Shown one piece after another: positions 1 through 53,485 of a stretch of DNA of 53,485 bases (positions within the stretch are counted from its first letter, which is position 1; the number at the start of each line of letters is the position of its first letter). The position numbers were made by a program, and so were the translations under genes. The notes below the pieces were generated by a model. The model saw only the letters and a list, made by a program, of their open reading frames with translations. It did no database searches and was not told the DNA's origin. The DNA lies in IMG/VR virus record IMGVR_UViG_3300025805_000002, positions 1 through 53,485 of that record. One strand, 5' to 3'. The stretch is from a virus. Taxonomy: Duplodnaviria > Caudoviricetes.

Positions 1-93
1 CATGCGCGCCTGCGCGCCTGCGCCCGCGTCCACTCGCGACCCGGAACTCCAGCACCCTCGTCGATACAGATCGGCCTCGACCTAACTTCAAAT

Positions 94-160
94 ACCTCGC
101 CCATCCCAAAACTTTGGAGACCTCGCCCGCCCAAACTTCGGAGACCTGTCCCGTTCAAAA
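94..160. repeat. Three imperfect ~24-26 bp tandem units (ACCTCGCCC..CCAAA.CTT.GGAG)
   Basis: Read directly; third unit contains ACCTGTCCC, the same core as the right-end iterons. Confidence 0.6.
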
Positions 161-247
161 ATCCTGCGGCCTTGGCAGAAAAATAGATGCAACCTGAAGG
201 CGTTTCGTGCCAGGATCGAGGCGTCAGCACTCACGAAAGGAGGCCGC

Positions 248-535
248 ATGACAAGACCCGATCCCCGACAATTTCAATACCAGCACCTGCCGAGGCATCT
301 CGCCCAGGTGTGCCAGCCGTTCTGCGAACTGGCGGGCAGGCTTGCCAGCACGATCCCGGCGAACCCGGACAGTGACCAAGCCCTGGTCAAGCTGCTGGAG
401 GCGCGAGACCTCGCGCTTCGAGCGATCCGACATGGCCCCCTTGAAACTTCATCGACCGAGCCGGAGCTTGACTTCGGAGAAGGGGCAGGCCCCGCCTTCG
501 AGGCGGTCCATGGCCGCACCCTCGACCCTGGGTGA
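248..535 (+). CDS. Small helical-hairpin phage protein (possibly Acb2/Tad1-like)
   Basis: SD GGAGG before ATG; motif FQYQHLP...PF.ELA...P.NPD..ALVKLLEARD resembles a common small phage family. Confidence 0.6.
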   Translation: MTRPDPRQFQYQHLPRHLAQVCQPFCELAGRLASTIPANPDSDQALVKLLEARDLALRAIRHGPLETSSTEPELDFGEGAGPAFEAVHGRTLDPG

Positions 536-1018
536 TGACGGCAAGGTCCAAGTTGGACATAAACTCTAAGGACACTTGAATGAACCAGCGAACCACCCTA
601 TTCTCCTAACTGTTCGGCAACCGAAGTCGCGTTCGGCCCGAACTCTGGGTTCCTTGCCAAGGTGGAATCCAGACGGGATGTTCAAGGCGTCCTTCTCTCG
701 GTAGGCCCAGGTCGGCGTTGAGTCCTCGCTGACCTGGGCCGTTCTCCCAGAACCTCGCGACCCCCACCGATACGTTGCACCCTCCCCCGCTCTGCGATAC
801 CTTCTGTCTTGCCACCCTCCCGGCGGCGGTCCCGGCGGTCCCTGAGCGTCATGCGGCGATGATGTCTCGGGGACCCACCCCCTCCCAGATGAAATTGATC
901 TGTAGGCCCGACGAATCGCCCCTGTAGGCCCGTCGAGCGAAACCGTTTCGTAGGCCGAGCCATCCATGCTAGGGTGAAATCCAGAGCGAGATCGGACGCT
1001 CTACCTCCCTGTTGAACT

Positions 1019-1047
1019 TGCCCTGCCTCGGCGGGGCATTTTTTTTT
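1019..1047 (+). terminator. Rho-independent terminator
   Basis: Stem TGCCCTGC/GCGGGGCA with CTCG loop, followed by 9 T. Confidence 0.8.
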
Positions 1048-1059
1048 GTGTTCCCCCTG

Positions 1060-1088
1060 TTGACTATCAACCCGCAGGCTACTATGTG
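1060..1088 (+). promoter_or_regulatory. Sigma70-like early promoter
   Basis: TTGACT at 1060 and GCTACTAT downstream, just after the terminator and before the DUF932 gene. Confidence 0.55.
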
Positions 1089-1149
1089 TTGTCCACGGGG
1101 GGCGTTACATCCTCCGCTGACCCTGACCACAAACAGCCAGGAGATGACC

Positions 1150-2265
1150 ATGGCCTTCGACAATCCTTCGATCCTCACCGCTTGCTCCGACCAATGGATG
1201 AACCGTCCCGACGACGAGCGTTTCACCAGCCTCCCCGAGATGCACCAGCACTTCACGGCTCTGCGCGACCGCAGCACCGGCAAGGCTGTCTCGTCCCGCC
1301 GCCTGAACTTCGCCCCCGACCCCACGAATCCGCTCAAGGGGCTGCTGGTCTCCGGCCAGAACGGCACCGAAGCGACTATGACCCACTGGTCGTTCGGCCA
1401 GATGGCGGGCCTCGCTGGTGCCCCGGCGGGCTATCTGCGGACCCTGCCCGCGCCGATGGCGGCGGACTGCCTGAACTATGGCGTCCAGATCGCCCGCGAC
1501 GTGGAAGATGTTGGCGTCCTCGTGACCAAGGAAGAGTCGGGGATGGTGCAGCTTCGCGCCGCCACCGGCCCGAACTACGGTCGCGTCTGGAACGCTGACA
1601 TCACTGGCGAACTGATCCGTCGCTTCGGCGATGGCCGCACCGGAGACTTCCGCGTTCCCGGCGAGTTCGGCAAGGAAGTCGCCATCGGCAAGCACAACAC
1701 CACCCTCTATGGCGGCGACCGCGATATGTTCGTGTTCCTGGCCGACGAGAAGAACCGGATCGAGGTTCCGAATCGGCGCAACGGTCAAGCGGGCTCGCTC
1801 GCTCGGGGCTTCTTCGTCTGGAACTCCGAGGTCGGCTCCAAGTCCATCGGCGTCGCCTTCTTCCTGTTCGATTTCGTCTGCATGAACCGGATCGTCTGGG
1901 GCGTCCAGGGCTATACCGAGCGCCGGATGCGGCACACCATCTCGGCCCCGGATCGCTGGGCGGACGACATCACGCCGATCATCGAAGAGTATGCCGAGTC
2001 CTCGGCCAAGCCCATTGAAGACACCATCGCGGCGGCCCAGGCCAAGAAGATCGAGAAGGTCGACACCTTCCTGGCGAACCGCTTCGGTGCCCGCATGGTC
2101 GCCAAGCTCCACGAGACCCACGAGCGCGAGGAAGGCCGCCCCGTCGAGACCATCTGGGACGCGACCACGGCCATCACCGCCATCGCCCGTGATATGCCGA
2201 ACCAGGACGCCCGTGTCGAACTGGAGCGCAAGGGCGGCGAACTGCTGGACCTCGTGGCGGCGTGA
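1150..2265 (+). CDS. DUF932-family protein
   Basis: SD AGGAG; motifs THWSFGQ...YLRTLP, RGFFVWNSEVG, F.VCMNRIVWG, MRHT. Confidence 0.75.
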   Translation: MAFDNPSILTACSDQWMNRPDDERFTSLPEMHQHFTALRDRSTGKAVSSRRLNFAPDPTNPLKGLLVSGQNGTEATMTHWSFGQMAGLAGAPAGYLRTLPAPMAADCLNYGVQIARDVEDVGVLVTKEESGMVQLRAATGPNYGRVWNADITGELIRRFGDGRTGDFRVPGEFGKEVAIGKHNTTLYGGDRDMFVFLADEKNRIEVPNRRNGQAGSLARGFFVWNSEVGSKSIGVAFFLFDFVCMNRIVWGVQGYTERRMRHTISAPDRWADDITPIIEEYAESSAKPIEDTIAAAQAKKIEKVDTFLANRFGARMVAKLHETHEREEGRPVETIWDATTAITAIARDMPNQDARVELERKGGELLDLVAA

Positions 2266-2435
2266 TCCCCCCAGCCTGGGTCGTCCTCAGAAGGGACGGG
2301 CGGCCCAGGCGAATCTTCCGGCGCTGGCGGATCATCGCAGGCCCTCTGAAGGTTCGCCTAGAGCGCCGTCGATGAAACTGTTCTGTAGGCTCCGGCCTCC
2401 GAGCACAACTGAAACCCTGAGCGAGAGAGCCTGCT

Positions 2436-2744
2436 ATGGACCCGAACGTCAGCCGTGTCGAAGTCGAACTGTCCCTGGTCTGGGCGTCCGAGAACCCCGA
2501 CCTGTTCCTGGATGCCGTCGCCAAGTTCCGCGACACCCACCAGGGCTGGGGCGTGAAGATCGACACCTTCAGGGCAGGGTTTATCACCCTGGCCGCCTCC
2601 AGGTTCCCCGTCGAAGAGCCGGAGTCCGAGGATCGCAAGAAACTGAAGCGGATCGCTTGGCTTCTCGGTGCGATCATACAGGACGCCGACACCGGCATGG
2701 AGCCCGACGAGATCATCCGAGAGGCGCACAAGCTCTGCCTCTGA
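2436..2744 (+). CDS. Hypothetical protein
   Basis: 102-aa ORF with GC3-rich codon usage. Confidence 0.65.
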   Translation: MDPNVSRVEVELSLVWASENPDLFLDAVAKFRDTHQGWGVKIDTFRAGFITLAASRFPVEEPESEDRKKLKRIAWLLGAIIQDADTGMEPDEIIREAHKLCL

Positions 2745-2863
2745 CGAAACCGTTTCGGCCTGGGGAGCCTCGCCCTCGTCTCCAGGCTGATCGAGGGGTG
2801 GGGGTCCCTCCCTCCCGCCTCCACCCCTCACCTGATACACTGATCGCAGAAAAGGAGAACACT

Positions 2864-3151
2864 ATGCGAATCCCCCAAACCATCTCGGGCCTGCTGGTCG
2901 ACATGATCGGCGACGCCCTGGGCTTCCGGCCTGCTGGCACCAGCGAAGGCAAGGGCGTCGAGCGCGCCCGCCAGCGCCTCGCTGAGAAGCGCAAGCGCAA
3001 CCAGGAAGTCTATGGGCACCTGCCGCCTGCCGAGCCGTCCCGGCAGGTTCTCCGGGCCGCCGTGCGCCGTGCGTTCAAGATCGAGCGGCACGGGCGCAAG
3101 ATGGCCGCGCTGAAGGGCAAGGTTCCCGGCGGGGCTGCGGTGGTCCAGTGA
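2864..3151 (+). CDS. Basic hypothetical protein
   Basis: SD AAGGAG, then ATG (MRIPQTISG). Confidence 0.7.
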   Translation: MRIPQTISGLLVDMIGDALGFRPAGTSEGKGVERARQRLAEKRKRNQEVYGHLPPAEPSRQVLRAAVRRAFKIERHGRKMAALKGKVPGGAAVVQ

Positions 3152-3297
3152 GATCGCTGCGCGAATATCTCGTGATCTCGGTGATGGCGTTGTCCCTTTT
3201 CGTCCTCACCTATGGCTTTATCAAGTCATGGGCAGAAGCGGGGCCTGGGTGCCCCGCAGACCCCACATGGCTCGGCTGGTGCGAGGACATCCAATGA
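3148..3297 (+). CDS. Small membrane protein (49 aa)
   Basis: GTGA and ATGA overlaps with both neighbours; hydrophobic stretch YLVISVMALSLFVLTYGFI. Confidence 0.55.
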   Translation: MRSLREYLVISVMALSLFVLTYGFIKSWAEAGPGCPADPTWLGWCEDIQ

Positions 3298-3443
3298 CGA
3301 CGAGACCACAAGGAACCTACGACAACCCGCTCCCGACGCTGGAGTGGCCCGACGCGAATCCCCCGGCAAGCTGGTGGGGTCGCAACTCGAACGGCGAGAT
3401 CACCAAGGTCTACCGCTCCTATGCGGATTACTGCAATGACTGA
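3294..3443 (+). CDS. Hypothetical protein
   Basis: SD GAGG and ATGA overlap; MTTRPQG...YCND. Confidence 0.55.
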   Translation: MTTRPQGTYDNPLPTLEWPDANPPASWWGRNSNGEITKVYRSYADYCND

Positions 3444-3660
3444 CCTCGCCGATCTGCGCCGCACCGCCGAGGCCCAGGACGCCTACGGCAAGTGGAACAC
3501 GGCACCGGCCTGGAACCGCTACCACGCGGCCAGACGGGCCGCCCAGAGCCCGCTCCGGCGCGTCCTGGGTGATCTCGCGGCCAAGGGCGGCCTCGCCCTG
3601 GCGCTGATCTTCTCCTGGGGCCTGATCCTGGCCCCGATCTGGGTTCCCCTGACACGTTGA
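3436..3660 (+). CDS. Small protein with C-terminal TM helix
   Basis: Coupled ORF; GGLALALIFSWGLILAPIW. Confidence 0.6.
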   Translation: MTDLADLRRTAEAQDAYGKWNTAPAWNRYHAARRAAQSPLRRVLGDLAAKGGLALALIFSWGLILAPIWVPLTR

Positions 3661-3671
3661 AGGAGACCGGC

Positions 3672-3878
3672 ATGACATTCTCTGCACCCATCCCAGCCGT
3701 TCTGTCACATGCCGGAATACGGGTCCAAGCCCAGACCCTGAAGTGCCGGTGCGGGGCCAGCATCACGATCCCGTGCAACACGGTTTCGAGCACCCTGCCC
3801 CGGCAAGTCGTTCACAAGAAGGCCGCCCAGAAAGGATGGAAGACGGGCCGTCGACCGAAGTGCCCCGATTGCAAATGA
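3672..3878 (+). CDS. Small Zn-finger protein
   Basis: SD AAGGAG; CRCG and CPDC motifs. Confidence 0.65.
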   Translation: MTFSAPIPAVLSHAGIRVQAQTLKCRCGASITIPCNTVSSTLPRQVVHKKAAQKGWKTGRRPKCPDCK

Positions 3879-3922
3879 CCGCCTGCGCCTGTAGTGTGAC
3901 CAAGCGACCCTGGAGGATTGAA

Positions 3923-4687
3923 ATGCGCCAACTGATCGTTCGATGGACAGAAAGGTTCCTGCGCTGGCGCATGGTCGGCAAGCCGATCTACGTCGTCAGC
4001 TTCGGACAGATCACCTGGGGTGGCACCATCATGGGAGTCCAGATCGACGAGACCGCAGGCGAAGTGACCGTGACCGCTTTTCATGCGACGGACGGCGTGG
4101 TTCCCTTCGACGATGGCTGCGGCTACGCTCCGATCCTCCGATTCCCGCTCACCGACAAGCTCTCCTGGAACGCCAGGAAGGAACATTACGAGGTTGAAGC
4201 CGATGTCCTGGACCCCCGAGGAAGACGCCGCCCTGAAATCCCTCTGGGCGGCGGGGCACACCGTCCCCGAGATCGCCAAGCGGATGGGCAAGAACCCCAG
4301 CACCGTCAAAGCCCGCCGGAAGCGGCTGAACATTCGCCCGCGCAGGACCGGCGATCTCACCGAGAAAGTTCGCGTCGGGTTCCACCCCGACACGATGCAC
4401 CTGCTGCGGACCAAGGCCCGACGCACCGGGCAGACGATCCCGGCCAGGATCAGGATGCTCGTCGAGCGCGACATGCGCGAACCCTAACCCTGGCCATCAA
4501 CGACACTGGCTGGATTCCTGACGGTATCCTGATCGGCGTCTCTCCCGACCAGCGGCTGCACATCTACCGCCTGGACATGGAGGCCCCGCCGATGCCTGAC
4601 GGCACCGTCATCTGGGCGAACTCCTACACCGCTGAAGAATACCGGCTCTGGACTCACGAGGTCCTGGGCCGCCCTGCAACCCATTAG
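3923..4687 (+). CDS. Hypothetical protein; frame stays open across the nested HTH gene
   Basis: SD GGAGG; protein-like N- and C-terminal thirds, low-complexity middle. Confidence 0.5.
   Translation: MRQLIVRWTERFLRWRMVGKPIYVVSFGQITWGGTIMGVQIDETAGEVTVTAFHATDGVVPFDDGCGYAPILRFPLTDKLSWNARKEHYEVEADVLDPRGRRRPEIPLGGGAHRPRDRQADGQEPQHRQSPPEAAEHSPAQDRRSHRESSRRVPPRHDAPAADQGPTHRADDPGQDQDARRARHARTLTLAINDTGWIPDGILIGVSPDQRLHIYRLDMEAPPMPDGTVIWANSYTAEEYRLWTHEVLGRPATH
4203..4487 (+). CDS. GcrA-like N-terminal HTH plus possible ribbon-helix-helix
   Basis: MSWTPEEDAALKSLWAAGHTVPEIAKRMG matches the GcrA N-terminal pattern; SD GAGG. Confidence 0.7.
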   Translation: MSWTPEEDAALKSLWAAGHTVPEIAKRMGKNPSTVKARRKRLNIRPRRTGDLTEKVRVGFHPDTMHLLRTKARRTGQTIPARIRMLVERDMREP

Positions 4688-4700
4688 GAGGCTCGCCGCC

Positions 4701-5222
4701 ATGCCCTATACCCTGAAGCTCGGTCAGTTCTTGATCGAAGACATCCTGAACCCGAAGCCTGAACAGATCGACATCCACGCCATCGAAGAGCGGTTGCGCG
4801 TCGTGCGCCGCTTCTCGAATGACCCCAAGGCTCTGACCGTCCACCAGCACCGCGTCCTGGTCTCGACGCTGGCTCTCCGGTGCGGCTACCACGGTCGCGA
4901 TGTCCAGGAGTGGTGCTGGCACCACGACGATCACGAGGCCGTCATCGGCGACATTCCCGGCCCGCTGAAGGGGCTGATCTCGAACTACACCGACATCCTG
5001 CGCCACGTTGAAACGGGTCTTGACCGCGCGATCTGTCTGGCCTACCGGATCGACTATCCGACCGAAGATACGCGCCGCCGGGTCCACATCTTCGACAAGG
5101 CCGCCGAGACCATCGAATGGCTCTGGGTGCTGAACCAGCCCCCGCAGCGGTGGAACGCGGACATTCCCGTCAACGAGGCCACGGCCCGCGAGCTTCTGGA
5201 CCACGCCCTGAAAGCTGCCTAG
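4701..5222 (+). CDS. HD-superfamily phosphohydrolase (YfdR/deoxynucleotidase-like)
   Basis: TVHQH...HHDDHEAVIGDIPGPLK motif. Confidence 0.75.
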   Translation: MPYTLKLGQFLIEDILNPKPEQIDIHAIEERLRVVRRFSNDPKALTVHQHRVLVSTLALRCGYHGRDVQEWCWHHDDHEAVIGDIPGPLKGLISNYTDILRHVETGLDRAICLAYRIDYPTEDTRRRVHIFDKAAETIEWLWVLNQPPQRWNADIPVNEATARELLDHALKAA

Positions 5223-5287
5223 ACCTCCCCCACGGGTCTAGTGTATCAATAAGGGCCGACCCCCAACATCTAGTCAGGAGAGACTGC

Positions 5288-8200
5288 ATGAACACGCCTT
5301 TCGCCGCCCCGATTTCGGAGGAAATCTGGGACATGAAATACCGCCTGAAGGAACTCGACGGCACGATCCGGGACATCTCGATCCAGGACACCTGGAGACG
5401 GATCGCCCGAGCCCTGGCCGCATGTGAAACCGACCCGATCCTTTGGGAAGAACAGTTCTTTGAGGTCCTGAGCGATTTCAAGTTCCTGCCCGCTGGCCGG
5501 ATCATCGCCGGGGCCGGTGCGGGCCGGAACGTGACCCTCTTCAACTGCTACGTCATGGGCACGATCCCGGACTCCATGAACGGCATCTTCGACGCCCTGA
5601 AGGAAGCCGCTCTGACCATGCAACAGGGCGGTGGGATCGGATACGATTTCAGCCCGCTCCGGCCAAAAAGCTCGCCGGTCAAGGGCGTGGCCGCTGACGC
5701 CTCCGGGCCGCTGACCTTCATGGATGTCTGGGACGCGATGTGTCGCACCGTCATGTCGGCGGGCTCCCGGCGGGGGGCGATGATGGCGACCATGCGCTGC
5801 GATCACCCCGACGTGCTGGACTTCATCACCGCGAAGCAAGAGAGCACCCGCCTGCGGATGTTCAACCTTTCGGTGCTGGTAACGGATGCCTTCATGCGGG
5901 CCGTCCAAGAGAACCGCGACTGGTATCTGGTCCACGTCGAGCCTCCTGCCCACAGGGGCAAGGATGAACTGACGATACTGGACAACGAAGGTGACGACGG
6001 GCGGACCAAGGGTCTACCGCGCTATGTTCACCGCGTCGTGAAAGCGGTGGACCTCTGGGAAAAGATCATGCGCTCGACCTACGATTATGCCGAGCCCGGT
6101 GTGATCTTTATCGACCGTATCAACCGCGATAACAACCTGAACTACTGCGAAACCATCGCTGCGACCAACCCCTGTTTTGCAGGCAACCAAACCCTCTGGA
6201 CCGACCAAGGTCTCAAGACCTTTGCTGAACTGGAAGGGCAGCGTGTGTCTGTCCTGACTGAAAACCAAGTGGGCAAGCTGGTCTACCACCCCATGGATGT
6301 TTTCAAAACAGCCGAGAATCAAGAAATTCTCCGTGTGACTCTGGACGATGGCACGACCATCGACTGCACGCACACCCATGAATTCTTCGATCTGCAACGC
6401 AATCGGGTCGAAGCCCGTGATCTCCTTCCGGGTCAGAGGCTTGCCTCAGTCTACCGCCACAACGCCAACTCCAAAGGCTACAAGCGGCTGACCAACGGCA
6501 TCGACAATCCGCTGGAACACCATGTTCCTTTTGAGATCATTCCTGATGGATTTCATGTTCATCACAAAAACGAGATCAAAGACGACAATCGTCCTCAGAA
6601 TCTCGAATTGATCCTCGGTTCAGACCACAACTCCTACCACATGCAGGGTGACAGGAATCCTTCCATCACCCACCCTGAAAACAACAAACTGATCCAGATG
6701 GACCATTCTGGGTCGAACAATGGGCGGTATCGTGAAGACCTTGACGATGATGATCTTCAGGAAATGCGGAAACAGGGCATGTCCTACATTGCCATCGCAC
6801 AAGCTGTGGGATGCTCCAAATACACGGTCATGAAGCGTCTGGGGTATGAGCGCCCCAACCACAAAGTTGTTTCTGTTGAACCTCTCATGGAACGTCAGGA
6901 CGTGTTCTGTGGCACTGTGGGAGAAACCCATCGGTTCTTCCTTGGCTGCGAACGTGGTGGTGTGCTGGTCTCTAACTGTGGTGAGCAACCGTTGCCCCCC
7001 TACGGTGCCTGCCTGCTGGGCTCGATCAACCTGACCCGCTTCATCCGCAGTCCGTTCAAGGCTCCGGTCAAGGGGGCCAAGGGCGACTACGCCCGGATCA
7101 TGGGCGACGAACTCGACCGTGCCGTCAAGATCGCCGTGCGGATGATGGACAACGTGAACGACGTGTCCAAGTTCCCGCTGCCGCAACAAGCCGAAGAGAG
7201 CCGCCTGAAGCGCAGGATCGGCCTGGGTGTGACTGGTCTGGCCGACGCCCTGGCGATGCTCTGCGTCCCCTACGACTCGCCGGAAGCGATCAAGGTGGCC
7301 GAAGGGATCATGCGCCGGATCACCCTGGCGGCCTACGAAGCCTCGGTCGAACTCGCCAAGGAGAAGGGTGCCTTCCCCGCGTTCGACGCCGAGAAGTATC
7401 TGGCGAACGAGACCTTCGCCTCGCGCCTCCCGGACTACCTGAAGACCCTGATCCGCGAGCACGGCATACGCAACTCCCACCTGACCTCCATCGCCCCCAC
7501 CGGCACGATCTCGCTCGTGGCGGGCAACGTGTCCTCGGGGATCGAGCCGATCTTCGCGCTCGATTACAAGCGCAAGGTGACGCAGAAGGATGGGTCCAAG
7601 ACCGAACAGCGCGTCCAGGACTACGCGGTCATGGCTTACCACACCGCGTTCGACCTGGAGCCCGACGAGGACTTGCCGAGCTACTTCGTCACCGCCCAGG
7701 ACCTCGAACCGCTGGCCCATGTTCGGATGCAAGCCGCCGTCCAGACCTGGGTGGACACGTCGATCTCCAAGACGATCAACGTGCCGAAGGACATCCCGTT
7801 CGCGGTCTTCGAGCACGTCTACCTGGAAGCCTATCGCCTGGGGTGCAAGGGATGCACCACCTACCGCCCGAACGATGTCACCGGCTCTGTGATCTCGGTC
7901 GAAGAGAAGCCCGTCGAAACGGTTTCGCAGGATGACGGCTTCGCTCTGACCGTGCGCTCCGAGACCCTGGAGGGCAAGACCTACAAGGTCAAGCTGGGTG
8001 GCGCTCCGGGCTTCTACATCACGATCAACGACATCGTGCAGGGCGATTCGCGACGCCCGTTCGAGGTCTTCATCAACACCAAGAACCCGGAGCACATCGC
8101 CTGGAGCACCGCGCTCACGATGATGATCTCCGCGATCTTCCGTCGCCCCCACGACGCCAGCTTCGTCGTCGAGGAACTGAAGAGCGTCTTCGACCCCAAG

Positions 8201-8476
8201 GGTGGCGGGTTTTGGCGCGGGGCTTACCGGCCCTCGGTGGTGGCCGCCATCGGTCAGGTGATCGAAGACCACATGCGCGAGATCGGCTACGGTTCGTTCC
8301 AGGGTTCCATGGGCTTGGCGATGCCTGACAACACCACCGGCCTCGCCGATCCCGCCCTGGCCGTGCAGTCGACCTTCGGCTCCGGCGCGTCCTGCCCGAA
8401 GTGCTTCAGCTTCAACATCAAGCGGGAAAGCGGCTGCGAGACGTGCCAGGACTGCGGCCACTCCAAGTGCGGCTGA
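5288..8476 (+). CDS. nrdJ: Class II (B12-dependent) ribonucleotide reductase with intein and C-terminal Zn-ribbon/TSCPD-like region
   Basis: FLPAGRI, TLFNCYV, GGGIG, NP|CGEQ, RRIGLG, IAPTGTIS, SISKTINV; no small-subunit gene. Confidence 0.92.
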   Translation: MNTPFAAPISEEIWDMKYRLKELDGTIRDISIQDTWRRIARALAACETDPILWEEQFFEVLSDFKFLPAGRIIAGAGAGRNVTLFNCYVMGTIPDSMNGIFDALKEAALTMQQGGGIGYDFSPLRPKSSPVKGVAADASGPLTFMDVWDAMCRTVMSAGSRRGAMMATMRCDHPDVLDFITAKQESTRLRMFNLSVLVTDAFMRAVQENRDWYLVHVEPPAHRGKDELTILDNEGDDGRTKGLPRYVHRVVKAVDLWEKIMRSTYDYAEPGVIFIDRINRDNNLNYCETIAATNPCFAGNQTLWTDQGLKTFAELEGQRVSVLTENQVGKLVYHPMDVFKTAENQEILRVTLDDGTTIDCTHTHEFFDLQRNRVEARDLLPGQRLASVYRHNANSKGYKRLTNGIDNPLEHHVPFEIIPDGFHVHHKNEIKDDNRPQNLELILGSDHNSYHMQGDRNPSITHPENNKLIQMDHSGSNNGRYREDLDDDDLQEMRKQGMSYIAIAQAVGCSKYTVMKRLGYERPNHKVVSVEPLMERQDVFCGTVGETHRFFLGCERGGVLVSNCGEQPLPPYGACLLGSINLTRFIRSPFKAPVKGAKGDYARIMGDELDRAVKIAVRMMDNVNDVSKFPLPQQAEESRLKRRIGLGVTGLADALAMLCVPYDSPEAIKVAEGIMRRITLAAYEASVELAKEKGAFPAFDAEKYLANETFASRLPDYLKTLIREHGIRNSHLTSIAPTGTISLVAGNVSSGIEPIFALDYKRKVTQKDGSKTEQRVQDYAVMAYHTAFDLEPDEDLPSYFVTAQDLEPLAHVRMQAAVQTWVDTSISKTINVPKDIPFAVFEHVYLEAYRLGCKGCTTYRPNDVTGSVISVEEKPVETVSQDDGFALTVRSETLEGKTYKVKLGGAPGFYITINDIVQGDSRRPFEVFINTKNPEHIAWSTALTMMISAIFRRPHDASFVVEELKSVFDPKGGGFWRGAYRPSVVAAIGQVIEDHMREIGYGSFQGSMGLAMPDNTTGLADPALAVQSTFGSGASCPKCFSFNIKRESGCETCQDCGHSKCG
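6173..6976 (+). mobile_element. Intein (268 aa) with in-frame HNH endonuclease, at the RNR active-site Cys
   Basis: Starts CFAGNQ; block B CTHTHEF; HHKNEIKDDNRPQNLEL; ends LVSN followed by Cys+1 of CGEQ. Confidence 0.9.
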
Positions 8477-8536
8477 TCTGACGAAACGGTTTCGCCGGGG
8501 TCCCACGACTCCGGCGAAACTATTTCGGTCGACCAG

Positions 8537-8565
8537 TTGACAGTAAACTCGCAGTTGCTTATATC
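8537..8565 (+). promoter_or_regulatory. Sigma70-like promoter
   Basis: TTGACA-17 nt-TATATC upstream of the ParB-like gene. Confidence 0.7.
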
Positions 8566-8605
8566 TGGGGTCACGCGACAACTCTGCCCCGAAGGAGGAC
8601 TCACC

Positions 8606-9475
8606 ATGGCAAAGACCGGCCTCGCCGCCATCGCACAAGGTCGCACCGACCTGTTCCACATGGACCCCCGGAAGATCGTCATCCGCCACGGCTGGAACAG
8701 CCGGGACTTCGAGCTTCCCGAAAACCAAGCCCACGTCGACCAGCTTGCGGATTCGATCCGCGAAGTCGGCGTCAAGGAGCCCCTGGCAGGCTATCACGAG
8801 GAAGGCGAGTTCATCCTGACGAACGGCGAGAGCCGTTTGCGCGCCGTCCTGAAGCTGATCTCCGAAGGCCACGCCGTCGCGACCGTGCCGGTCCAGCCCG
8901 AGCCGCGTCACGCCACCGAGACCGACCACATCCTCTCCCAGATCATTCGCAACTCCGGGAAGCCCTTCACCCCCATCGAAAACGCCCGTGTCTTCGCCCG
9001 CTTGATCGGCCTGGGCATGACGAACAAGGACATCGCGGCGAAGGTCGGCATGACCCCCGAGCGCGTGGCGCAGATCGCCAAGCTCGACGCCGTGACCCCC
9101 ACCGTTCGCGAGCACATCAAGAAGGGGGGGATCACGTCGACCCTGGTGCAGCGTATCCAGTCCAAGGCCAAGGACGCGAACGAGGTCGAGGAACAGGTCG
9201 TCGAGGCGATCAAGACCGCCCAGGCTGACGGCAAGACCAAGGCCACCCCGAAACACGCTACCCCCCGGAAGGCCGCGCCGAAGCGGGCGAATTACAAGGA
9301 CCTCTTCCTGGAGATGATGTCGTTCCTCACGTCGGAGCACCCGGAGGAAGACGCGGACATGATCGTCCAGTTCACGATGCCCACGGGCCGCTGGGAAGCC
9401 TTCCAGGCCGCCGCCAAGCCCGCTGCGCCGAAACCCGCCGCCAAGCCCGCTACGGCCTCGCTGGAGACCTTCTGA
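8606..9475 (+). CDS. ParB/Srx N-terminal domain plus HTH protein
   Basis: LADSIREVGVKEPL...LTNGESRLRA (GxxRxxA motif), then MTNKDIAAKVGMTPERVAQ HTH. Confidence 0.8.
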   Translation: MAKTGLAAIAQGRTDLFHMDPRKIVIRHGWNSRDFELPENQAHVDQLADSIREVGVKEPLAGYHEEGEFILTNGESRLRAVLKLISEGHAVATVPVQPEPRHATETDHILSQIIRNSGKPFTPIENARVFARLIGLGMTNKDIAAKVGMTPERVAQIAKLDAVTPTVREHIKKGGITSTLVQRIQSKAKDANEVEEQVVEAIKTAQADGKTKATPKHATPRKAAPKRANYKDLFLEMMSFLTSEHPEEDADMIVQFTMPTGRWEAFQAAAKPAAPKPAAKPATASLETF

Positions 9476-9476
9476 C

Positions 9477-10040
9477 ATGGCCCGCGTCCATCACCGCAAA
9501 GCGCGCAAAGACTATCCCCAGGCCGGTATCCTGGCCGGGGAGATGTATTACTACACCAAGATCAAGACCGGCCCCTATTCGTCGAGAGAGCTTCGGTCCA
9601 AGACCCCGTTCACGCGGTCGCAACTCACGTCCTCGGAATACCTGAGCCAGCTTTACGACATCGAAGACTCGCTCGCGGCCTTGACCGACATCGGCGAGGC
9701 TCGTGACATCGCGGAACAGTTCCGCGACCTGGGCCAAGAGCAACAGGAGAAGCTGGACAACATGCCGGAAGGGCTCCAGGAGGGCGACACCGGCCAGATG
9801 ATCCGAGAGCGCGCCGAAGCCTGCGAGGCCGCCGCAGACCAGATCGAAGAGATCGTCGACGAGTGGGAGACCGCCCACGACGAATACCAGACCGCGCTGG
9901 CTGAATATGAAGAGGCCAAGATCGCTCTGGCGGAACAAGGCGACGCCGAGGAGTCGGACCACGATGACCTCGAAGAGCCGGAGGAACCCGACGATGACGA
10001 TTTCCTCTCCCGTATCCAAGAAGTGACCGCTGAAACCTGA
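9477..10040 (+). CDS. Hypothetical protein, basic N-terminus and acidic coiled-coil C-terminus
   Basis: Coupled ORF; LDNMPEGLQEGDTG motif. Confidence 0.75.
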   Translation: MARVHHRKARKDYPQAGILAGEMYYYTKIKTGPYSSRELRSKTPFTRSQLTSSEYLSQLYDIEDSLAALTDIGEARDIAEQFRDLGQEQQEKLDNMPEGLQEGDTGQMIRERAEACEAAADQIEEIVDEWETAHDEYQTALAEYEEAKIALAEQGDAEESDHDDLEEPEEPDDDDFLSRIQEVTAET

Positions 10041-10053
10041 AAGGACCGCCGCA

Positions 10054-10389
10054 ATGCACGTCAAGGAACTCTGCCGCACCGCTCACGAGGAAAGCCGCCG
10101 CAATGGCTGGTATGACGCCGAGCGGAACCTGGGCGAGATGATCGCCCTCATGCACTCCGAAGCCTCGGAGATGCTGGAGGCCATCCGCAAGCCCGACCCG
10201 GCCACCGGGGCGCCCAAGATGTCGGACAAGATTCCCGACTTCACGCTCCTGGAAGAAGAGGCCGCCGACCTTATGATCCGGCTGGCCGACTTCGCCGAGC
10301 ACACCAAGCTCCGGCTGGAAGACGCCATCTCGGCCAAGCTCGCGTTCAATCGGACGCGCGGCTACCGGCACGGTGGGCGGAAGTTCTGA
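10054..10389 (+). CDS. MazG-like NTP pyrophosphohydrolase
   Basis: IALMHSEASEMLEA...EEEAAD...K..FNRTRGYRHGG. Confidence 0.85.
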   Translation: MHVKELCRTAHEESRRNGWYDAERNLGEMIALMHSEASEMLEAIRKPDPATGAPKMSDKIPDFTLLEEEAADLMIRLADFAEHTKLRLEDAISAKLAFNRTRGYRHGGRKF

Positions 10390-10513
10390 CCATGGCGATC
10401 CAGCCCGACCCCGATCTGGAGTTCACATGCAAGTTCATGTGGACCCTGATCTCTGAAGAAGATCGCCGTCGAATCAAGGCCGGTGGGCCTGCCGTCAAGG
10501 AGAAGGAGAAGAA

Positions 10514-10969
10514 ATGACCGACCGAACCACCATTGCCGCGATGGCCCTCCAGGGCCTCCTGGCGAACCCGAACCATGGGGAGATCAGCTATGACGATCTG
10601 GCCGACATGGCCGTCGCACATGCCGATGCCCTCGTGACGGCCCTGGGCGGGGCTGTGGGCGTCGCCAGCGCCCCTGTGGCCCCCGTGGGGGACACGTCCC
10701 CCAATCTCCGCGCCCTCGGCGTCAGCGGGCGGGCTGCGGCCCCCCTGGAGCGCATGGGCGTCTACAGCATCGCCCAACTTGCCGTGCAGTCCCGAGCGGA
10801 CATCGCTGCGGTCAAGGGCGTCTCCACCGACACCATGAAGGTCCTGGACCGCCTGCTGGCCGAGAACGGCCTGTCCTGGGACTGGAAGCCCGGTGCCACC
10901 ACGCAACCCGCGCCCCCGACCGAAACCGTTTCGGAGCCGGAGGACGATGACCTGGAGGATGTCCTGTGA
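10514..10969 (+). CDS. Protein with RNA polymerase alpha-CTD-like helix-hairpin-helix domain
   Basis: [22 protein letters not shown]....[10 protein letters not shown]...[10 protein letters not shown] follows the alpha-CTD pattern. Confidence 0.6.
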
Positions 10970-11277
10970 CCAAGAAGCGCAAGGACGAAGACGATCTGGA
11001 AGACGTGCTCGGCACGGCTGGGCTTCAGGGGGGCGACAACGAGTCGACTGCTGCGGCCCAGGAACTTCGCCAGATCATCGAACAGATCGAGCATCTGGAA
11101 GAAGAGAAGAAGGCGATCTCGGATGACATCTCCGAGTTCTACAAGGCCGCCAAGGGCAAGGGTTACGACACCAAGATTCTGCGGAAGGTGATCGCGATCC
11201 GTAAGAAGCCCAAGGACGAGCGCGACGAGGAAGAGGCGATCCTGGAGATGTATCTGACCGCTCTCGGGATGAACTGA
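10966..11277 (+). CDS. gapR: GapR/DUF2312 nucleoid-associated protein
   Basis: [26 protein letters not shown]...[19 protein letters not shown]...[10 protein letters not shown]. Confidence 0.9.
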
Positions 11278-11278
11278 C

Positions 11279-11599
11279 ATGGCCGGGTTCCCCCTCACCG
11301 ATCCGAGGCGGTTCCCTGTGCCCCTGGGCGAGCTTCTGGCCCGCCTGGGGGAACGCGGCCATCTCTCCCACCTGAGCGTCGTCAAGACCTCTGACGGGAA
11401 CTGGCAGGCGTCCTGCAAGGTTGAAGGGGGCAAGGCTTATTCGGTCGCGATCAAGGCCGACATGATCCAGGCTATCCTGGAGGCCGTGGGACCCGGCTAC
11501 AATGGAGAGTGGGCCGACCTTCTCGGCCCCCGATACAAGGCCGCCTTCGATCTCGTCGAAGACGACACCGACGATGACCTGGAGGATGTGCTGGGATGA
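11279..11599 (+). CDS. Hypothetical protein with acidic DDDLEDVLG tail
   Basis: Coupled ORF. Confidence 0.75.
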   Translation: MAGFPLTDPRRFPVPLGELLARLGERGHLSHLSVVKTSDGNWQASCKVEGGKAYSVAIKADMIQAILEAVGPGYNGEWADLLGPRYKAAFDLVEDDTDDDLEDVLG

Positions 11600-11784
11600 C
11601 CGAACAACACGAATCGAGATGCCACCGCTGCGGCTCGCCGCTCCGCACCGTGACCGTGAAGGTCCCGGTCTACCTCGACCACATGGCGATGGTGAACGGG
11701 AAGCTGGAGGAACAGCGCGTCCTGGCCCGCTATGACGAGCAAGAAGAGACCGCCGACTGCGTTCGCTGCACGGGGGCATACTGA
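11596..11784 (+). CDS. Small Zn-ribbon protein
   Basis: CHRC and CVRC motifs; ATGA overlap. Confidence 0.65.
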   Translation: MTEQHESRCHRCGSPLRTVTVKVPVYLDHMAMVNGKLEEQRVLARYDEQEETADCVRCTGAY

Positions 11785-11785
11785 C

Positions 11786-12406
11786 ATGACCAAGCGCACC
11801 GCTGGACAGTATGCTCGCGCTGCGCGAGATTTCTACGCGACCCCCGAGGCCGCGATCCTGAAGCTCTTGCCACACATCGGCGAGATCGAGACCTTTGCCG
11901 AGCCCATGTGCGGCGATGGCGCGATCCCCCGAACCCTGGAGCCCTTGGGCTGGCGTTGCACCGCCGCCTGGGACATCGAACCGCAAGGGGAGATGGTCGG
12001 CAGGGCTGGCGTCTACGACGTGCTCATGCTCCAGGCCAAGGACTTCAAAGGCTGCGACGCCATCATCTCGAACCCGCCGTGGCCTTGGCCGTCCAACATG
12101 CGAGGCGGCCAGCCCGAGGGGACCCCGACGATCCAGATCATCCAGCATCTCATGGCGATCCGACCGACGTGGTTGATCCTCTCGGCGGACTTCATGCACA
12201 ACCGCTACTTCGAGTCGTTCGCTCCGCATTGCCCCAAAATCGTTTCGGCAGGCCGTGTGAAGTGGATGGCAGGGACCAAGAACACCGGCTTCGACAACGC
12301 AGCATGGTATCTCTTCGACCAGTTCCACCACGGCGACGGCCCGACCTTGGTGGCGAATACCGAATCTGCCGTCAGCTATCACCCGAGCATCGAAGGAGTC
12401 CTGTGA
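11786..12406 (+). CDS. Putative amino-DNA methyltransferase
   Basis: RDFYATP, EPMCGDG (motif I), IISNPPW (motif IV). Confidence 0.75.
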   Translation: MTKRTAGQYARAARDFYATPEAAILKLLPHIGEIETFAEPMCGDGAIPRTLEPLGWRCTAAWDIEPQGEMVGRAGVYDVLMLQAKDFKGCDAIISNPPWPWPSNMRGGQPEGTPTIQIIQHLMAIRPTWLILSADFMHNRYFESFAPHCPKIVSAGRVKWMAGTKNTGFDNAAWYLFDQFHHGDGPTLVANTESAVSYHPSIEGVL

Positions 12407-13089
12407 TGCCCCCCACCGAGAACCCGATCCCCCTGGTTCGCTTGATCTGGGCGACCCCGAACGGGGAAGACCTCCTGACCTACATCGCCAAGGTCTCGAA
12501 CCCCGCGAAGCAAGACGAACCGGCTCCGCGCCTGATCCGCTACCTCATGGAGCACGGCCACTGGTCGCCCTTCGAGATGGTCAACGTCTGTTTCGAGGTC
12601 AACACGACGCGCGACATCGGGCGACAGTTCCTGCGGCACTGGACCATGCGCCCGCAGGAGTTCAGCCAGCGGTATCAGGATGTGACGTTGCTGGGCGATC
12701 CCGTCTACCGGGAAGCCCGGACGCAGCACCCGACGAACCGGCAAGCCAGCATCCCGAGCGACGATCTGGAACTCCAGACGTGGTGGGATCAGGCCCAGGG
12801 GCGCGTCTGGGGGCTTGCCGTCGAGACCTACCGGCAGGCGCTGGAGAAGGGGATCGCGAAGGAGGTTGCCCGCGTGGTGATGCCGGAAGGCATGACCCGC
12901 TCCAAGCTCTATTTCAACGCCCCGCTCCGCACCATCCTGCACATGGTCCCGGTGCGATCCAAGGCCCACGGTGCCCAGGACGAGGCGGTCGAGATCGCCA
13001 AGGCCATCGCGGGGCTCGTCAAGGACGAGTTCCCCAACACCTTCGCGGCCTGGAAGGAGTTTGTCCTGAAAGGGGTGGACGTGGAATGA
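12406..13089 (+). CDS. thyX: Flavin-dependent thymidylate synthase
   Basis: GHWSPFE, RH-W-x7-SQRY, KEVARVVMP, AQDE. Confidence 0.92.
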   Translation: MPPTENPIPLVRLIWATPNGEDLLTYIAKVSNPAKQDEPAPRLIRYLMEHGHWSPFEMVNVCFEVNTTRDIGRQFLRHWTMRPQEFSQRYQDVTLLGDPVYREARTQHPTNRQASIPSDDLELQTWWDQAQGRVWGLAVETYRQALEKGIAKEVARVVMPEGMTRSKLYFNAPLRTILHMVPVRSKAHGAQDEAVEIAKAIAGLVKDEFPNTFAAWKEFVLKGVDVE

Positions 13090-13475
13090 TGACCTCGGAG
13101 GAATGGAACGACAAGCCTCCGGGGCACCCTGAAGCGGCCTCGGGGGCCAAGCGCGAGAAGCTGAACGCGCTGCCCTATGACCTGATCCCCTACCAGGGGA
13201 TCACCGACGCCTTTGTGCGCGTGGCCGAGTTCGGCGCGATCAAGTATGCGCCCTGGAACTGGAGCAAGGGCCTAGCCCGCGTCCAGCTTCTGGGGTCGCT
13301 GCTGCGTCACGCCTTCGCCTATCTCCGGGGCGAAGAGCGCGACAAGGACTCCGGCCTGCTGCACACCGACCACATCCTCTGGAACGCGGCGGTGCTGGCC
13401 CACAACGTCCACTGGAACCTGGAGGACGGTCGCCGCGCCGAGCCGCCCAGAGCTTACAAGGGAGAGCCAGAATGA
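13086..13475 (+). CDS. DUF5664 dATP/dGTP diphosphohydrolase-like protein
   Basis: YDLIP...FGAIKYAPWNWSKG...SLLRH...GEERDKDSGLLH.DHILWN. Confidence 0.8.
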   Translation: MMTSEEWNDKPPGHPEAASGAKREKLNALPYDLIPYQGITDAFVRVAEFGAIKYAPWNWSKGLARVQLLGSLLRHAFAYLRGEERDKDSGLLHTDHILWNAAVLAHNVHWNLEDGRRAEPPRAYKGEPE

Positions 13476-13699
13476 TCGAGCGGCAGCACGGGGAACAGAC
13501 CCTGATCTGCGACGAGTGCCAGGACGAGCTTGGCGAGTCGTTCCCGAAGTCCGAGTTCTCGGCCATGGTCGCTCACGCGAAGGCCGAGGGCTGGAGCATC
13601 AAGCCTGAAGGCCAAGGAGGATGGTGGCACACCTGCCCCGACTGCGCCGGTTCAACCTTGACCCCGCTGGAGAAAGCTCGCAAGCTCTTCAGCCAGTAG
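13472..13699 (+). CDS. Small Zn-finger protein
   Basis: CDEC and CPDC motifs. Confidence 0.7.
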   Translation: MIERQHGEQTLICDECQDELGESFPKSEFSAMVAHAKAEGWSIKPEGQGGWWHTCPDCAGSTLTPLEKARKLFSQ

Positions 13700-13727
13700 A
13701 TACGCCCCTGGGGGGGGGTAACATGCA

Positions 13728-14468
13728 ATGCAAAACGTCCACCGGCTTCGCGCCATCCGCTTCCTGACTGAGCAACAGACTGTCACGGCCCTTGCCTTTT
13801 ACCAAGACCCGAACCGCTTCCGCCTCGCGCCGACGCTGTTCGGGGTCCTCCACGAGATCATCATCCAGGGCGAACCGCTGGAGAAGATCGAAGAGCGCCG
13901 GGGATGGCCCGCTCGCTCGGCCAAGGCGATCCTGAGCGTCCTCCTGCACTCCCTGGAAGAGACCCGAGGCACCTTCTGGTGTGACCCGGATGTTTCCGAG
14001 AGCGTCGAAGAGATGAAGGCCACGGTCGAATACATCACGGGGGACAGCCTCACAGACCAGGGCGAGGTCATGCAGCGGTTCGGTGCAACGCAGAAAGAAG
14101 CCAAGCTCTTTCTGATCCTGGAGAGGGCCAAGGGTTCGGTCGTGAGCAAGGATCAGATTCTGACCCGCCTCTACGACGCTCGGCGGATCGACGAGGTTCC
14201 TGACCTGAAGATCGTCGACGTGTTCATCTGCAAGCTGCGGGCAAAGATCGAACCCAAGGGCTACAAGATCAAGACCCTCTGGGGTGCGGGATACAGTTTG
14301 CACCATGAGACGGATACCGACATCGCCAAGCGCGACGCCGAGTGGTTTGATCTTCACAAGGGCGGAACCGGCCAGTCCATGCGAGAGATCGCCCGCAGAG
14401 CCCACGTTCAACCGTCGGCCGTTATGCGGGCGATCCACCGAGAAGACGCGCGGCGGCAGCGGGCCTAG
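13728..14468 (+). CDS. Transcription regulator: GafA/DUF6456-like N-terminus, CtrA-like winged helix, C-terminal HTH
   Basis: LEKIEERRGWPARSAKAIL; LKIVDVFICKLR...IKTLWGAGYSL; SMREIARRAHVQPSAV. Confidence 0.75.
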   Translation: MQNVHRLRAIRFLTEQQTVTALAFYQDPNRFRLAPTLFGVLHEIIIQGEPLEKIEERRGWPARSAKAILSVLLHSLEETRGTFWCDPDVSESVEEMKATVEYITGDSLTDQGEVMQRFGATQKEAKLFLILERAKGSVVSKDQILTRLYDARRIDEVPDLKIVDVFICKLRAKIEPKGYKIKTLWGAGYSLHHETDTDIAKRDAEWFDLHKGGTGQSMREIARRAHVQPSAVMRAIHREDARRQRA

Positions 14469-14758
14469 CCGAACAGCGTCTCGCCGCCGATGTAGACATC
14501 CGACTCGCGCCCCTCGACCCTGGACTTGATCCAGATCGAGGGGTAGGCGGGGCTGGGGATGAACACGCGGGACTCTCCGTCCAGGATCAGAAAACCGTCG
14601 TCCTCGTGCTCCGGGGTCTCGGTGCAGACCAGGATCGGCCCGCCATTGCGGACCTGAACCCGGCGAGCACCGTCCAGGACGATGGGGTCGCTCCAGGGTG
14701 CTCGGTCCTGAAGGCGATACTATCCGAGAGACCTCGAAGGATCAATCGTTACAGCCAA
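14465..14758 (-). pseudogene. ORF interrupted by in-frame TAG at 14720-14722
   Basis: TTG-AVTIDPSRSLG*YRLQDRAPWSDPIVLDGARRVQVRNGG...GETLFG*; the 84 codons after the TAG are protein-like and lack an early start. Confidence 0.45.
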
Positions 14759-14850
14759 GTCAAGACCAAAAGGACTGCCGAGAGGACAAAGGCCGCCCCG
14801 GCGATCCACATGAAGCGGTTCAGAAGCCGCCGGAACGTATCATCATCCAT
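14749..14850 (-). CDS. 33-aa single-TM protein in the lysis region
   Basis: MDDDTFRRLLNRFMWIAGAAFVLSAVLLVLTWL; overlaps the upstream gene end. Confidence 0.55.
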   Translation of the reverse strand: MDDDTFRRLLNRFMWIAGAAFVLSAVLLVLTWL

Positions 14851-15160
14851 GGCGCGGAAGCTCCAGGGGAGGGATTTCCACGCTATGGGCTTTCAGGAGA
14901 CCTTCCAAGACCCCGACGTGCCGAACGTAGGCGCGAAGCTCCGTCCTTGTCATCTCTAGCTCTTGCTCTTGACGGAGCAAGCGATTCTCCAGAGCCGAGA
15001 TGTGCTCGACGAACTGCGCCTCCAGCTTCGTCCGCTCCTGGGTTTGCCATTCGCGTTCGTGTTGTTCATGCAGGTCCATCCGGAAGAGCATCCATTTGAT
15101 GCCCCCGCCGAAGGCCACGAGGATGCCCGTGAAGGCAGTCAAGATTGCAGGCCAGTCCAT
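14843..15160 (-). CDS. Putative holin or membrane coiled-coil lysis protein
   Basis: N-terminal TM (WPAILTAFTGILVAFGGGIKW) plus coiled coil; in the lysis cassette. Confidence 0.55.
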   Translation of the reverse strand: MDWPAILTAFTGILVAFGGGIKWMLFRMDLHEQHEREWQTQERTKLEAQFVEHISALENRLLRQEQELEMTRTELRAYVRHVGVLEGLLKAHSVEIPPLELPRHG

Positions 15161-15447
15161 CAATTCAGGTTCTCCGCGTTGCCTGTGGCGGTGGTGTAGA
15201 AGGCCGCCGTGCGACGCTGCAAGCGACGACATTCGGCCAGGGCTTGACGATGCTCGACCAAAGCGACCAAGGCATCCGGGTTGATAGGCAGCGGCGGGCA
15301 TCCGTCCTCCATCTGTCTCGGCAAGTCCGGGAAGCTGGGGCGTTCAGCTTCCGGGAGGTTCCTATTCGATGTCGCGCAAGCGGCGCAGAACATCGCCAGG
15401 GATAGGGCAAGACTGCCCCGAATCGCTGATCTGTTCAAGAAGCCCAT
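15160..15447 (-). CDS. o-spanin (Rz1-like lipoprotein)
   Basis: Lipobox-like LAMFCAAC, Pro-rich segment, overlaps the i-spanin 3' end. Confidence 0.7.
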   Translation of the reverse strand: MGFLNRSAIRGSLALSLAMFCAACATSNRNLPEAERPSFPDLPRQMEDGCPPLPINPDALVALVEHRQALAECRRLQRRTAAFYTTATGNAENLN

Positions 15448-15715
15448 CGGCCATCTCCCTGAGTTGGGCGATCTCTCGTTCGGCTTCAGCACGGGAACGC
15501 TCGGCCTCGGCCAAGGTTTCCTGCATCGCCCTCTGGAGTCGATCACGTTCTGCGGCGGCAGCGGCTTGGGCATCTTCGACGCACTGAGCTTCCGCGATCC
15601 GGCGAGCATCCTCGGCAGCGTCATGCCGCTGCCAGGAGATGAAGCCGAGGACCGCCACACCGATCAGGATGTAGCGGACCACGGGGGAAGCCAGTGCGGC
15701 GACGAGGTTCATCAC
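15362..15715 (-). CDS. i-spanin (Rz-like)
   Basis: N-terminal TM, coiled coil, C-terminal Cys. Confidence 0.75.
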   Translation of the reverse strand: MMNLVAALASPVVRYILIGVAVLGFISWQRHDAAEDARRIAEAQCVEDAQAAAAAERDRLQRAMQETLAEAERSRAEAEREIAQLREMADGLLEQISDSGQSCPIPGDVLRRLRDIE

Positions 15716-16917
15716 CGCCCCCTGTTCGCACCGGAACGATGATCGTCCAGGCGAATCTTCTTGATGATCCCAGAACGCCAGACCACAAGGGCACCGACCC
15801 CCAGGAGCGCCAAGAACCAGTATTCCTGCATGAAGCTGGCGAAGGGGTCGAGGACTTCCCGGAACCGCTCCAGAAGCCCCACGGCGCGCTCTCCCTGGCC
15901 CGCAGCCGAATCGGCAGCGTCCAGGACTTCCGCGACCGTCCCGACCGCGCCACCGGCAGCGAGGATGCCTCCACCGATCTGGGTGGCGTCGGCTTCTTTC
16001 ACGGTGCGGGAACCTCGCTCGCGAAGGTCCGAAACGGTTTCGTCGGCGCGGGCCTCGGCGACGGGGTTGTTGTTGCCGCCCGACAGGAGCGCCGTCCAGG
16101 TCGGCTGGTCCACAAGCCCCGTCACACCGAGGCCATGGTCTTCCTGGAACGAGAGCACGGCAGCGGCAGTCGCCCCACCGAAGTCACCGTCGATCCGCCC
16201 CACGGGGTAGTTCGCAGCGTGAAGAAGTTCCTGGAGATGCTGCACCAAGAAGCCGGAGTGCCCGCGACGCAGGACGGGGTAGAGGACGTTCACGCCATCG
16301 GGGACCCAGGCCGTATCCCGGATGCCCCGCCACTTGCGATAGGCGGCCTCCAGGCGACCGTGATAGTTGTGGACCGCATAGCCGGGGCCATTGTAGACCC
16401 GCGCCACGGTCTCCCAGCGGTGCGCCCGCAGATCGTCGTCGATGTTGTTGGCAATGATGAAGTCGATCATCGCCTGGATGTGCAGCGCCTCGTCATCCAT
16501 GAACGCCTGGACCATCTCGAAGACGGAGGCGAAGTTGCAGATGCTGAAGTTCTCGCCGAGGATTTGTCCGCGACCCCAGGACGCGGCCTTCAGAGCCGCC
16601 TCGGCATTGATGACCATGGCCTGCCGCAGCCGGGGGTAGGAGTCGGTCGGATAGTTGCCAGAGCGCCACTTCGGATAGGCCAGCCCCTGGGCGACCGCGT
16701 GATCCCGATCCGCACCGGACAGGTTCCGGTAGAAGACGTGCGGCTCGAAGAGCATCTTGGGGCGACCTTGGGCGTCGAAGCCCGAGCCGCCCGCCTCCAC
16801 TTCCATGAGGGCGTGGACTTCATCTTCGCCGACGCCGATGACCGATCCGATCCGGGGTATGTCGAGGTCGTCGATCCGTTCGGCACGGCCTCTGAAGTCC
16901 TGGGGATTGAGTTCCAT
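15712..16917 (-). CDS. Endolysin: DUF3380 N-acetylmuramidase, PG-binding domain, C-terminal TM segments
   Basis: VEAGGSGF...PKMLFEPHVF, SWGRGQILGEN, YNGPGY; LRRG...DGDFG..T..AV..FQ. Confidence 0.88.
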   Translation of the reverse strand: MELNPQDFRGRAERIDDLDIPRIGSVIGVGEDEVHALMEVEAGGSGFDAQGRPKMLFEPHVFYRNLSGADRDHAVAQGLAYPKWRSGNYPTDSYPRLRQAMVINAEAALKAASWGRGQILGENFSICNFASVFEMVQAFMDDEALHIQAMIDFIIANNIDDDLRAHRWETVARVYNGPGYAVHNYHGRLEAAYRKWRGIRDTAWVPDGVNVLYPVLRRGHSGFLVQHLQELLHAANYPVGRIDGDFGGATAAAVLSFQEDHGLGVTGLVDQPTWTALLSGGNNNPVAEARADETVSDLRERGSRTVKEADATQIGGGILAAGGAVGTVAEVLDAADSAAGQGERAVGLLERFREVLDPFASFMQEYWFLALLGVGALVVWRSGIIKKIRLDDHRSGANRGR

Positions 16918-17009
16918 TGAGTCCTCCTGTGCTGACAGTAGTGCATCGGGACCAGATGACACAACCTCTAGATGATTAACTGCGACATCAAAACGGTTTC
17001 GTCTTTCGC

Positions 17010-17798
17010 TTACGGCACCATGAAGCCGTTGAAGTGGTTAACGTCCGCCGTCACGGCGCAGATTTTCGTCGCAGCATAAGCCTGAACGCGAACGATGTCA
17101 CCTGCCGTCAGCTTCAAGACTGCGGTGCAGGAAACCGAGGCGAAGTCGCCGAACGTCGAACCCATCCGATGATGGGCGTTGTTGGCAGGAGCCGCGCCGT
17201 TGACCCCGAAACCGACACCGATCCAGTCGGGAAGGACGGCTCCCTCCACGCTCATAACCCAGGCCGCGTTGAACGTGTAGTAGCCCGTGGTGGGTGCCGT
17301 GAAGGCCCCCGTTCCGGCGGCGAAGTCACCCTGGTCGTTGTGGACGGCGTTGTTGAACGGAACCGTCGTCCAGGTGTCCGCTGCCGAGATGACGAATCGG
17401 TAGTTCAGGAACGCCTGGAACTTGGTGTTGCCGGGAGCCGAGATCGTCTCCAGGAGAAGCGCCCAGCCCGTGTCGTAGCGGTAGTAGACCCCCTCGTCCT
17501 CGACGTAGGCGATCAGGCCCGTCAGCGCGTCCAGGTAGACCCACGCCCCGTTGTCGCGCACCGCGATCTTGCCGTCCTGGGTCGCCCAGGTGCCGGTCGC
17601 GCCTTGCCCCACGATGTAGATGTCCCCGTTGCTCGGAGACCCCGGCGCGGTCGTCAGGTCCTTGTCGATCACCGAAAGCTGGGCCAAGGCAGACAACCGC
17701 CGGAGGTTCCCGTCCATGCCGGGATCGCCGTGCCAGCCGTCTTCCTCGTATGCCCAGAAGCCTTGGAGTCCAAGTCCAGGAAGGGTTCTCGAAGCCAT
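17010..17798 (-). CDS. Tail fibre or receptor-binding protein (DUF2793 plus C1q-like domain)
   Basis: LTTAPGSPSNGDIYIV...ATGTW; GAFTAPTTGYYTF and LKLTAGDIVRV C1q-type strands. Confidence 0.7.
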   Translation of the reverse strand: MASRTLPGLGLQGFWAYEEDGWHGDPGMDGNLRRLSALAQLSVIDKDLTTAPGSPSNGDIYIVGQGATGTWATQDGKIAVRDNGAWVYLDALTGLIAYVEDEGVYYRYDTGWALLLETISAPGNTKFQAFLNYRFVISAADTWTTVPFNNAVHNDQGDFAAGTGAFTAPTTGYYTFNAAWVMSVEGAVLPDWIGVGFGVNGAAPANNAHHRMGSTFGDFASVSCTAVLKLTAGDIVRVQAYAATKICAVTADVNHFNGFMVP

Positions 17799-17812
17799 AT
17801 CTCGTTCTCCTA

Positions 17813-20200
17813 TCAGCCTCCCCAGGAGGTCCCGTAGCTCTTGCCGTAGCCGGGAGGCGGCAGCGTCATGTTGATCTCGTGCGCCTGGATAGAGCGGATG
17901 CCGCCTCGGGCCGAATAGACCTTCACGATCACCTGCGTCTCACCATCCCAGGCCGTCTTCGGTATGGAGAAGCTGGTCCCGGTGATCCCGGTATAGCTGT
18001 TCAGGACCGCGCGGTCACTGGCTCTCAGCACATCCACTTCCGTCGTCTGTCCGCTCTCCGGCGCGACCGTGGCCGCGTTCCAGGCGAGGATGACAGCATC
18101 CTCCCCCTGCCGGTAACGGTTCGCCCAGGTGACGCTCTTGGCCTCGCGGTCGAGCGCCACATAGGTTCCGAAGGCGGTGCCCTCCAGCATCACGTTCGCG
18201 GGCCGGAAGGGCGCATGAGGCCGCTCGGTAAGCTCGAAGTTCCGCAGCACGGCATCGTTGATGCTTAGGGACCCGCCCACGGCGACCGGCAGCACCTTGA
18301 ACCCCACATCCTCGAAGGCCGAACGGTTCGTGAAATCCCACAAGGTGGACGATGAACTGACGAACCAGATCGGGGTGCCAGGGGGCCACGTCTTGGGGGT
18401 CGTGTCCAGGATGCCGCGCCGGAGCGTGATCGTGCCTGCCCCAGCGTCCTTGGCCGTGATCCCGGCGATCTCCATGTCACCGTCGTCACCCGAGCCGATG
18501 ATGGCGAAGTGCTCCACCTGCGGGGTCGATCCGTTCGACAGCGCGGGCAGACTTATCACGCTGCTGACCTCCTGGACCATGGTGCTGGACAAGATGCCGC
18601 GCGGGATGATCGTTGCCGTCGAGATGACCCGGAACTCCGACGATCCCAGCGCACCCTGCACGTCCCCCGCGATCTCGAAGAAGTCGATCCCGGACTGGCT
18701 GGTGGAGGCCAGGACGCCCAGGTGCGCCGTGGGGTAGTTGTCCGTTCCGGGCACGATCAGCCCCGCCCGAACCGAGATGGTGTAGGGCATGGTGAACGCC
18801 TGGACGTGGGCGGCCTCTTCAGCGTCGCCGTCGTCATAGTCGATGATGGGGTCCGGGCTGCTGAAGATCGGAGCGGCGGCCAGGGAGAAGACATCCTCGA
18901 CCAAGCTGGCCTTGATGGGGCCAGTTCCCGTGGTGTCGTCGTCCACCTTCATCACGCGCATGATGACCATGGCGTCACTGTCTTCCGGCGAGTCCAGCTT
19001 CAGCACCATGCCGGGAACGATGTCCCAGAACTCGCGCAGGAACTCGACCTCGGCAGTCGCCAGGGGGTAGCTCTCGGCACGAAGGTCCCTCTCCCCGAGC
19101 GTCTTGGCGAGGTTCGGGTTGTGGACGGCGTAATAGTTCCGGCCCGTCGAGATCACGCCGCCCTCGGCAGCGATCCCGGCGAGGTCCTGGACCGTGACCG
19201 AGGCTTCCTCGTAGGTGTCCGGGTTCGTGTATGTCACGACGATCTCGTTCACCAGTTCCTCTTGCTTCCGCTGGAAGCTGGTCACGGTGCAGTTCGAGTA
19301 ATCCGCCACCGGCAGATCGTCCACCACATAGTCGCCCCGCAGCAGCTTCAGGGTGGTGAGGCCCGACCGAGGGTCCTCGTAGACAAGAGCGTTGATGTGA
19401 TCCAGGATTTCCAGGATCATGTCTTTGACCTTGCCTTGGCTGATCCATTTCAGCGAGATACCAAAGCCTTCGTTGAACAGGGTCTGCGCGGCAAGCTCGA
19501 ACGATTCGACGTTGACCCGCGAGATCGGCAGACCGGCACCGAAGTCTCGATCCGTCTGAAGCTCGTAGATGATGTGTGCCGGGTTCGCGTCCTTGACCAT
19601 GCCCGAGCGAGTGATCCCGGCGAACTTCCTGGTGAGGCCCTTCGGTCGGCGCGAACCGACAACCTTCAGTTCCCGGAGATAGGGGTTGTTGGCCTGGAAG
19701 TAGAAGCCCGCCCCGCCCGTCGTCGTCGTGCCGAGCCCCAGGATCGGGAACGTCAGGTTGAAGAAGCCGGGAGCTTGCGCCACGGTGATGTCGAACGCGG
19801 AGTCCTGCCCCACGTCATACATATCCCCCAGGAGCGCGCCGTCGTATTCGGCCTTGACCGACTCATGGAAGAACAGAGTCGTGGTGCCCCGATAGCTCGG
19901 GATCAGGTCTGCGACCGCGCCGAACTTCGCCAGGAGATAGGGCGGCATGAACTGGTGGTCTTCGCCCATCATAACGGTGATCGCACCAAGGACGCCGCCT
20001 TCGCGCTTCGGGCCACCGAACAGGTCTTCCTTGTTGACGTTGAAGACCTTCGATTGCGTCACGCTGCCAGTCCAGATCGCGCGATCTCCCAGGATGATCT
20101 GAGTGATCTCGTCCATCTGCTGGGCGATCCCAGCCTGAAGCGACAGGTAGTATCGGAAATACTCGCCGCCACCGCCCTTCTTGCCGCCACCGCCGCCCAT
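17813..20200 (-). CDS. Central tail/baseplate protein (Phage-tail_3/J-like)
   Basis: LFGGPKREGG, PSYRG, NNPYL, DANPAHIIYE, TLFNEGFGIS. Confidence 0.85.
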   Translation of the reverse strand: MGGGGGKKGGGGEYFRYYLSLQAGIAQQMDEITQIILGDRAIWTGSVTQSKVFNVNKEDLFGGPKREGGVLGAITVMMGEDHQFMPPYLLAKFGAVADLIPSYRGTTTLFFHESVKAEYDGALLGDMYDVGQDSAFDITVAQAPGFFNLTFPILGLGTTTTGGAGFYFQANNPYLRELKVVGSRRPKGLTRKFAGITRSGMVKDANPAHIIYELQTDRDFGAGLPISRVNVESFELAAQTLFNEGFGISLKWISQGKVKDMILEILDHINALVYEDPRSGLTTLKLLRGDYVVDDLPVADYSNCTVTSFQRKQEELVNEIVVTYTNPDTYEEASVTVQDLAGIAAEGGVISTGRNYYAVHNPNLAKTLGERDLRAESYPLATAEVEFLREFWDIVPGMVLKLDSPEDSDAMVIMRVMKVDDDTTGTGPIKASLVEDVFSLAAAPIFSSPDPIIDYDDGDAEEAAHVQAFTMPYTISVRAGLIVPGTDNYPTAHLGVLASTSQSGIDFFEIAGDVQGALGSSEFRVISTATIIPRGILSSTMVQEVSSVISLPALSNGSTPQVEHFAIIGSGDDGDMEIAGITAKDAGAGTITLRRGILDTTPKTWPPGTPIWFVSSSSTLWDFTNRSAFEDVGFKVLPVAVGGSLSINDAVLRNFELTERPHAPFRPANVMLEGTAFGTYVALDREAKSVTWANRYRQGEDAVILAWNAATVAPESGQTTEVDVLRASDRAVLNSYTGITGTSFSIPKTAWDGETQVIVKVYSARGGIRSIQAHEINMTLPPPGYGKSYGTSWGG

Positions 20201-20421
20201 TACTCGGCCCCCTTCTTGGCCGCGATCCGCTCTTCGGCCTTCTCGATCCCGCGCTGAACATGCGCGTCGTCGATCAGCCGAGCGGACTCGATGTCCAGGC
20301 CGTTGCGAACGAACGAGCGGAAGTCCTGGTCAAGACCCATTTTCTCGTAGTGATCCTTGATGCCGGTGACACAGAAACCGGCGGCCCGCAGATCGTGGAT
20401 GGTGAGCTTGTCGGCCATCAC
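20200..20421 (-). CDS. Small tail-associated protein
   Basis: TIHDLRAAGFC..G...DFRSFVRNG motif; position. Confidence 0.75.
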   Translation of the reverse strand: MMADKLTIHDLRAAGFCVTGIKDHYEKMGLDQDFRSFVRNGLDIESARLIDDAHVQRGIEKAEERIAAKKGAE

Positions 20422-20645
20422 AACTTCCTCGATTCGGTTCTCTTGTCCCCATACCAGAGCACGTTCGGGCTCTCGATCAGGACCGTGCCGAACACAACCG
20501 GGATCGGCCTCCCGGCTTCAGCGGTCGGGCTCTCCAGGTCCTGCACTTCGTTCGGCTTCGAGGTCTTCGGCCTGGGGGCCAGGAGATACGAGATGAACGA
20601 GAACGCGAGGCCGATCAGAAGCTGGACGAGGAAGTTGAAAGCCAT
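20418..20645 (-). CDS. Small tail assembly protein
   Basis: PTAEAGRPIPVVFGT...NVLWYGD. Confidence 0.8.
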   Translation of the reverse strand: MAFNFLVQLLIGLAFSFISYLLAPRPKTSKPNEVQDLESPTAEAGRPIPVVFGTVLIESPNVLWYGDKRTESRKL

Positions 20646-20654
20646 GATGCGACC

Positions 20655-23138
20655 CTAGTAGAAGTTGTTCGTGTTGGACCCCATGGGGTTCTTGGTGGGG
20701 ATCGTCGGGCAAGCGCCGCAGTTCTGGATGTTCTGGTGAAGGTCGCGGCAGTCTTGGACGGTCTGTCCGCAGCCTAGCACCACTTTCACCGTGTCGGATA
20801 CCGAAAGTTCGGTGGCAGGCCCCGAGAGGGTGAGCACGGTCGACGTGGCCGCCAGGATGCGGCGACGCTCGATCTGCGATCCAGCCCGAGTCCATTCGAC
20901 ATAGCCGGTGACATACTTCGCCACGGGGAAGGTGTTCCAGGAGCTTGCCAAGGTGAGGTCCGTGCCGCTGATCCCTACCACGGTGCCGATCACCGTCGCC
21001 GCGTCCCTGTCCGCTCGGCAGAGCGGGCCGTAGAGGACGTGGGGGCATCCGACCTGATAGTTCCGGGTCAGCCCTGCGCGCGCCAGTGCAGCGGCGCTGG
21101 GGATGCCTTGCACGATCAGTTCTTCACCCCGGCGCTTGGTCGACGTGATCCGCCCATGCCAGCGCGGGACGAAGAGCATGGTCCCGTCCGTCATGTGGCC
21201 TTGGAGGATCGTCAGCACCATGGGGTGGGCAGGCCGGAACTGGCGGAACATGGAGGCAAGCTCGCCGTCCCGAGGGACCATGACCTCGAAGCTGGACCGC
21301 TCCAGCGAGCCGCCCGTCTTGGTCCTTCCGGGCTTGATCGGGATCGGGGTGTAGGTGAACCCGCCATATTCGATGGGCTTGGCCGCGTTCGTATAGCGGA
21401 AGGTCTCCATGGTGCCCGCGACAGGGTTCGGAATCTGGAGCCTGCCGTTCAGCCAATGCCCGTATTCCCAATTCTCCGCGTCGCCCCAGAAGTCGCTGGC
21501 GTTCGGGAAATCAGGGTAGGGGCGCGAGTCCCAAGCCCAGATCGAGATTCGGTCAAGGTCGATCATTCCCGGCTCGTTGTTGGCCTCCCAATAGGAAAGC
21601 TCGGCCTCCAGGAAAGCGCGCTGCATGAGATCGTCCCGGACCTCCAGCGAATAGTAGGGGAAGCCGTTCTCCGAAGACTTGGGGTCGACGAACACGTTCG
21701 GCTGGTTCGCTCCGCGATTGGTGGCCGAGCACCCAAGCTCGGTGAAGGTGATCGCTTTCGACTCGGGCACCCAGGCCGAGGCCGTCGTCTCCACGCCGTC
21801 GATCCGGTGGATGTGGGTGTTCTTCCACCAGTTGCGAATGTCCTTCTGCCGGTAGGCCCAGGGCTTGTTGTACCCGCCATCACTGATCGGGGTCCTGATC
21901 TGGTTGTTCCGATTCGACTGGCTGGCGTAGAAGAAGTCGTAGTCCTCCCCGCCCTCGACATTGGACCGAAGGTAGTTCAGGTCGTAGATCGAAGACCACC
22001 CGGCTTCCGCGTCGATGTGGTCCACACCGGCGCGCCAGTCGGAGAGCTTCATGTAGTTGTCGATCCCGATGTAGTCGATGTCGGGGTGTGCCCAGAGAGC
22101 GTCCAGATGGAAGTGGATGTCTCCCGTGCCGTCTCCAGGCCGGTAGCCGTTCCACTCCGACCAGTCAGCCGCATAGCTGATCTTGACCCCGGAGCCCAGG
22201 ATCGCGCGGCACTCGCCCAGGAGGGAGATCAGTTGCGTCACCGCAGGGAAGGTGGACCGCGCCGAGCGGATGCGGTTCATCTCGACCATCTCGGTCCCGA
22301 TCAGGAAGTCATCGGCTCCCGCCGCGTCCGCGATGGTTGCCAGATGCAGAATGTGACGCCGGAAGCTCCACTCTCCGGCGGGACCCGAATAGGTGACAGT
22401 CTTGCTCGTGCCGTTCCAGCCGAAGTCGATGGCATCCACCGTGCCGAAGAAGTTCGCGACCTGGGTGGCAGCGGTTGCCGTCTGATCGACAGAACCGGGA
22501 ACCCCTGGCGCGGGGTAGCAGGTGATCCGGCCCCGCCAGGGATAGGCGGGCTGGCCGGTCCCGCCGTAGGGGTTCGGCAGCGAGTTTCCCGGCGGCACGT
22601 CCATAAGAATGAAGGGGTAGACCGTGACGGCGATCCCCTTGCTCTTCAGCCATACGATGCACTCGTAGACGCTCCGATCCGAAGGAGCCCCGCCCGCTGC
22701 CGGGTTCCCCGAGATGTAGCTGACCACTTCTGCCGTGCCCCGAGTCGTCGGCCCTACCTGCCAGACGTAGGGCGTTGTGGGCTTGTCCGCACGGTCGACC
22801 TTGGGTTTGATCTGGCAGTTCCCGATCCGAAGATCATCCCCGTGCCACGCGACCACGACGGACACATGGACAAGGTTCGGGGCTCGTTCCAGAAGCTGTT
22901 CCATCGAACGAACGAAGTCGGTGATCTCGCCGCCTGCATAGGAGTTCTCATGGATGCCGCCATCGGTCTTTCTGACCGTGGTGGTGCCATATCCGAACTC
23001 CGTCGTGCCGGGGATCAGGCAGACCGAGCGGATCAGTCGTTCGGCCACGAACTCGGAGTCCGCTGCACCGGAAAAGGTGAAGAGGTTGACGGGCGCGGCG
23101 TTTTGCTTGCTGCTGGTGATCGAATCATAGGTGGTCAT
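20655..23138 (-). CDS. Baseplate hub (DUF2163/BR0599, Fe-S type) with inserted GTA TIM-barrel glycoside-hydrolase-like domain
   Basis: IPGTTEFGY, QPAYPWRGRIT, SYAADWSE, GIDNY, FTELGC, WAWDSRPYP; C-terminal CPHVLY..C and GC.QT..DC. Confidence 0.85.
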   Translation of the reverse strand: MTTYDSITSSKQNAAPVNLFTFSGAADSEFVAERLIRSVCLIPGTTEFGYGTTTVRKTDGGIHENSYAGGEITDFVRSMEQLLERAPNLVHVSVVVAWHGDDLRIGNCQIKPKVDRADKPTTPYVWQVGPTTRGTAEVVSYISGNPAAGGAPSDRSVYECIVWLKSKGIAVTVYPFILMDVPPGNSLPNPYGGTGQPAYPWRGRITCYPAPGVPGSVDQTATAATQVANFFGTVDAIDFGWNGTSKTVTYSGPAGEWSFRRHILHLATIADAAGADDFLIGTEMVEMNRIRSARSTFPAVTQLISLLGECRAILGSGVKISYAADWSEWNGYRPGDGTGDIHFHLDALWAHPDIDYIGIDNYMKLSDWRAGVDHIDAEAGWSSIYDLNYLRSNVEGGEDYDFFYASQSNRNNQIRTPISDGGYNKPWAYRQKDIRNWWKNTHIHRIDGVETTASAWVPESKAITFTELGCSATNRGANQPNVFVDPKSSENGFPYYSLEVRDDLMQRAFLEAELSYWEANNEPGMIDLDRISIWAWDSRPYPDFPNASDFWGDAENWEYGHWLNGRLQIPNPVAGTMETFRYTNAAKPIEYGGFTYTPIPIKPGRTKTGGSLERSSFEVMVPRDGELASMFRQFRPAHPMVLTILQGHMTDGTMLFVPRWHGRITSTKRRGEELIVQGIPSAAALARAGLTRNYQVGCPHVLYGPLCRADRDAATVIGTVVGISGTDLTLASSWNTFPVAKYVTGYVEWTRAGSQIERRRILAATSTVLTLSGPATELSVSDTVKVVLGCGQTVQDCRDLHQNIQNCGACPTIPTKNPMGSNTNNFY

Positions 23139-24307
23139 GCGGCGCTCCAGAAGTCTTCCAGGGTGGAAATGGTGACTACGGTGGTCGCCACGTTATCAGA
23201 GACCCACTCCAAGGAGAAGGCGTCAGACGCGAAGTTTGCCACGTTCAGGAAGGCCACCATGCCGACGCTCGACCGGGGCACCGTCTCCGGCCAGTTGTTC
23301 CGCATGGTGATGATGGTCGAGCCCGACCCCGCGACGGCGCTCACGATCTGGTTGTAGCGCCACCCGAGGGGGGTCTTGACTGCGATTGCCCGATGGACCG
23401 TGTTGCCAGTCAGGTATGCCGCGACCTCCGAGTCCTCGACCGACAGGGTGTTGGAGCCTGCCGTCAAGCCAGCGATTGCCCGAAGGTCCCGCTGAAGGTT
23501 CGGGATGTAGAACTCCCTCTGCCGACCGCGATGCCGCCGGAAGAAGTTCTCGACATCCTTGGCTGCACCGAAACCGTTTCGGAGAAGCTGGAAGCGCCGG
23601 ATCACGGTCGGGAAGTCGAAGGGGTGGTAGACCCGGTGGACCCCATAGCTGTAGTCCAGCATCAAGCGCGGGTCTTCAATCTCGACCCGAGGCGCTGCCG
23701 CCCAATTCACCGGGAAATCGAAGACCTCCAGCCCGTCGAACGTCGACACAGGGGTCCCGAAGTCATAGTCAGGCTCGGACCCTGGCGTGACCTCGAACGC
23801 CACGCTCACGGCGTTGACTTCGCTGGTGTATCCCCGCTGGGTGGTCTTCTGGTCCATGCGACCCTTGAACCCCTCCAGGACGCTCGCTCCGGCGGCCCAG
23901 GAGCCCGTCAGCGCGGCAGAGAGGGTGATCGTGGTGCCGGTGCGGCTGGCGATGGTCCCTGCCTCGCCGTGGCCGTCCTGGACGATGCAGAGCGTCGCTC
24001 CGGGCTCCATCCAAGGGCGAACCTCGGTGACGGAGACCGTGGTGCCGCTGGCGGCGCTCGCAAGGTAGCGCCGATCCGGCCAGAACGGCATCACGATCTC
24101 GTTGCGAAGCTCCAGGAAAAGCTCTCTCTGGACCTGGGTGAAGTTGCTCCGTTTCGCCAGGGACGTGAACTCGAACGCAAGCCGGGGCTCGAACCGCTGG
24201 GCGATCCGCTGTTGCTTGCCGTTCCTGGACACGTTGATGTCCGTCAGGAACCGAAGCGTTACCTCGAATCCCTGCGACCAGTTCGGGGGGTGCGGCCAGA
24301 CGAACAT
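23135..24307 (-). CDS. Distal tail (Dit-like) protein
   Basis: WPHPPNW...FLTDI...QRIAQR..PR; directly follows the tape measure gene. Confidence 0.7.
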   Translation of the reverse strand: MFVWPHPPNWSQGFEVTLRFLTDINVSRNGKQQRIAQRFEPRLAFEFTSLAKRSNFTQVQRELFLELRNEIVMPFWPDRRYLASAASGTTVSVTEVRPWMEPGATLCIVQDGHGEAGTIASRTGTTITLSAALTGSWAAGASVLEGFKGRMDQKTTQRGYTSEVNAVSVAFEVTPGSEPDYDFGTPVSTFDGLEVFDFPVNWAAAPRVEIEDPRLMLDYSYGVHRVYHPFDFPTVIRRFQLLRNGFGAAKDVENFFRRHRGRQREFYIPNLQRDLRAIAGLTAGSNTLSVEDSEVAAYLTGNTVHRAIAVKTPLGWRYNQIVSAVAGSGSTIITMRNNWPETVPRSSVGMVAFLNVANFASDAFSLEWVSDNVATTVVTISTLEDFWSAA

Positions 24308-24310
24308 CCC

Positions 24311-27300
24311 TTAGCTCTCGATTGCGGCGCGGACGGACGAAGCGTTCGCGCGGATGAAGTTCAGGATGGCTTCTTCGCCTGCTGCCGTGTTCAGCCCCTC
24401 GGACACCACCTGCCCACCGTCGATGGCGTTGACGATCTTGATCCGAGCCGACTGCGGCGACCCCGTGGCCCCGCCACCGTTGAAAGCGTGGCGCGGATCA
24501 TCCTGGGTCAAGACCTCTTCTCCCCGCTTCAGGATCGAAGGGACCTCGCCAGGAGCAAGGCCCGCGATGCCGCCCGAGTGGTAGCGCATGGCGTTCATAA
24601 AGGCTCCGGCGTCGACCGAGCGAGCCGTGCCCCGCGCGCCGACGACGCCGCCAGAGTGCAGGACGATAGCCTGCCCCGCGCCGAAGCCGAACGCACCGAG
24701 GATGCCCTTGGCCGCGTTCAGCGCAAGCTGCTGGAGGATCATCTGGGCGATCTGCCGCAGGAAGTCCGAAGCGAACTGGAGGAAGGCGTCCCGCAGGCTC
24801 TCGGTCACGCTCTTGCCCTCGGCCAGCGACTGCGCGAACGTGTTGGCCGCGTTGACCAGCGATCCGGCCAGAGCTTGTTCGACCTGTTCGTAGGTCAGCC
24901 TGATCCGGTTCCCGGACTCGACGCCCTGGAACTGAAGCGCGCGAAGACGGGAGATCAGCGCCTGGATTTGCGGGTCGCTGGAGCCCATGGCGATGGCGAA
25001 GTTCAGTGCGTTCTCGATAGCTTCCTGCAACAGCCGATTGACCTCGGCCATCTGGTCCTGGATGCCCGAGAGGGCTTCTTCATTCGCGCCGGAAGCCTGG
25101 GCCGCGTCGAGTTCAGCCTGAAGCTGCTGCCGCAGTTGCAGAAGCTCGTTGACCCGTTCTTCTTGGGCCAAGGCCCGCTCCCGCTCGGCATTGCGAAGCC
25201 GATCCGCGTTCTGAAGATCGAACAGCCGACCAGCTTGCTCGCCGATCAGGCGAAGCTCGTCCTCGGTAATGTCGGCGTTCTGTTGCCGCGCTTGCCGCTG
25301 GGCTTCCAGGACCGCCGCCTCGCGCTCCTGACCAGCCGCAATCAACTCCTGCTGGGCGATCTGGAACCGCTGATTGTCGACCGTCTCGGCAGTCGCTTCC
25401 GCCGCCCGTGCCCGAGCCTCGGCCTCTTCTTCAGCGAGACGAGCCGACTCCTCTTGCGCGGCTACATACCCGCTCAGATCGAGTTCGCCACCCGACTCGA
25501 AGAGTGCCGCTTCCTGGTTCCGACGCCGGATAAGACCTTGGCCCGTTTCCGAGGTCGGCTCGAATTGAGACGAACCGAGTGCCCGGATCGCGTCCGCCAC
25601 ACCTTCCGCAGAACCGTTTCGGACTGCCTCGGCCACACCCGCGAGCGATTCTCCGGGCTGGAAGGCTCCTGCACCAAAGTTGTAGGCCAGAGAGGTCAGC
25701 ACGGCTTGCTGGCGAGGATCGAGCCCCGCGAACCGTTCGGAGCCCACGGCGCGTTCAACCGCAGGAGTGAACTCCTGCATGATCCGCCGAACGAGGTCTC
25801 GGTCAGCGTCCGCCCGCGTGATCCGCATACCTTCGGTCACGGCCCGGATCGTTCCGTCCGAAAGCGTAACCGTGTCCGAACCATAGCCGATGCGGAAGGC
25901 GTTGACATCGTAGTAAGGAGTCTCGCGGAACCCCTCGAAGCCCCGAATCATCTGGGCAGCGAGCCCTGCCGTGCCACCGCCGACCCCCTGGAGGTTCGAG
26001 ATGAAGTCCTCCACGTCGAAGTCGTTCAAGGCAGTCTGGTAGAGCCGGAAGGCTTCCAGGACCTGACCCCACGTCCGCGCGAGGCGCAGCGTCTGTTGGT
26101 AGGCGTTCTCCAGTTCCGACCGGCGGTCCAGGTCTTCGATCTCGTCGGCGAGGCTGGGCACCTGTTCCCGCAGCTTGCCGATGGCTTCCCGCCACTGATC
26201 CAGGTCTTCGGTGCCCGAACGCGCCGCGTCCCCGGTGGTCTCGATCTGCCCCGACAGTCGCCGAAGAGCTTCACGAGCCTCGGCTTCCGTCCCGGTGAGG
26301 GCCACTAGGATCAGGTCGGCCTCTTCAACGCGGCCAGACGCCACGGCGATCTGACGAGCGATCTCGTCAAAGGTCTCGGCGAACTGTTCGTTGACCGGGA
26401 ACAGTTCACGAAACCGTTCGTTCAGTTCGTCGAGTTGACTGACAAAAGCGTCAGCGTCGATGGTCCCCGTGCGGAACTGATTAAAAAGCGCGTCGACCTC
26501 GGTAAAGAACCCCCCGCCCGCGCCGACAGCGCCGCCCAGGACGTTACGAGGAATCGCGTCCCGGAACTGCTGTTGCAGGGCGCGAAGCTCGACCTGGAGC
26601 GACTGAAGGTTCGACCGCGCCTGGGTGGTGGTCAGGTTTTCGATCTGCTGCCGCCAAGCCTCGACCGACCCGCCAGCCTCGTCATAGGCGTTGCGGACCT
26701 GATCGAGAAGCTGTTCGTGTTGGCGCAGCGCCTCGGTGGCATCTTCCGTCCTGGTGATCCAGAGCCCGATCCCCGTGCCGATCAGCGCCACCAGGAGCCC
26801 GATCCCGGTGCTCGACATGAGAAGGGTCAGTGCCCCGCGCAGCCGCGTGACCGCCGCTGCCGTTCCCGTGAGAGTGCCGGTGGTGGCAAGCATGGAGGCT
26901 TGCAGCGCGACGAAGCTGCCGCGAACCGTGGCGATGGTCAGCGGAAGTTGCCGCAGCACGACAAGGATCGCCACAACGAACGGTGCGATCTTCAAGCCGA
27001 TGAAGGTGGTGGCCGCGATGATGACCAGATCGAAGTTCTGGGCAAGCGAGCCGAGGACATCGAACAGGGTCCCAAGAGCCGCGCCGACGCGATCCGCGAA
27101 GTCCCGGAACTGCGCGGAGTCCAGGGTCTCGGTCAGATCGCGCAACAGATCGGTGAAGCCCCGGATTGCCCCGCCCTCGCCGATGCGAAGGAAAGTCTGG
27201 AACAGAGCGTTCTGGAACCGACCCAGGGCGGCGTTCGTGGTCTCCAAGGCTTCAGGGAGCGCGTCAGCGAAGCGGCGGTCGAGTTCGTCAGCGAAGTTGG

Positions 27301-29338
27301 ACAGGGCGTCAGACGACACCTGCCCTTGCTCGATCATCTTGATAAGCTCGTCGGTGCCGACGTTCAGACCCGCCGCCATGATCTGGATCGCACCGGGGAG
27401 GCGGTCGCCAAGCTGCTGGCGAAGCTCTTCCATGGAGACCGAGCCCTTCGACACGATCTGGGTAAGGGCGACGAAGGTGCCCTGAAGCTGGTCCAGCGTC
27501 AGGTTGTTGACGCGGGCGGCCTCGGCGACCGAGATGAAGATGCGACGGGTCTCCGCTCCCTCCAGGTTCGTCCCCTGGGTGGCGATGGCGAACTTGGTGT
27601 ATTCCTGGGCCAAGGCCCCGAACTCGATCCCGAGCCGTTCCGCGTTGCGCCGGAGGAAGTCAAGTTCGTTCGTGACCGCGAGGTCATCGCCCTGGAACAC
27701 GACGTTCAGCCTGTTCGTCGCAGCCTCCAGAGTCTGGAAGGAATTGACCACGTTCCGAACGAGGTCGATGACCGCGAAGAAGCCCCCATAAGCTGCGACC
27801 AGCGACAGGACTTCACCGCGCAGACGCTGGGTGAACGACAGCGCAGATCGGGTTTCGCCGTAGAACTCCCGGATAGCGTTCGAGAAGATGCCCGTGCTGC
27901 GCGCCCCGTCCGCCTTGGCACGAGCGAGATCGCGAGTGGTCCCCACCAGCCTGCGAGCCGAACTGTCCGCAAGGTTCTGCGACTGGACCAGCCGGTCATT
28001 CGCTGCTGCCGCTTTGCGGGCCTCCTGACCGTATTCGGCGAAGCCTTTCGACGCGCGGTCGATGATGGTGGCGAAACGGTTTTGGCGCGACGAGAACTCG
28101 TCCAGATCGCCGCCCGACTCCCGCAGGACGCCGCGCAGACGCTGCAAGGCTTCCTGCTGCGCCCGGACCTCCTGCCGCCCTCGTGCCGCTGCCGCCCTGG
28201 TAGCCTCGAAGGCCGCCGCAAGCTCCTTGCTCGGCTCGTCGACAGACCGAAGCTCACGGGCCAGTCGCTGGGCTTCCGCGCTGTTCGCAGCGAAGGCTTG
28301 CTCCGTTGCCTTCAGTTGGGCGCGCTGCTGGCCGAAAGCGCGAAGAAGCCCGCCTCGGACCTGTTCTTCCAGGCCGAAGATCGCGGCTTCGGTTTCGTTC
28401 GCTGCGATCTGGACGCCCTTATAGTTCTCGGCAGCGCGCTCCAGGGCTTGGTCCTGGGAGCGAAGGGCACCGGCAGCTTTCTCGGCAGCGGCCTCCAGGC
28501 GGTTCTGCTGGCTGGCCGACGACGCGAGAGCCGTGTTGGTCTTGACCTGTTGGTCTCGGAGCCCCGCCAGAGCGGCTTCCGCCCGACCGACCGACGCGGC
28601 CTGCTGACCGTAGATGTCCCGCGACCGCTCGACTGCGCGCGTGGCCCGATCCGTCTCGGTCGCGATCAGCCGCTGAGTCTCCGACAGGTCGGCGATCTTC
28701 GCCTGGGTCCGTTCGATGTTCCGGTAGGTTCGGTCGAACTCCCGAGACAGGCCCGCCGTGGGCTGGGCGACCTGAGTGATGGCGATCTGAAGTTCCCGGA
28801 AGCGGTTGCGATAGTTCGCCAGATTCAGGCTCTGTTCCGCGATCTCGCGGCCCAGCTTTTCCTGCGCGGCGGCATACTGCTGCTGGGCCGTGGCCCCCGC
28901 TTGCGTCGAACGTGCCAGTTCCCGCTGCGCCGAGCGAGCCTGGGACACCGAGGCTTCCTGTTGCTTGATGCTGGCCGCGAGCCGTTCGGACTCGGTGCGA
29001 AGCTCTGCCGTCGCCCTGGCCGCTTGCCGTGCCTCGCGCTCGTATCCAATGGCCTCACCAGCCGCAGCCTGGGTGGCGGCCTGGACTCGATCCATGGCCG
29101 AGCGAGCCTTCTCCAGTTCCTGGGCGACCGCGCCGCCGCCGGTCAGCCCCTTCAGGTTCTTCTGGAGTTCGTTGATGGCCGCGCCGAGACGATCAAGCTG
29201 GGAGTCCGTTCGCTGCGATTCGTCTTGAACGTCCTTCTGCGTCCCCACGAACTTGTCGAGGGTCTGGTTGATCGCATTAAGGGCGTTCCTTGCCTCGTCT
29301 CGGGCGCGGATTACCAGATCGACATCACGACGGGCCAT
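24311..29338 (-). CDS. Tape measure protein with GH24 lysozyme-like domain
   Basis: 1675 aa, Ala/Gln-rich coiled coil; SKGSVSMEELRQQLGDRLPGA; FEGFRETPYYD...IGYG...LAYNFG...GLIRRRNQEAALF. Confidence 0.92.
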   Translation of the reverse strand: MARRDVDLVIRARDEARNALNAINQTLDKFVGTQKDVQDESQRTDSQLDRLGAAINELQKNLKGLTGGGAVAQELEKARSAMDRVQAATQAAAGEAIGYEREARQAARATAELRTESERLAASIKQQEASVSQARSAQRELARSTQAGATAQQQYAAAQEKLGREIAEQSLNLANYRNRFRELQIAITQVAQPTAGLSREFDRTYRNIERTQAKIADLSETQRLIATETDRATRAVERSRDIYGQQAASVGRAEAALAGLRDQQVKTNTALASSASQQNRLEAAAEKAAGALRSQDQALERAAENYKGVQIAANETEAAIFGLEEQVRGGLLRAFGQQRAQLKATEQAFAANSAEAQRLARELRSVDEPSKELAAAFEATRAAAARGRQEVRAQQEALQRLRGVLRESGGDLDEFSSRQNRFATIIDRASKGFAEYGQEARKAAAANDRLVQSQNLADSSARRLVGTTRDLARAKADGARSTGIFSNAIREFYGETRSALSFTQRLRGEVLSLVAAYGGFFAVIDLVRNVVNSFQTLEAATNRLNVVFQGDDLAVTNELDFLRRNAERLGIEFGALAQEYTKFAIATQGTNLEGAETRRIFISVAEAARVNNLTLDQLQGTFVALTQIVSKGSVSMEELRQQLGDRLPGAIQIMAAGLNVGTDELIKMIEQGQVSSDALSNFADELDRRFADALPEALETTNAALGRFQNALFQTFLRIGEGGAIRGFTDLLRDLTETLDSAQFRDFADRVGAALGTLFDVLGSLAQNFDLVIIAATTFIGLKIAPFVVAILVVLRQLPLTIATVRGSFVALQASMLATTGTLTGTAAAVTRLRGALTLLMSSTGIGLLVALIGTGIGLWITRTEDATEALRQHEQLLDQVRNAYDEAGGSVEAWRQQIENLTTTQARSNLQSLQVELRALQQQFRDAIPRNVLGGAVGAGGGFFTEVDALFNQFRTGTIDADAFVSQLDELNERFRELFPVNEQFAETFDEIARQIAVASGRVEEADLILVALTGTEAEAREALRRLSGQIETTGDAARSGTEDLDQWREAIGKLREQVPSLADEIEDLDRRSELENAYQQTLRLARTWGQVLEAFRLYQTALNDFDVEDFISNLQGVGGGTAGLAAQMIRGFEGFRETPYYDVNAFRIGYGSDTVTLSDGTIRAVTEGMRITRADADRDLVRRIMQEFTPAVERAVGSERFAGLDPRQQAVLTSLAYNFGAGAFQPGESLAGVAEAVRNGSAEGVADAIRALGSSQFEPTSETGQGLIRRRNQEAALFESGGELDLSGYVAAQEESARLAEEEAEARARAAEATAETVDNQRFQIAQQELIAAGQEREAAVLEAQRQARQQNADITEDELRLIGEQAGRLFDLQNADRLRNAERERALAQEERVNELLQLRQQLQAELDAAQASGANEEALSGIQDQMAEVNRLLQEAIENALNFAIAMGSSDPQIQALISRLRALQFQGVESGNRIRLTYEQVEQALAGSLVNAANTFAQSLAEGKSVTESLRDAFLQFASDFLRQIAQMILQQLALNAAKGILGAFGFGAGQAIVLHSGGVVGARGTARSVDAGAFMNAMRYHSGGIAGLAPGEVPSILKRGEEVLTQDDPRHAFNGGGATGSPQSARIKIVNAIDGGQVVSEGLNTAAGEEAILNFIRANASSVRAAIES

Positions 29339-29344
29339 GCTGCA

Positions 29345-29668
29345 TTACTCCAGGAGGCGACTGATTTGCTTTTGGAACTCCTTGTTCGCCTTCTTGGACA
29401 ATACACCAGACACGGCACCTTGGAGAAGAGTGGCCTGGGTGACGTGTCCATTATTGATCCTTCGGATAACAATGGACGCTTCATCCATCATCATGCCGAG
29501 GGGGTAGAGGCGGGCCAGGGGGTGGCCGTGGTCCAGGAGCAAGCTCACGCTGCCCCTGAGAGCCCACATAAACGCCTTCAGGCTTTCGGGAGACTCGGTC
29601 CTTTGGCGATCCCGAGCAAATTGCTCAAGACCCCCGCCCCCTGGATCACGGTCTCCAGGAGTTTTTTT
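29345..29668 (-). CDS. Frameshifted (GT-like) extension of the tail chaperone; -1 slip at A AAA AAA (29662-29668)
   Basis: 7-A run in a GC-rich gene; the -1 frame is open from the run to 29345 (...LLLDHGHPLARLYPLG...). Confidence 0.7.
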   Translation of the reverse strand, partial: KKTPGDRDPGGGGLEQFARDRQRTESPESLKAFMWALRGSVSLLLDHGHPLARLYPLGMMMDEASIVIRRINNGHVTQATLLQGAVSGVLSKKANKEFQKQISRLLE

Positions 29669-30021
29669 ACCTCGTCCTCCGAATGGAAGGTGAGTTGGGC
29701 GACCGCGATCAGCGCATTGATCTGGGTGATGCCGGGGAGCTTGGCGACCTTCTCGAAGCTCTCAGGCTCGTCGTTCGCGCGAGCGATGATGTGGGCCACC
29801 ACGTCGGGGGCCTCGGTCATCAAGGCTTTGGCAAGCTGGTCGGCAGGCGGCATCTCGCGCCGTTCGATGATGTGCTCACGGTAGAGCTTGTCCAGGACGG
29901 CAGCGTGATCCTGGAAAATGGTGGACACGTCAAGGAACGAAAGACCGCGAACGGTGACGGTGATCCCCTTCGCGACCTCGACCTCGACGGTCGGGATTTT
30001 GATGTCGGCGAGCGAGCCCAT
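29578..30021 (-). CDS. Tail assembly chaperone (G-like)
   Basis: Lies between tail tube and tape measure genes; ITVRGLS motif. Confidence 0.8.
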   Translation of the reverse strand: MGSLADIKIPTVEVEVAKGITVTVRGLSFLDVSTIFQDHAAVLDKLYREHIIERREMPPADQLAKALMTEAPDVVAHIIARANDEPESFEKVAKLPGITQINALIAVAQLTFHSEDEVKKLLETVIQGAGVLSNLLGIAKGPSLPKA

Positions 30022-30093
30022 GGGCTGTATTCCTCCTGGCGGTTGATAGGATCGGGCCGAGGCCCCGGCGGCCCCGGCCCGAAACGGTTTTGG

Positions 30094-30882
30094 TTACGAG
30101 CGAACGGGCTGGCCGTCGACGTAGATGGCTTCGCCCGAGGACGGCTTCAGCGCCTCGATGCTGAAGGGAATCTGCCGCCACTCGTCGCCCTTCAGCGCCA
30201 GATCGCCGTTCGGCGTGATCTTGACGTAGGGGAGGAAGATGTCGCGGTCGTCGCCCTTCGGGTTGTCTTCGATGAAGCGCATGGCCCCTTCGACCGGCTC
30301 CGAACCGGACAGCACCCGAACCGAGGACGCCGCGTCGATAGCGAAGGCGACGGTGATGTTCGAGCCCGCAGCGATGGCCCCGCCGCGCATGATGGCGATC
30401 ATGCCGCGATCCGCGTCCACGGTGTAGTCGGTGCCGAGGACGTAGGTGGTGCCGACGGGGTTCGACCTGACCACCACGGCAGAGACGCCGCGCGTCCCGA
30501 CGCGGTTGTTGGTCGTCAGGCCGAGTTGGAAGACATCTTCCGGGTTCACGTCGTTGAAGTTCTCGGTCTGGCCGGTGGCCGCCACCTGGGTCAGCGTCTG
30601 GGTCGAACCGAAGAAGAACAGCGCCACGTTCTCGGCGTTGATGTCGTCGCAGATCAGCGAGCCGGTGCGGGTCACTCCCAGCGGCACCGAGTCCTCCTTC
30701 TCGCGGATACCCGAGTCGGACGAGAAGTGGTCCAGGGTTTCCGATTCGATGGTCAGGTTGAACTCGGGCGTGTTGCCGATGTAGCGGAACGGGCCGGGGG
30801 CCTGACCGCTCACGAAGCGGGCAAAGTAGACCTTGCCGCGACCGAGCGTGTAGTTGGGGGTGGCGTTCGTATTCAGGGCCAT
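30094..30882 (-). CDS. Major tail tube protein
   Basis: NYTLGRGKVYF...YIGNTPEF...TPNGDLALKGDEW. Confidence 0.85.
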   Translation of the reverse strand: MALNTNATPNYTLGRGKVYFARFVSGQAPGPFRYIGNTPEFNLTIESETLDHFSSDSGIREKEDSVPLGVTRTGSLICDDINAENVALFFFGSTQTLTQVAATGQTENFNDVNPEDVFQLGLTTNNRVGTRGVSAVVVRSNPVGTTYVLGTDYTVDADRGMIAIMRGGAIAAGSNITVAFAIDAASSVRVLSGSEPVEGAMRFIEDNPKGDDRDIFLPYVKITPNGDLALKGDEWRQIPFSIEALKPSSGEAIYVDGQPVRS

Positions 30883-30906
30883 GTGATGTCCTTTCTCTCA
30901 GGGTGT

Positions 30907-31473
30907 TCATCCGAACGGGTTAAGGTGGTCTTCCGCAAGGTCGAAGCTCACGCGAAGCCAAAAGTAGGCTACCGCGCTAACCTCGTCCGCAGGTCTCACA
31001 ACCCCTCCACCGAACGAGACACCGACGACTGTATTCGCTTTGGGGCCAAAACGAAAGACGCGATTCGACAGGTGCTCGTCTTGCTTCAGTTCGATCAGAC
31101 GCTTCTTCACGTCCGCCATGAGCATGTGGGCGGGATCGGTGGGGTTGTTGGAATCGTTGTCGACGAAGCCCTGGACCATGAGATCGTAGGGGCCTCGTCC
31201 CGCAGTTCCGGCAGTCGGAGCCAGATCGGTCTCCGGCGCGATGGGCTCTTCCAGGATCGAGATCATGGGGAGGGGGTCATCCTCACCGAACATGGTCCGA
31301 CCCCGGTAGACTCGGCTGATCGTCTTCCCCTTCTCGGTGAAGTCGGCCATGTCCGAATAGTAGCCGTTCGCAGGCGTGATCTGTTTCAGCGCAGCGGTCA
31401 GGCTCTTCTGCACCCGCAGCCGGAACGGCAGGGGATCAGGGAAGACCAGAGGGAAGGCGGCGTTCAAGGTCAT
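30907..31473 (-). CDS. Tail terminator/completion protein
   Basis: ITPANGY, VYRGR..FG...PLP.ISILE; position. Confidence 0.7.
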   Translation of the reverse strand: MTLNAAFPLVFPDPLPFRLRVQKSLTAALKQITPANGYYSDMADFTEKGKTISRVYRGRTMFGEDDPLPMISILEEPIAPETDLAPTAGTAGRGPYDLMVQGFVDNDSNNPTDPAHMLMADVKKRLIELKQDEHLSNRVFRFGPKANTVVGVSFGGGVVRPADEVSAVAYFWLRVSFDLAEDHLNPFG

Positions 31474-32078
31474 ATCGCAAGCAACCGAGCGAACTCGGCC
31501 TCCAGGTAATCGGCGGTGGGTTCCGCCAGATCATCGGCGACGCCACGGCCTTGGTTGTCAAGGAAAACCTGCTGAACGCTTGGCCCGTAGAGAAGGTAGA
31601 GCCCGTTGTCCAGCTTCACCTGCCGCACTTTGTTCTGAAGCCGCTCTCCAGGCCGGAGCCGGATCGCCAGACCGAGGTTGAACCGAGTGTCGGTCAAGGC
31701 CGATCCCTGGGGCAAGCGGATCAAGAAGGCCCGCCGCATGAAAGAGGATTGCCCCGGCTTTACCTCGACCGTAACGCCCGCTTTTCCGGGGGTGCCACGG
31801 GAGAACCGTGCGAGGGACGTGGGCCTGCCGCGCGCCGTGATGCGGGCCTCCAGGGAAGTCCGCTGGGCCTGCTGGGAGACCACCAGTCGCCCGCCAGCGG
31901 GGGACACATAGCTCTTGGGCACGTTGATCTGGTCGGTGATCCTGCGAGCCGCTTCGGCGCGCTGATCGCGGGCGACCTTGTTGATGGCCTGCACCGCAGC
32001 GAACTTGATCTTGGGGCCGAGTTCGCGAATCTCTCTCAGCGTCTCGATCCCTTCAACGGCGACAACGAACTGGAGCAT
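31470..32078 (-). CDS. Tail completion protein (lambda Z-like)
   Basis: Basic; AINKVA, ARITARGRPTSLARF, LYGPSVQQVF. Confidence 0.7.
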   Translation of the reverse strand: MLQFVVAVEGIETLREIRELGPKIKFAAVQAINKVARDQRAEAARRITDQINVPKSYVSPAGGRLVVSQQAQRTSLEARITARGRPTSLARFSRGTPGKAGVTVEVKPGQSSFMRRAFLIRLPQGSALTDTRFNLGLAIRLRPGERLQNKVRQVKLDNGLYLLYGPSVQQVFLDNQGRGVADDLAEPTADYLEAEFARLLAI

Positions 32079-32079
32079 G

Positions 32080-32454
32080 TCAGCACCCCGGATATTCGTA
32101 GAGGGCCGCTTCCTTCTTGGTCAGTCGCGACGCGATCACGGTCACGGTGATGCCGTCTCGGGGGTCCACCGTGTCAACCTTGTAGGCTTCCTCGGGACCG
32201 ACCGCGTAGACGCTGCCGCGCTGGGGATCGTGTTCTTCTGCCAGGAAAATCAGCTTGGGGACGGTCTCGCGGCGCTCGGCGTAGGCAAGGCTCGTCCCGG
32301 CCAGATCGCCGAGGGCTTCGTCCTTCGAGTTCACGCGCAGCCAGACCGTGGTGGGAGCGGTGTCCGGGCCACCGACGTAGCAATAGGACTCGACCCTCAT
32401 GCGATCATGGAGTCGAGCCCTTGCCTTATCCTTGATGGCCCGGTGACGGCTCAC
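32080..32454 (-). CDS. Head-tail joining protein
   Basis: Position; GTGA overlap with the upstream gene. Confidence 0.65.
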   Translation of the reverse strand: MSRHRAIKDKARARLHDRMRVESYCYVGGPDTAPTTVWLRVNSKDEALGDLAGTSLAYAERRETVPKLIFLAEEHDPQRGSVYAVGPEEAYKVDTVDPRDGITVTVIASRLTKKEAALYEYPGC

Positions 32455-32816
32455 AGAACGTCGTCCTCGCCGTCGTCGCCATCTTCACCGCCGTCGCCCT
32501 CACCGGCACCTTCGTCGGCTTCCGGCTTGGTTTCGGTCGTGGCCGGAGCCGGGGCGGGCGCGGGTTCCTTCGCAGCCTTGGCGGCCTTGCCGGTCGAGGC
32601 AGGCTTCTCGGCGGCAGCGGCGGCCTTGGCCTTGACGGCCTTCTTCTCGGGCTCAGGTTCGTCGGAGTCGACGCAAGAGCCCTGAGCCTGAAGCCATTTC
32701 AGGTCTTCATCCGGGCAGTCGAACAGTTCCTTCGGCTTGACGATGTTGGGCGTCCCGTCCTTGTTGGGCTTCAGGCGAATCTCATGGACGGCGCGTTGTC
32801 TGGTGGTTCCCGACAT
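32451..32816 (-). CDS. Hypothetical head-associated protein, Ala/Lys-rich with acidic EDDVL tail
   Basis: SD AAGGAG; directly after the capsid gene. Confidence 0.75.
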   Translation of the reverse strand: MSGTTRQRAVHEIRLKPNKDGTPNIVKPKELFDCPDEDLKWLQAQGSCVDSDEPEPEKKAVKAKAAAAAEKPASTGKAAKAAKEPAPAPAPATTETKPEADEGAGEGDGGEDGDDGEDDVL

Positions 32817-32849
32817 GGTGGTCTCCTTGGTGGCGGGTTGAAGAGAGAC

Positions 32850-32869
32850 AGGCGGCCCAGGAGCCGCCT
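32850..32869 (-). terminator. Hairpin after the major capsid gene
   Basis: AGGCGGC-N6-GCCGCCT followed by a pyrimidine-rich tract on the - strand. Confidence 0.45.
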
Positions 32870-32885
32870 GCCTTGCCGTTCAGGC

Positions 32886-33935
32886 TTACGCGACGACGCG
32901 CGCCCGGAACGTGTTGTTCGGGTTGATCGGGACCATGAGCGGGGCGCTCTGGGTCATCAAGATCGTCGCCGAGGGATCGTCCTCGTCCCACATCTTCGGG
33001 AAGACCGGGAGGGGCTGGAAGGACGCCTTCTTGTCCAGGATCGCGCCGAACGCTTTCACGCCCATCACGTTCTGGCCGATCATCAGCACGTCGCGCGGGT
33101 CCATGTAGGGCATGACGGTGCCGTCCGGGGCCTCGTAATAGTCCGAGTAGACCCAGACGCGGTGGTTCCGGGAGATGTTCCCCTTGAACTGCACTTTGTC
33201 GCCGTTGCCCATGCCCAGGTCGAGGGACGTGCCGCTGGTGTTGCGGATGTCCATCTCCAGGAGGCGCTGCACCTTGGCATCTTCCTTGAAGACGCGCCAC
33301 GCCGACGTGCCCATGATGACATCGGTGGCGGGGCCGCCGAACTTGGCGTCGGCCATGGTGTCGTTCCACTGGTCCAGAAGGTCGACGGCATCCACGCCCG
33401 GTTCACCCCAGCGCGAGCCGGGGCCCAGCGTGACGGTGTGACCCGAGTTGCGGTTGAAGTCGACCGTGGCCGTGGGGTAGCCGTCATCGACCAGGGTGAT
33501 CGAGCCGTAGAGGATCGCCTGGGCGGCCATCCATTCCCAGCGCCGTTCGATGTCGCCACGGTGCTTCTGGAGCACGGCAGCGGTGGTCGCCAGATAGCGT
33601 TCGGACGGCGACAGGGGCCGAGCCTGACCGATCTCACCGAGACCGGCGCGACGGGTCAGCATGGCGGCGTCTTGCACCGCGTCCTTCGGCTTCAGGTAGC
33701 CGGGTTTCACCGAGGTCAGGTTCTCTTCCGCGCGGAAGGTCGGGCGACCTTGCTGCGTCGGCAGAACCAGCGGCGCGAGATGCCGGTAGTTGGTGATCTT
33801 CGACCATTCGATCCGTTCCGTCGTGGACGTGAACAGGCCGGGGAAGAAGGACAGCCAGAACTCCTGAACCGGCTCCAGGTCGCGGTAGACGCCCAGGAGT
33901 TCTTCGGTGTTGAAGACCGTGCGAGTGATAGTCAT
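32886..33935 (-). CDS. Major capsid protein (lambda gpE family)
   Basis: LAPLVLP, PGYLKPK, RRWEWMAAQA, MTQSAPL. Confidence 0.9.
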   Translation of the reverse strand: MTITRTVFNTEELLGVYRDLEPVQEFWLSFFPGLFTSTTERIEWSKITNYRHLAPLVLPTQQGRPTFRAEENLTSVKPGYLKPKDAVQDAAMLTRRAGLGEIGQARPLSPSERYLATTAAVLQKHRGDIERRWEWMAAQAILYGSITLVDDGYPTATVDFNRNSGHTVTLGPGSRWGEPGVDAVDLLDQWNDTMADAKFGGPATDVIMGTSAWRVFKEDAKVQRLLEMDIRNTSGTSLDLGMGNGDKVQFKGNISRNHRVWVYSDYYEAPDGTVMPYMDPRDVLMIGQNVMGVKAFGAILDKKASFQPLPVFPKMWDEDDPSATILMTQSAPLMVPINPNNTFRARVVA

Positions 33936-33973
33936 GCGAGGTTCCTTTCTCTCAGATCGGGTTCCCGAGCGTC

Positions 33974-34384
33974 TTACAACGCCCGGTTATACTTGTTGAA
34001 GGCGACGACGATGTTCGTCGGGGTGGCGGCCCCACGGAACGCGGCGATCTTCTTCGCGTCCGTATCGTAGGTGCTGTGCCACGCCAGCATATCGCCGTTG
34101 AAGTGACCGCCCCGGATGATCTGGAGCTTGGGGTTCTGGCCCGCGCCGGTCACAATGGGTGCCGTCGTGATGCCGATGGCCGCCGTGGTGCCGAGCACCG
34201 CCGGGATGATGCGACCGCTGATGTCCAGGCCGACCACCTGATAGACCGTCAGGTTCTGGGACGCCGCGACCTCGAAGTCCTCGGTGAAGAAGACCGGCGA
34301 ATCCGACAGGAGGAAGTCGAATTGCGTGAACGCTTCGGTGCTGGAGCCCGCGAGGTTCGGCGTGGTGAAGGGGATGTTCGTCAT
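33974..34384 (-). CDS. Head decoration protein (gpD-like)
   Basis: Position; GGHFNGDMLAW. Confidence 0.75.
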   Translation of the reverse strand: MTNIPFTTPNLAGSSTEAFTQFDFLLSDSPVFFTEDFEVAASQNLTVYQVVGLDISGRIIPAVLGTTAAIGITTAPIVTGAGQNPKLQIIRGGHFNGDMLAWHSTYDTDAKKIAAFRGAATPTNIVVAFNKYNRAL

Positions 34385-34427
34385 GGTGATGTCCTTCTCT
34401 CAGGAGTTGATGGTAGAAGGCGTCGGG

Positions 34428-35777
34428 TTACGACGCCTTCTGATCGCGAACGCGGCCACCGCTGGCACGATAGGCGGCCAGGATGGACATCGACGCCTTC
34501 GGACGGCCATCGGCGGACACGTCCGCACCCTGGTCATCCTCTTCGCCGTCCACGCCGCCCACCTGGGGGCCACCTTCCTTGCCCATGCGCTCGGCAAAGT
34601 GGTTGCGCTTCTGGCCCTTGTCCTCGGTCTCCGGGGTCGCCGGTTTGGCCTCGGCCTTGGGTGCGTCCTTCAGGAAACCGATGATCTGGGAGGCGGGCAT
34701 GTCCGTCTCGGCCAGGAACTTGGTTGCAAGGGCTTCACGTCCCGCATAGTGCTCGGAACCCTGGACCTCGGCAAAACGCTTGCGCTCGTCGGCGCGGGCG
34801 TCAGCCGCGATCTTGGTCGCGTCCACTTCGGGGGCAGTCTGGGTCTGATTCGTCATCACGTTCTCTCCGTTTTCTCTCGCCGCCAGGGCGGACATTTCCG
34901 TTCGGAACTCTCCGATCCGGTCAGCGAAGCCTACTTCCACCGACTCGTCGGCATCGTAGACCAGGGCTTCCGTCTTGCGGACTGCATCATCCGACATACT
35001 GCGGTTTGCCGCAACAGTCGAGACGAACATGCCGTAGAACTTGTCAACCCCTGCCTGGATGCGCGCTTTGGCGTCTTCAGACAGAGGCTCGAAACTGTTC
35101 CCGTCGACCTTGTGCTTCCCGGCCTTGATGAAAGTGACCTTGATGCCAAAATCAGCCAATAGCTCGGAAAAGTCAACGTGCATCACGACGACGCCCACCG
35201 AGCCCGTCGCGCCGGAGCTTGTGACCACGATCTCGTCCGCCGCCGTTGCGATGGAATAGCCGCCCGACAGGGCGTAGTCCTGGACCATCGCCATCATCGG
35301 CTTCTTGCCGCGCTGATCGGCGATGAACTTCACAAGCTCGAAGTTCCCGGCGGCCTGACCGCCAGGGGAATCGACGTGGAACATGATCGACTTGACGCCG
35401 GGGTCCATCATCCCGCGCTCGACCGCGCGCTGGATGTATTCGTAGCCCGTGGCATAGCGGTCCATCTGATAGGACATCCGGTTCACCAGGGAGCCCATGA
35501 CGGGGATCGTCAACACGCCGCCCTTGACCCGATAGGGCCGGTAGTTCTGGGCCATGTAATCGTCCGAGTTCCAGAACTCTTCGTCATCGCTGCCGACCAT
35601 CGCCGCCGTCAGCTTGGCGAAGTCCGCATGGCCGACGAGTTCCCGGAGGTTTGCCGCAAAGGTTTCGATCTGGGTGTCGGCCACCAGCACGGGACCGTCG
35701 ATCACGCGACGGACGAAAGCCTCGCCGTTGCGACTCGAAACGATTTCGGGAACCTGGGTGGGGATGGGATCAGACAT
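34428..35777 (-). CDS. S49 prohead protease/scaffold
   Basis: VDSPGG, ALSGGYSIA, GSVGVV. Confidence 0.9.
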   Translation of the reverse strand: MSDPIPTQVPEIVSSRNGEAFVRRVIDGPVLVADTQIETFAANLRELVGHADFAKLTAAMVGSDDEEFWNSDDYMAQNYRPYRVKGGVLTIPVMGSLVNRMSYQMDRYATGYEYIQRAVERGMMDPGVKSIMFHVDSPGGQAAGNFELVKFIADQRGKKPMMAMVQDYALSGGYSIATAADEIVVTSSGATGSVGVVVMHVDFSELLADFGIKVTFIKAGKHKVDGNSFEPLSEDAKARIQAGVDKFYGMFVSTVAANRSMSDDAVRKTEALVYDADESVEVGFADRIGEFRTEMSALAARENGENVMTNQTQTAPEVDATKIAADARADERKRFAEVQGSEHYAGREALATKFLAETDMPASQIIGFLKDAPKAEAKPATPETEDKGQKRNHFAERMGKEGGPQVGGVDGEEDDQGADVSADGRPKASMSILAAYRASGGRVRDQKAS

Positions 35778-37452
35778 CTTTCTTCCTCTCGTCAGAGGCC
35801 GTGTCGTCGACCGTGCCGTCTCCGGCCTCGCGGGTCTCGCCAGACACGGCGTTCATGGCATTGGTCTCTTCGGTCTCGATCTCCAGTTCCTTCATCACGC
35901 CCTGTTCGCGGGCGATCTGCTGGAACATGGGCCGCCAGTCCTTGCCCATGCGACCGATCTCTTCCTCGTAGGTCGAAAGGCGGTTCTTGATCCGCAGGAT
36001 GGCCGCCTGGGTCTCCTTCAGTTCGTCGATCTGACCCCGGCTCGCGCCGATCCAGTCGCACTCGCAGAAGGCTTCCATGTTCAGGCCGTCATACATATTC
36101 GGCACCGAGCGGGCGTTCATGGTCGTGATCTCGCCCATGTTGACCGCTTCCTCGAACCAGAGCCGAAAGACCATGGTGGCGAACCGATCCGCGACCATGC
36201 GCTTGCGGCTCTGCATGAACTTCCAGGTCTCGGTCATGCCTGCACGGGCGCTGGAATAGTTCGTCTCGCTGTAGTCCTTGGACAGTTGCTCGTAGCTGAC
36301 GCCGAGGTCGGCGGCCAGATAACGCAGAAGCGATTGCTCGAACTCGCCGCCCACGCCGCCGGGGTTGCCCATCGGCAGCATGTTCAGCTTGGTCCCCGGC
36401 ATGAGATGCGGAATCTTCACGCCGTCGATCTGCATGTTCCGGGCGTTCCCAGCATAGGCCGAGATCGCGCCGAGGAACTGCTGGGCATAGTTGACGATGC
36501 TGGCGCCCACGTCGCCGCCACCCAGGGCCTCGAAGACCTGGGTCGAGGGGAGTTCCGACTCAATGGCCGCCGCGAAGGAGGCGTTGACCACGGCGTTCTG
36601 AAGCGTGATGTCCCGGAACCGCTTGGTGATCCGCATTTCCTTCAGAGCGGCGCTCAGTTGGGACACGCCTCGGGTCTGCCCAGGGCGATCCTGTTCCATG
36701 ATGTGGATCACCTGCGGGCGACCGAAACTGTTTCGGGCGCGCACATAGCTCCAGGAGACCGATTGCTTCCAGTCCCACATTCCGCCGCGCGAAGCGTTGC
36801 GGATGTAGTATCCGAGCGGGGCACCGGCAGCGTTCAGGCGGACGCCGCCACGGGTCCGCTCCATGTCATAGACCTGATCGGACGGGTTCGACAGGCGGTC
36901 GAGGGCGATCATCTGGATCGCGGTGCGATAGGGCCGGTCAGTGTCCCGAGACCATTCGGCGGTCGCCAGAAGCTCGCCGCCCTTCAGATAGACCCCGACT
37001 GCCAGACGGACCATGGAGGTCAACGTGTTCCTGCGAGCCGCGTCAGGCCAGTTGTTGAAGCTCTCGGCCCAGAGACTGAACTTGGCCTCGACCTCTTCGG
37101 AGAACTCGGTCCCCCAGGTCTCGTCCATCCCGAGAGCCTTCAGCTTCGGCTTCGAGTTCAGCATGAACTGCGAGCCGACGATGTTGTCTCGGTGCAGGCT
37201 GACGCCCGACAGCGCGAAGGCGTCGTTGCGGGTCATGTCGATGGCCCGCGCGTCCGTCAGGTCCTTGTCAGGCAGGATGTCGGCGTCGGCGCTCTGGATG
37301 GCGGGGTGCCACGTCGCAAGCGAACGGTCGAACTGGCTGGCCGCCTCGTAGGCACCGCCCATCATCTGGGGGGTGCCAGGGCGCGTCTCAGCCGCGACGG
37401 GGAGGCCAAGGATGTAGGCGGCCTCTTGATCGGGATCGTGGAACGTCCGCAT
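35770..37452 (-). CDS. Portal protein (lambda family)
   Basis: RPGQTRGV, LGVSYEQLSKDYSETNYSSAR, IDELKE. Confidence 0.92.
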   Translation of the reverse strand: MRTFHDPDQEAAYILGLPVAAETRPGTPQMMGGAYEAASQFDRSLATWHPAIQSADADILPDKDLTDARAIDMTRNDAFALSGVSLHRDNIVGSQFMLNSKPKLKALGMDETWGTEFSEEVEAKFSLWAESFNNWPDAARRNTLTSMVRLAVGVYLKGGELLATAEWSRDTDRPYRTAIQMIALDRLSNPSDQVYDMERTRGGVRLNAAGAPLGYYIRNASRGGMWDWKQSVSWSYVRARNSFGRPQVIHIMEQDRPGQTRGVSQLSAALKEMRITKRFRDITLQNAVVNASFAAAIESELPSTQVFEALGGGDVGASIVNYAQQFLGAISAYAGNARNMQIDGVKIPHLMPGTKLNMLPMGNPGGVGGEFEQSLLRYLAADLGVSYEQLSKDYSETNYSSARAGMTETWKFMQSRKRMVADRFATMVFRLWFEEAVNMGEITTMNARSVPNMYDGLNMEAFCECDWIGASRGQIDELKETQAAILRIKNRLSTYEEEIGRMGKDWRPMFQQIAREQGVMKELEIETEETNAMNAVSGETREAGDGTVDDTASDERKKDV

Positions 37453-37453
37453 A

Positions 37454-37675
37454 TCAGAACACCGCCCGCAGCGGGCCGTTCGAGCCCAGGTTCGGAGCCG
37501 AGAGGGTCCGCTTCAGTTCTTCGATGTAGGCGCGCAGACGCGGGGCGTTCGCCGCCGTGTATTCGACGCGCTCGCCGTTCTGGTCGACGACGACGCGGGC
37601 GCTGGTGCCGGTGAGAAGTTCGTGAAGGGCCGTTTCGGCCTCGACCAGTTTTTCGGCAATGGTCAGGTGAGCCAT
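37454..37675 (-). CDS. gpW-like head-tail adaptor
   Basis: ALHELLTG...DQNGERVEYT.AN...LRAYI. Confidence 0.85.
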   Translation of the reverse strand: MAHLTIAEKLVEAETALHELLTGTSARVVVDQNGERVEYTAANAPRLRAYIEELKRTLSAPNLGSNGPLRAVF

Positions 37676-37681
37676 GTCGCG

Positions 37682-39832
37682 TTACCCCAGAGTTTGTGCC
37701 AGTTGTGCAAGATCATAGTCGTTCGTCTTCTTTTTCGCAAACGGTTCCTTGTCCGTCGAGGGATCGAAGACAAGATCGTTCTCGTCCCATTCTCCGGCCC
37801 AGGCAGGCGGATCGCTCCAGTCGATCCGTTCGATGCCGACGTGACGGCGCTCGATCAGGAGGGCTTGGGCCATGACCAGAAGGTCCCAGGACTCGTTCCT
37901 GAAGCTCTTCGGGTTCTGCCAGACCCCGGTGTGATCCTTCACTTCGACGCAGAGTTCCTTGTAGAAGTTGATGTCCAGCCAGTGGGCGAAGTTGATCTTC
38001 CCGGAGAAGGTCTTGTCTCGTTCCAGCATGGCGTCGATCTGGTTTTTGATCGGCGTGGTGTTGACCTGCATGACCGGAATCTCACCGCGCGCACCGGCAG
38101 AGCGGTCGTTCCGGCCAGAATCTGGATAGGCGATCTTGACCCGAGGCTTCGGTTGCGCGGGCTTGCTCGGAACCCCCTGGTAAAGCTGGTAGCGGGCATG
38201 AAGACCCGGCACCCAGAGCTTGTTCCAGTGTTCGTGATCCGGCTCGTCATCACTCGGGCCGTTCTTCAACCAGCGCCAGAACTCATAGGCGTTCGAGGTC
38301 GCTTGGTTCATACCGCCCATGTCGTTCACGACAGCCTTGATCCGCATGTGGCGACCAGAGTTGTCTCCCAGCGGATAGGTCTTCAGAAGGACCTCTGGCA
38401 TGAGGAGTCGCCAGTCTTCCCGGAAGGTGAAGGGCTTGACATTGTGGACCTGTCCTTTGCGCTCTTCGTCCTCGCGCCGGGAGTGCCGGATGTCGAATCG
38501 GTCGATGATCCAGATGTCGCCGCCCTGGCCGATGCCCATGACCTGGACAACGAAGCGACTCTTCTGAACGTCGACCGCCGCAACCAGGAAACGGACGGGC
38601 GCAGGCACCACCTTGTAGCCATAGTCGTAGGCCCTCTCCTTCAGCTTCTCGGGAACGCGGTCGCTCTCCATGGCCTTCGGCAGATAGGGCAGCGAGAACC
38701 CGGTGTTCATCACCGTCTGAAGGCCCTCTTCCGAGCCTGTCCGCTCATAGGTCCGCTGGGCGTTGAAGTATTTCAAGACAAGGCCATCCCACTCGGAGAA
38801 GGCCGCGCAGACGCCTTTCAGCCAGAAGCTGGCCGTGCGGGCGTCGGTCTCGATTGCTTCGCTGACAATCTCTCCGTCAGGCGTGATCTTCTCGCCGTCC
38901 TTCAGCCAGAAGCCCCGCATGTTCATCTCATGCTTCCCCGGCATCTCGCCGCCGCTCTCGTGGTAGCGAGCCCCGCAATGCGGACACTCCAGGCGAACGG
39001 TCTTCGCGGTCTTGGACAGATTGCCGTCCACCGTGTCCCATTTCAGGAGGGGGAAGTCGGGCTCGAAAGCGTTGCCGCAGCTATAGCAGGGCCAGTAGAA
39101 CCGCCGCCGGTCGCCCTCGTTGTAGAGCGAAAGGATGCCGTCAGTCGGCGGGGCCTCGTGCGGGGTGGCCGGAGTCCAGCGGGGGTCCTTGATGGGGAAC
39201 GACGGCGAAGACTCTGCCACCGTCATGCCGTAGCGGCGGAACGAGGTCGAGCGCGCCTGGGCCAGAAGGAAGGGCGAGCCTTCGCCTTCGACGTTCTGAT
39301 CCATCCGGTCATAGTCTGTCAGGAAGAGTCGGGGGATCGGCTTGCCCGAGAGTTCGTTGACCGTGGGCCAGGAGAGCGTGACCATCGCGCCGCTGCGATA
39401 CCGCTTGTCGAAGGTGTTGTCATAGTTCCGGCCTCGGATCAGGCGATCCTTGACCTCGCTGGTGTCCCGATGAAGTCGGTCGATCCGGCGCTTCGAGAAG
39501 TCAGCCGCGCGGCTTTGGCTGGCCTCGACGAGCATCATGTCGGTGGGGTCACAGACCACGGTGTAGGTGTGCCAGTTCAGGTAGATTTCAGTCTTGCCGC
39601 ACTGAGACGGGCCGACGAAGACCATCGCGGTATAGCGCATACTGGTCAGGACGTTCATGGGCTCGATCAGATACGGGACCATGCTATTCTTCCAGGGACC
39701 GACGTAAGCTCCCTTGTTGTTCAGCTTGCGGTATTTCTCCGCAGCCTGGGATACGGTCAGCCGCTCCGGTGGCCGAACGGCTTCCGCTGCCGCGACCACG
39801 ATGTCTTCGAGGGAACCGAAGGGAAAGCTCAC
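37682..39832 (-). CDS. terL: Terminase large subunit (lambda gpA family)
   Basis: GPSQCGKTE Walker A, LTDYDR, ESSP, AVDVQ, RNESWD; GTG start with GGAGG SD. Confidence 0.92.
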   Translation of the reverse strand: MSFPFGSLEDIVVAAAEAVRPPERLTVSQAAEKYRKLNNKGAYVGPWKNSMVPYLIEPMNVLTSMRYTAMVFVGPSQCGKTEIYLNWHTYTVVCDPTDMMLVEASQSRAADFSKRRIDRLHRDTSEVKDRLIRGRNYDNTFDKRYRSGAMVTLSWPTVNELSGKPIPRLFLTDYDRMDQNVEGEGSPFLLAQARSTSFRRYGMTVAESSPSFPIKDPRWTPATPHEAPPTDGILSLYNEGDRRRFYWPCYSCGNAFEPDFPLLKWDTVDGNLSKTAKTVRLECPHCGARYHESGGEMPGKHEMNMRGFWLKDGEKITPDGEIVSEAIETDARTASFWLKGVCAAFSEWDGLVLKYFNAQRTYERTGSEEGLQTVMNTGFSLPYLPKAMESDRVPEKLKERAYDYGYKVVPAPVRFLVAAVDVQKSRFVVQVMGIGQGGDIWIIDRFDIRHSRREDEERKGQVHNVKPFTFREDWRLLMPEVLLKTYPLGDNSGRHMRIKAVVNDMGGMNQATSNAYEFWRWLKNGPSDDEPDHEHWNKLWVPGLHARYQLYQGVPSKPAQPKPRVKIAYPDSGRNDRSAGARGEIPVMQVNTTPIKNQIDAMLERDKTFSGKINFAHWLDINFYKELCVEVKDHTGVWQNPKSFRNESWDLLVMAQALLIERRHVGIERIDWSDPPAWAGEWDENDLVFDPSTDKEPFAKKKTNDYDLAQLAQTLG

Positions 39833-40608
39833 AGGACATCCTCCCACTCTTCGGCTTCTCTAGCGGCGTCCTCGATCCGTTTCTTGGCGATCTCGAAGTA
39901 TTTCGGTTCGCGCTCGATGCCAATGAAATTGCGCCCGGTGTTCATGGCCGCGACTCCAGTGGTTCCAGAACCCATCGTGAAGTCCAAAACCGTTTCGCCG
40001 AAGCGCGTGTAAGTTCGGATCAGGTATTCCATGAGTGCGACGGGCTTCTGAGTTGGATGCACTTGATCTTGCCGCCTCCAATTCTGTGCGAAAAATTGAA
40101 CTGACCGGGGGTATCTCTCCCCCTTACTCTCAGAATAGGCCCCTCCTGAAAATCCAGTCCCGTGTTCGTTTTTTTCGTGAGTCTTTGAAGCCTTATGAAA
40201 TCTTTTGTAAGGAGTCCCACCTTTCTCCATTTGAGGGAAATACGAAGTTTTCTCTCTTGAATTAGCGGAGAATACAAGAACATCTTCGTGGAACCGCATA
40301 GGCATAATAGCCGCTATTCCGGGGGAGCCACACTTTGATTTTTCCCAAACCCAAGAACACTTAAAAGCCTTCGGATTCGACATAACAAGTGCAGAAGTAA
40401 ACGGTTGACTTGCGGTGAATACTGCTGCGCCGTTCGGCTTCAAAGCTCGTCGAACCTGTTCCCACATCGGCTCGAATGGAATCACAGCGTCCCACTTGCA
40501 CTGAGTCGTTCCGTAAGGCGGGTCAGTAAGAACAAGATCAACAGAACCTGGCGTGATCTCTTTCATCGCTTCGAGGCAGTCGGCTTGAATCAATTCGTAT
40601 TTCGGCAT
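39829..40608 (-). CDS. Beta-class N4C/N6A DNA methyltransferase between terS and terL
   Basis: DLVLTDPPY, HPTQKP, VLDFTMGSGTTG. Confidence 0.9.
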   Translation of the reverse strand: MPKYELIQADCLEAMKEITPGSVDLVLTDPPYGTTQCKWDAVIPFEPMWEQVRRALKPNGAAVFTASQPFTSALVMSNPKAFKCSWVWEKSKCGSPGIAAIMPMRFHEDVLVFSANSREKTSYFPQMEKGGTPYKRFHKASKTHEKNEHGTGFSGGAYSESKGERYPRSVQFFAQNWRRQDQVHPTQKPVALMEYLIRTYTRFGETVLDFTMGSGTTGVAAMNTGRNFIGIEREPKYFEIAKKRIEDAAREAEEWEDVL

Positions 40609-41348
40609 TACAAGACATCCTCCAGATCGTCATCGTCGCCCAAAACGATTTCGGTCGAGGTCTCGTCCTCGTCCACATCGAAGAGCGAAGGCTTGGTGCT
40701 GCGCTCGCGCGCGGCATCGACCAACCCCTGGTAAATCTCGTCCTGGAGGGTGTCCCCGAGGCGGACCAAGAGGTCTCGCTGGGCGTCGGTCAACCCTTCC
40801 TGCCGCTCCACCGTGTCGGGCCAAAGCTGGACCGTCGACTTGATGATGGCGAAGGTGGACGACAGCACGGCCATCACGTCCTGTGTATGCCAAAGATCGC
40901 CAGCCAGGGCCTCCCACTTCTGGCGCTTCAGGCGGGCATCCCAGATTTCCTTCTGAAGCGATGCCGGGAGATCGGTGGCCTTCAGGTCCCGCAGATATGT
41001 GCCGATGTCCATTTTGGGCGTGACCAGATACTGCGCCGCGACCTTGATGTCATAGCGGAAGCTCTTGCCGTGCTGGGACATGGGGGGGCAGTCGACCAGC
41101 TTGTTCCGCACCCATTCGGTCGTCTTGCCGAAGACCGCCGCGAGCCAGTTGACCGTGACCCCGTTCTTGATGCTGACGGAACTCAGGTTCCCGTCCCTGG
41201 AGGTCGACGCCTTCAGGTCCGCCTGTTGCTTGATCGCCAGGGCCGCCCGTTTCTGAGCGCGAGACGGGGCAGGCTGAAGGCCACCGTGGGGCTTCGGCTT
41301 GGCCGCGCCGCCCAGGATCGCTTCGATGTCATCGTCATAGGCCGTCAC
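40608..41348 (-). CDS. terS: Terminase small subunit (DUF1441/Nu1-like)
   Basis: HTH VNWLAAVFGKT, K..WDA.LKRQKW...AGDLW, PDTVERQEGLT; upstream of terL. Confidence 0.8.
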   Translation of the reverse strand: MTAYDDDIEAILGGAAKPKPHGGLQPAPSRAQKRAALAIKQQADLKASTSRDGNLSSVSIKNGVTVNWLAAVFGKTTEWVRNKLVDCPPMSQHGKSFRYDIKVAAQYLVTPKMDIGTYLRDLKATDLPASLQKEIWDARLKRQKWEALAGDLWHTQDVMAVLSSTFAIIKSTVQLWPDTVERQEGLTDAQRDLLVRLGDTLQDEIYQGLVDAARERSTKPSLFDVDEDETSTEIVLGDDDDLEDVL

Positions 41349-42865
41349 GCCGCCATCCTCCGAATGTCTTCCATGCGGACGCGAACGGTGTCGGTGATCC
41401 TGTCTTGGGTGATCGCTTTCTGCGCGAGGTTTTCCGCCACTCTGGCGTCATTGGTGCCACGCGCAAGGATGCGATAGAGCCTGACGAACGATCCCTTCTG
41501 CCCCCTCCGATGAAGACGCTTATTAAACTGCTGGTATAGTTCAAGCGACCAGTTGAGTCCATACCAGACGGCGATGTTGCCCCCGTGTTGGAAGTTCAGA
41601 CCGTGACCTGCCGAGGCCGGATGAAGGATCATCGCCTTCAGCTTTCCGGTGTTCCAGTCGCGCAGATCGTTCGGCGTCTCGCCGTATGCGCGGACCCAGG
41701 GGAACCGCTTCTTGATCGCGTGGATGTCGAACTTGAAGCTGTAGGCGATCAGGACCGGACGCCCCGCTGCCTCGGAGAAAATCGACTCCAGTTCGTCCAG
41801 CTTGCGGTTGTGGATGTGTTTCGCCACCGGCTTCCGGTTCGGGTTCCACTGGCCGTCCTCTTCGTCCTCGGGCGCGTAGATCGAGCCGTTCGCGAATTGC
41901 AGGAGCTTGTTGCAGAGCACCGCGTTCGTCGGGGCCTCCACGTCGTATTCTTCCAGCGCCAGGGTGCGCTCGAACTCCCGATACATCTGCATGTGCCGAG
42001 GCGTCAGATTGACCCAGCGATCCACCACCTGGAGCGGCGGCAGCTTCAGATAGTCCTCTTCCTTCAGGCAGAAGAACACGTCCTTCAGCCGCCCCATGAC
42101 CTCGGCCTCGGAGTGATCGAAGGGCTCGTGGGTCTTGGAATAGGCGTTGTAGCGGAACCAGCGTTCCAGGAACTTCGTCCTGCTGGTCCCGAGCCGCTGG
42201 CCTTTGTCGAGGATGTAGAGCGGACCCCAGAGGTCGATGATGCCGTTCGGATTCGGGGTGCCCGCGAGTTCCCAGACCCACTTGAACTGGAGCCTGATCT
42301 TCCCGACGTAGCCGAACTCGGACAACCGCCGCTGGCTGACAGACCCATCCTTGCGGACGTTCGGCGTCGTGCGCTTGTTGCCAGCCTTCAGCCGCGATGC
42401 CTCGTCATAGATCATCACGTCGAACTGGCGGAACCAGCGGATACCCTTCTGTTCGTAGAGCCAGCGAAGGTTCTCCCGATTGATGATGACGACATCTGCC
42501 TCTTCCTGAAGCGCGGCCAGACGGGTTTCCTCGTCACCCACGACGCAGGCATAGTGAAGCTCTCGGGCGAAGTCCCAGCACATGATCTCGTCAGGCCAAG
42601 TGTCCGCCGCGACGTTCTTGGGAGCGATCACCAGGGCCTTTCGAGCCTTTCCGGTGGACCAGAGCTTCCAGAAGGCATGAAGTGCGGTCGCCGTCTTGCC
42701 AGAACCCATGAAGGCCCCGAGCAAAACGATTTCGTTCTTCTGAAGGAGGTCGGACATCCACCACTGGTATTCCTCGAAGTCCTTCTCCGTCAGCGTCACA
42801 GGGAAGCCGTTCAGGACCTCTTCAGCGCCAGCTTGCAGGTAGAGCCGCGTGCCCATCTTGCTCAT
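41345..42865 (-). CDS. SNF2-like helicase
   Basis: MGSGKT, YDEAS, AGTPNPN, HPASAGHGLNFQ, RLHRRGQ. Confidence 0.9.
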   Translation of the reverse strand: MSKMGTRLYLQAGAEEVLNGFPVTLTEKDFEEYQWWMSDLLQKNEIVLLGAFMGSGKTATALHAFWKLWSTGKARKALVIAPKNVAADTWPDEIMCWDFARELHYACVVGDEETRLAALQEEADVVIINRENLRWLYEQKGIRWFRQFDVMIYDEASRLKAGNKRTTPNVRKDGSVSQRRLSEFGYVGKIRLQFKWVWELAGTPNPNGIIDLWGPLYILDKGQRLGTSRTKFLERWFRYNAYSKTHEPFDHSEAEVMGRLKDVFFCLKEEDYLKLPPLQVVDRWVNLTPRHMQMYREFERTLALEEYDVEAPTNAVLCNKLLQFANGSIYAPEDEEDGQWNPNRKPVAKHIHNRKLDELESIFSEAAGRPVLIAYSFKFDIHAIKKRFPWVRAYGETPNDLRDWNTGKLKAMILHPASAGHGLNFQHGGNIAVWYGLNWSLELYQQFNKRLHRRGQKGSFVRLYRILARGTNDARVAENLAQKAITQDRITDTVRVRMEDIRRMAA

Positions 42866-43228
42866 GCTGCGATCCCCAGGATTCGGAGGGCGTCGGCCAC
42901 GTTGTCGCAGACATGGATGTGCGGATACTTCTTCTTCAACCGCTTTACCTCGCGCGCCTGCTGCGATCCCCAGGATTCGGAGGGCGTCGGCCACGTTGTC
43001 GCAGACATGGATGTCCGAATACTTCTTCTTCAACCGCTTGACCTCGCGCGCCTGCTGCCCCTCGGGCTCCTTGCCGGGGGCCTTGAACTCGATCCAGATG
43101 CACTTGCCATGGCCGAAGAACACGCGATCCATAGCCCCGCGCCGTCCGATCCACTGGACCTTTCGGACCTCGTATCCAGCCATCTCGGCCTTGGCGACAA
43201 CCTCCAGTTCGATCTGTTCTTCGATCAT
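42862..43228 (-). CDS. VRR-NUC nuclease, 3' end duplicated and read into the helicase in this sequence
   Basis: GAMDRVF...IEFKAPGK...Q. Confidence 0.8.
42865..43058. repeat. 94-bp tandem duplication with 3 mismatches
   Basis: Copies start at 42865 and 42959; junction microhomology TGCTGC. Confidence 0.9.
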
Positions 43229-43455
43229 TTTGGAGAAAATCCCCGTTTAGTTGGATTGGTGATGTTCGGAACTCCGTCATCAAGGGAGCCGACAGCGGGA
43301 ACCCTGTCTAGACCGCGAACAGCATCTAAAGCTGCGGTCCAGCCCAGCCGGAAAGCATCTGCCGTCTACGAAGGAGTGTCTACCGGAAGGCAGTGAGCAA
43401 CCAACGCTCTTCGGATGGCTTCATGGTTGTAGGCTGGCTTGTCGTGTAAACTCAT
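43225..43455 (-). pseudogene. 76-codon ORF with in-frame TAG at codon 30
   Basis: MSLHDKPAYNHEAIRRALVAHCLPVDTPS*TADAFRLGW...; final TGA overlaps the VRR-NUC ATG. Confidence 0.55.
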
Positions 43456-43458
43456 TTC

Positions 43459-46365
43459 TCAATCCTTCACGAACCACTTGGAGATGTGACCGGCCACCTT
43501 CAGCGGCATGCCCCCCATCCAGCGGTCGCGGTCTGTCATGCACTGGATCAGCGTGGTCAGGGCGTCGTCGGCGTTCTCTTCCCGGACGAGCCCCACGATC
43601 TGGTCGTGGATGTGCATGACGATAGGAATCCCTGCCTTGGCCGCTTTCATCATCCCGGAAGCCAGTAGGTCCCTAGCGATGGCTTGGTCCGCGTTCTCGG
43701 TCAGCTTGCCGGGGTGGGTGCTGATCCGATCCCACTGGTATTTGTCGTTCTGGCCCTCATAGGTGAGGGACATCTTGAAATCGCCCCACGGTGCCAGGAC
43801 CTCTTCCAGCTTCGGGCGCGGGTAGTGCAGCGAACGCCCGCTGGGCAGGTTCATCCGCAGGAACGGGCCTTTGCGGTCGAAGCTGACATGCCCGCAGGCC
43901 GTCTCCTTCTTCGTCCGCATGGTCCTGAAGGCGGCCCGCTGGAGGTCATACCAGAACTGGACAGCTTCCTTGAAGGTCTCCCTCCAGACCCGAACCGAAC
44001 GCTCGGCCTCTTCCGGGGTGAGCTTGACCCCCATGTTCCAGGCATAGCCCAGGAGGCCGGTTGCCTCGATCTCGCCGGTCTGCCGGTTCTCGTATTGCTT
44101 GCCAGCGCCGAGCATGTATCCGCAGTTATGGGCCACGACGCACCCACTTTCCGTCAGGACCGCGAACCGGGCATAATCCCCGGTATTCAGGATGTCCCAA
44201 GTGTCTGCTGTTTGAGTTCTGTTCTGATCGAGTTGCGAGCCGAAGGTTCCCTGGCTCGTAATGCCCGTCGTTGTCGATTCGGTCGATTTCGAGGGTTCCA
44301 TCAGCCCCGAGAGTTCCCGCGACATAGGACACCCACTCGTCAGCGGAACCGAATAGGCAACATATTCCGCGCTCCCCGTAATAACGGTAGGCACGGTTCT
44401 CCGGGTTTTCGCAACGCGCTCGCGCAGCATAGAAACGATTTGCGAGTAAGTCGTAAAGGACTGCGCCGACTCGCTTTCCAACATCGGAGCGACGGTCAGC
44501 CGAAGCGCAGCCGGTGCAACGTGTGGATAATCCGCGCACGAGGTTTGATCTTGGTATCTTTCGTTCTCGACCACATTTGCATCGGCATAGAAAGACTTTT
44601 CCCGTGCTGCGAGAGGACCCCGCTTCTCCAAGAACACGCCATTCCCCATAACGAGAGCCGACTTGAACATCTGTTGCAGGGACGCCGATTGCCACTCATG
44701 CCATCCTTCTTCAGTCAAAAACCGATGGTCAGAAGTAGCATGTATCCCAGACCCACACAAGACTTCTTGGTGGCCTTTGAAAACCACGCCCTCGTGACGA
44801 ACCCACTTCTCGCCATCGTGAAGCCAATCATCACTATTGACCTCCACGATGGCCTTCCAGCCTTTGTCCGTCAGAACCGGAGTGTCGCCCTTCAAGCACC
44901 CCAATACACCCGGCTTCGCGATGGTCCGCTTGCCTTTGTTGCCGCCCTTGAACTCGGCCCAAAGCTCTTCGTAGGTCTTGCCGTAGAGGTAGGTGGCGAA
45001 GTCGATGTAGGGGTCCAGTCCCTTCTTGAAGACGCGCAGAATCTTCGGGTCATTCGCCAGCCAGCCAAGGACGACGTTCTCGATGGCCGCAAGGTCGGCG
45101 TCGATGAACACATAGCCCGGAGGGGCTTGCACCACCGTCCGAACAGCGCCGGAGATCGCGTCCATCGGGCGCGAGAACAGCATTTCGACGCCTTCCGAGG
45201 TCAGCGTCTGAAGAAGCATCGCGGCTTCGATCTGGGTGCCGCCGGTCACGAACTTGTAGCCTTGCGGCGTCTCACCCCAGGTCAGACCCTCCAAGTCCTT
45301 GGTCGGCTTCGCAAGGTTCTGGGGCTGGAAGACTCGGCCCGCCCAGCGCCACGTCCGACCCGCTCCGCTGAACTGGAAACAGTTTCGGAGGTTGCCGTCT
45401 TCGTCGACGTGCGAGGCCACGGCGTCGAACTTCTTGGTCGAGGTCCGGGAGACCTCCGACCGAAGCTCCAGCACCCGGCGGCATTCCTCGCTCTGGTTCG
45501 GGCGCTGACCGCGCTCGACCATCTGGTCATACTTCTCAATCGCCCGCCGGATGTGGCCCGCCTTCAGGTCGTTGAAGGGGTATCCTTCGTTCTGGAGCCA
45601 GCCGAGAAGCTGGGCCTGGGCGTTCGGGTTTTCGAGTTGGGTGATCTCTTCCAGTTCCTCGATCCGGTCAGCGACCAGTTCGTCTCGAACCTCGATCACG
45701 TTGCGGCACATCTCCATGTTCACGGGGATGCCGCGATCATTGATCTCCTGGTCCAGCGCCCAAAGCTCCCACTCGTGCTCCGGGAGATCGTATTTCCGCA
45801 GGATGCGGTAAATCTTGCGCTCGGACACCGTGTCCATGCGGTTATACTGAAGGAACTCCAACCACTTATCGTATTTCTCGTGGAAGTGGACTCGGCGCTC
45901 CGGGCGCGTCTTGGTCGCGGGCCTGGGCTTGCAGAACCAGTTGATAAGCCGGTGCCCGTCCTCCTTCAGATACTTCTCGTCGAGCCGGAGGACCTGACCG
46001 CACTTCGCCAGCTTCCCCGGCAGAGACAGGGAAAGGGCCATGACCATGGGGTCTCGCCATGCCGAGTGCGGCGTGTCGATCCCGAGGGAGTGCTTCCAGA
46101 TGTTCCACTCGAAGTTCTTGTTCCAGGCGAACTTCTTGACCCTATCGTCGAGCATCGCGTCCTCGACCTCGGCGGGCATGGGTTGCCCTTCCGCCGGAAC
46201 CCATTGCTTCACGGCCTCGTCGTCAAAGGCATAGGCGAGCATGAGGGGTTCGGTCGACGGGTCGCGCGCATAACGAGACGCCCCGACCTTCGTTACGTCC
46301 GCGAGCGAAAAAGTTTCAAAATCGTGGTGGAATCGTTTCGGTCGGGGTTTGAAGATCGCCGTCAT
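43459..46365 (-). CDS. Family A DNA polymerase with intein
   Basis: DFET exonuclease I, YNRMD, GRTWRWAG, DADLAAIE, R..AK..VLG|CGY motif B, HIHDQIV. Confidence 0.92.
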   Translation of the reverse strand: MTAIFKPRPKRFHHDFETFSLADVTKVGASRYARDPSTEPLMLAYAFDDEAVKQWVPAEGQPMPAEVEDAMLDDRVKKFAWNKNFEWNIWKHSLGIDTPHSAWRDPMVMALSLSLPGKLAKCGQVLRLDEKYLKEDGHRLINWFCKPRPATKTRPERRVHFHEKYDKWLEFLQYNRMDTVSERKIYRILRKYDLPEHEWELWALDQEINDRGIPVNMEMCRNVIEVRDELVADRIEELEEITQLENPNAQAQLLGWLQNEGYPFNDLKAGHIRRAIEKYDQMVERGQRPNQSEECRRVLELRSEVSRTSTKKFDAVASHVDEDGNLRNCFQFSGAGRTWRWAGRVFQPQNLAKPTKDLEGLTWGETPQGYKFVTGGTQIEAAMLLQTLTSEGVEMLFSRPMDAISGAVRTVVQAPPGYVFIDADLAAIENVVLGWLANDPKILRVFKKGLDPYIDFATYLYGKTYEELWAEFKGGNKGKRTIAKPGVLGCLKGDTPVLTDKGWKAIVEVNSDDWLHDGEKWVRHEGVVFKGHQEVLCGSGIHATSDHRFLTEEGWHEWQSASLQQMFKSALVMGNGVFLEKRGPLAAREKSFYADANVVENERYQDQTSCADYPHVAPAALRLTVAPMLESESAQSFTTYSQIVSMLRERVAKTRRTVPTVITGSAEYVAYSVPLTSGCPMSRELSGLMEPSKSTESTTTGITSQGTFGSQLDQNRTQTADTWDILNTGDYARFAVLTESGCVVAHNCGYMLGAGKQYENRQTGEIEATGLLGYAWNMGVKLTPEEAERSVRVWRETFKEAVQFWYDLQRAAFRTMRTKKETACGHVSFDRKGPFLRMNLPSGRSLHYPRPKLEEVLAPWGDFKMSLTYEGQNDKYQWDRISTHPGKLTENADQAIARDLLASGMMKAAKAGIPIVMHIHDQIVGLVREENADDALTTLIQCMTDRDRWMGGMPLKVAGHISKWFVKD
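44125..44898 (-). mobile_element. Intein (258 aa) in polymerase motif B
   Basis: Starts CLKGDTPVLTDKGW; block B HATSDHRFLT; ends VVAHN followed by Cys+1. Confidence 0.9.
44126..44695 (-). CDS. HNH endonuclease nested out of frame inside the polymerase intein
   Basis: FLCRCKCG, STRCTGC, RCENP...YRYYGERGI, LEIDRIDNDGHYEPGNLRLATRSEQNSN; SD AAGGA 8 nt before GTG. Confidence 0.85.
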   Translation of the reverse strand: MAIGVPATDVQVGSRYGEWRVLGEAGSSRSTGKVFLCRCKCGRERKIPRSNLVRGLSTRCTGCASADRRSDVGKRVGAVLYDLLANRFYAARARCENPENRAYRYYGERGICCLFGSADEWVSYVAGTLGADGTLEIDRIDNDGHYEPGNLRLATRSEQNSNSRHLGHPEYRGLCPVRGPDGKWVRRGP

Positions 46366-46366
46366 C

Positions 46367-47083
46367 CTACCCCCACGTCTCTGCCATCGCCGAGGCAATG
46401 CCCTCGTAAGTCGCCGCTCGAAGTGCCCAGCGATCTTCGGAAGGTCCAAGATTGTTCTGTCCGCTAGGAGTCTGGTTGCCCCACACAGTCTTCAGCCTCG
46501 TGCCGCACACGGGACAATCCGATTCGTCTTCGTCGTATACGAACTTGACCTTGCAGGCAGGGCACCCATGCTTCGGGGAGACGCGCAACGTCGGCTTCAA
46601 CGGCTCCAGCCCTCCGCGAAGCCAAAGGCACGTCGCCTTCCTCGCGTCATGCCCATACTGATTCGGTTGCACGATCTGCGTCGCCTTCAATCCGAGACGA
46701 GACGGAATGACCCCCACAGGGTTTTCGATACAAACTTTCGGTATAGGAGCTTCCCAGAGCTTGCGGAAAAACTCCACGGCCTCGTCTCGCGCCCGTCGCC
46801 TGACAGAGCCGAAGAGGGCGTCAGAGCCCCTGGCTTTCGCTTTCTCTTCGGCTTCGTCGGAATAACACCACTCCGCTGCGATGGTCAAATAGGTGCAATC
46901 TGGATGAAAGATTCCAAGGTCCCACGGCCCGTGATCGGCGATGGCCTTGAACACATCCATGTGCAAATGATGCGGACTCCCGTCCGCTGCGGGGAGAATG
47001 TCGTTCGACCAAGCGTCGTGACCCTTCTCACGAAACTTCCGTCTTACGGCCCCGGTGAACTCACATCCAATAAGGACTCTCAT
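46367..47083 (-). CDS. Putative DNA cytosine methyltransferase (phage type) with Zn-ribbon insert
   Basis: MRVLIGCE, HPDCTYL, IENPVG, QPNQYGH..RKATCLWL, R..TYEGIA.AMA.TWG. Confidence 0.7.
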   Translation of the reverse strand: MRVLIGCEFTGAVRRKFREKGHDAWSNDILPAADGSPHHLHMDVFKAIADHGPWDLGIFHPDCTYLTIAAEWCYSDEAEEKAKARGSDALFGSVRRRARDEAVEFFRKLWEAPIPKVCIENPVGVIPSRLGLKATQIVQPNQYGHDARKATCLWLRGGLEPLKPTLRVSPKHGCPACKVKFVYDEDESDCPVCGTRLKTVWGNQTPSGQNNLGPSEDRWALRAATYEGIASAMAETWG

Positions 47084-47112
47084 GTTCTTGACGCTCCCTG
47101 CCCCTGAATCGA

Positions 47113-47132
47113 AGGGGCGGTTTCCCGCCCCT
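47113..47132 (-). terminator. GC-rich hairpin after the SSB gene
   Basis: AGGGGCGG-N4-CCGCCCCT; weak U-tract. Confidence 0.4.
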
Positions 47133-47140
47133 CACTGGCC

Positions 47141-47806
47141 TTAGAGAACGTCGTCTTCGTCGTCGTCGTCCACGTCGTCGTCGTCCAGATCGTCGTCGTC
47201 GTCCGTGAGATCGTCGAAGTCTTCGTCGACATCGACGCCCGGAGCACCGAACGCTTCACCGTCCTTGACGAACTGCACGGCCTCCAGCGACGCATAGACC
47301 GCATGGGGGACCGGGTTGTCGTTCTTCACCCCGGCAGGCTGATACCAGAGGGTGATGATCGCGTTCACATAGCACCCGCTGTAGACCACGCCGTCAGCTT
47401 CCTTCAACACGCGCTTGTCGCGCCCGATGATCTTCGGCTGTTTCGCGTTGTTCGCCGAGACATACCACTGGCCTTCGTAGCCGTCGTAGTTTTCCTCGTC
47501 GCCGTCCTTGACCGCATAGGCCGAGGACTTGATCTTCAGCGTCTTCGCCTTTTCCTCACCGAGTTTCTTGGCGATGGCCGCGATCTTGGCTTTCTTCAGA
47601 CCGACCATGATCGGCACCCGCTTGCCATCAACGATGGCAGTCAGTTCGGAGCCTTCCTTGGGGATCAAAAAGTTGGCCGAGAACTTCGGAGGGGACTCCG
47701 TCCCGTCCTGCCGCTTGATCACCTTGGGACGCCAGATGTCGGCAAAGGAGAGGCGAACGCCTTCCAGCTTGATCCGGCCAGCGACCTTCTTTTTCTCTTC
47801 AGTCAT
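47141..47806 (-). CDS. DUF2815 ssDNA-binding/annealing protein
   Basis: VRLSFADIW, KDGD, YSGCYVNA, LEAVQFVKDGEAFG, long acidic tail. Confidence 0.88.
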   Translation of the reverse strand: MTEEKKKVAGRIKLEGVRLSFADIWRPKVIKRQDGTESPPKFSANFLIPKEGSELTAIVDGKRVPIMVGLKKAKIAAIAKKLGEEKAKTLKIKSSAYAVKDGDEENYDGYEGQWYVSANNAKQPKIIGRDKRVLKEADGVVYSGCYVNAIITLWYQPAGVKNDNPVPHAVYASLEAVQFVKDGEAFGAPGVDVDEDFDDLTDDDDDLDDDDVDDDDEDDVL

Positions 47807-47818
47807 GGGATTTCCTTT

Positions 47819-49060
47819 TCATAGGGTTTCATCGGTTGCATCAAGGTCGTCAAACATATCGACCGCTGATTCTATCCGGGGCCGGTTGTCTTCTTCCGGC
47901 ACCAGGATAGGTTGCGGAGTCCCATGGTCGACGAATCGGTCCAAGAGCTTCGCATACCGGGCTTTGCCCAGCTTCTTCTCTGCCTGTGCGGGCGAGAGAA
48001 GTTCGGGAGGATGGTAAGCCTCGTCGCCGAGTTCCTTCCTCAAAACGGTTTCGGCCTTGTGGGTCGCGTTCTCGTGATACTTGCGGGCGGGGCGCTTGCC
48101 CTCCACCAGCTTCATCCCCGGAACCGGGTTCCCCACCTGGGCGTCGTGGTAGGCGGCCTTGCGCAGAGCCTCCATCCACTGGTTCAAGATCGGCTTCAGC
48201 CGCAACAGGATCGTGCGGCGCTCGGGCGTGACCTCTTCCGGCGCTTCGAGTTCGGGCAGGAACCCGGTCTCGTCCGCCATGTCGAGATCGTCGAACTCCA
48301 GCCCGATCATCTCCATGTTCCATTCGGCGAAGGTGCCGCAGTAATCCTTGGCGCGGCACCACCGGCATTGCTTCACACCGGCCTTGCGAGGCGGGTTCTT
48401 GGCCGTCGTCAGCACGGCCTGCCGCTTGGCGTGTTGGCCGAACTCCAGGACGCGCTGCATCGTGGTCTCCCACAGGCCGCCGCCGCCCGGAACCCTGGGC
48501 TGTTCGATGATGATCGTCACCTTGACCCCGGACGGGTCCCAATCGAACAGCTTGCCGAAGATCGTCTGCCACGCACCGAGGCAGTAGCCTTGGGCTTGCT
48601 CGTTCTCCTGGGGGTAAACCGGCTCCTTGCCGTATTTCCAGTCGAACACGATCACCAGCTTCTTGGCGACGTTGACCAGGATCACGTCGGCGGTGCCGAA
48701 CTGACCCGGCAGGGTCCACTTCGAGATGTCCACGCGGGTCTCGACGTAGAGTTCCCAGCCGGGTTCAGCGGCCACGTTCCGAACGAAGTCCAGGCCATCG
48801 CGCACCGCAGCGCACATCTCTTCGTTGTATTCGACGAAGAAGCCATCGACCTCCAGGCCCCTCCCGCCGCCGACATAATCCTCGGGCTCGAAGCCCATCT
48901 CCAGACAGTCGGCCACGAGTTCGTGGAGCACAGTCCCCTCGGCGGCCTCGAATCGGGCCTTGTCCGGTATCCCGGCCTGCGCCTGAACGCTGCCGGGGCA
49001 CCGAATCCAGCGGCTCCAAGACGAAGGGCCGAGAGAACTATGTTCGACGGGAGTGCCCAT
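47819..49060 (-). CDS. DUF2800 PD-(D/E)xK/Cas4-like nuclease
   Basis: HSSLGPSS..RW..CPGS, EGTVLH, FGTADV, DWKYG, CRWCRAK..C. Confidence 0.88.
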   Translation of the reverse strand: MGTPVEHSSLGPSSWSRWIRCPGSVQAQAGIPDKARFEAAEGTVLHELVADCLEMGFEPEDYVGGGRGLEVDGFFVEYNEEMCAAVRDGLDFVRNVAAEPGWELYVETRVDISKWTLPGQFGTADVILVNVAKKLVIVFDWKYGKEPVYPQENEQAQGYCLGAWQTIFGKLFDWDPSGVKVTIIIEQPRVPGGGGLWETTMQRVLEFGQHAKRQAVLTTAKNPPRKAGVKQCRWCRAKDYCGTFAEWNMEMIGLEFDDLDMADETGFLPELEAPEEVTPERRTILLRLKPILNQWMEALRKAAYHDAQVGNPVPGMKLVEGKRPARKYHENATHKAETVLRKELGDEAYHPPELLSPAQAEKKLGKARYAKLLDRFVDHGTPQPILVPEEDNRPRIESAVDMFDDLDATDETL

Positions 49061-49063
49061 GGA

Positions 49064-49570
49064 TCAGAGAACGCCGTCGTCGTCTTCGTCGCCGTCGTCG
49101 TCGCCGTCGTCGCCGTCATCTTCCGAGAACGGGAACTTGACCGCTTCGGCACCGTCGATCCCGTCTTCCTCGAAGGCATCCACCAGCATCTGGCCGTATT
49201 TCAGGGCCTCGGCGCGCTGTTCCTCGGCGACCTCGGTGATCTTGTCGACGCCGAAGTGCTCCAGGAGCGGCTTGGTGGTTTCGATCAGGCGCTTCTTGGT
49301 GGCCTTGTCGGAGGCACCGGCCAGATACGGGCCGAACAGGCCGCGAATGTCTTCGGCGGTCGGGACCTTGGCCTTGGCCGAGGGCTTCGCAGCGGGCTTG
49401 GCGGCGGGCTTCTCGGCGGCAGCGGGTTTCGCGGCGGGCTTCTCGGCAGCGGCAGGAGCCGTGCCCTTTGCGCCCAGCGCCTTTGCGACGGTGGCGTTCT
49501 GGGTCTTGACCTGTTCGGTCAGCGCCTCGACCGCACTGGTCAGGGCTTCGATCTTCGCTTCCAAGCTCAT
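49064..49570 (-). CDS. Hypothetical Ala/Lys/Pro-rich protein with acidic tail
   Basis: First gene of the leftward replication operon. Confidence 0.75.
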   Translation of the reverse strand: MSLEAKIEALTSAVEALTEQVKTQNATVAKALGAKGTAPAAAEKPAAKPAAAEKPAAKPAAKPSAKAKVPTAEDIRGLFGPYLAGASDKATKKRLIETTKPLLEHFGVDKITEVAEEQRAEALKYGQMLVDAFEEDGIDGAEAVKFPFSEDDGDDGDDDGDEDDDGVL

Positions 49571-49610
49571 GGGGAGGGTCCTTTCTCTGGTCCCGGTTGT
49601 CGGAGACCCT

Positions 49611-49661
49611 AAAATGGACGCTCCGATTACACTTGTCAACAGGCAGTTGATGCTTTATGTT
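49611..49661. promoter_or_regulatory. Overlapping divergent promoters
   Basis: + strand TTGTCA-17-TATGTT (49633-49661); - strand TTGACA-17-CATTTT (49639-49611). Confidence 0.6.
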
Positions 49662-49699
49662 CCGATCCTACCCCCTGGACCACCCTGGAGAAGAGATCA

Positions 49700-49945
49700 A
49701 TGTCCGATACGATCCGAATGACCAACTTGGGGCCTTTGCACGATCTGCTGCTGAAGGCTTGCCCGCCGAGCGAGAGCAACATGCGCTCGATCCCCATCCT
49801 GGCTTCGGCCATCGAATACACGCCGCAGGGTCTCTACAAGGTGATTCGCAAAGGGAAGGTCACGCCGCAACTCGCCGCGAAGATCGTTGATGTCTCCAAA
49901 GGTGAAGTGTCCCTCGACGACTTCCATCCCTACGTCTACGTCTGA
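49700..49945 (+). CDS. Cro-like HTH protein
   Basis: SIPILASAIEYTPQGLYKVIRKG.V....A..IV. Confidence 0.7.
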   Translation: MSDTIRMTNLGPLHDLLLKACPPSESNMRSIPILASAIEYTPQGLYKVIRKGKVTPQLAAKIVDVSKGEVSLDDFHPYVYV

Positions 49946-49953
49946 AGCCCGGT

Positions 49954-52680
49954 ATGGCGACGGCATGGCCGAACGCCAGCCGAGAAGTCCGTATCGCCAG
50001 GGGGCGCGGGTTCAATCTCGGTAAGGCGAAGAATCAGGTGATGACATGGAAGAGCTTCTGCGCTCTCTTCTCGTCTCCACCTAGAACGAACGAAAAACAG
50101 AAGGCATATTTCAAGCTCCCGAAGACGGAGCAAGACCGACTCAAGGCGATGGACGGCTGGTATCTGGGGGGTCCCATCCAGGGTGGCCGCCGCCGGAAGA
50201 ACTCCATCGCTGAACGCGACCTGATTACCATCGACATCGACGATTGCGCCCCGGAACTGTTCTCGCTGATCGAGGACGGCATCCTGGAGATCGCCAACTT
50301 CGAGTTCGTGGCCCACACCACGCGGAAGCACCAGCCGAAGGCCCCCAGGGTCCGTCTGAACTTCCCGCTCACCCATCCGGTGAAGCGCGACGAATACGAC
50401 GCCGTGAGCCGGATTCTGGCCCACAAGATCGACCAGAGCATGGACGCCGTGGACGACGTGTCGTTCCGCGTCGCCCAGATGATGTTCATGCCGTCGTGCT
50501 CCAAGGACCAGGAATACAAGACCTGGGTGAACAAGGGCCGCCTGCTGGACCCGGAAGAGCTTCTGGAGTCCTGGCCGGGAGACTGGCGCGATTTCAACAA
50601 CCTGCCCTTCAGTGATTCGCGTGGCAAGAAACGCCCGACCGCTGACAAGGCCGAAGACCCGTTCGAGAAACGCGGCCCCATCGGCGCGTTCTGCCGCGCC
50701 TATCCGATCCAGGAAGCCATCGCCAAGTTCCTGCCCGACATCTACGTCCCTGGGGACATGAACTCGGGCAAGCCCCGCTACAGCTACACCCAGGGCTCGA
50801 CGACGAACGGCGTGGTGGTCGAGGACGATGGCCGCTTCATCTATTCGCACCACGGCACCGACCCGTGTTCCGACACGCTCTGCAACTCGTTCGACATGGT
50901 GCGCCTGCACAAGTTCGGCGATCTCGACGAGGGCAAGGACCTCGAAGACAAGGCCGTGACCGAGCACCCGTCCTTCAAGGCGATGTTCAAGTTCGCCCAG
51001 GAGGATCGTGCCGTCCAGAAGGAGATGGTCGAGGACGAGATCGACATCGAAGCGATGTTCGACGACATCTCGGACATGGATGACGAAGAGGTCGAAGAGA
51101 CCCGCGACGCCTACGAGACCGGCGAAGACCTCGACGCCGAGATCAGGGCGATCCTGGGTGACGAAGGCGAAGACCTGACCCGCAATGGCCTGCCGCCCTA
51201 TCCGGGCTCCGAGGTTCCGAAGAAGCCGAAGAAGGGCTGGACGCGGGAACTGGAGGTAACGAACGACGGCAAGATCAAGGCGACCGTCTTCAACATCGCC
51301 ACCATCATCGCGAACGATCCGCGCCTCCACGGCAGCATCGCCCGCAACGTGTTCTCGGGCCGGATTTGCTCCAGGCGTCCGATCAAGAGCAAGATGGCGC
51401 TGGTGCCGAGCATCACGGTTCCTGACCGAGAAGATGGCCTGGAGTGGACTGACGCGCATGATGCCTCGATCCGTATGATCTTGGAGGCTCCCTCGGGTCA
51501 AGGTCAACCCGGCTACGGTCTGAAGGTCTCCGACCGAGACATCAAGGACGCCATCATCCTCGTCGCCAAGCGATGGGAATACCACCCGATCATCGACAGA
51601 CTGATTCGGCTCCCCTGGGATGGCAAGAAGCGGGTCGAGACCCTTTTCGTGAACTACCTCGGGACGCCAGACACGCCCTACCACCGGGAGACTGCGAAAC
51701 AGTTCCTCCTGGGCTGCGTCGCTCGCGTGTTCAGCCCTGGGCACAAGTTCGACTATGTGCCGGTGCTGGCCGGTGAACAGGGCGTCAGGAAGTCAACCTT
51801 CGTCGAGACCCTGGCCTTCAGCAAATGGGCAGGAGAACTGACCGTCGATATGAGCGGCGACAAGGATGCCGTCGAACAGATGCTTGGGAAGTGGATTTTG
51901 GAGCTAGGCGAACTCGTGTCGCTGCGGCGATCCGAGATCGAGAGCCAGAAGGGCTTCATCTCCCGGCGCGAGGATCGCGTCCGCTTGGCCTATGACAAGC
52001 GCATGTCGACCTTCCCTCGTCAGTGCCTCTTCATGGGCACCACGAACGAATACGAGTATCTGAAGGATGACAAGAACCGCCGGTTCTGGCCGGTGGAGGT
52101 CACGGTCCAGAGCATCGACACCGACAAGCTCAGGGGTGAGATGGATCAGGTCTGGGCCGAAGCCGTCGCGCTCTACAAGGAACTGATCTCCCGGCATGAC
52201 TACCGCCGGATTCCGTTCGGCCTGTCTGGCGAGGCTCTGGCCGAGGCCGAGCAACGTCAGGAAGGGGCTCGGGTCGAGAGCACCGAAGACCAGACGCGGG
52301 CGCGGATCGAGCCCTTCCTGGACACCCCCATCGACATCGGATCGCTGGACGGCGAGGACTTCGCCGATCTGGACATGCCCGACATGAAGGTGATCCGGGT
52401 CAAGACCTGTGCCGAACAGCTTGTTCACGAGGCCCTGAAAGAGAGCCCCCGCAGCACCCAGCACCAGAACGCTTGGTCGCAGGTGGTGGGCCGCGTGATG
52501 AAGCGCCTCCCTGGCTGGGTCAAGTATTCCGAGTATACCCAAGGGGCTGGGCACCAGTTGACCATGGGCGAATATGGCCGTCAGCGGGCCTATGTCCGCG
52601 CTGACGCCACTCCTTACGAGATCGCGAACGGCTACAGGGTTGTCGAGGTCGAAGACGGCGATCTGGAAGACATCCTCTGA
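49954..52680 (+). CDS. Primase-helicase (AEP-like primase plus VirE/VapE SF3 helicase)
   Basis: DIDD, HTTRKH, PRVRL; LPWDG..RVE, GEQGVRKST, RLAYD, GTTN, NRRFWPV. Confidence 0.9.
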   Translation: MATAWPNASREVRIARGRGFNLGKAKNQVMTWKSFCALFSSPPRTNEKQKAYFKLPKTEQDRLKAMDGWYLGGPIQGGRRRKNSIAERDLITIDIDDCAPELFSLIEDGILEIANFEFVAHTTRKHQPKAPRVRLNFPLTHPVKRDEYDAVSRILAHKIDQSMDAVDDVSFRVAQMMFMPSCSKDQEYKTWVNKGRLLDPEELLESWPGDWRDFNNLPFSDSRGKKRPTADKAEDPFEKRGPIGAFCRAYPIQEAIAKFLPDIYVPGDMNSGKPRYSYTQGSTTNGVVVEDDGRFIYSHHGTDPCSDTLCNSFDMVRLHKFGDLDEGKDLEDKAVTEHPSFKAMFKFAQEDRAVQKEMVEDEIDIEAMFDDISDMDDEEVEETRDAYETGEDLDAEIRAILGDEGEDLTRNGLPPYPGSEVPKKPKKGWTRELEVTNDGKIKATVFNIATIIANDPRLHGSIARNVFSGRICSRRPIKSKMALVPSITVPDREDGLEWTDAHDASIRMILEAPSGQGQPGYGLKVSDRDIKDAIILVAKRWEYHPIIDRLIRLPWDGKKRVETLFVNYLGTPDTPYHRETAKQFLLGCVARVFSPGHKFDYVPVLAGEQGVRKSTFVETLAFSKWAGELTVDMSGDKDAVEQMLGKWILELGELVSLRRSEIESQKGFISRREDRVRLAYDKRMSTFPRQCLFMGTTNEYEYLKDDKNRRFWPVEVTVQSIDTDKLRGEMDQVWAEAVALYKELISRHDYRRIPFGLSGEALAEAEQRQEGARVESTEDQTRARIEPFLDTPIDIGSLDGEDFADLDMPDMKVIRVKTCAEQLVHEALKESPRSTQHQNAWSQVVGRVMKRLPGWVKYSEYTQGAGHQLTMGEYGRQRAYVRADATPYEIANGYRVVEVEDGDLEDIL

Positions 52681-52794
52681 CCCGGTTCAGGTTTTCCTGA
52701 CCGGGGCTACGGGGCGTTCCCATCCGACTCGACCGCTCGTTTTCAGCCGTTTCCAGAAACTCCAGAAATCCTGGAAACGGCTGAAAAATCCAGA

Positions 52795-53175
52795 TTTCCA
52801 GGAAATCCTAGAAACGCTGAAAACGTGGGACGGGTTCGGGGACCTGTCCGGGACCTGTCCCACCCACCTGTCCCACCTGATATTCAACATTTTCAGTGAC
52901 TTACGCGCAAGTGGGACAGGTGGGACAGGTATTTTGCTATACCATATATATCCCTCCCTCTGACCCCTGTTTTTCGCGATTTCTGGACCACAAACCGTGG
53001 CAACGCTAAGATTCCGTGATTTTCATCAACCTTCAACGACTCTATATAGCAAAATACCTGTCCCACCTGTCCCACTTAGAGGGTAAACCATTGAAAATTA
53101 ACGGAAAACAGGTGGGACAGGTGGGTGGGACAGGTGGTGGGACAGGTGTTCCAGCGTTTCTAGAAATCCTGGAAA
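52795..53175. repeat. Large inverted repeat with ~10 CTGTCCCAC/GTGGGACAG iterons; putative replication origin
   Basis: Perfect 33-bp inverted repeat 52909-52941 / 53045-53077 inside longer imperfect arms; AT-rich; directly after the primase. Confidence 0.75.
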
Positions 53176-53188
53176 TGACTGAAGCGAC

Positions 53189-53421
53189 CGAAACCGTTTT
53201 GGCCGCTCCCCGAAGCCCGTTTTCCCCTGGATGTCGACCTCGACCAAAACGGTTTCGGGGGTCATGTCCAAAACGGTTTCGGGGGTCATGTCCAAAACGG
53301 TTTCGGGGCACCCCCTGTGAGGGGATCACCCTGGACATCGGGGGTTTCTCTGCAAGATCAAGGGATTACGGGAACGCCAAAACGGTTTCGGCGCTGATAG
53401 GGGATCAACGAAACGGTTTCG
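53189..53421. repeat. Six CRAAACSGTTTYG palindromes, three at 24-bp period
   Basis: Copies at 53189, 53245, 53269, 53293, 53378, 53409. Confidence 0.9.
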
Positions 53422-53472
53422 GCCCCACGACAAAGCGATCCTGAGCAAAAATGAGAACTCTCGAACACCGGG

Positions 53473-53484
53473 GCTCCGCGCACC
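53473..53484. other. Putative cos site GCTCCGCGCACC
   Basis: At the window end; 11/12 match to the Chi cohesive end as I recall it (GCTCTGCGCACC); lambda-type terminase present. Confidence 0.6.
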
Positions 53485-53485
53485 C

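Follow-up and report, generated by a model that had tools for sequence, protein, structure and literature searches.

Which protein reads a short palindrome that recurs along almost the entire genome of a tailed phage? The window, the whole stretch of 53,485 nucleotides analysed here, is a Casjensviridae-like siphophage, an uncultured virus of alphaproteobacteria, with a GC content of 62.4% rather than the ~64% first estimated by eye. It carries 18 exact copies of the palindrome CRAAACSGTTTYG (Table 1), all at the coordinates given in the initial annotation, which had put the chance expectation far below one copy. Indeed, there was no exact match in any of 100 dinucleotide-preserving shuffles. 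Sites with at most one mismatch number 25 against 0.21 expected by shuffle (largest value 2), and those with at most two number 29 against 3.68 (largest 9); the four with exactly two mismatches are near chance level. The seven near matches already listed all exist, five with one mismatch and two (8515 and 45375) with two, but the list was incomplete, as it had missed the one-mismatch sites at 3776 and 36723. The extended 15-bp consensus is cCRAAACSGTTTYGg, with the core CRAAA-CSG-TTTYG, and the central base has no strand pattern.

Codon usage does not account for the copies in genes. When synonymous codons were permuted inside each of the 54 called genes 500 times, the seven exact in-gene copies compared with a shuffle mean of 0.05 and a maximum of 1, and none of the 500 shuffles reached seven, so the enrichment persists. 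Five of these seven are read in frame as ETVS or ETVL, the readings first noted for sites inside genes; the last two encode RNGF and QNRF. The remaining 11 of the 18 exact copies are intergenic (P 8e-9), against an intergenic share of only 7.5% of the genome, and with the cluster at the genome end left out the proportion is 5 of 12 (P 1e-3). Four sites do begin right after stop codons as first described, at 0 to 8 bp (Table 1), and three of the five dispersed intergenic sites (2745, 8482 and 30080) abut or form strong GC-rich hairpins just 3' of stop codons; a near-perfect palindrome of 46 bp (8482-8527) has site 8482 as its left arm and folds as RNA at -33.3 kcal/mol (z -6.4). A terminator-like hairpin (1019-1047) lies between site 938 and the DUF932-gene promoter. 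Even spacing of the sites was not significant (CV 0.67-0.68; P 0.05-0.13).

Table 1. Palindrome sites and associated features, in window coordinates
Feature	Position	Strand	Context
Exact site, CGAAACCGTTTCG	938-950	.	intergenic; 108 bp upstream of -35 of DUF932-gene promoter
Second copy of the -35 palindrome, GTTGACTATCAAC	1059-1071	+	in DUF932-gene promoter
Exact site	2745-2757	.	0 bp past stop of gene 2436-2744; abuts GC-rich hairpin ~2755-2790
One-mismatch site	3776-3788	.	within ORF 3657-3878
GcrA-like HTH protein, possible RHH tail	4203-4487	+	94 aa from internal ATG
Exact site	7915-7927	.	in ribonucleotide reductase (RNR) gene, ETVS frame; 691 bp upstream of ParB-like start codon
Exact site	8482-8494	.	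5 bp past RNR stop; 42 bp upstream of -35 of ParB-like promoter
Two-mismatch site, CGAAACTATTTCG	8515-8527	.	9 bp upstream of -35 of ParB-like promoter
Sigma-70-like promoter of ParB-like gene	8536-8565	+	TTGACA 8537-8542, 17-bp spacer, TATATC 8560-8565
Orphan ParB/KorB/Noc-type gene	8606-9475	+	289 aa; ATG at 8606, AGGAGG ribosome-binding site upstream
Exact site	10921-10933	.	within gene 10514-10969, ETVS frame
One-mismatch site	12235-12247	.	within methyltransferase-like gene 11732-12406
Exact site	16030-16042	.	within muramidase gene 15712-16962
Exact site	16989-17001	.	between two minus-strand genes; 8 bp past stop of 17010-17798, 26 bp before muramidase gene start
Exact site	23569-23581	.	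within tail gene 23135-24307, RNGF frame
One-mismatch site	25609-25621	.	within tape-measure gene
Exact site	28072-28084	.	within tape-measure gene, QNRF frame
Exact site	30080-30092	.	1 bp past stop of gene 30094-30882; abuts GC-rich hairpin ~30052-30082
One-mismatch site, CGAAA-CGA-TTTCG form	35736-35748	.	within protease gene
One-mismatch site, central T	36723-36735	.	within portal gene
Exact site	39985-39997	.	within N6/N4 methyltransferase gene 39829-40608
One-mismatch site	40641-40653	.	within small-terminase gene
One-mismatch site	42722-42734	.	within SNF2 helicase gene
Two-mismatch site	45375		
Exact site	48041-48053	.	within DUF2800 nuclease gene
Six exact sites, cluster	53189-53421	.	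53189, 53245, 53269, 53293, 53378, 53409

The initial annotation had offered a ParB-like clamp, the small terminase (TerS) or another regulator as the reader. The ParB-like gene encodes a protein with the N-terminal and HTH domains of ParB, KorB and Noc, recognised by Pfam HTH_ParB (E 4.3e-6) and by the ParB-like family PHROG 1033 (E 1.1e-43). Its profile matched Spo0J (7e-14), KorB (6e-10) and Noc (8e-9) in the PDB, and the structural model (pLDDT 80) found KorB 8qa9 as its top Foldseek match (E 6e-10), at a sequence identity of only ~19%. Its phosphate-binding motif is GESRLRA, of the family G-E-[S/C]-R-x-R and not GERRxR, and the protein had no match to the Pfam ParBc model at E 0.001; CTP binding can therefore not be taken for granted. 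As first described, the gene has no ParA, none being found among 57 ORFs scanned against Pfam, and the ParA-binding motif defined in PMC12704722, (L/F/I)G[KR]G(L/F/I), is missing from the N-terminus. Two sites were also said to lie just upstream of its promoter, and they do so (Table 1), the nearer one at a mismatch level that chance also gives. The -35 element falls within a second palindrome, GTTGACAGTAAAC, and this promoter, together with its -35 palindrome, occurs in five relatives (G006, G007, L056, L060 and L058).

Comparison across relatives shows how far the motif and the ParB-like gene go together. The Ruegeria phages DSS3-P1 and S-ESS1 are related through TerL, DNA polymerase, TerS and primase as well as the structural genes (30-58% identity), but they lack a ParB-like gene; the motif has no copy in either, and no palindrome is over-represented in them. 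Sites with the AAACSGTTT core occur in every one of the six relatives whose ParB-like protein is 52-67% identical (G006, G007, L056, L058, L060 and L089); exact sites number 27 in 56 kb of G006 and 12 in 25 kb of G007, with null means of at most 0.15. The ParB-like promoter has a site beside it in the window and also in L056 and L060, in these two relatives at the place equivalent to 8515; in L089 the site stands further upstream, and in G006 it falls in the 5' leader. Other positions are shared as well: L056 has a site in the gene gap equivalent to that of 938, and G006 site 21159 takes the place of 30080, after its homologue of gene 30094-30882, a gene whose DSS3-P1 homologue is annotated as the major tail protein. 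The form of the site varies: L056 and L060 carry a central T, and in G006 the outer half-sites stand 11, 12 or 13 bp apart with the centre ACSGT fixed, a variation that would suit two flexibly tethered DNA-binding domains.

Further out, G011, whose ParB-like protein is 41% identical, has a different early-gene set and lacks the GcrA-like gene and the counterparts of genes 10514 and 11732. Its over-represented palindrome CGAAAGT-N-ACTTTCG (16, where the null reached at most 6; 12 sites in a separate count) was chosen after the fact, and three copies belong to a longer repeat. It has the same CGAAA half-site, and two copies lie ~51 and ~590 bp upstream of the ParB gene. Phage 7-7-1 has a related odd-centred palindrome, with a degenerate copy upstream of its ParB-like gene, and AT-rich relatives (38-46% identity) carry TTAAAxSGTTTAA 30-70 bp upstream of the ParB gene at 7 of 46 non-redundant loci against 2.5 expected; a looser rule gives 21 of 53, with a background of 0.152 per 250 bp. 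However, in G008, G009, G010, G012 and G013, five phages that are more distant but have a ParB-like gene, no genome-wide palindrome rises above shuffle level, so a site lattice does not characterise the family as a whole. In the close clade, the motif is tracked equally well by the ParB-like gene and by three others: the GcrA-like gene, gene 10514-10969 and the methyltransferase-like gene 11732-12406.

Taken on balance, we consider it somewhat probable that the palindromes are putative operator or loading sites for the phage's own orphan ParB/KorB/Noc-type protein, which the comparative sequence evidence singles out as the most likely of the three readers first offered. A dimer would sit on each palindrome through its two HTH domains, and the protein would repress its own promoter from the adjacent sites. 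By analogy with KorB, a nucleotide-gated clamp might then close and spread from the dispersed sites to promoters, or coat the phage chromosome, with the six-site array acting as a high-capacity loading platform. The hairpins that abut sites 3' of stop codons are not predicted by this model.

The main rival reader is the GcrA-like HTH protein, which we nevertheless regard as doubtful. Here an RHH dimer would hold the invariant AC-S-GT, with two tethered HTH domains on the outer CG(A)A, and the ParB-like gene would be merely one regulated target. The fixed centre in G006 suits such an arrangement. The protein matches Pfam HTH_23 (E 9e-6) and GcrA (E 9e-5), its gene occurs in each of the four close relatives open to examination but not in DSS3-P1 or S-ESS1, and 31 residues are invariant over five homologues, including a putative beta-strand EKV(R/K)VGF. 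Its model has three confident N-terminal helices, an extended, unstructured stretch and two C-terminal helices, as expected for an undimerised RHH; however, a Pfam search that allowed E values up to 5 gave no RHH match. G011 and 7-7-1 lack the gene, yet they have the related odd-centred palindromes, including the copy upstream of the ParB-like gene, and AT-rich relatives without the gene keep AAAxSGTTT palindromes there. Moreover, the second palindrome, GTTGA-N3-TCAAC, which occurs solely in the clade carrying the GcrA-like gene, is an equally good target for this protein. A host transcription factor or nucleoid protein, exploited or titrated by the phage, seems improbable: the motif is common to phages of 55 to 64% GC, which is no direct support, whereas its form varies among related phages and it is absent from DSS3-P1 and S-ESS1. 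We know of no alphaproteobacterial regulator with an odd-centred AAAC-S-GTTT site.

Packaging offers a weak and quite improbable reading, in which the small terminase would use the six-copy array as a cosB-like platform and the dispersed copies as auxiliary binding sites. The array, three of whose six sites fall in a 24-bp tandem unit, lies 65-300 bp from the right end of the record, with an iteron/AT-rich block, probably the origin, on its other side. Arrays stand in the equivalent place in G006 (four copies at 82-204) and G007 (three near the contig end), and a small terminase gene is present (PHROG 141, E 1e-38). Positions 53462-53480 match, at 100% identity, the 19 bases that close the contig of G006, a diverged relative, and the two assemblies thus stop at most 5 bases from a common point. 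The right end of the record, judged from these sequences, is probably the true genome end, which makes the earlier placing of the cluster next to cos plausible, if not proven. The terminase reading is weak because twelve exact copies, together with seven one-mismatch copies, lie away from the ends, up to 26 kb; because three conserved direct repeats beside the left end (80-153; also in G006) are an alternative terminase-binding candidate; and because DSS3-P1 and S-ESS1, with TerS homologues at 37-41% identity and no ParB-like gene, have no comparable palindrome anywhere. The conserved site adjoining the ParB-like promoter also argues against it. Highly improbable as an identity is transcript punctuation, with or without a bound protein, in which a site and hairpin after a stop codon would pause or block RNA polymerase and aid termination at hairpins without a U-tract. 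It would fit the four sites behind stop codons, the three strong hairpins and the site that G006 conserves after the major tail gene; but seven exact and seven near copies lie in genes, six are in the non-coding end array, where termination would be senseless, the bare 13-bp core, with a loop of just 1 nt, could form no stable hairpin, and Rfam gave no match. Punctuation would need a binding protein anyway, and is therefore a possible function rather than a separate identity.

Several known systems resemble the arrangement proposed for the ParB-like protein. Cluster A mycobacteriophages carry some 20-30 copies of a 13-bp stoperator, many in short intergenic gaps and all bound by one phage protein, the immunity repressor; stoperators are asymmetric and oriented with transcription. 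By contrast, the site in the window is palindromic without a strand pattern, and the window yielded no integrase, nor any homologue of the one in DSS3-P1 or of the regulator next to it. N15, a linear plasmid-prophage, has a few dispersed SopB centromere sites among its phage genes, a ParA-type partner, SopA, and a protelomerase. The window likewise has ParB-type palindromes scattered among phage genes, but far more of them, and no SopA-type partner, plasmid-prophage state or protelomerase was found in it. ParB-parS and Noc-NBS involve the same protein superfamily and palindromic sites of 14-16 bp, and Noc has many dispersed sites. Like Noc, whose orphan status is stated in PMC12704722, the window protein has no ParA partner. 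Unlike chromosomal ParB-parS, the window has no copy of the canonical parS TGTTNCACGTGAAACA, and the initial description of the half-sites as parS in reversed orientation captures only a superficial likeness. As canonical parS and ParA are both absent, a network of the KorB/OB type fits better than a classical parS centromere. BisD, described in PMC12409273, is a ParB-like CTP clamp of ICEclc that activates distant genes; as proposed for the window protein, it serves gene control instead of segregation on a mobile element, but it is an activator, and its element is an integrative conjugative one.

The dispersed-site layout is already known from the IncP-1 plasmid RK2. As described in PMC11790492, the KorB operator core OB, TTTAGCGGCTAAA, spans 13 bp in a 6-1-6 layout whose centre is G or C, and its distance upstream of the target promoters is either 4-10 bp or 45 to >1,000 bp; the title of its reference 20 counts 12 KorB binding sites. 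The phage shares a ParB-family HTH protein whose best fold match is KorB, a 6-1-6 site of 13 bp with a central G or C, many copies dispersed on a replicon of ~50-60 kb, and sites placed, as with OB, at comparable distances (9 and 42 bp) from a -35. It differs from RK2 in site sequence, in being a tailed phage rather than a plasmid, in having no ParA/IncC partner, in its approximately twofold number of sites, many of them in genes, and in its six-copy array beside an origin-like block; the phosphate-binding motif is GESRLR in the window protein and GARRYR in KorB. A parallel with KorA and its operator OA is possible, in that a second small DNA-binding protein and a second palindrome meet at the same promoter; no KorA homologue was found in the window, and the GcrA-like protein might be a KorA-like partner. 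GTTGA-N3-TCAAC overlaps the -35 of two early promoters, those of the ParB-like and DUF932 genes, and may be a putative operator of the GcrA-like protein; if so, the two palindromes could, by analogy, form a two-operator pair like OA and OB of RK2.

The 13-bp palindrome CRAAACSGTTTYG occurs in 18 exact copies in the 53,485 bp of the window, each at the coordinate assigned to it in the initial annotation, and the estimate there that chance would yield far less than one copy was sound, as 100 dinucleotide-preserving shuffles contained none. Allowing one mismatch gave 25 sites against 0.21 expected and allowing two gave 29 against 3.68, so the four two-mismatch sites lie at about chance level. Enrichment also persisted in the codon-preserving shuffle proposed in that annotation, in which synonymous codons were permuted inside each of 54 genes called by GC3 bias and Pfam matches; seven copies are coding, whereas the 500 rounds averaged 0.05 and never exceeded 1. 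With flanks added, the consensus becomes the 15-bp cCRAAACSGTTTYGg. Eleven of the 18 exact copies are intergenic, against an intergenic genome share of 7.5% (P 8e-9), as are 5 of 12 when the right-end cluster is left out (P 1e-3). The description of the coding sites as ETVS or ETVL codons applies to five of the seven exact copies in genes; RNGF and QNRF are read at the remaining two. The sites were spaced only weakly more evenly than at random, and not significantly so (CV 0.67-0.68; P 0.05-0.13), and the central base shows no strand pattern among the 18 exact copies. GANTC is absent from the palindrome; three DNA methyltransferase-like genes are present in the window. A collection-wide scan for two motif copies 5-35 bp apart returned 12 loci, which we set aside as unrelated because all five records checked had only 1-4 copies each and no genome-wide pattern.

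We lean towards reading these palindromes as operator or loading sites for an orphan ParB/KorB-type protein, autoregulation of its own promoter included. The proposed reader, a 289-aa ParB-like protein, matches Pfam HTH_ParB (PF17762; E 4.3e-6; score 27.2 bits, cut-off 22.6), which predicts a central HTH DNA-binding domain with a recognition helix at residues ~140-162, and also PHROG 1033. A 28-homologue profile searched against the PDB retrieved Spo0J (E 7e-14) and KorB (6e-10), and also ParB and Noc, with an alignment taking in residues 42-184 and beyond. The AlphaFold model (pLDDT 80) had KorB 8qa9 as its best Foldseek match (E 6e-10), followed by Noc and ParB, with both NTD and DBD covered. 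From profile and model the protein is predicted to carry an N-terminal ParB/Srx nucleotide-binding domain; Pfam PF02195, recorded for some homologues, did not reach E 0.001 on the window's protein. In this superfamily a phosphate-binding P-motif, GERRxR, together with a catalytic Asn, confers binding and hydrolysis of CTP. Its P-motif here is GESRLRA, the first Arg of the RR pair being changed to Ser/Cys; G74 and R77 do not vary among the 28 sequences, in which E75, R79 and A80 are at least 90% conserved, and in the homologue profile N116 is aligned to the Asn in Spo0J ENLQR. The P-motif of KorB is given as GARRYR in the accessible text of PMC11790492. Two strands and a helix are modelled at 241-269 (pLDDT ~70-77), where a C-terminal dimerisation domain may lie.

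The absence of ParA noted in the initial annotation was borne out, as none of the 57 scanned ORFs had a ParA/CbiA-type Pfam match; the record, an IMG/VR virus contig classed as linear, has a CheckV completeness of 85%, so the absence of a ParA gene is not wholly certain. The ParA-binding motif (L/F/I)G[KR]G(L/F/I), as defined in the accessible text of a 2025 survey (PMC12704722), is also absent from the N-terminus of the ParB-like protein, MAKTGLAAIAQGRTDLF, and by the definition in that text the predicted sequence is that of an orphan ParB. The same text describes orphan ParB-fold proteins as common on phages and other mobile elements, with function not assigned. The 5mYOX-activating ParB proteins are an unlikely model, because that class is described in the accessible text of PMC13229309 as having no obvious DNA-binding domain, and because gene 9477-10040, 3' of the ParB-like gene, matched no Pfam family at E ≤0.001 (and had weak unrelated matches at E ≤5).

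The ParB-like gene follows a near-consensus promoter with two sites just upstream (see table), and the DUF932 promoter has the site at 938 upstream of it, at a distance of 108 bp. By the remaining sites nothing clearly resembled a sigma-70-type promoter, a consensus scan of 1-17500 giving 2 matches against 2.3 expected; a stricter promoter regex over the whole window made no useful addition. The sites at 2745, 8482 and 30080 start 0-5 bp past a stop codon and adjoin GC-rich hairpins, and 8482-8527 is a 46-bp near-perfect palindrome with an RNA fold of -33.3 kcal/mol (z -6.4). Such placement may reflect only the scarcity of non-coding space, or may have a role in transcript punctuation. That the palindrome acts as an RNA element is unlikely, because no Rfam match was found and the 13-bp core alone cannot make a hairpin.

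Features of the window and of related phages, with positions
Feature	Position	Remarks
ParB-like gene	8606-9475 (+)	Start codon ATG 8606, AGGAGG ribosome-binding site ahead
Near-consensus promoter of ParB-like gene	TTGACA 8537-8542; TATATC 8560-8565	17-bp spacer
Exact site	8482-8494	5 bp past RNR stop codon, 42 bp upstream of ParB-like -35
Two-mismatch site	8515-8527	9 bp upstream of ParB-like -35
Near-perfect palindrome	8482-8527	Exact site, 20-bp GC-rich palindrome, degenerate site
Second palindrome at the same promoters in relatives	G006 46585, 53398; G007 17166; L056 9928; L060 3531, 5994, 8441; L058 476	
Three direct repeats, 24-26 bp, CCAAAACTTTGGAGACCTCGCCCG type	80-153	Near left end; G006 54437-54508, 77% identity
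Order 3' of primase gene		CCTGGAAA-type repeats, GGTGGGACAGGT iterons, six palindromes, 64 further bases to record end
About 12 GGTGGGACAGGT iterons in inverted groups	52839-53150	Around AT-rich core 52942-53044, past primase-helicase gene
Short TCCAGAAA/CCTGGAAA/CTAGAAA repeat family	52740-52831, 53149-53192	Flanks iteron block on both sides
Lambda-type terminase, portal, protease, decoration protein, capsid		Pfam/PHROG
GTA-like tail proteins		Pfam/PHROG
Family A DNA polymerase, VapE-type primase-helicase, SNF2 helicase, DUF2800 nuclease, Enc34-type SSB		Pfam/PHROG
Ribonucleotide reductase (RNR) with intein including HNH endonuclease	5117-8476	Pfam Intein_splicing, HNH_3
DNA polymerase with ~257-residue insert	43459-46449	Insert at residues ~519-775
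Three methyltransferase-like genes	11732-12406, 39829-40608, 46367-47083	Pfam/PHROG

A single ParB-like sequence found no relatives in IMG/VR, an alignment query being required; 196 homologous proteins were collected, on contigs of up to 61 kb and the closer ones at 80-98% identity, and homologue DNA was sampled at 17 IMG/VR and 58 metagenome loci. Indeed, motif and gene co-occur in relatives, as the initial annotation had suggested checking: all six phages with ParB-like proteins at 52-67% identity (G006, G007, L056, L058, L060 and L089, with L056 and L060 represented by ~20-kb loci) carry sites with an AAACSGTTT core, with 27 copies in G006 and 12 in 25 kb in G007. The two related phages without the gene, DSS3-P1 and S-ESS1, which have most replication, packaging and structural genes in common with the window, contain neither motif copies nor any over-represented palindrome. 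In G006 the motif, CGA(A)AC-S-G(T)TTCG, comes in three lengths (four copies of 13 bp, 14 of 12 bp and nine of 11 bp; null mean ≤0.1 for each class), the shorter forms having lost one A/T on either or both sides, and this series is natural material on the tolerance of half-site spacing. An origin of the 11-mer CGAACSGTTCG in ERF codons was dropped because the 27 G006 sites (L040-L042, whole record) span three frames, many peptides and non-coding DNA.

Several placements are conserved as well. A site by the ParB-like promoter is found in the window, L056 and L060, farther upstream in L089 and in the 5' leader in G006; one directly past the stop of the major-tail-protein homologue in the window (30080) and G006 (21159); one between gene 248-535 and the DUF932 gene in the window (938) and L056 (1327); and an array by the contig end, of six copies in the window, four in G006 and three in G007. 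A pair of sites ~450-570 bp apart precedes ParB in the window, L056, L060 and also G011, but we did not count this distance as conserved, because the distal site falls in KRF codons of a homologous 190-aa gene in L056/L060 and in the RNR gene in the window. This conserved gene of ~190 aa (L056 9165-9728, L060 7584-8156; motif HxxDHDxDCHDHPWDFW) stands upstream of the ParB-like gene, where the window has the RNR C-terminus; the RNR type of L056 and L060 differs from that of the window.

Among the more distant relatives, G011 has a ParB-like protein of 41% identity and a structural and replication core in common with the window; an integrase is present, and the GcrA-like gene, gene 10514 and gene 11732 are absent. 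Its over-represented palindrome is CGAAAGT-N-ACTTTCG (16 matches against a null maximum of 6; 12 sites at ≤2 mismatches), and its ParB gene is preceded by two copies, at distances of ~51 and ~590 bp. Agrobacterium phage 7-7-1 (L021), an otherwise unrelated myovirus, encodes a ParB-like protein of 42% identity; the 15-bp TACAAATSATTTGTA fills the -35/-10 spacer of eight early-region TTGAC/TATAAG-type promoters (L021 25865-39122), and the operon with the ParB-like gene has a degenerate copy in its leader. The accessible text of the 7-7-1 genome paper (PMC3517404) does not contain the words 'palindrom' or 'repeat' and reports no evidence on transcription timing. In AT-rich relatives (38-46% identity) the ParB gene is often preceded by TTAAAxSGTTTAA at a distance of 30-70 bp, at 21 of 53 loci by a loose rule (background 0.152 per 250 bp) and at 7 of 46, against 2.5 expected, by a strict rule with near-duplicates removed. 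Enrichment of the generalised AAANSNTTT is confined to the window and G007, with a weak signal in G006; among the AT-rich relatives, G009 and G010 slightly exceed shuffles, and only for the narrower TAAANSNTTTA. In G008, G009, G010, G012 and G013, all with a ParB-like gene, no genome-wide palindrome rose above shuffles, so the lattice is a trait of some lineages and not of the whole family.

The palindrome may instead be read by the GcrA-like HTH protein (4203-4487), whose gene co-occurs with the motif in the close clade. So do MazG (10054-10389), gene 10514-10969 (in 4 of 4 close relatives examined) and the methyltransferase-like gene 11732-12406; the 151-aa product of 10514-10969 has weak RNA polymerase alpha-CTD/helix-hairpin-helix matches (E 0.03). 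However, G011, 7-7-1 and the AT-rich relatives all lack the GcrA-like gene and yet retain related palindromes at their ParB genes. The GcrA-like protein has a C-terminal stretch resembling a ribbon-helix-helix (RHH) and 31 residues invariant in five homologues; its model shows three confident helices, an unstructured stretch and then two helices, and Pfam RHH models gave no match to it at a threshold as loose as E ≤5. A second palindrome, GTTGA-N3-T(C/A)AAC, overlaps the -35 of both the ParB-like (8536-8548) and the DUF932 (1059-1071) promoters and is limited to the clade that also carries the GcrA-like HTH gene; GTTGA-N3-TCAAC is absent from G011, DSS3-P1 and S-ESS1. We propose that the GcrA-like protein more likely binds this second palindrome, an arrangement that would result in an operator pair like OA/OB. 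No KorA homologue was found.

A role in packaging had also been considered for the palindrome, and the right end of the record bears on it. The iteron block 52839-53150 is probably a replication origin, and three of the six palindromes of the adjoining array lie within a 24-bp tandem unit. G006 shares this right-end layout, with the same palindrome and different iterons, GGGGTATCAC, and DSS3-P1 has the same iteron layout with GTGTTCCA iterons and two 35-bp direct repeats in the palindromes' place. Window 53462-53480 matches the final 19 bases of the G006 contig at every position; the assemblies of two diverged phages therefore end within 5 bases of one point, which suggests that a true cohesive genome end likely lies at the right of the record. 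The G007 contig extends ~2.7 kb past its homologue of gene 248-535, via a GC-rich stretch resembling the window's two ends, to a palindrome array of its own where the contig stops. Overall, this arrangement points to an origin with a site array beside it that adjoins the cohesive end. The repeats at 80-153 are an alternative candidate site for terminase or another end-binding protein, which weakens the packaging reading of the palindrome. Lambda-type cosB sites are found only by the cleavage site, whereas 12 exact copies out of 18 are 0.9-26 kb away from the ends of the record. The stoperators of Cluster A mycobacteriophages are asymmetric, oriented with transcription and bound by the immunity repressor; in contrast, the window site is palindromic, its central base has no strand pattern, and the window holds no homologue of the DSS3-P1 integrase or its adjoining regulator, nor any integrase by Pfam.

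Returning to binding by the ParB-like protein, we regard the system, by analogy, as KorB-OB-like and not as a member of the ParABS partition systems, because ParA, the ParA-binding motif and canonical parS (TGTTNCACGTGAAACA, 0 copies in the window) are all missing; ParABS requires a ParA partner and the ParA-binding motif. In KorB-OB one palindromic operator is repeated over the replicon, as in the window (18 exact, 25 at ≤1 mismatch). The accessible text of PMC11790492 gives the OB core as TTTAGCGGCTAAA, with the same 6-1-6 layout and central G/C as the window palindrome, and puts OB of RK2 KorB upstream of the promoters that KorB targets, at 4-10 bp or at 45 to >1,000 bp. Candidate operators lie 9 and 42 bp upstream of the -35 of the ParB-like promoter, with counterparts by this promoter in L056 and L060. 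The KorB clamp is locked by a partner, KorA or TrbA, for which the GcrA-like protein and the second palindrome are a candidate partner and operator in the window.

A wider role, in which the ParA-less clamp would organise the whole chromosome and be neither a partition protein nor a plain repressor, appears unlikely. Nucleotide-gated clamps would load at ~25-30 sites, wherever coding sequence permits them, and at the six-site array between origin and cohesive end, and would spread across the entire 53-kb genome. The resulting coat could set the timing of early and late transcription; it could also label phage DNA so that nucleases of phage or host treat it as self, or pass the chromosome to the packaging motor at the adjoining end. 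The GcrA-like HTH protein would serve as a KorA-like lock at the two early promoters with GTTGA-N3-TCAAC. Orphan phage ParBs are noted in the literature searched, which, subscription-only papers aside, contains no description of a KorB-OB-like network of this kind in a phage. The window offers a concrete, testable case: a full-length ParB/KorB-type protein without ParA, a defined 13-15 bp site, a candidate autoregulatory promoter at KorB-like distances and an array by an origin-like block. The relatives form a natural series in which changes in the protein go with changes in site sequence, copy number and length (11, 12 or 13 bp). If the proposed binding is confirmed, KorB-type long-range clamp control would extend from plasmids to tailed phages, and the system would be a compact one for the co-evolution of half-site spacing and recognition in the ParB family.

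Pfam and PHROG scans point to a siphophage. In TerL and DNA polymerase it shows ~50% identity to two members of the Casjensviridae, Ruegeria phage DSS3-P1 and Synechococcus virus S-ESS1, and the window is colinear with the DSS3-P1 record in gene order. A host search with the ParB-like query against genome contigs gave just two distant matches (29% identity), from which no host can be inferred. The window also encodes look-alikes of alphaproteobacterial cell-cycle and nucleoid regulators, namely the GcrA-like HTH protein, GapR (10966-11277) and a CtrA-like protein (13728-14468) in which a Trans_reg_C domain is fused to DUF6456. The insert in the DNA polymerase is absent in G006 and the Ruegeria phages, and most of it aligns with polymerases of Salmonella phages that carry an intein according to their annotation.

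Follow-up and report, generated by a model that had tools for sequence, protein, structure and literature searches.

The family-A DNA polymerase gene of IMG/VR virus record IMGVR_UViG_3300025805_000002 probably carries, in its motif-B region, a mobile intein whose homing nuclease is specified by an overlapping gene and not by an in-frame domain; we put the probability of this reading at roughly three in four. The window, i.e. the whole stretch of DNA analysed, comprises 53,485 nucleotides of a record that is 85% complete. Coordinates are those of the window, and all features described below lie on its minus strand. A sequence-only reading had proposed a dual-coding element of this type, intein plus overlapping endonuclease gene. 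Its sequence-level statements all hold, and the proposal is now supported by conservation of the frame offset, by selection, by the predicted folds and by the existence of an intein-less allele.

The polymerase gene and its intein

The polymerase precursor (ORF 43459–46449) has 996 amino acids including the intein. It matches Pfam DNA_pol_A (E=4.4e-08) with 32.9 bits, slightly below the cutoff of 34.3, and TBLASTN analysis matched phage "DNA polymerase" genes in 1713 records. The terminal residues of the N-extein (44899–46449), R-T-I-A-K-P-G-V-L-G, lie inside an R..(A/G)K...LG..YG motif which we take to be motif B, or the O-helix, of family-A polymerases. The C-extein (43459–44124) begins with C-G-Y-M-L-G and is fused directly to the N-extein in an intein-less relative, L085.

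The insert is a class-1 type intein of 258 amino acids (44125–44898), possessing Cys1, a block B of the T-x-x-H form (T-S-D-H, residues 55–58), Asp235 and a terminal His257-Asn258, with the Cys+1 codon (44124–44122) right after Asn258. The ORF and the alignment confirm that it is intact, as had been claimed from these residues. C1, T55, H58, D235, H257 and N258 are invariant among 60 aligned inteins, and Cys+1 occurs in every listed flank of related inteins; one class-B relative (n=1) ends in Ser-Asn instead of His-Asn. In the AF2 model pLDDT exceeds 90 at residues 1–70 and 230–258, and the two ends are predicted to form a Hint fold, for which Foldseek returned seven chains at E≤0.001, all of them mini-inteins with a probability of 1.00 (best match 6frg, 5.6e-04). 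The intein-frame linker of ~130 residues (93–222; nucleotides 44233–44622) is predicted to be disordered, pLDDT being below 50 at residues 93–158, 160–190 and 192–222.

Curated models performed poorly on this protein. TIGR01445 gave 18.4 bits (E=0.0032), under its cutoff of 24.5, a Pfam search of the intein frame gave no intein match at E≤0.1, and a PDB sequence search gave a weak match to a DnaB intein (E=0.33). The curated-HMM miss is a failure of model sensitivity, the family being divergent while its residues and fold are satisfied. Protein splicing is the probable fate of the insert, since the essential host gene stays open in 58 of 59 +2-class loci. A group I intron was set aside in view of the conservation of both intein ends and of the open frame.

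The nested gene

Within the intein a second ORF (44126–44695) specifies a protein of 189 amino acids from a GTG start. The difference 46449−44695 equals 1754, which is 2 mod 3, and the nested ORF is therefore in the +2 (i.e. −1) frame. The polymerase and nested frames are both open across 570 nt; the third frame contains five stops in the 174-codon core. The putative initiation region (44693–44713) includes AAGGA, ATG, GCA, TGA and GTG, of which AAGGA (44708–44704) is situated 8 nt upstream of the GTG (44695–44693), and TGA (44698–44696) immediately 5′ of it. At the other end, the TAA stop (44128–44126) is embedded in the CAT-AAC (His-Asn) terminus of the intein (44125–44130), where CAT (His) supplies its T and AAC (Asn) its AA; 16 of the 59 distinct inteins of the +2 class share this overlap. 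The sequence-only reading had described the nested frame and its extent, the AAGGA and GTG behind a TGA, the caTAAc overlap and the 570 nt of double openness, all of which are correct at these coordinates.

The ATG (44704–44702), three codons upstream of the GTG, is formed by the block-B Gly-Trp codons, and its position is likely to be the start in the family. In the window it is followed by GCA and TGA, so that only the GTG can open a long ORF. The relative P0001 (84% identical) begins M-A-G-V, with ATG..GGA..GTG and no stop, and most relatives of the DGTW(M/V)AGV subgroup share the GTG at +203. A manual count found a start codon at +194 or +203 in 48 of 58 loci; by chance, three of the four possible Gly codons before TGG would yield one. 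The Shine-Dalgarno sequence of the relatives is mostly just GGA. A promoter and terminator scan of both strands of 43900–45300 found no sites, and so gave no indication that the nested gene has a transcript of its own. From the layout of the ORF and the stops upstream of it, we infer that the nested protein is translated independently.

Two other routes would yield the nuclease as a fusion: programmed −1 frameshifting, or two compensating indel errors hiding an in-frame domain. The nuclease frame is indeed −1 relative to the polymerase, and in several relatives this frame is open far upstream (ORF start offsets as low as −205). In the window, however, TGA stops occur at +188 and at +200, directly before the GTG, only ~10 codons are left before the conserved G-x-R-Y-G motif, and no X-XXY-YYZ heptamer was seen there by eye; programmed frameshifting was rejected for the window on the strength of the stops and the missing heptamer. 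The upstream −1 frame, moreover, has a dN/dS of 2.0. Indel errors, which the sequence-only reading had raised as a danger to its own claim, find no trace in the assemblies. Contigs of all four runs (four studies; three of the runs flagged as possible sources, the exception being X13), which are independent of one another, show 0 indels and 0–2 substitutions over 43900–45100, and another IMG/VR contig, L004, is 99.5–99.65% identical without gaps. The offset is also identical in 59 distinct inteins. Taken together, these results make a fusion highly improbable. As a separate observation, at most 0.18 of sampled words matched in RNA runs.

Fold and family of the nested protein

The nested protein had been called an HNH endonuclease. 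The name agrees with a match to phrog_374 "HNH endonuclease" (E=2.1e-32) but is a loose one, given that Pfam HNH is unmatched and that an invariant Arg stands in place of the catalytic His. Neither Pfam (0 matches at E≤0.1) nor NCBIfam recognised the window protein, and a PDB sequence search gave chance-level matches only; among 52 relatives, Pfam HNH_3 matches one (E=0.024). At E≤1e-5 the protein has 176 homologues, of which hardly any carries a Pfam domain; of the 120 homologues among the matches listed, nearly all have a blank precomputed Pfam annotation. The window protein is absent from a collection of 5.8 billion proteins, where its best match is 84% identical.

The AF2 model has a mean pLDDT of 82.3, and the nuclease frame is predicted to fold over the stretch in which the intein frame is predicted to be disordered. 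In the predicted architecture a small beta-barrel at the N-terminus, which bears a CxC...CxxC zinc-type motif, precedes a beta-beta-alpha domain of the PacI-like/HNH-like kind. The putative nuclease core (residues 136–164; nucleotides 44204–44290) is of the strand-loop-strand-helix type, with DSSP assigning strands to 136–139 and 151–154 and a helix to 156–161. Residues D138, R139, Y146, P148, N150, N162 and R164 are invariant in 52 sequences. Arg139, after Asp138, occupies the usual site of the catalytic His at the end of strand 1 in 52 of 52; the loop Asn and the helix Asn/His that mark a His-Me finger are present as N150 and N162; and Tyr146 sits between the two strands.

By structure (VIA) the best nuclease match is PacI (3m7k_A), a weak one (Z 4.6, rmsd 3.3, 78 aligned, model residues 76–166) amid Tudor/SH3-like matches to the N-terminal barrel, to which a match to Hpy99I (Z 3.7; VIA) is confined. 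A profile search against the PDB gave PacI at a non-significant E of 1.2, and Foldseek of the model against the PDB gave nothing at E≤0.001, kinases heading its results. According to Jablonska et al. 2017 (PMC5714182), where the PacI-like proteins are group 20, PacI lacks the catalytic His, for which a loop Tyr substitutes, and His-Me groups with neither the His nor a substitute Tyr were judged inactive. Like PacI (PDB 3LDY/3M7K), the family described here appears to have a His-Me finger without the catalytic His, with an invariant D-R...Y...N...N; by its position, Tyr146 may be the counterpart of the PacI Tyr. PacI differs in being a homodimeric restriction enzyme and not the passenger of an intein. 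The nested protein appears to represent a so far undescribed family of His-less His-Me nucleases.

The absence of the catalytic His from all 52 sequences, the inactivity ascribed by that paper to groups without His or substitute Tyr, and the frequency of free-standing homologues in phages (760 records) would agree with a protein kept for some task other than homing, such as DNA binding or regulation, or as a nuclease in competition between phages, with the intein as a safe harbour. Against this, the invariant Tyr146 lies in the inter-strand loop, where PacI has its substitute Tyr, and the nested protein occurs exclusively within inteins, which occupy two conserved sites of the polymerase and lie in at least one other gene (L079, judged by flanking residues). 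Close relatives are, furthermore, polymorphic for the intein in a manner that fits homing, and we consider the alternative improbable.

It is also conceivable that the element works elsewhere in the family while the window copy, having lost the usual context of its start, is weakened or a fresh relic, neither translated nor active any more, so that a mini-intein with a fossil ORF is left. The window has TGA where its relatives have a GGA codon between ATG (+194) and GTG (+203), its ORF is the shortest of the family (189 vs. about 200–250 amino acids) in an intein of 258 instead of 277–299 amino acids, there are gaps at four nearly invariant columns, the C-terminal coiled-coil helix of the relatives is absent, and the tail (residues 160–189) is modelled with a pLDDT of merely 60–65. 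Yet all 18 invariant residues of the family are kept, and the 189 codons are free of stops, whereas shuffles average 3.7 stops in the overlapping frame. The GTG at +203 is the one common in the DGTW(M/V)AGV subgroup and has AAGGA at the spacing given above. P0001, 16% diverged, retains the short form and the tail with 0 gaps, and the short form is therefore an evolving lineage and not a one-off. A relic is accordingly an unlikely explanation.

Frame usage and selection in the family

In a census of 84 sources, 71 distinct inteins were found in which both ends could be recognised. The nuclease is in the +2 frame in 59 of these, with the intein frame open in 58 and broken in one; nine carry a distantly related nuclease in the +1 frame, two are mini-inteins without a nuclease and one is broken. 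In none of the 71 is the nuclease in frame with the intein. The +2 offset is present in Ent1, VT223, EBPR siphovirus 2 and Pseudomonas phage MR14, and is common to Jerseyvirus Salmonella phages and dozens of IMG/VR contigs; the +1 offset is that of APSE-1, Caulobacter RLK and Streptococcus Javan113. IMG/VR holds 348 relatives, and 146 deposited phage genomes, including those of Jerseyvirus and E. coli phages, have a full-length match. The +2 layout is a trait of the family, neither an accident nor an assembly error.

The per-frame dN/dS comparison that the sequence-only reading had suggested came out in its favour. In the core, the nuclease frame had a value of 0.117 over 44 pairs, as under purifying selection; the intein frame reached 1.50 over 50 pairs and the third frame 2.20 over 48. 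In the N-terminal overlap the intein frame had 0.167, against 2.0 in the +2 frame. These values describe the intein family and not the window copy. Class-B inteins show a like pattern. Nucleotide diversity upstream peaks at third positions of the intein frame (0.57–0.59); alignment columns 72–87 are transitional, the window GTG being column 77, and from column 91 the peak is at third positions of the nuclease frame (0.59–0.70), returning to those of the intein frame at the C-terminal splicing block. As read from these alignments, selection acts on one frame and then the other over the length of the element.

All 58 of 58 loci have an intein frame free of stops (median P 0.0025 for an open frame in synonymous shuffles). 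Not one of the 58 has an open third frame, where stops average 13.4. When synonymous codons of the nuclease were shuffled in 2000 trials, the intein frame was open in 0.05% (L004 row, the intein of which is identical to that of the window). The linker is free of amino-acid constraint, its sole requirement being the absence of stops.

Intein-less alleles and proposed mechanism

The relative L085, with 86% DNA identity and an N-extein protein 91% identical, is without exactly nucleotides 44898–44125, and L086 (55% identical) is likewise without the intein. In the nearest isolated phages, those of Ruegeria, the polymerase is covered in two pieces without the intein. Such intein-plus/intein-minus polymorphism among close relatives is the pattern that would be expected of homing.

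In the mechanism proposed here, translation of the polymerase frame would yield a precursor protein, the intein ends of which (about residues 1–90 and 225–258) would adopt the Hint fold and splice the polymerase together, with the ~130 residues between them serving as a disordered tether. Independent initiation inside the gene in the +2 frame, at the GTG (44695) of the window copy and at the block-B Gly-Trp ATG or GTG in most relatives, would yield a 21-kDa nuclease with a zinc-type beta-barrel and a PacI-like His-Me finger. In co-infection this enzyme may cut or nick intein-less alleles at ...VLG|CGY..., and repair would then copy intein and nuclease gene jointly.

More tentatively, with its parts taken jointly at a little less than an even chance, off-frame coding may be both obligate and ancestral in a very large family of inteins of family-A polymerases. 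The design would have arisen on two or more occasions, in +2 at motif B and in +1 at a downstream site; its built-in signals would be the start codon in the block-B Gly-Trp and a backstop TAA in the His-Asn; and its passenger would be a His-less, Tyr-dependent PacI-like nuclease family with no curated domain model. Internal initiation under the traffic of ribosomes in the polymerase frame would possibly hold the dose of nuclease low.

Comparison with known systems

Off-frame intein endonucleases have already been published (Gosselin 2025; Arsenault 2025; Phillips 2026), and the suspicion of the sequence-only reading that precedents exist was right. New here is a large member family in phages of Proteobacteria. 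As in the actinophage inteins of Gosselin 2025, the splicing blocks enclose an endonuclease ORF read from the same strand in a different frame, the middle of the intein frame is without recognisable structure, and the distribution is patchy; it is proposed there that a free-standing endonuclease gene invaded an intein. The nuclease of that study is Endo VII-like (matching 1E7D), in contrast to the PHROG-374 type with a PacI-like core found here, and the hosts named in that text are actinophage terminase, capsid, thymidylate synthase and DNA polymerase III alpha genes, as opposed to a family-A polymerase in phages of Proteobacteria and others; overlap with its supplementary entries is possible.

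The cyanobacterial dnaX intein (Phillips, DeSimone & Gogarten, bioRxiv 10.64898/2026.09.14.751524) also has a +2 overlapping ORF, a low dN/dS in the endonuclease frame with a raised value in the intein frame, no in-frame relatives, and coexisting mini-intein alleles. It differs in its LAGLIDADG nuclease and cellular host gene, whereas here there are two independent offsets (+2, +1) at two sites of one phage gene. The hidden HNH of the ShiLan domain in a mycobacteriophage methylase (Arsenault et al., Genes 2025, PMC11855218) is likewise an out-of-frame HNH-type ORF in an open host frame, with a GTG start near the 5′ end and a TAA in the last four bases (TAAC), as in the window. That insertion lacks splicing domains and is presumed to be retained in the protein, while here the splicing residues are all invariant and a Hint fold is predicted. 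Canonical in-frame HNH inteins (gyrase B, group 22/PF13392), as treated in Jablonska et al. (PMC5714182), similarly join an intein to a His-Me homing nuclease, but there the nuclease is one part of the intein polypeptide, a domain possessing the catalytic His, and here it is the product of a separate overlapping gene without it.

Searches of the literature for an intein HNH in a different reading frame, or a homing endonuclease in an alternative reading frame, returned nothing under those wordings. The accessible text of the literature on the Jerseyvirus/vB_SenS-Ent1 intein (PMC8425127) does not mention the nested gene, nor does that on the APSE-1 intein mention P46. APSE-1 P46 (GenBank AF157835, annotated in 1999) is a CDS nested in the polymerase gene P45, inside the P45 intein, and shares the YGGRGI...LDRI.N..GY...NC.W motif family with the nested protein; it differs in its +1 frame, in its location at the second polymerase site (..|CENICQAAARD) and in having no product name.

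As this family shows, overlapping, frame-shifted homing genes are common in inteins beyond those of actinophages and cyanobacteria, and constitute a natural experiment indicating that between its splicing blocks an intein needs an open frame alone. The element is also present in phages that can be grown on laboratory E. coli, and their copies could reveal the translation of an internal ORF within a heavily translated gene and any tuning of homing. The nested nuclease gene has been overlooked by gene callers: more than 100 deposited phage genomes label the intein as "splicing domains only" or as plain polymerase.

Replication module and the polymerase insertion

The IMG/VR record is the window in full (53,485 bases), with a completeness estimate of 85%. 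Its replication module is encoded on the minus strand and includes genes for a DUF2800 protein (47819-49060), an Enc34-type ssDNA-binding protein (47141-47806), a 996 amino acid polymerase (43459-46449) and an SNF2-type helicase (41345-43228). The last of these ORFs carries a 94-nt tandem duplication at 42860-43047 (two copies, 95% identical), separating a nuclease-like N-terminal segment from the SNF2 helicase part. The repeat unit is not a multiple of three and, since the 99.5%-identical contig L004 has a single copy, the duplication is either a strain variant fusing or shifting two genes or an assembly artefact.

The polymerase has a weak Pfam DNA_pol_A match (E-value=4.4e-08, slightly under the cutoff), and 1713 records contain phage DNA polymerase I genes that match it. 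Its nearest homologs, in Ruegeria phages, show approximately 48% identity over 72-74% of the protein, in two pieces; the uncovered part is a 258 amino acid insertion (44898-44125, minus strand) which begins with Cys, contains T-S-D-H and has His-Asn at its end, with Cys as the next residue. An ORF of 189 amino acids (44695-44126, minus strand) is nested in this insertion in the +2 frame. Its GTG start immediately follows a TGA, with AAGGA 8 nt upstream, and its TAA stop combines the T that closes the His codon with the AA that opens the Asn codon. All these details had been given correctly in the sequence-only reading, and its interpretation, that this DNA is dual-coding, is supported.

The layout is not an assembly error. 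Compensating indels had been considered as a source of the frame offset, and none was found: the intein is identical in L004, a second IMG/VR contig which is 99.5-99.65% identical to the window and gap-free, and in all four public runs compared (four studies, three flagged as possible sources) a single contig spans 43900-45100 with no indels and at most two substitutions. The same stretch is present in 23 of the 24 runs listed (19 studies; 12 runs flagged as possible sources), 18 of them with at least half of the sampled words.

Proteins encoded by the two frames

The intein frame gave weak sequence matches to TIGR01445 (E-value=0.0032, below cutoff) and NF038136 (E-value=2.3e-06). Cys1, Thr55, His58, Asp235, His257 and Asn258 are invariant in 60/60 inteins. 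A model built on 60 aligned relatives has pLDDT >90 at residues 1-70 and 230-258, and <50 across residues 93-222. The confident parts matched solved mini-inteins (seven chains at E<=0.001), the best including Ssp DnaB, DnaX and gp41-1. Because these ends match mini-inteins and the middle scores below 50, the polymerase frame is modelled as a mini-intein whose two ends are linked by a long unstructured tether, and the other frame of the same DNA specifies a predicted folded protein.

The sequence-only reading had named the two products an intein and an HNH endonuclease. Profile and fold searches returned mini-intein ends for the first and, for the second, phrog_374 "HNH endonuclease" (E-value=2.1e-32), with matches to eight further PHROGs. 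The HNH label is loose: Pfam gave no match to the window nuclease, and an invariant Arg occupies what we take, from alignment by eye, to be the position of the HNH_3 catalytic His. Among 52 relatives HNH_3 matched one (E-value=0.024).

The nested protein, modelled from an alignment of 52 relatives, has a mean pLDDT of 82.3. The invariant residues comprise C39, C41, C60 and C63, within a small beta-barrel; R87, R94, Y106, G107, R109 and G110; and D138, R139, Y146, P148, N150, N162 and R164, in a strand-loop-strand-helix. By structure the best nuclease match is PacI (Z=4.6, rmsd=3.3, 78 residues aligned); in the profile search PacI was not significant (E-value=1.2). PacI is a His-Me finger nuclease lacking the His, for which a loop Tyr substitutes, and groups lacking both residues have been judged inactive (Jablonska et al. 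2017, PMC5714182). Since Tyr146 is invariant and lies in the loop, a PacI-like mechanism is plausible, as a lead rather than a demonstration. A C-terminal coiled-coil-like helix, marked by bZIP or INO80F-type Pfam matches in at most 12 of the 52, is found in most relatives and is absent from the window copy.

A large protein collection yielded 176 homologs of the nested protein (E<=1e-5), nearly all without a name or Pfam domain. The window protein (44695-44126) is itself absent from this collection of 5.8 billion clusters, its best match being 84% identical. Gene calling evidently misses ORFs that lie within the polymerase gene, and the nuclease family is therefore under-counted in protein databases.

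Selection in the two frames

Nucleotide diversity was scored by codon position in a codon alignment of 58 distinct elements with the nuclease in the +2 frame. Across the N-terminal splicing region diversity is highest at intein third positions (0.57-0.59 vs 0.30-0.44 at first and second positions). The signal shifts over columns 72-87, the GTG of the window falling at this switch (column 77), and from column 91 to 305 the maximum lies at nuclease third positions, which are intein second positions (0.59-0.70). In the last alignment block the peak returns to intein third positions. The +1 class, in which a distant relative of the nuclease occupies the +1 frame, shows the same third-position signature.

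Nei-Gojobori estimates from pairs 70-97% identical in DNA, a comparison by frame which the sequence-only reading had proposed, gave core dN/dS values of 0.117 for the nuclease frame (44 pairs), 1.50 for the intein frame (50 pairs) and 2.20 for the third frame (48 pairs). In the N-terminal overlap the values were 2.0, 0.167 and 1.40, respectively. Across the core, the amino acids of the intein frame are unconstrained and yet the frame is free of stops in 58/58 loci, these having been selected for an open intein frame with a single locus (L064) excluded. The third frame contains 4-28 stops per locus (mean 13.4) and is open in 0/58. When synonymous nuclease codons were shuffled, the probability that the intein frame stays open had a median of 0.0025 and a mean of 0.020.

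Distribution of the layout

TBLASTN with the nested protein detected homologs within polymerase inteins already annotated in Salmonella Jerseyvirus phages (Ent1, Ent2, Ent3, VT223 and others) and in EBPR siphovirus 2; the offset from the polymerase CDS was +2 in all three deposited records checked among these. In the Ent1 record the annotation of this intein is limited to "encoding splicing domains". TBLASTN with the intein frame gave matches in 192 phage records, 143 of them from Salmonella phages; in 146 the match spans 80% or more of the intein frame.

Relatives were encoded in 348 IMG/VR stretches. The best 80 of these were taken, and stop-to-stop translations of L001-L083 and the window were searched with profiles of both frames. 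Both ends were recognised in 82 inteins, 71 of them distinct in DNA; six N-terminal matches for which no C-terminus could be recognised (at contig ends, or as second partial matches) were left out. The nuclease lay in the +2 frame with the intein frame open in 58 of the 71 and with seven intein-frame stops in one (L064), a distant relative lay in +1 in nine, two were 135 amino acid mini-inteins without nuclease, and one (L056) had its halves in different frames. No nuclease was in frame with the intein in any of the 71 drawn from this sample. With the nuclease in +2 in 59 of the 71, the layout is a family trait. Among additional deposited phages, Pseudomonas MR14 belongs to the +2 class, and APSE-1, Caulobacter RLK and Streptococcus Javan113 to the +1 class. 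Elements of the +2 class use two insertion points, spaced by four residues, within an R..GK...LG..YG motif, and those of the +1 class a downstream ..EN|C.Q..ARD site.

Several loci depart from the common arrangement. Contigs L012 (2501-4669) and L073 (2501-4507) hold both classes in one polymerase gene, the +2 element in the motif-B region and the +1 element approximately 120 codons downstream, each with its own overlapping nuclease ORF. In L064 (2501-3412) the nuclease ORF (2635-3408) is intact and the seven stops fall between conserved N- and C-terminal splicing blocks; this could be a split intein or fractured polymerase with a free-standing nuclease between its halves, or a dead allele. 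L056 (2501-3591), with no nuclease homolog between its blocks, is possibly another split or decayed variant. The +2-class intein of L079 (2501-3349) has flanks (..TLARGL|C...HN|CWDSIDW..) unlike the polymerase motif and may represent a jump to another host gene. The mini-inteins of L081 (1186-1590) and L083 (2501-2905), at the motif-B site without a nuclease ORF, represent either the empty harbour in its ancestral state or products of deletion. L032 (2501-3592) and L035 (2388-3479) contain 364 amino acid inteins, open in both frames. The profile hits the N-terminal part of their nuclease at two places, which suggests that a segment of the nested gene has been duplicated internally.

Expression and mobility

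ATG, GTG or TTG occurs at intein nucleotide +194 and/or +203 in 48 of the 58 distinct +2-class loci. The +194 codon arises from the conserved block-B Gly-Trp codons (GGN-TGG) and is weak evidence, because a start would arise at this position with three of the four possible Gly codons. Shine-Dalgarno matches are mostly just GGA. Jerseyviruses have no start at either position; in its place they carry ATG at +92, preceded by GGAG at a distance of 9 nt, adding approximately 50 residues which evolve as intein, not nuclease. GCA and a TGA come directly after the +194 ATG of the window, whereas P0001, a relative with 84% identity, reads M-A-G-V at this point, so that only the GTG at +203, with its AAGGA, can open the long ORF; the window copy may be weakened.

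No sigma-70-like promoter was seen in a scan of both strands of 43900-45300. A -1 frameshift is unlikely in the window because stops lie directly upstream of the nested ORF. With start codons and AAGGA at hand, no promoter and frameshifting unlikely, translation of the nested gene is best inferred to proceed by internal initiation.

IMG/VR contig L085, with 86% DNA identity and 91% N-extein protein identity to the window, has its exteins joined directly (...PGVLG-CGYML...), exactly 774 bases being absent. The intein is also absent from the 55%-identical L086. Such polymorphism between occupied and empty sites is the pattern expected of a homing element.

Relation to published inteins

The window finding is real and its underlying principle is already published. 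The sequence-only reading had suspected precedents, and off-frame intein endonucleases have indeed been described, in studies by one group. Gosselin et al. (2025) described actinophage inteins with antisense endonucleases and, as previously unreported, a same-strand, frame-3 Endo VII-like endonuclease, and proposed that free-standing endonuclease genes invaded inteins. A methylase insertion that lacks splicing domains hides an out-of-frame HNH which, as in the window, starts with GTG and has its TAA inside the closing TAAC (Arsenault et al. 2025, PMC11855218). A cyanobacterial dnaX intein contains a LAGLIDADG endonuclease in the +2 ORF, with the same frame-specific dN/dS pattern (Phillips et al. 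2026, bioRxiv 10.64898/2026.09.14.751524); these authors trace the first proposal that inteins may contain alternative-frame endonucleases to Gorbalenya 1998. A full-text search of openly accessible main texts found no description of the family-A polymerase/PHROG-374 case in Jerseyvirus, APSE and related phages. The polymerase inteins add a large, taxonomically wide case with a different, uncharacterised nuclease, two independent frame solutions, no in-frame relatives and occurrence in cultivable phages.

In APSE-1 (AF157835), P46 (2931-3353) has been a CDS without product since 1999, nested in the polymerase gene P45; it is contained in the P45 intein, read in the +1 frame, and is a member of this nuclease family. 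The accessible text of a 2020 APSE comparison notes differential loss of the P45 intein and does not mention P46. The helicase gene of Ent1 (4607-5495) is annotated with a second intein containing an in-frame LAGLIDADG endonuclease; canonical and off-frame inteins therefore occur in one genome.
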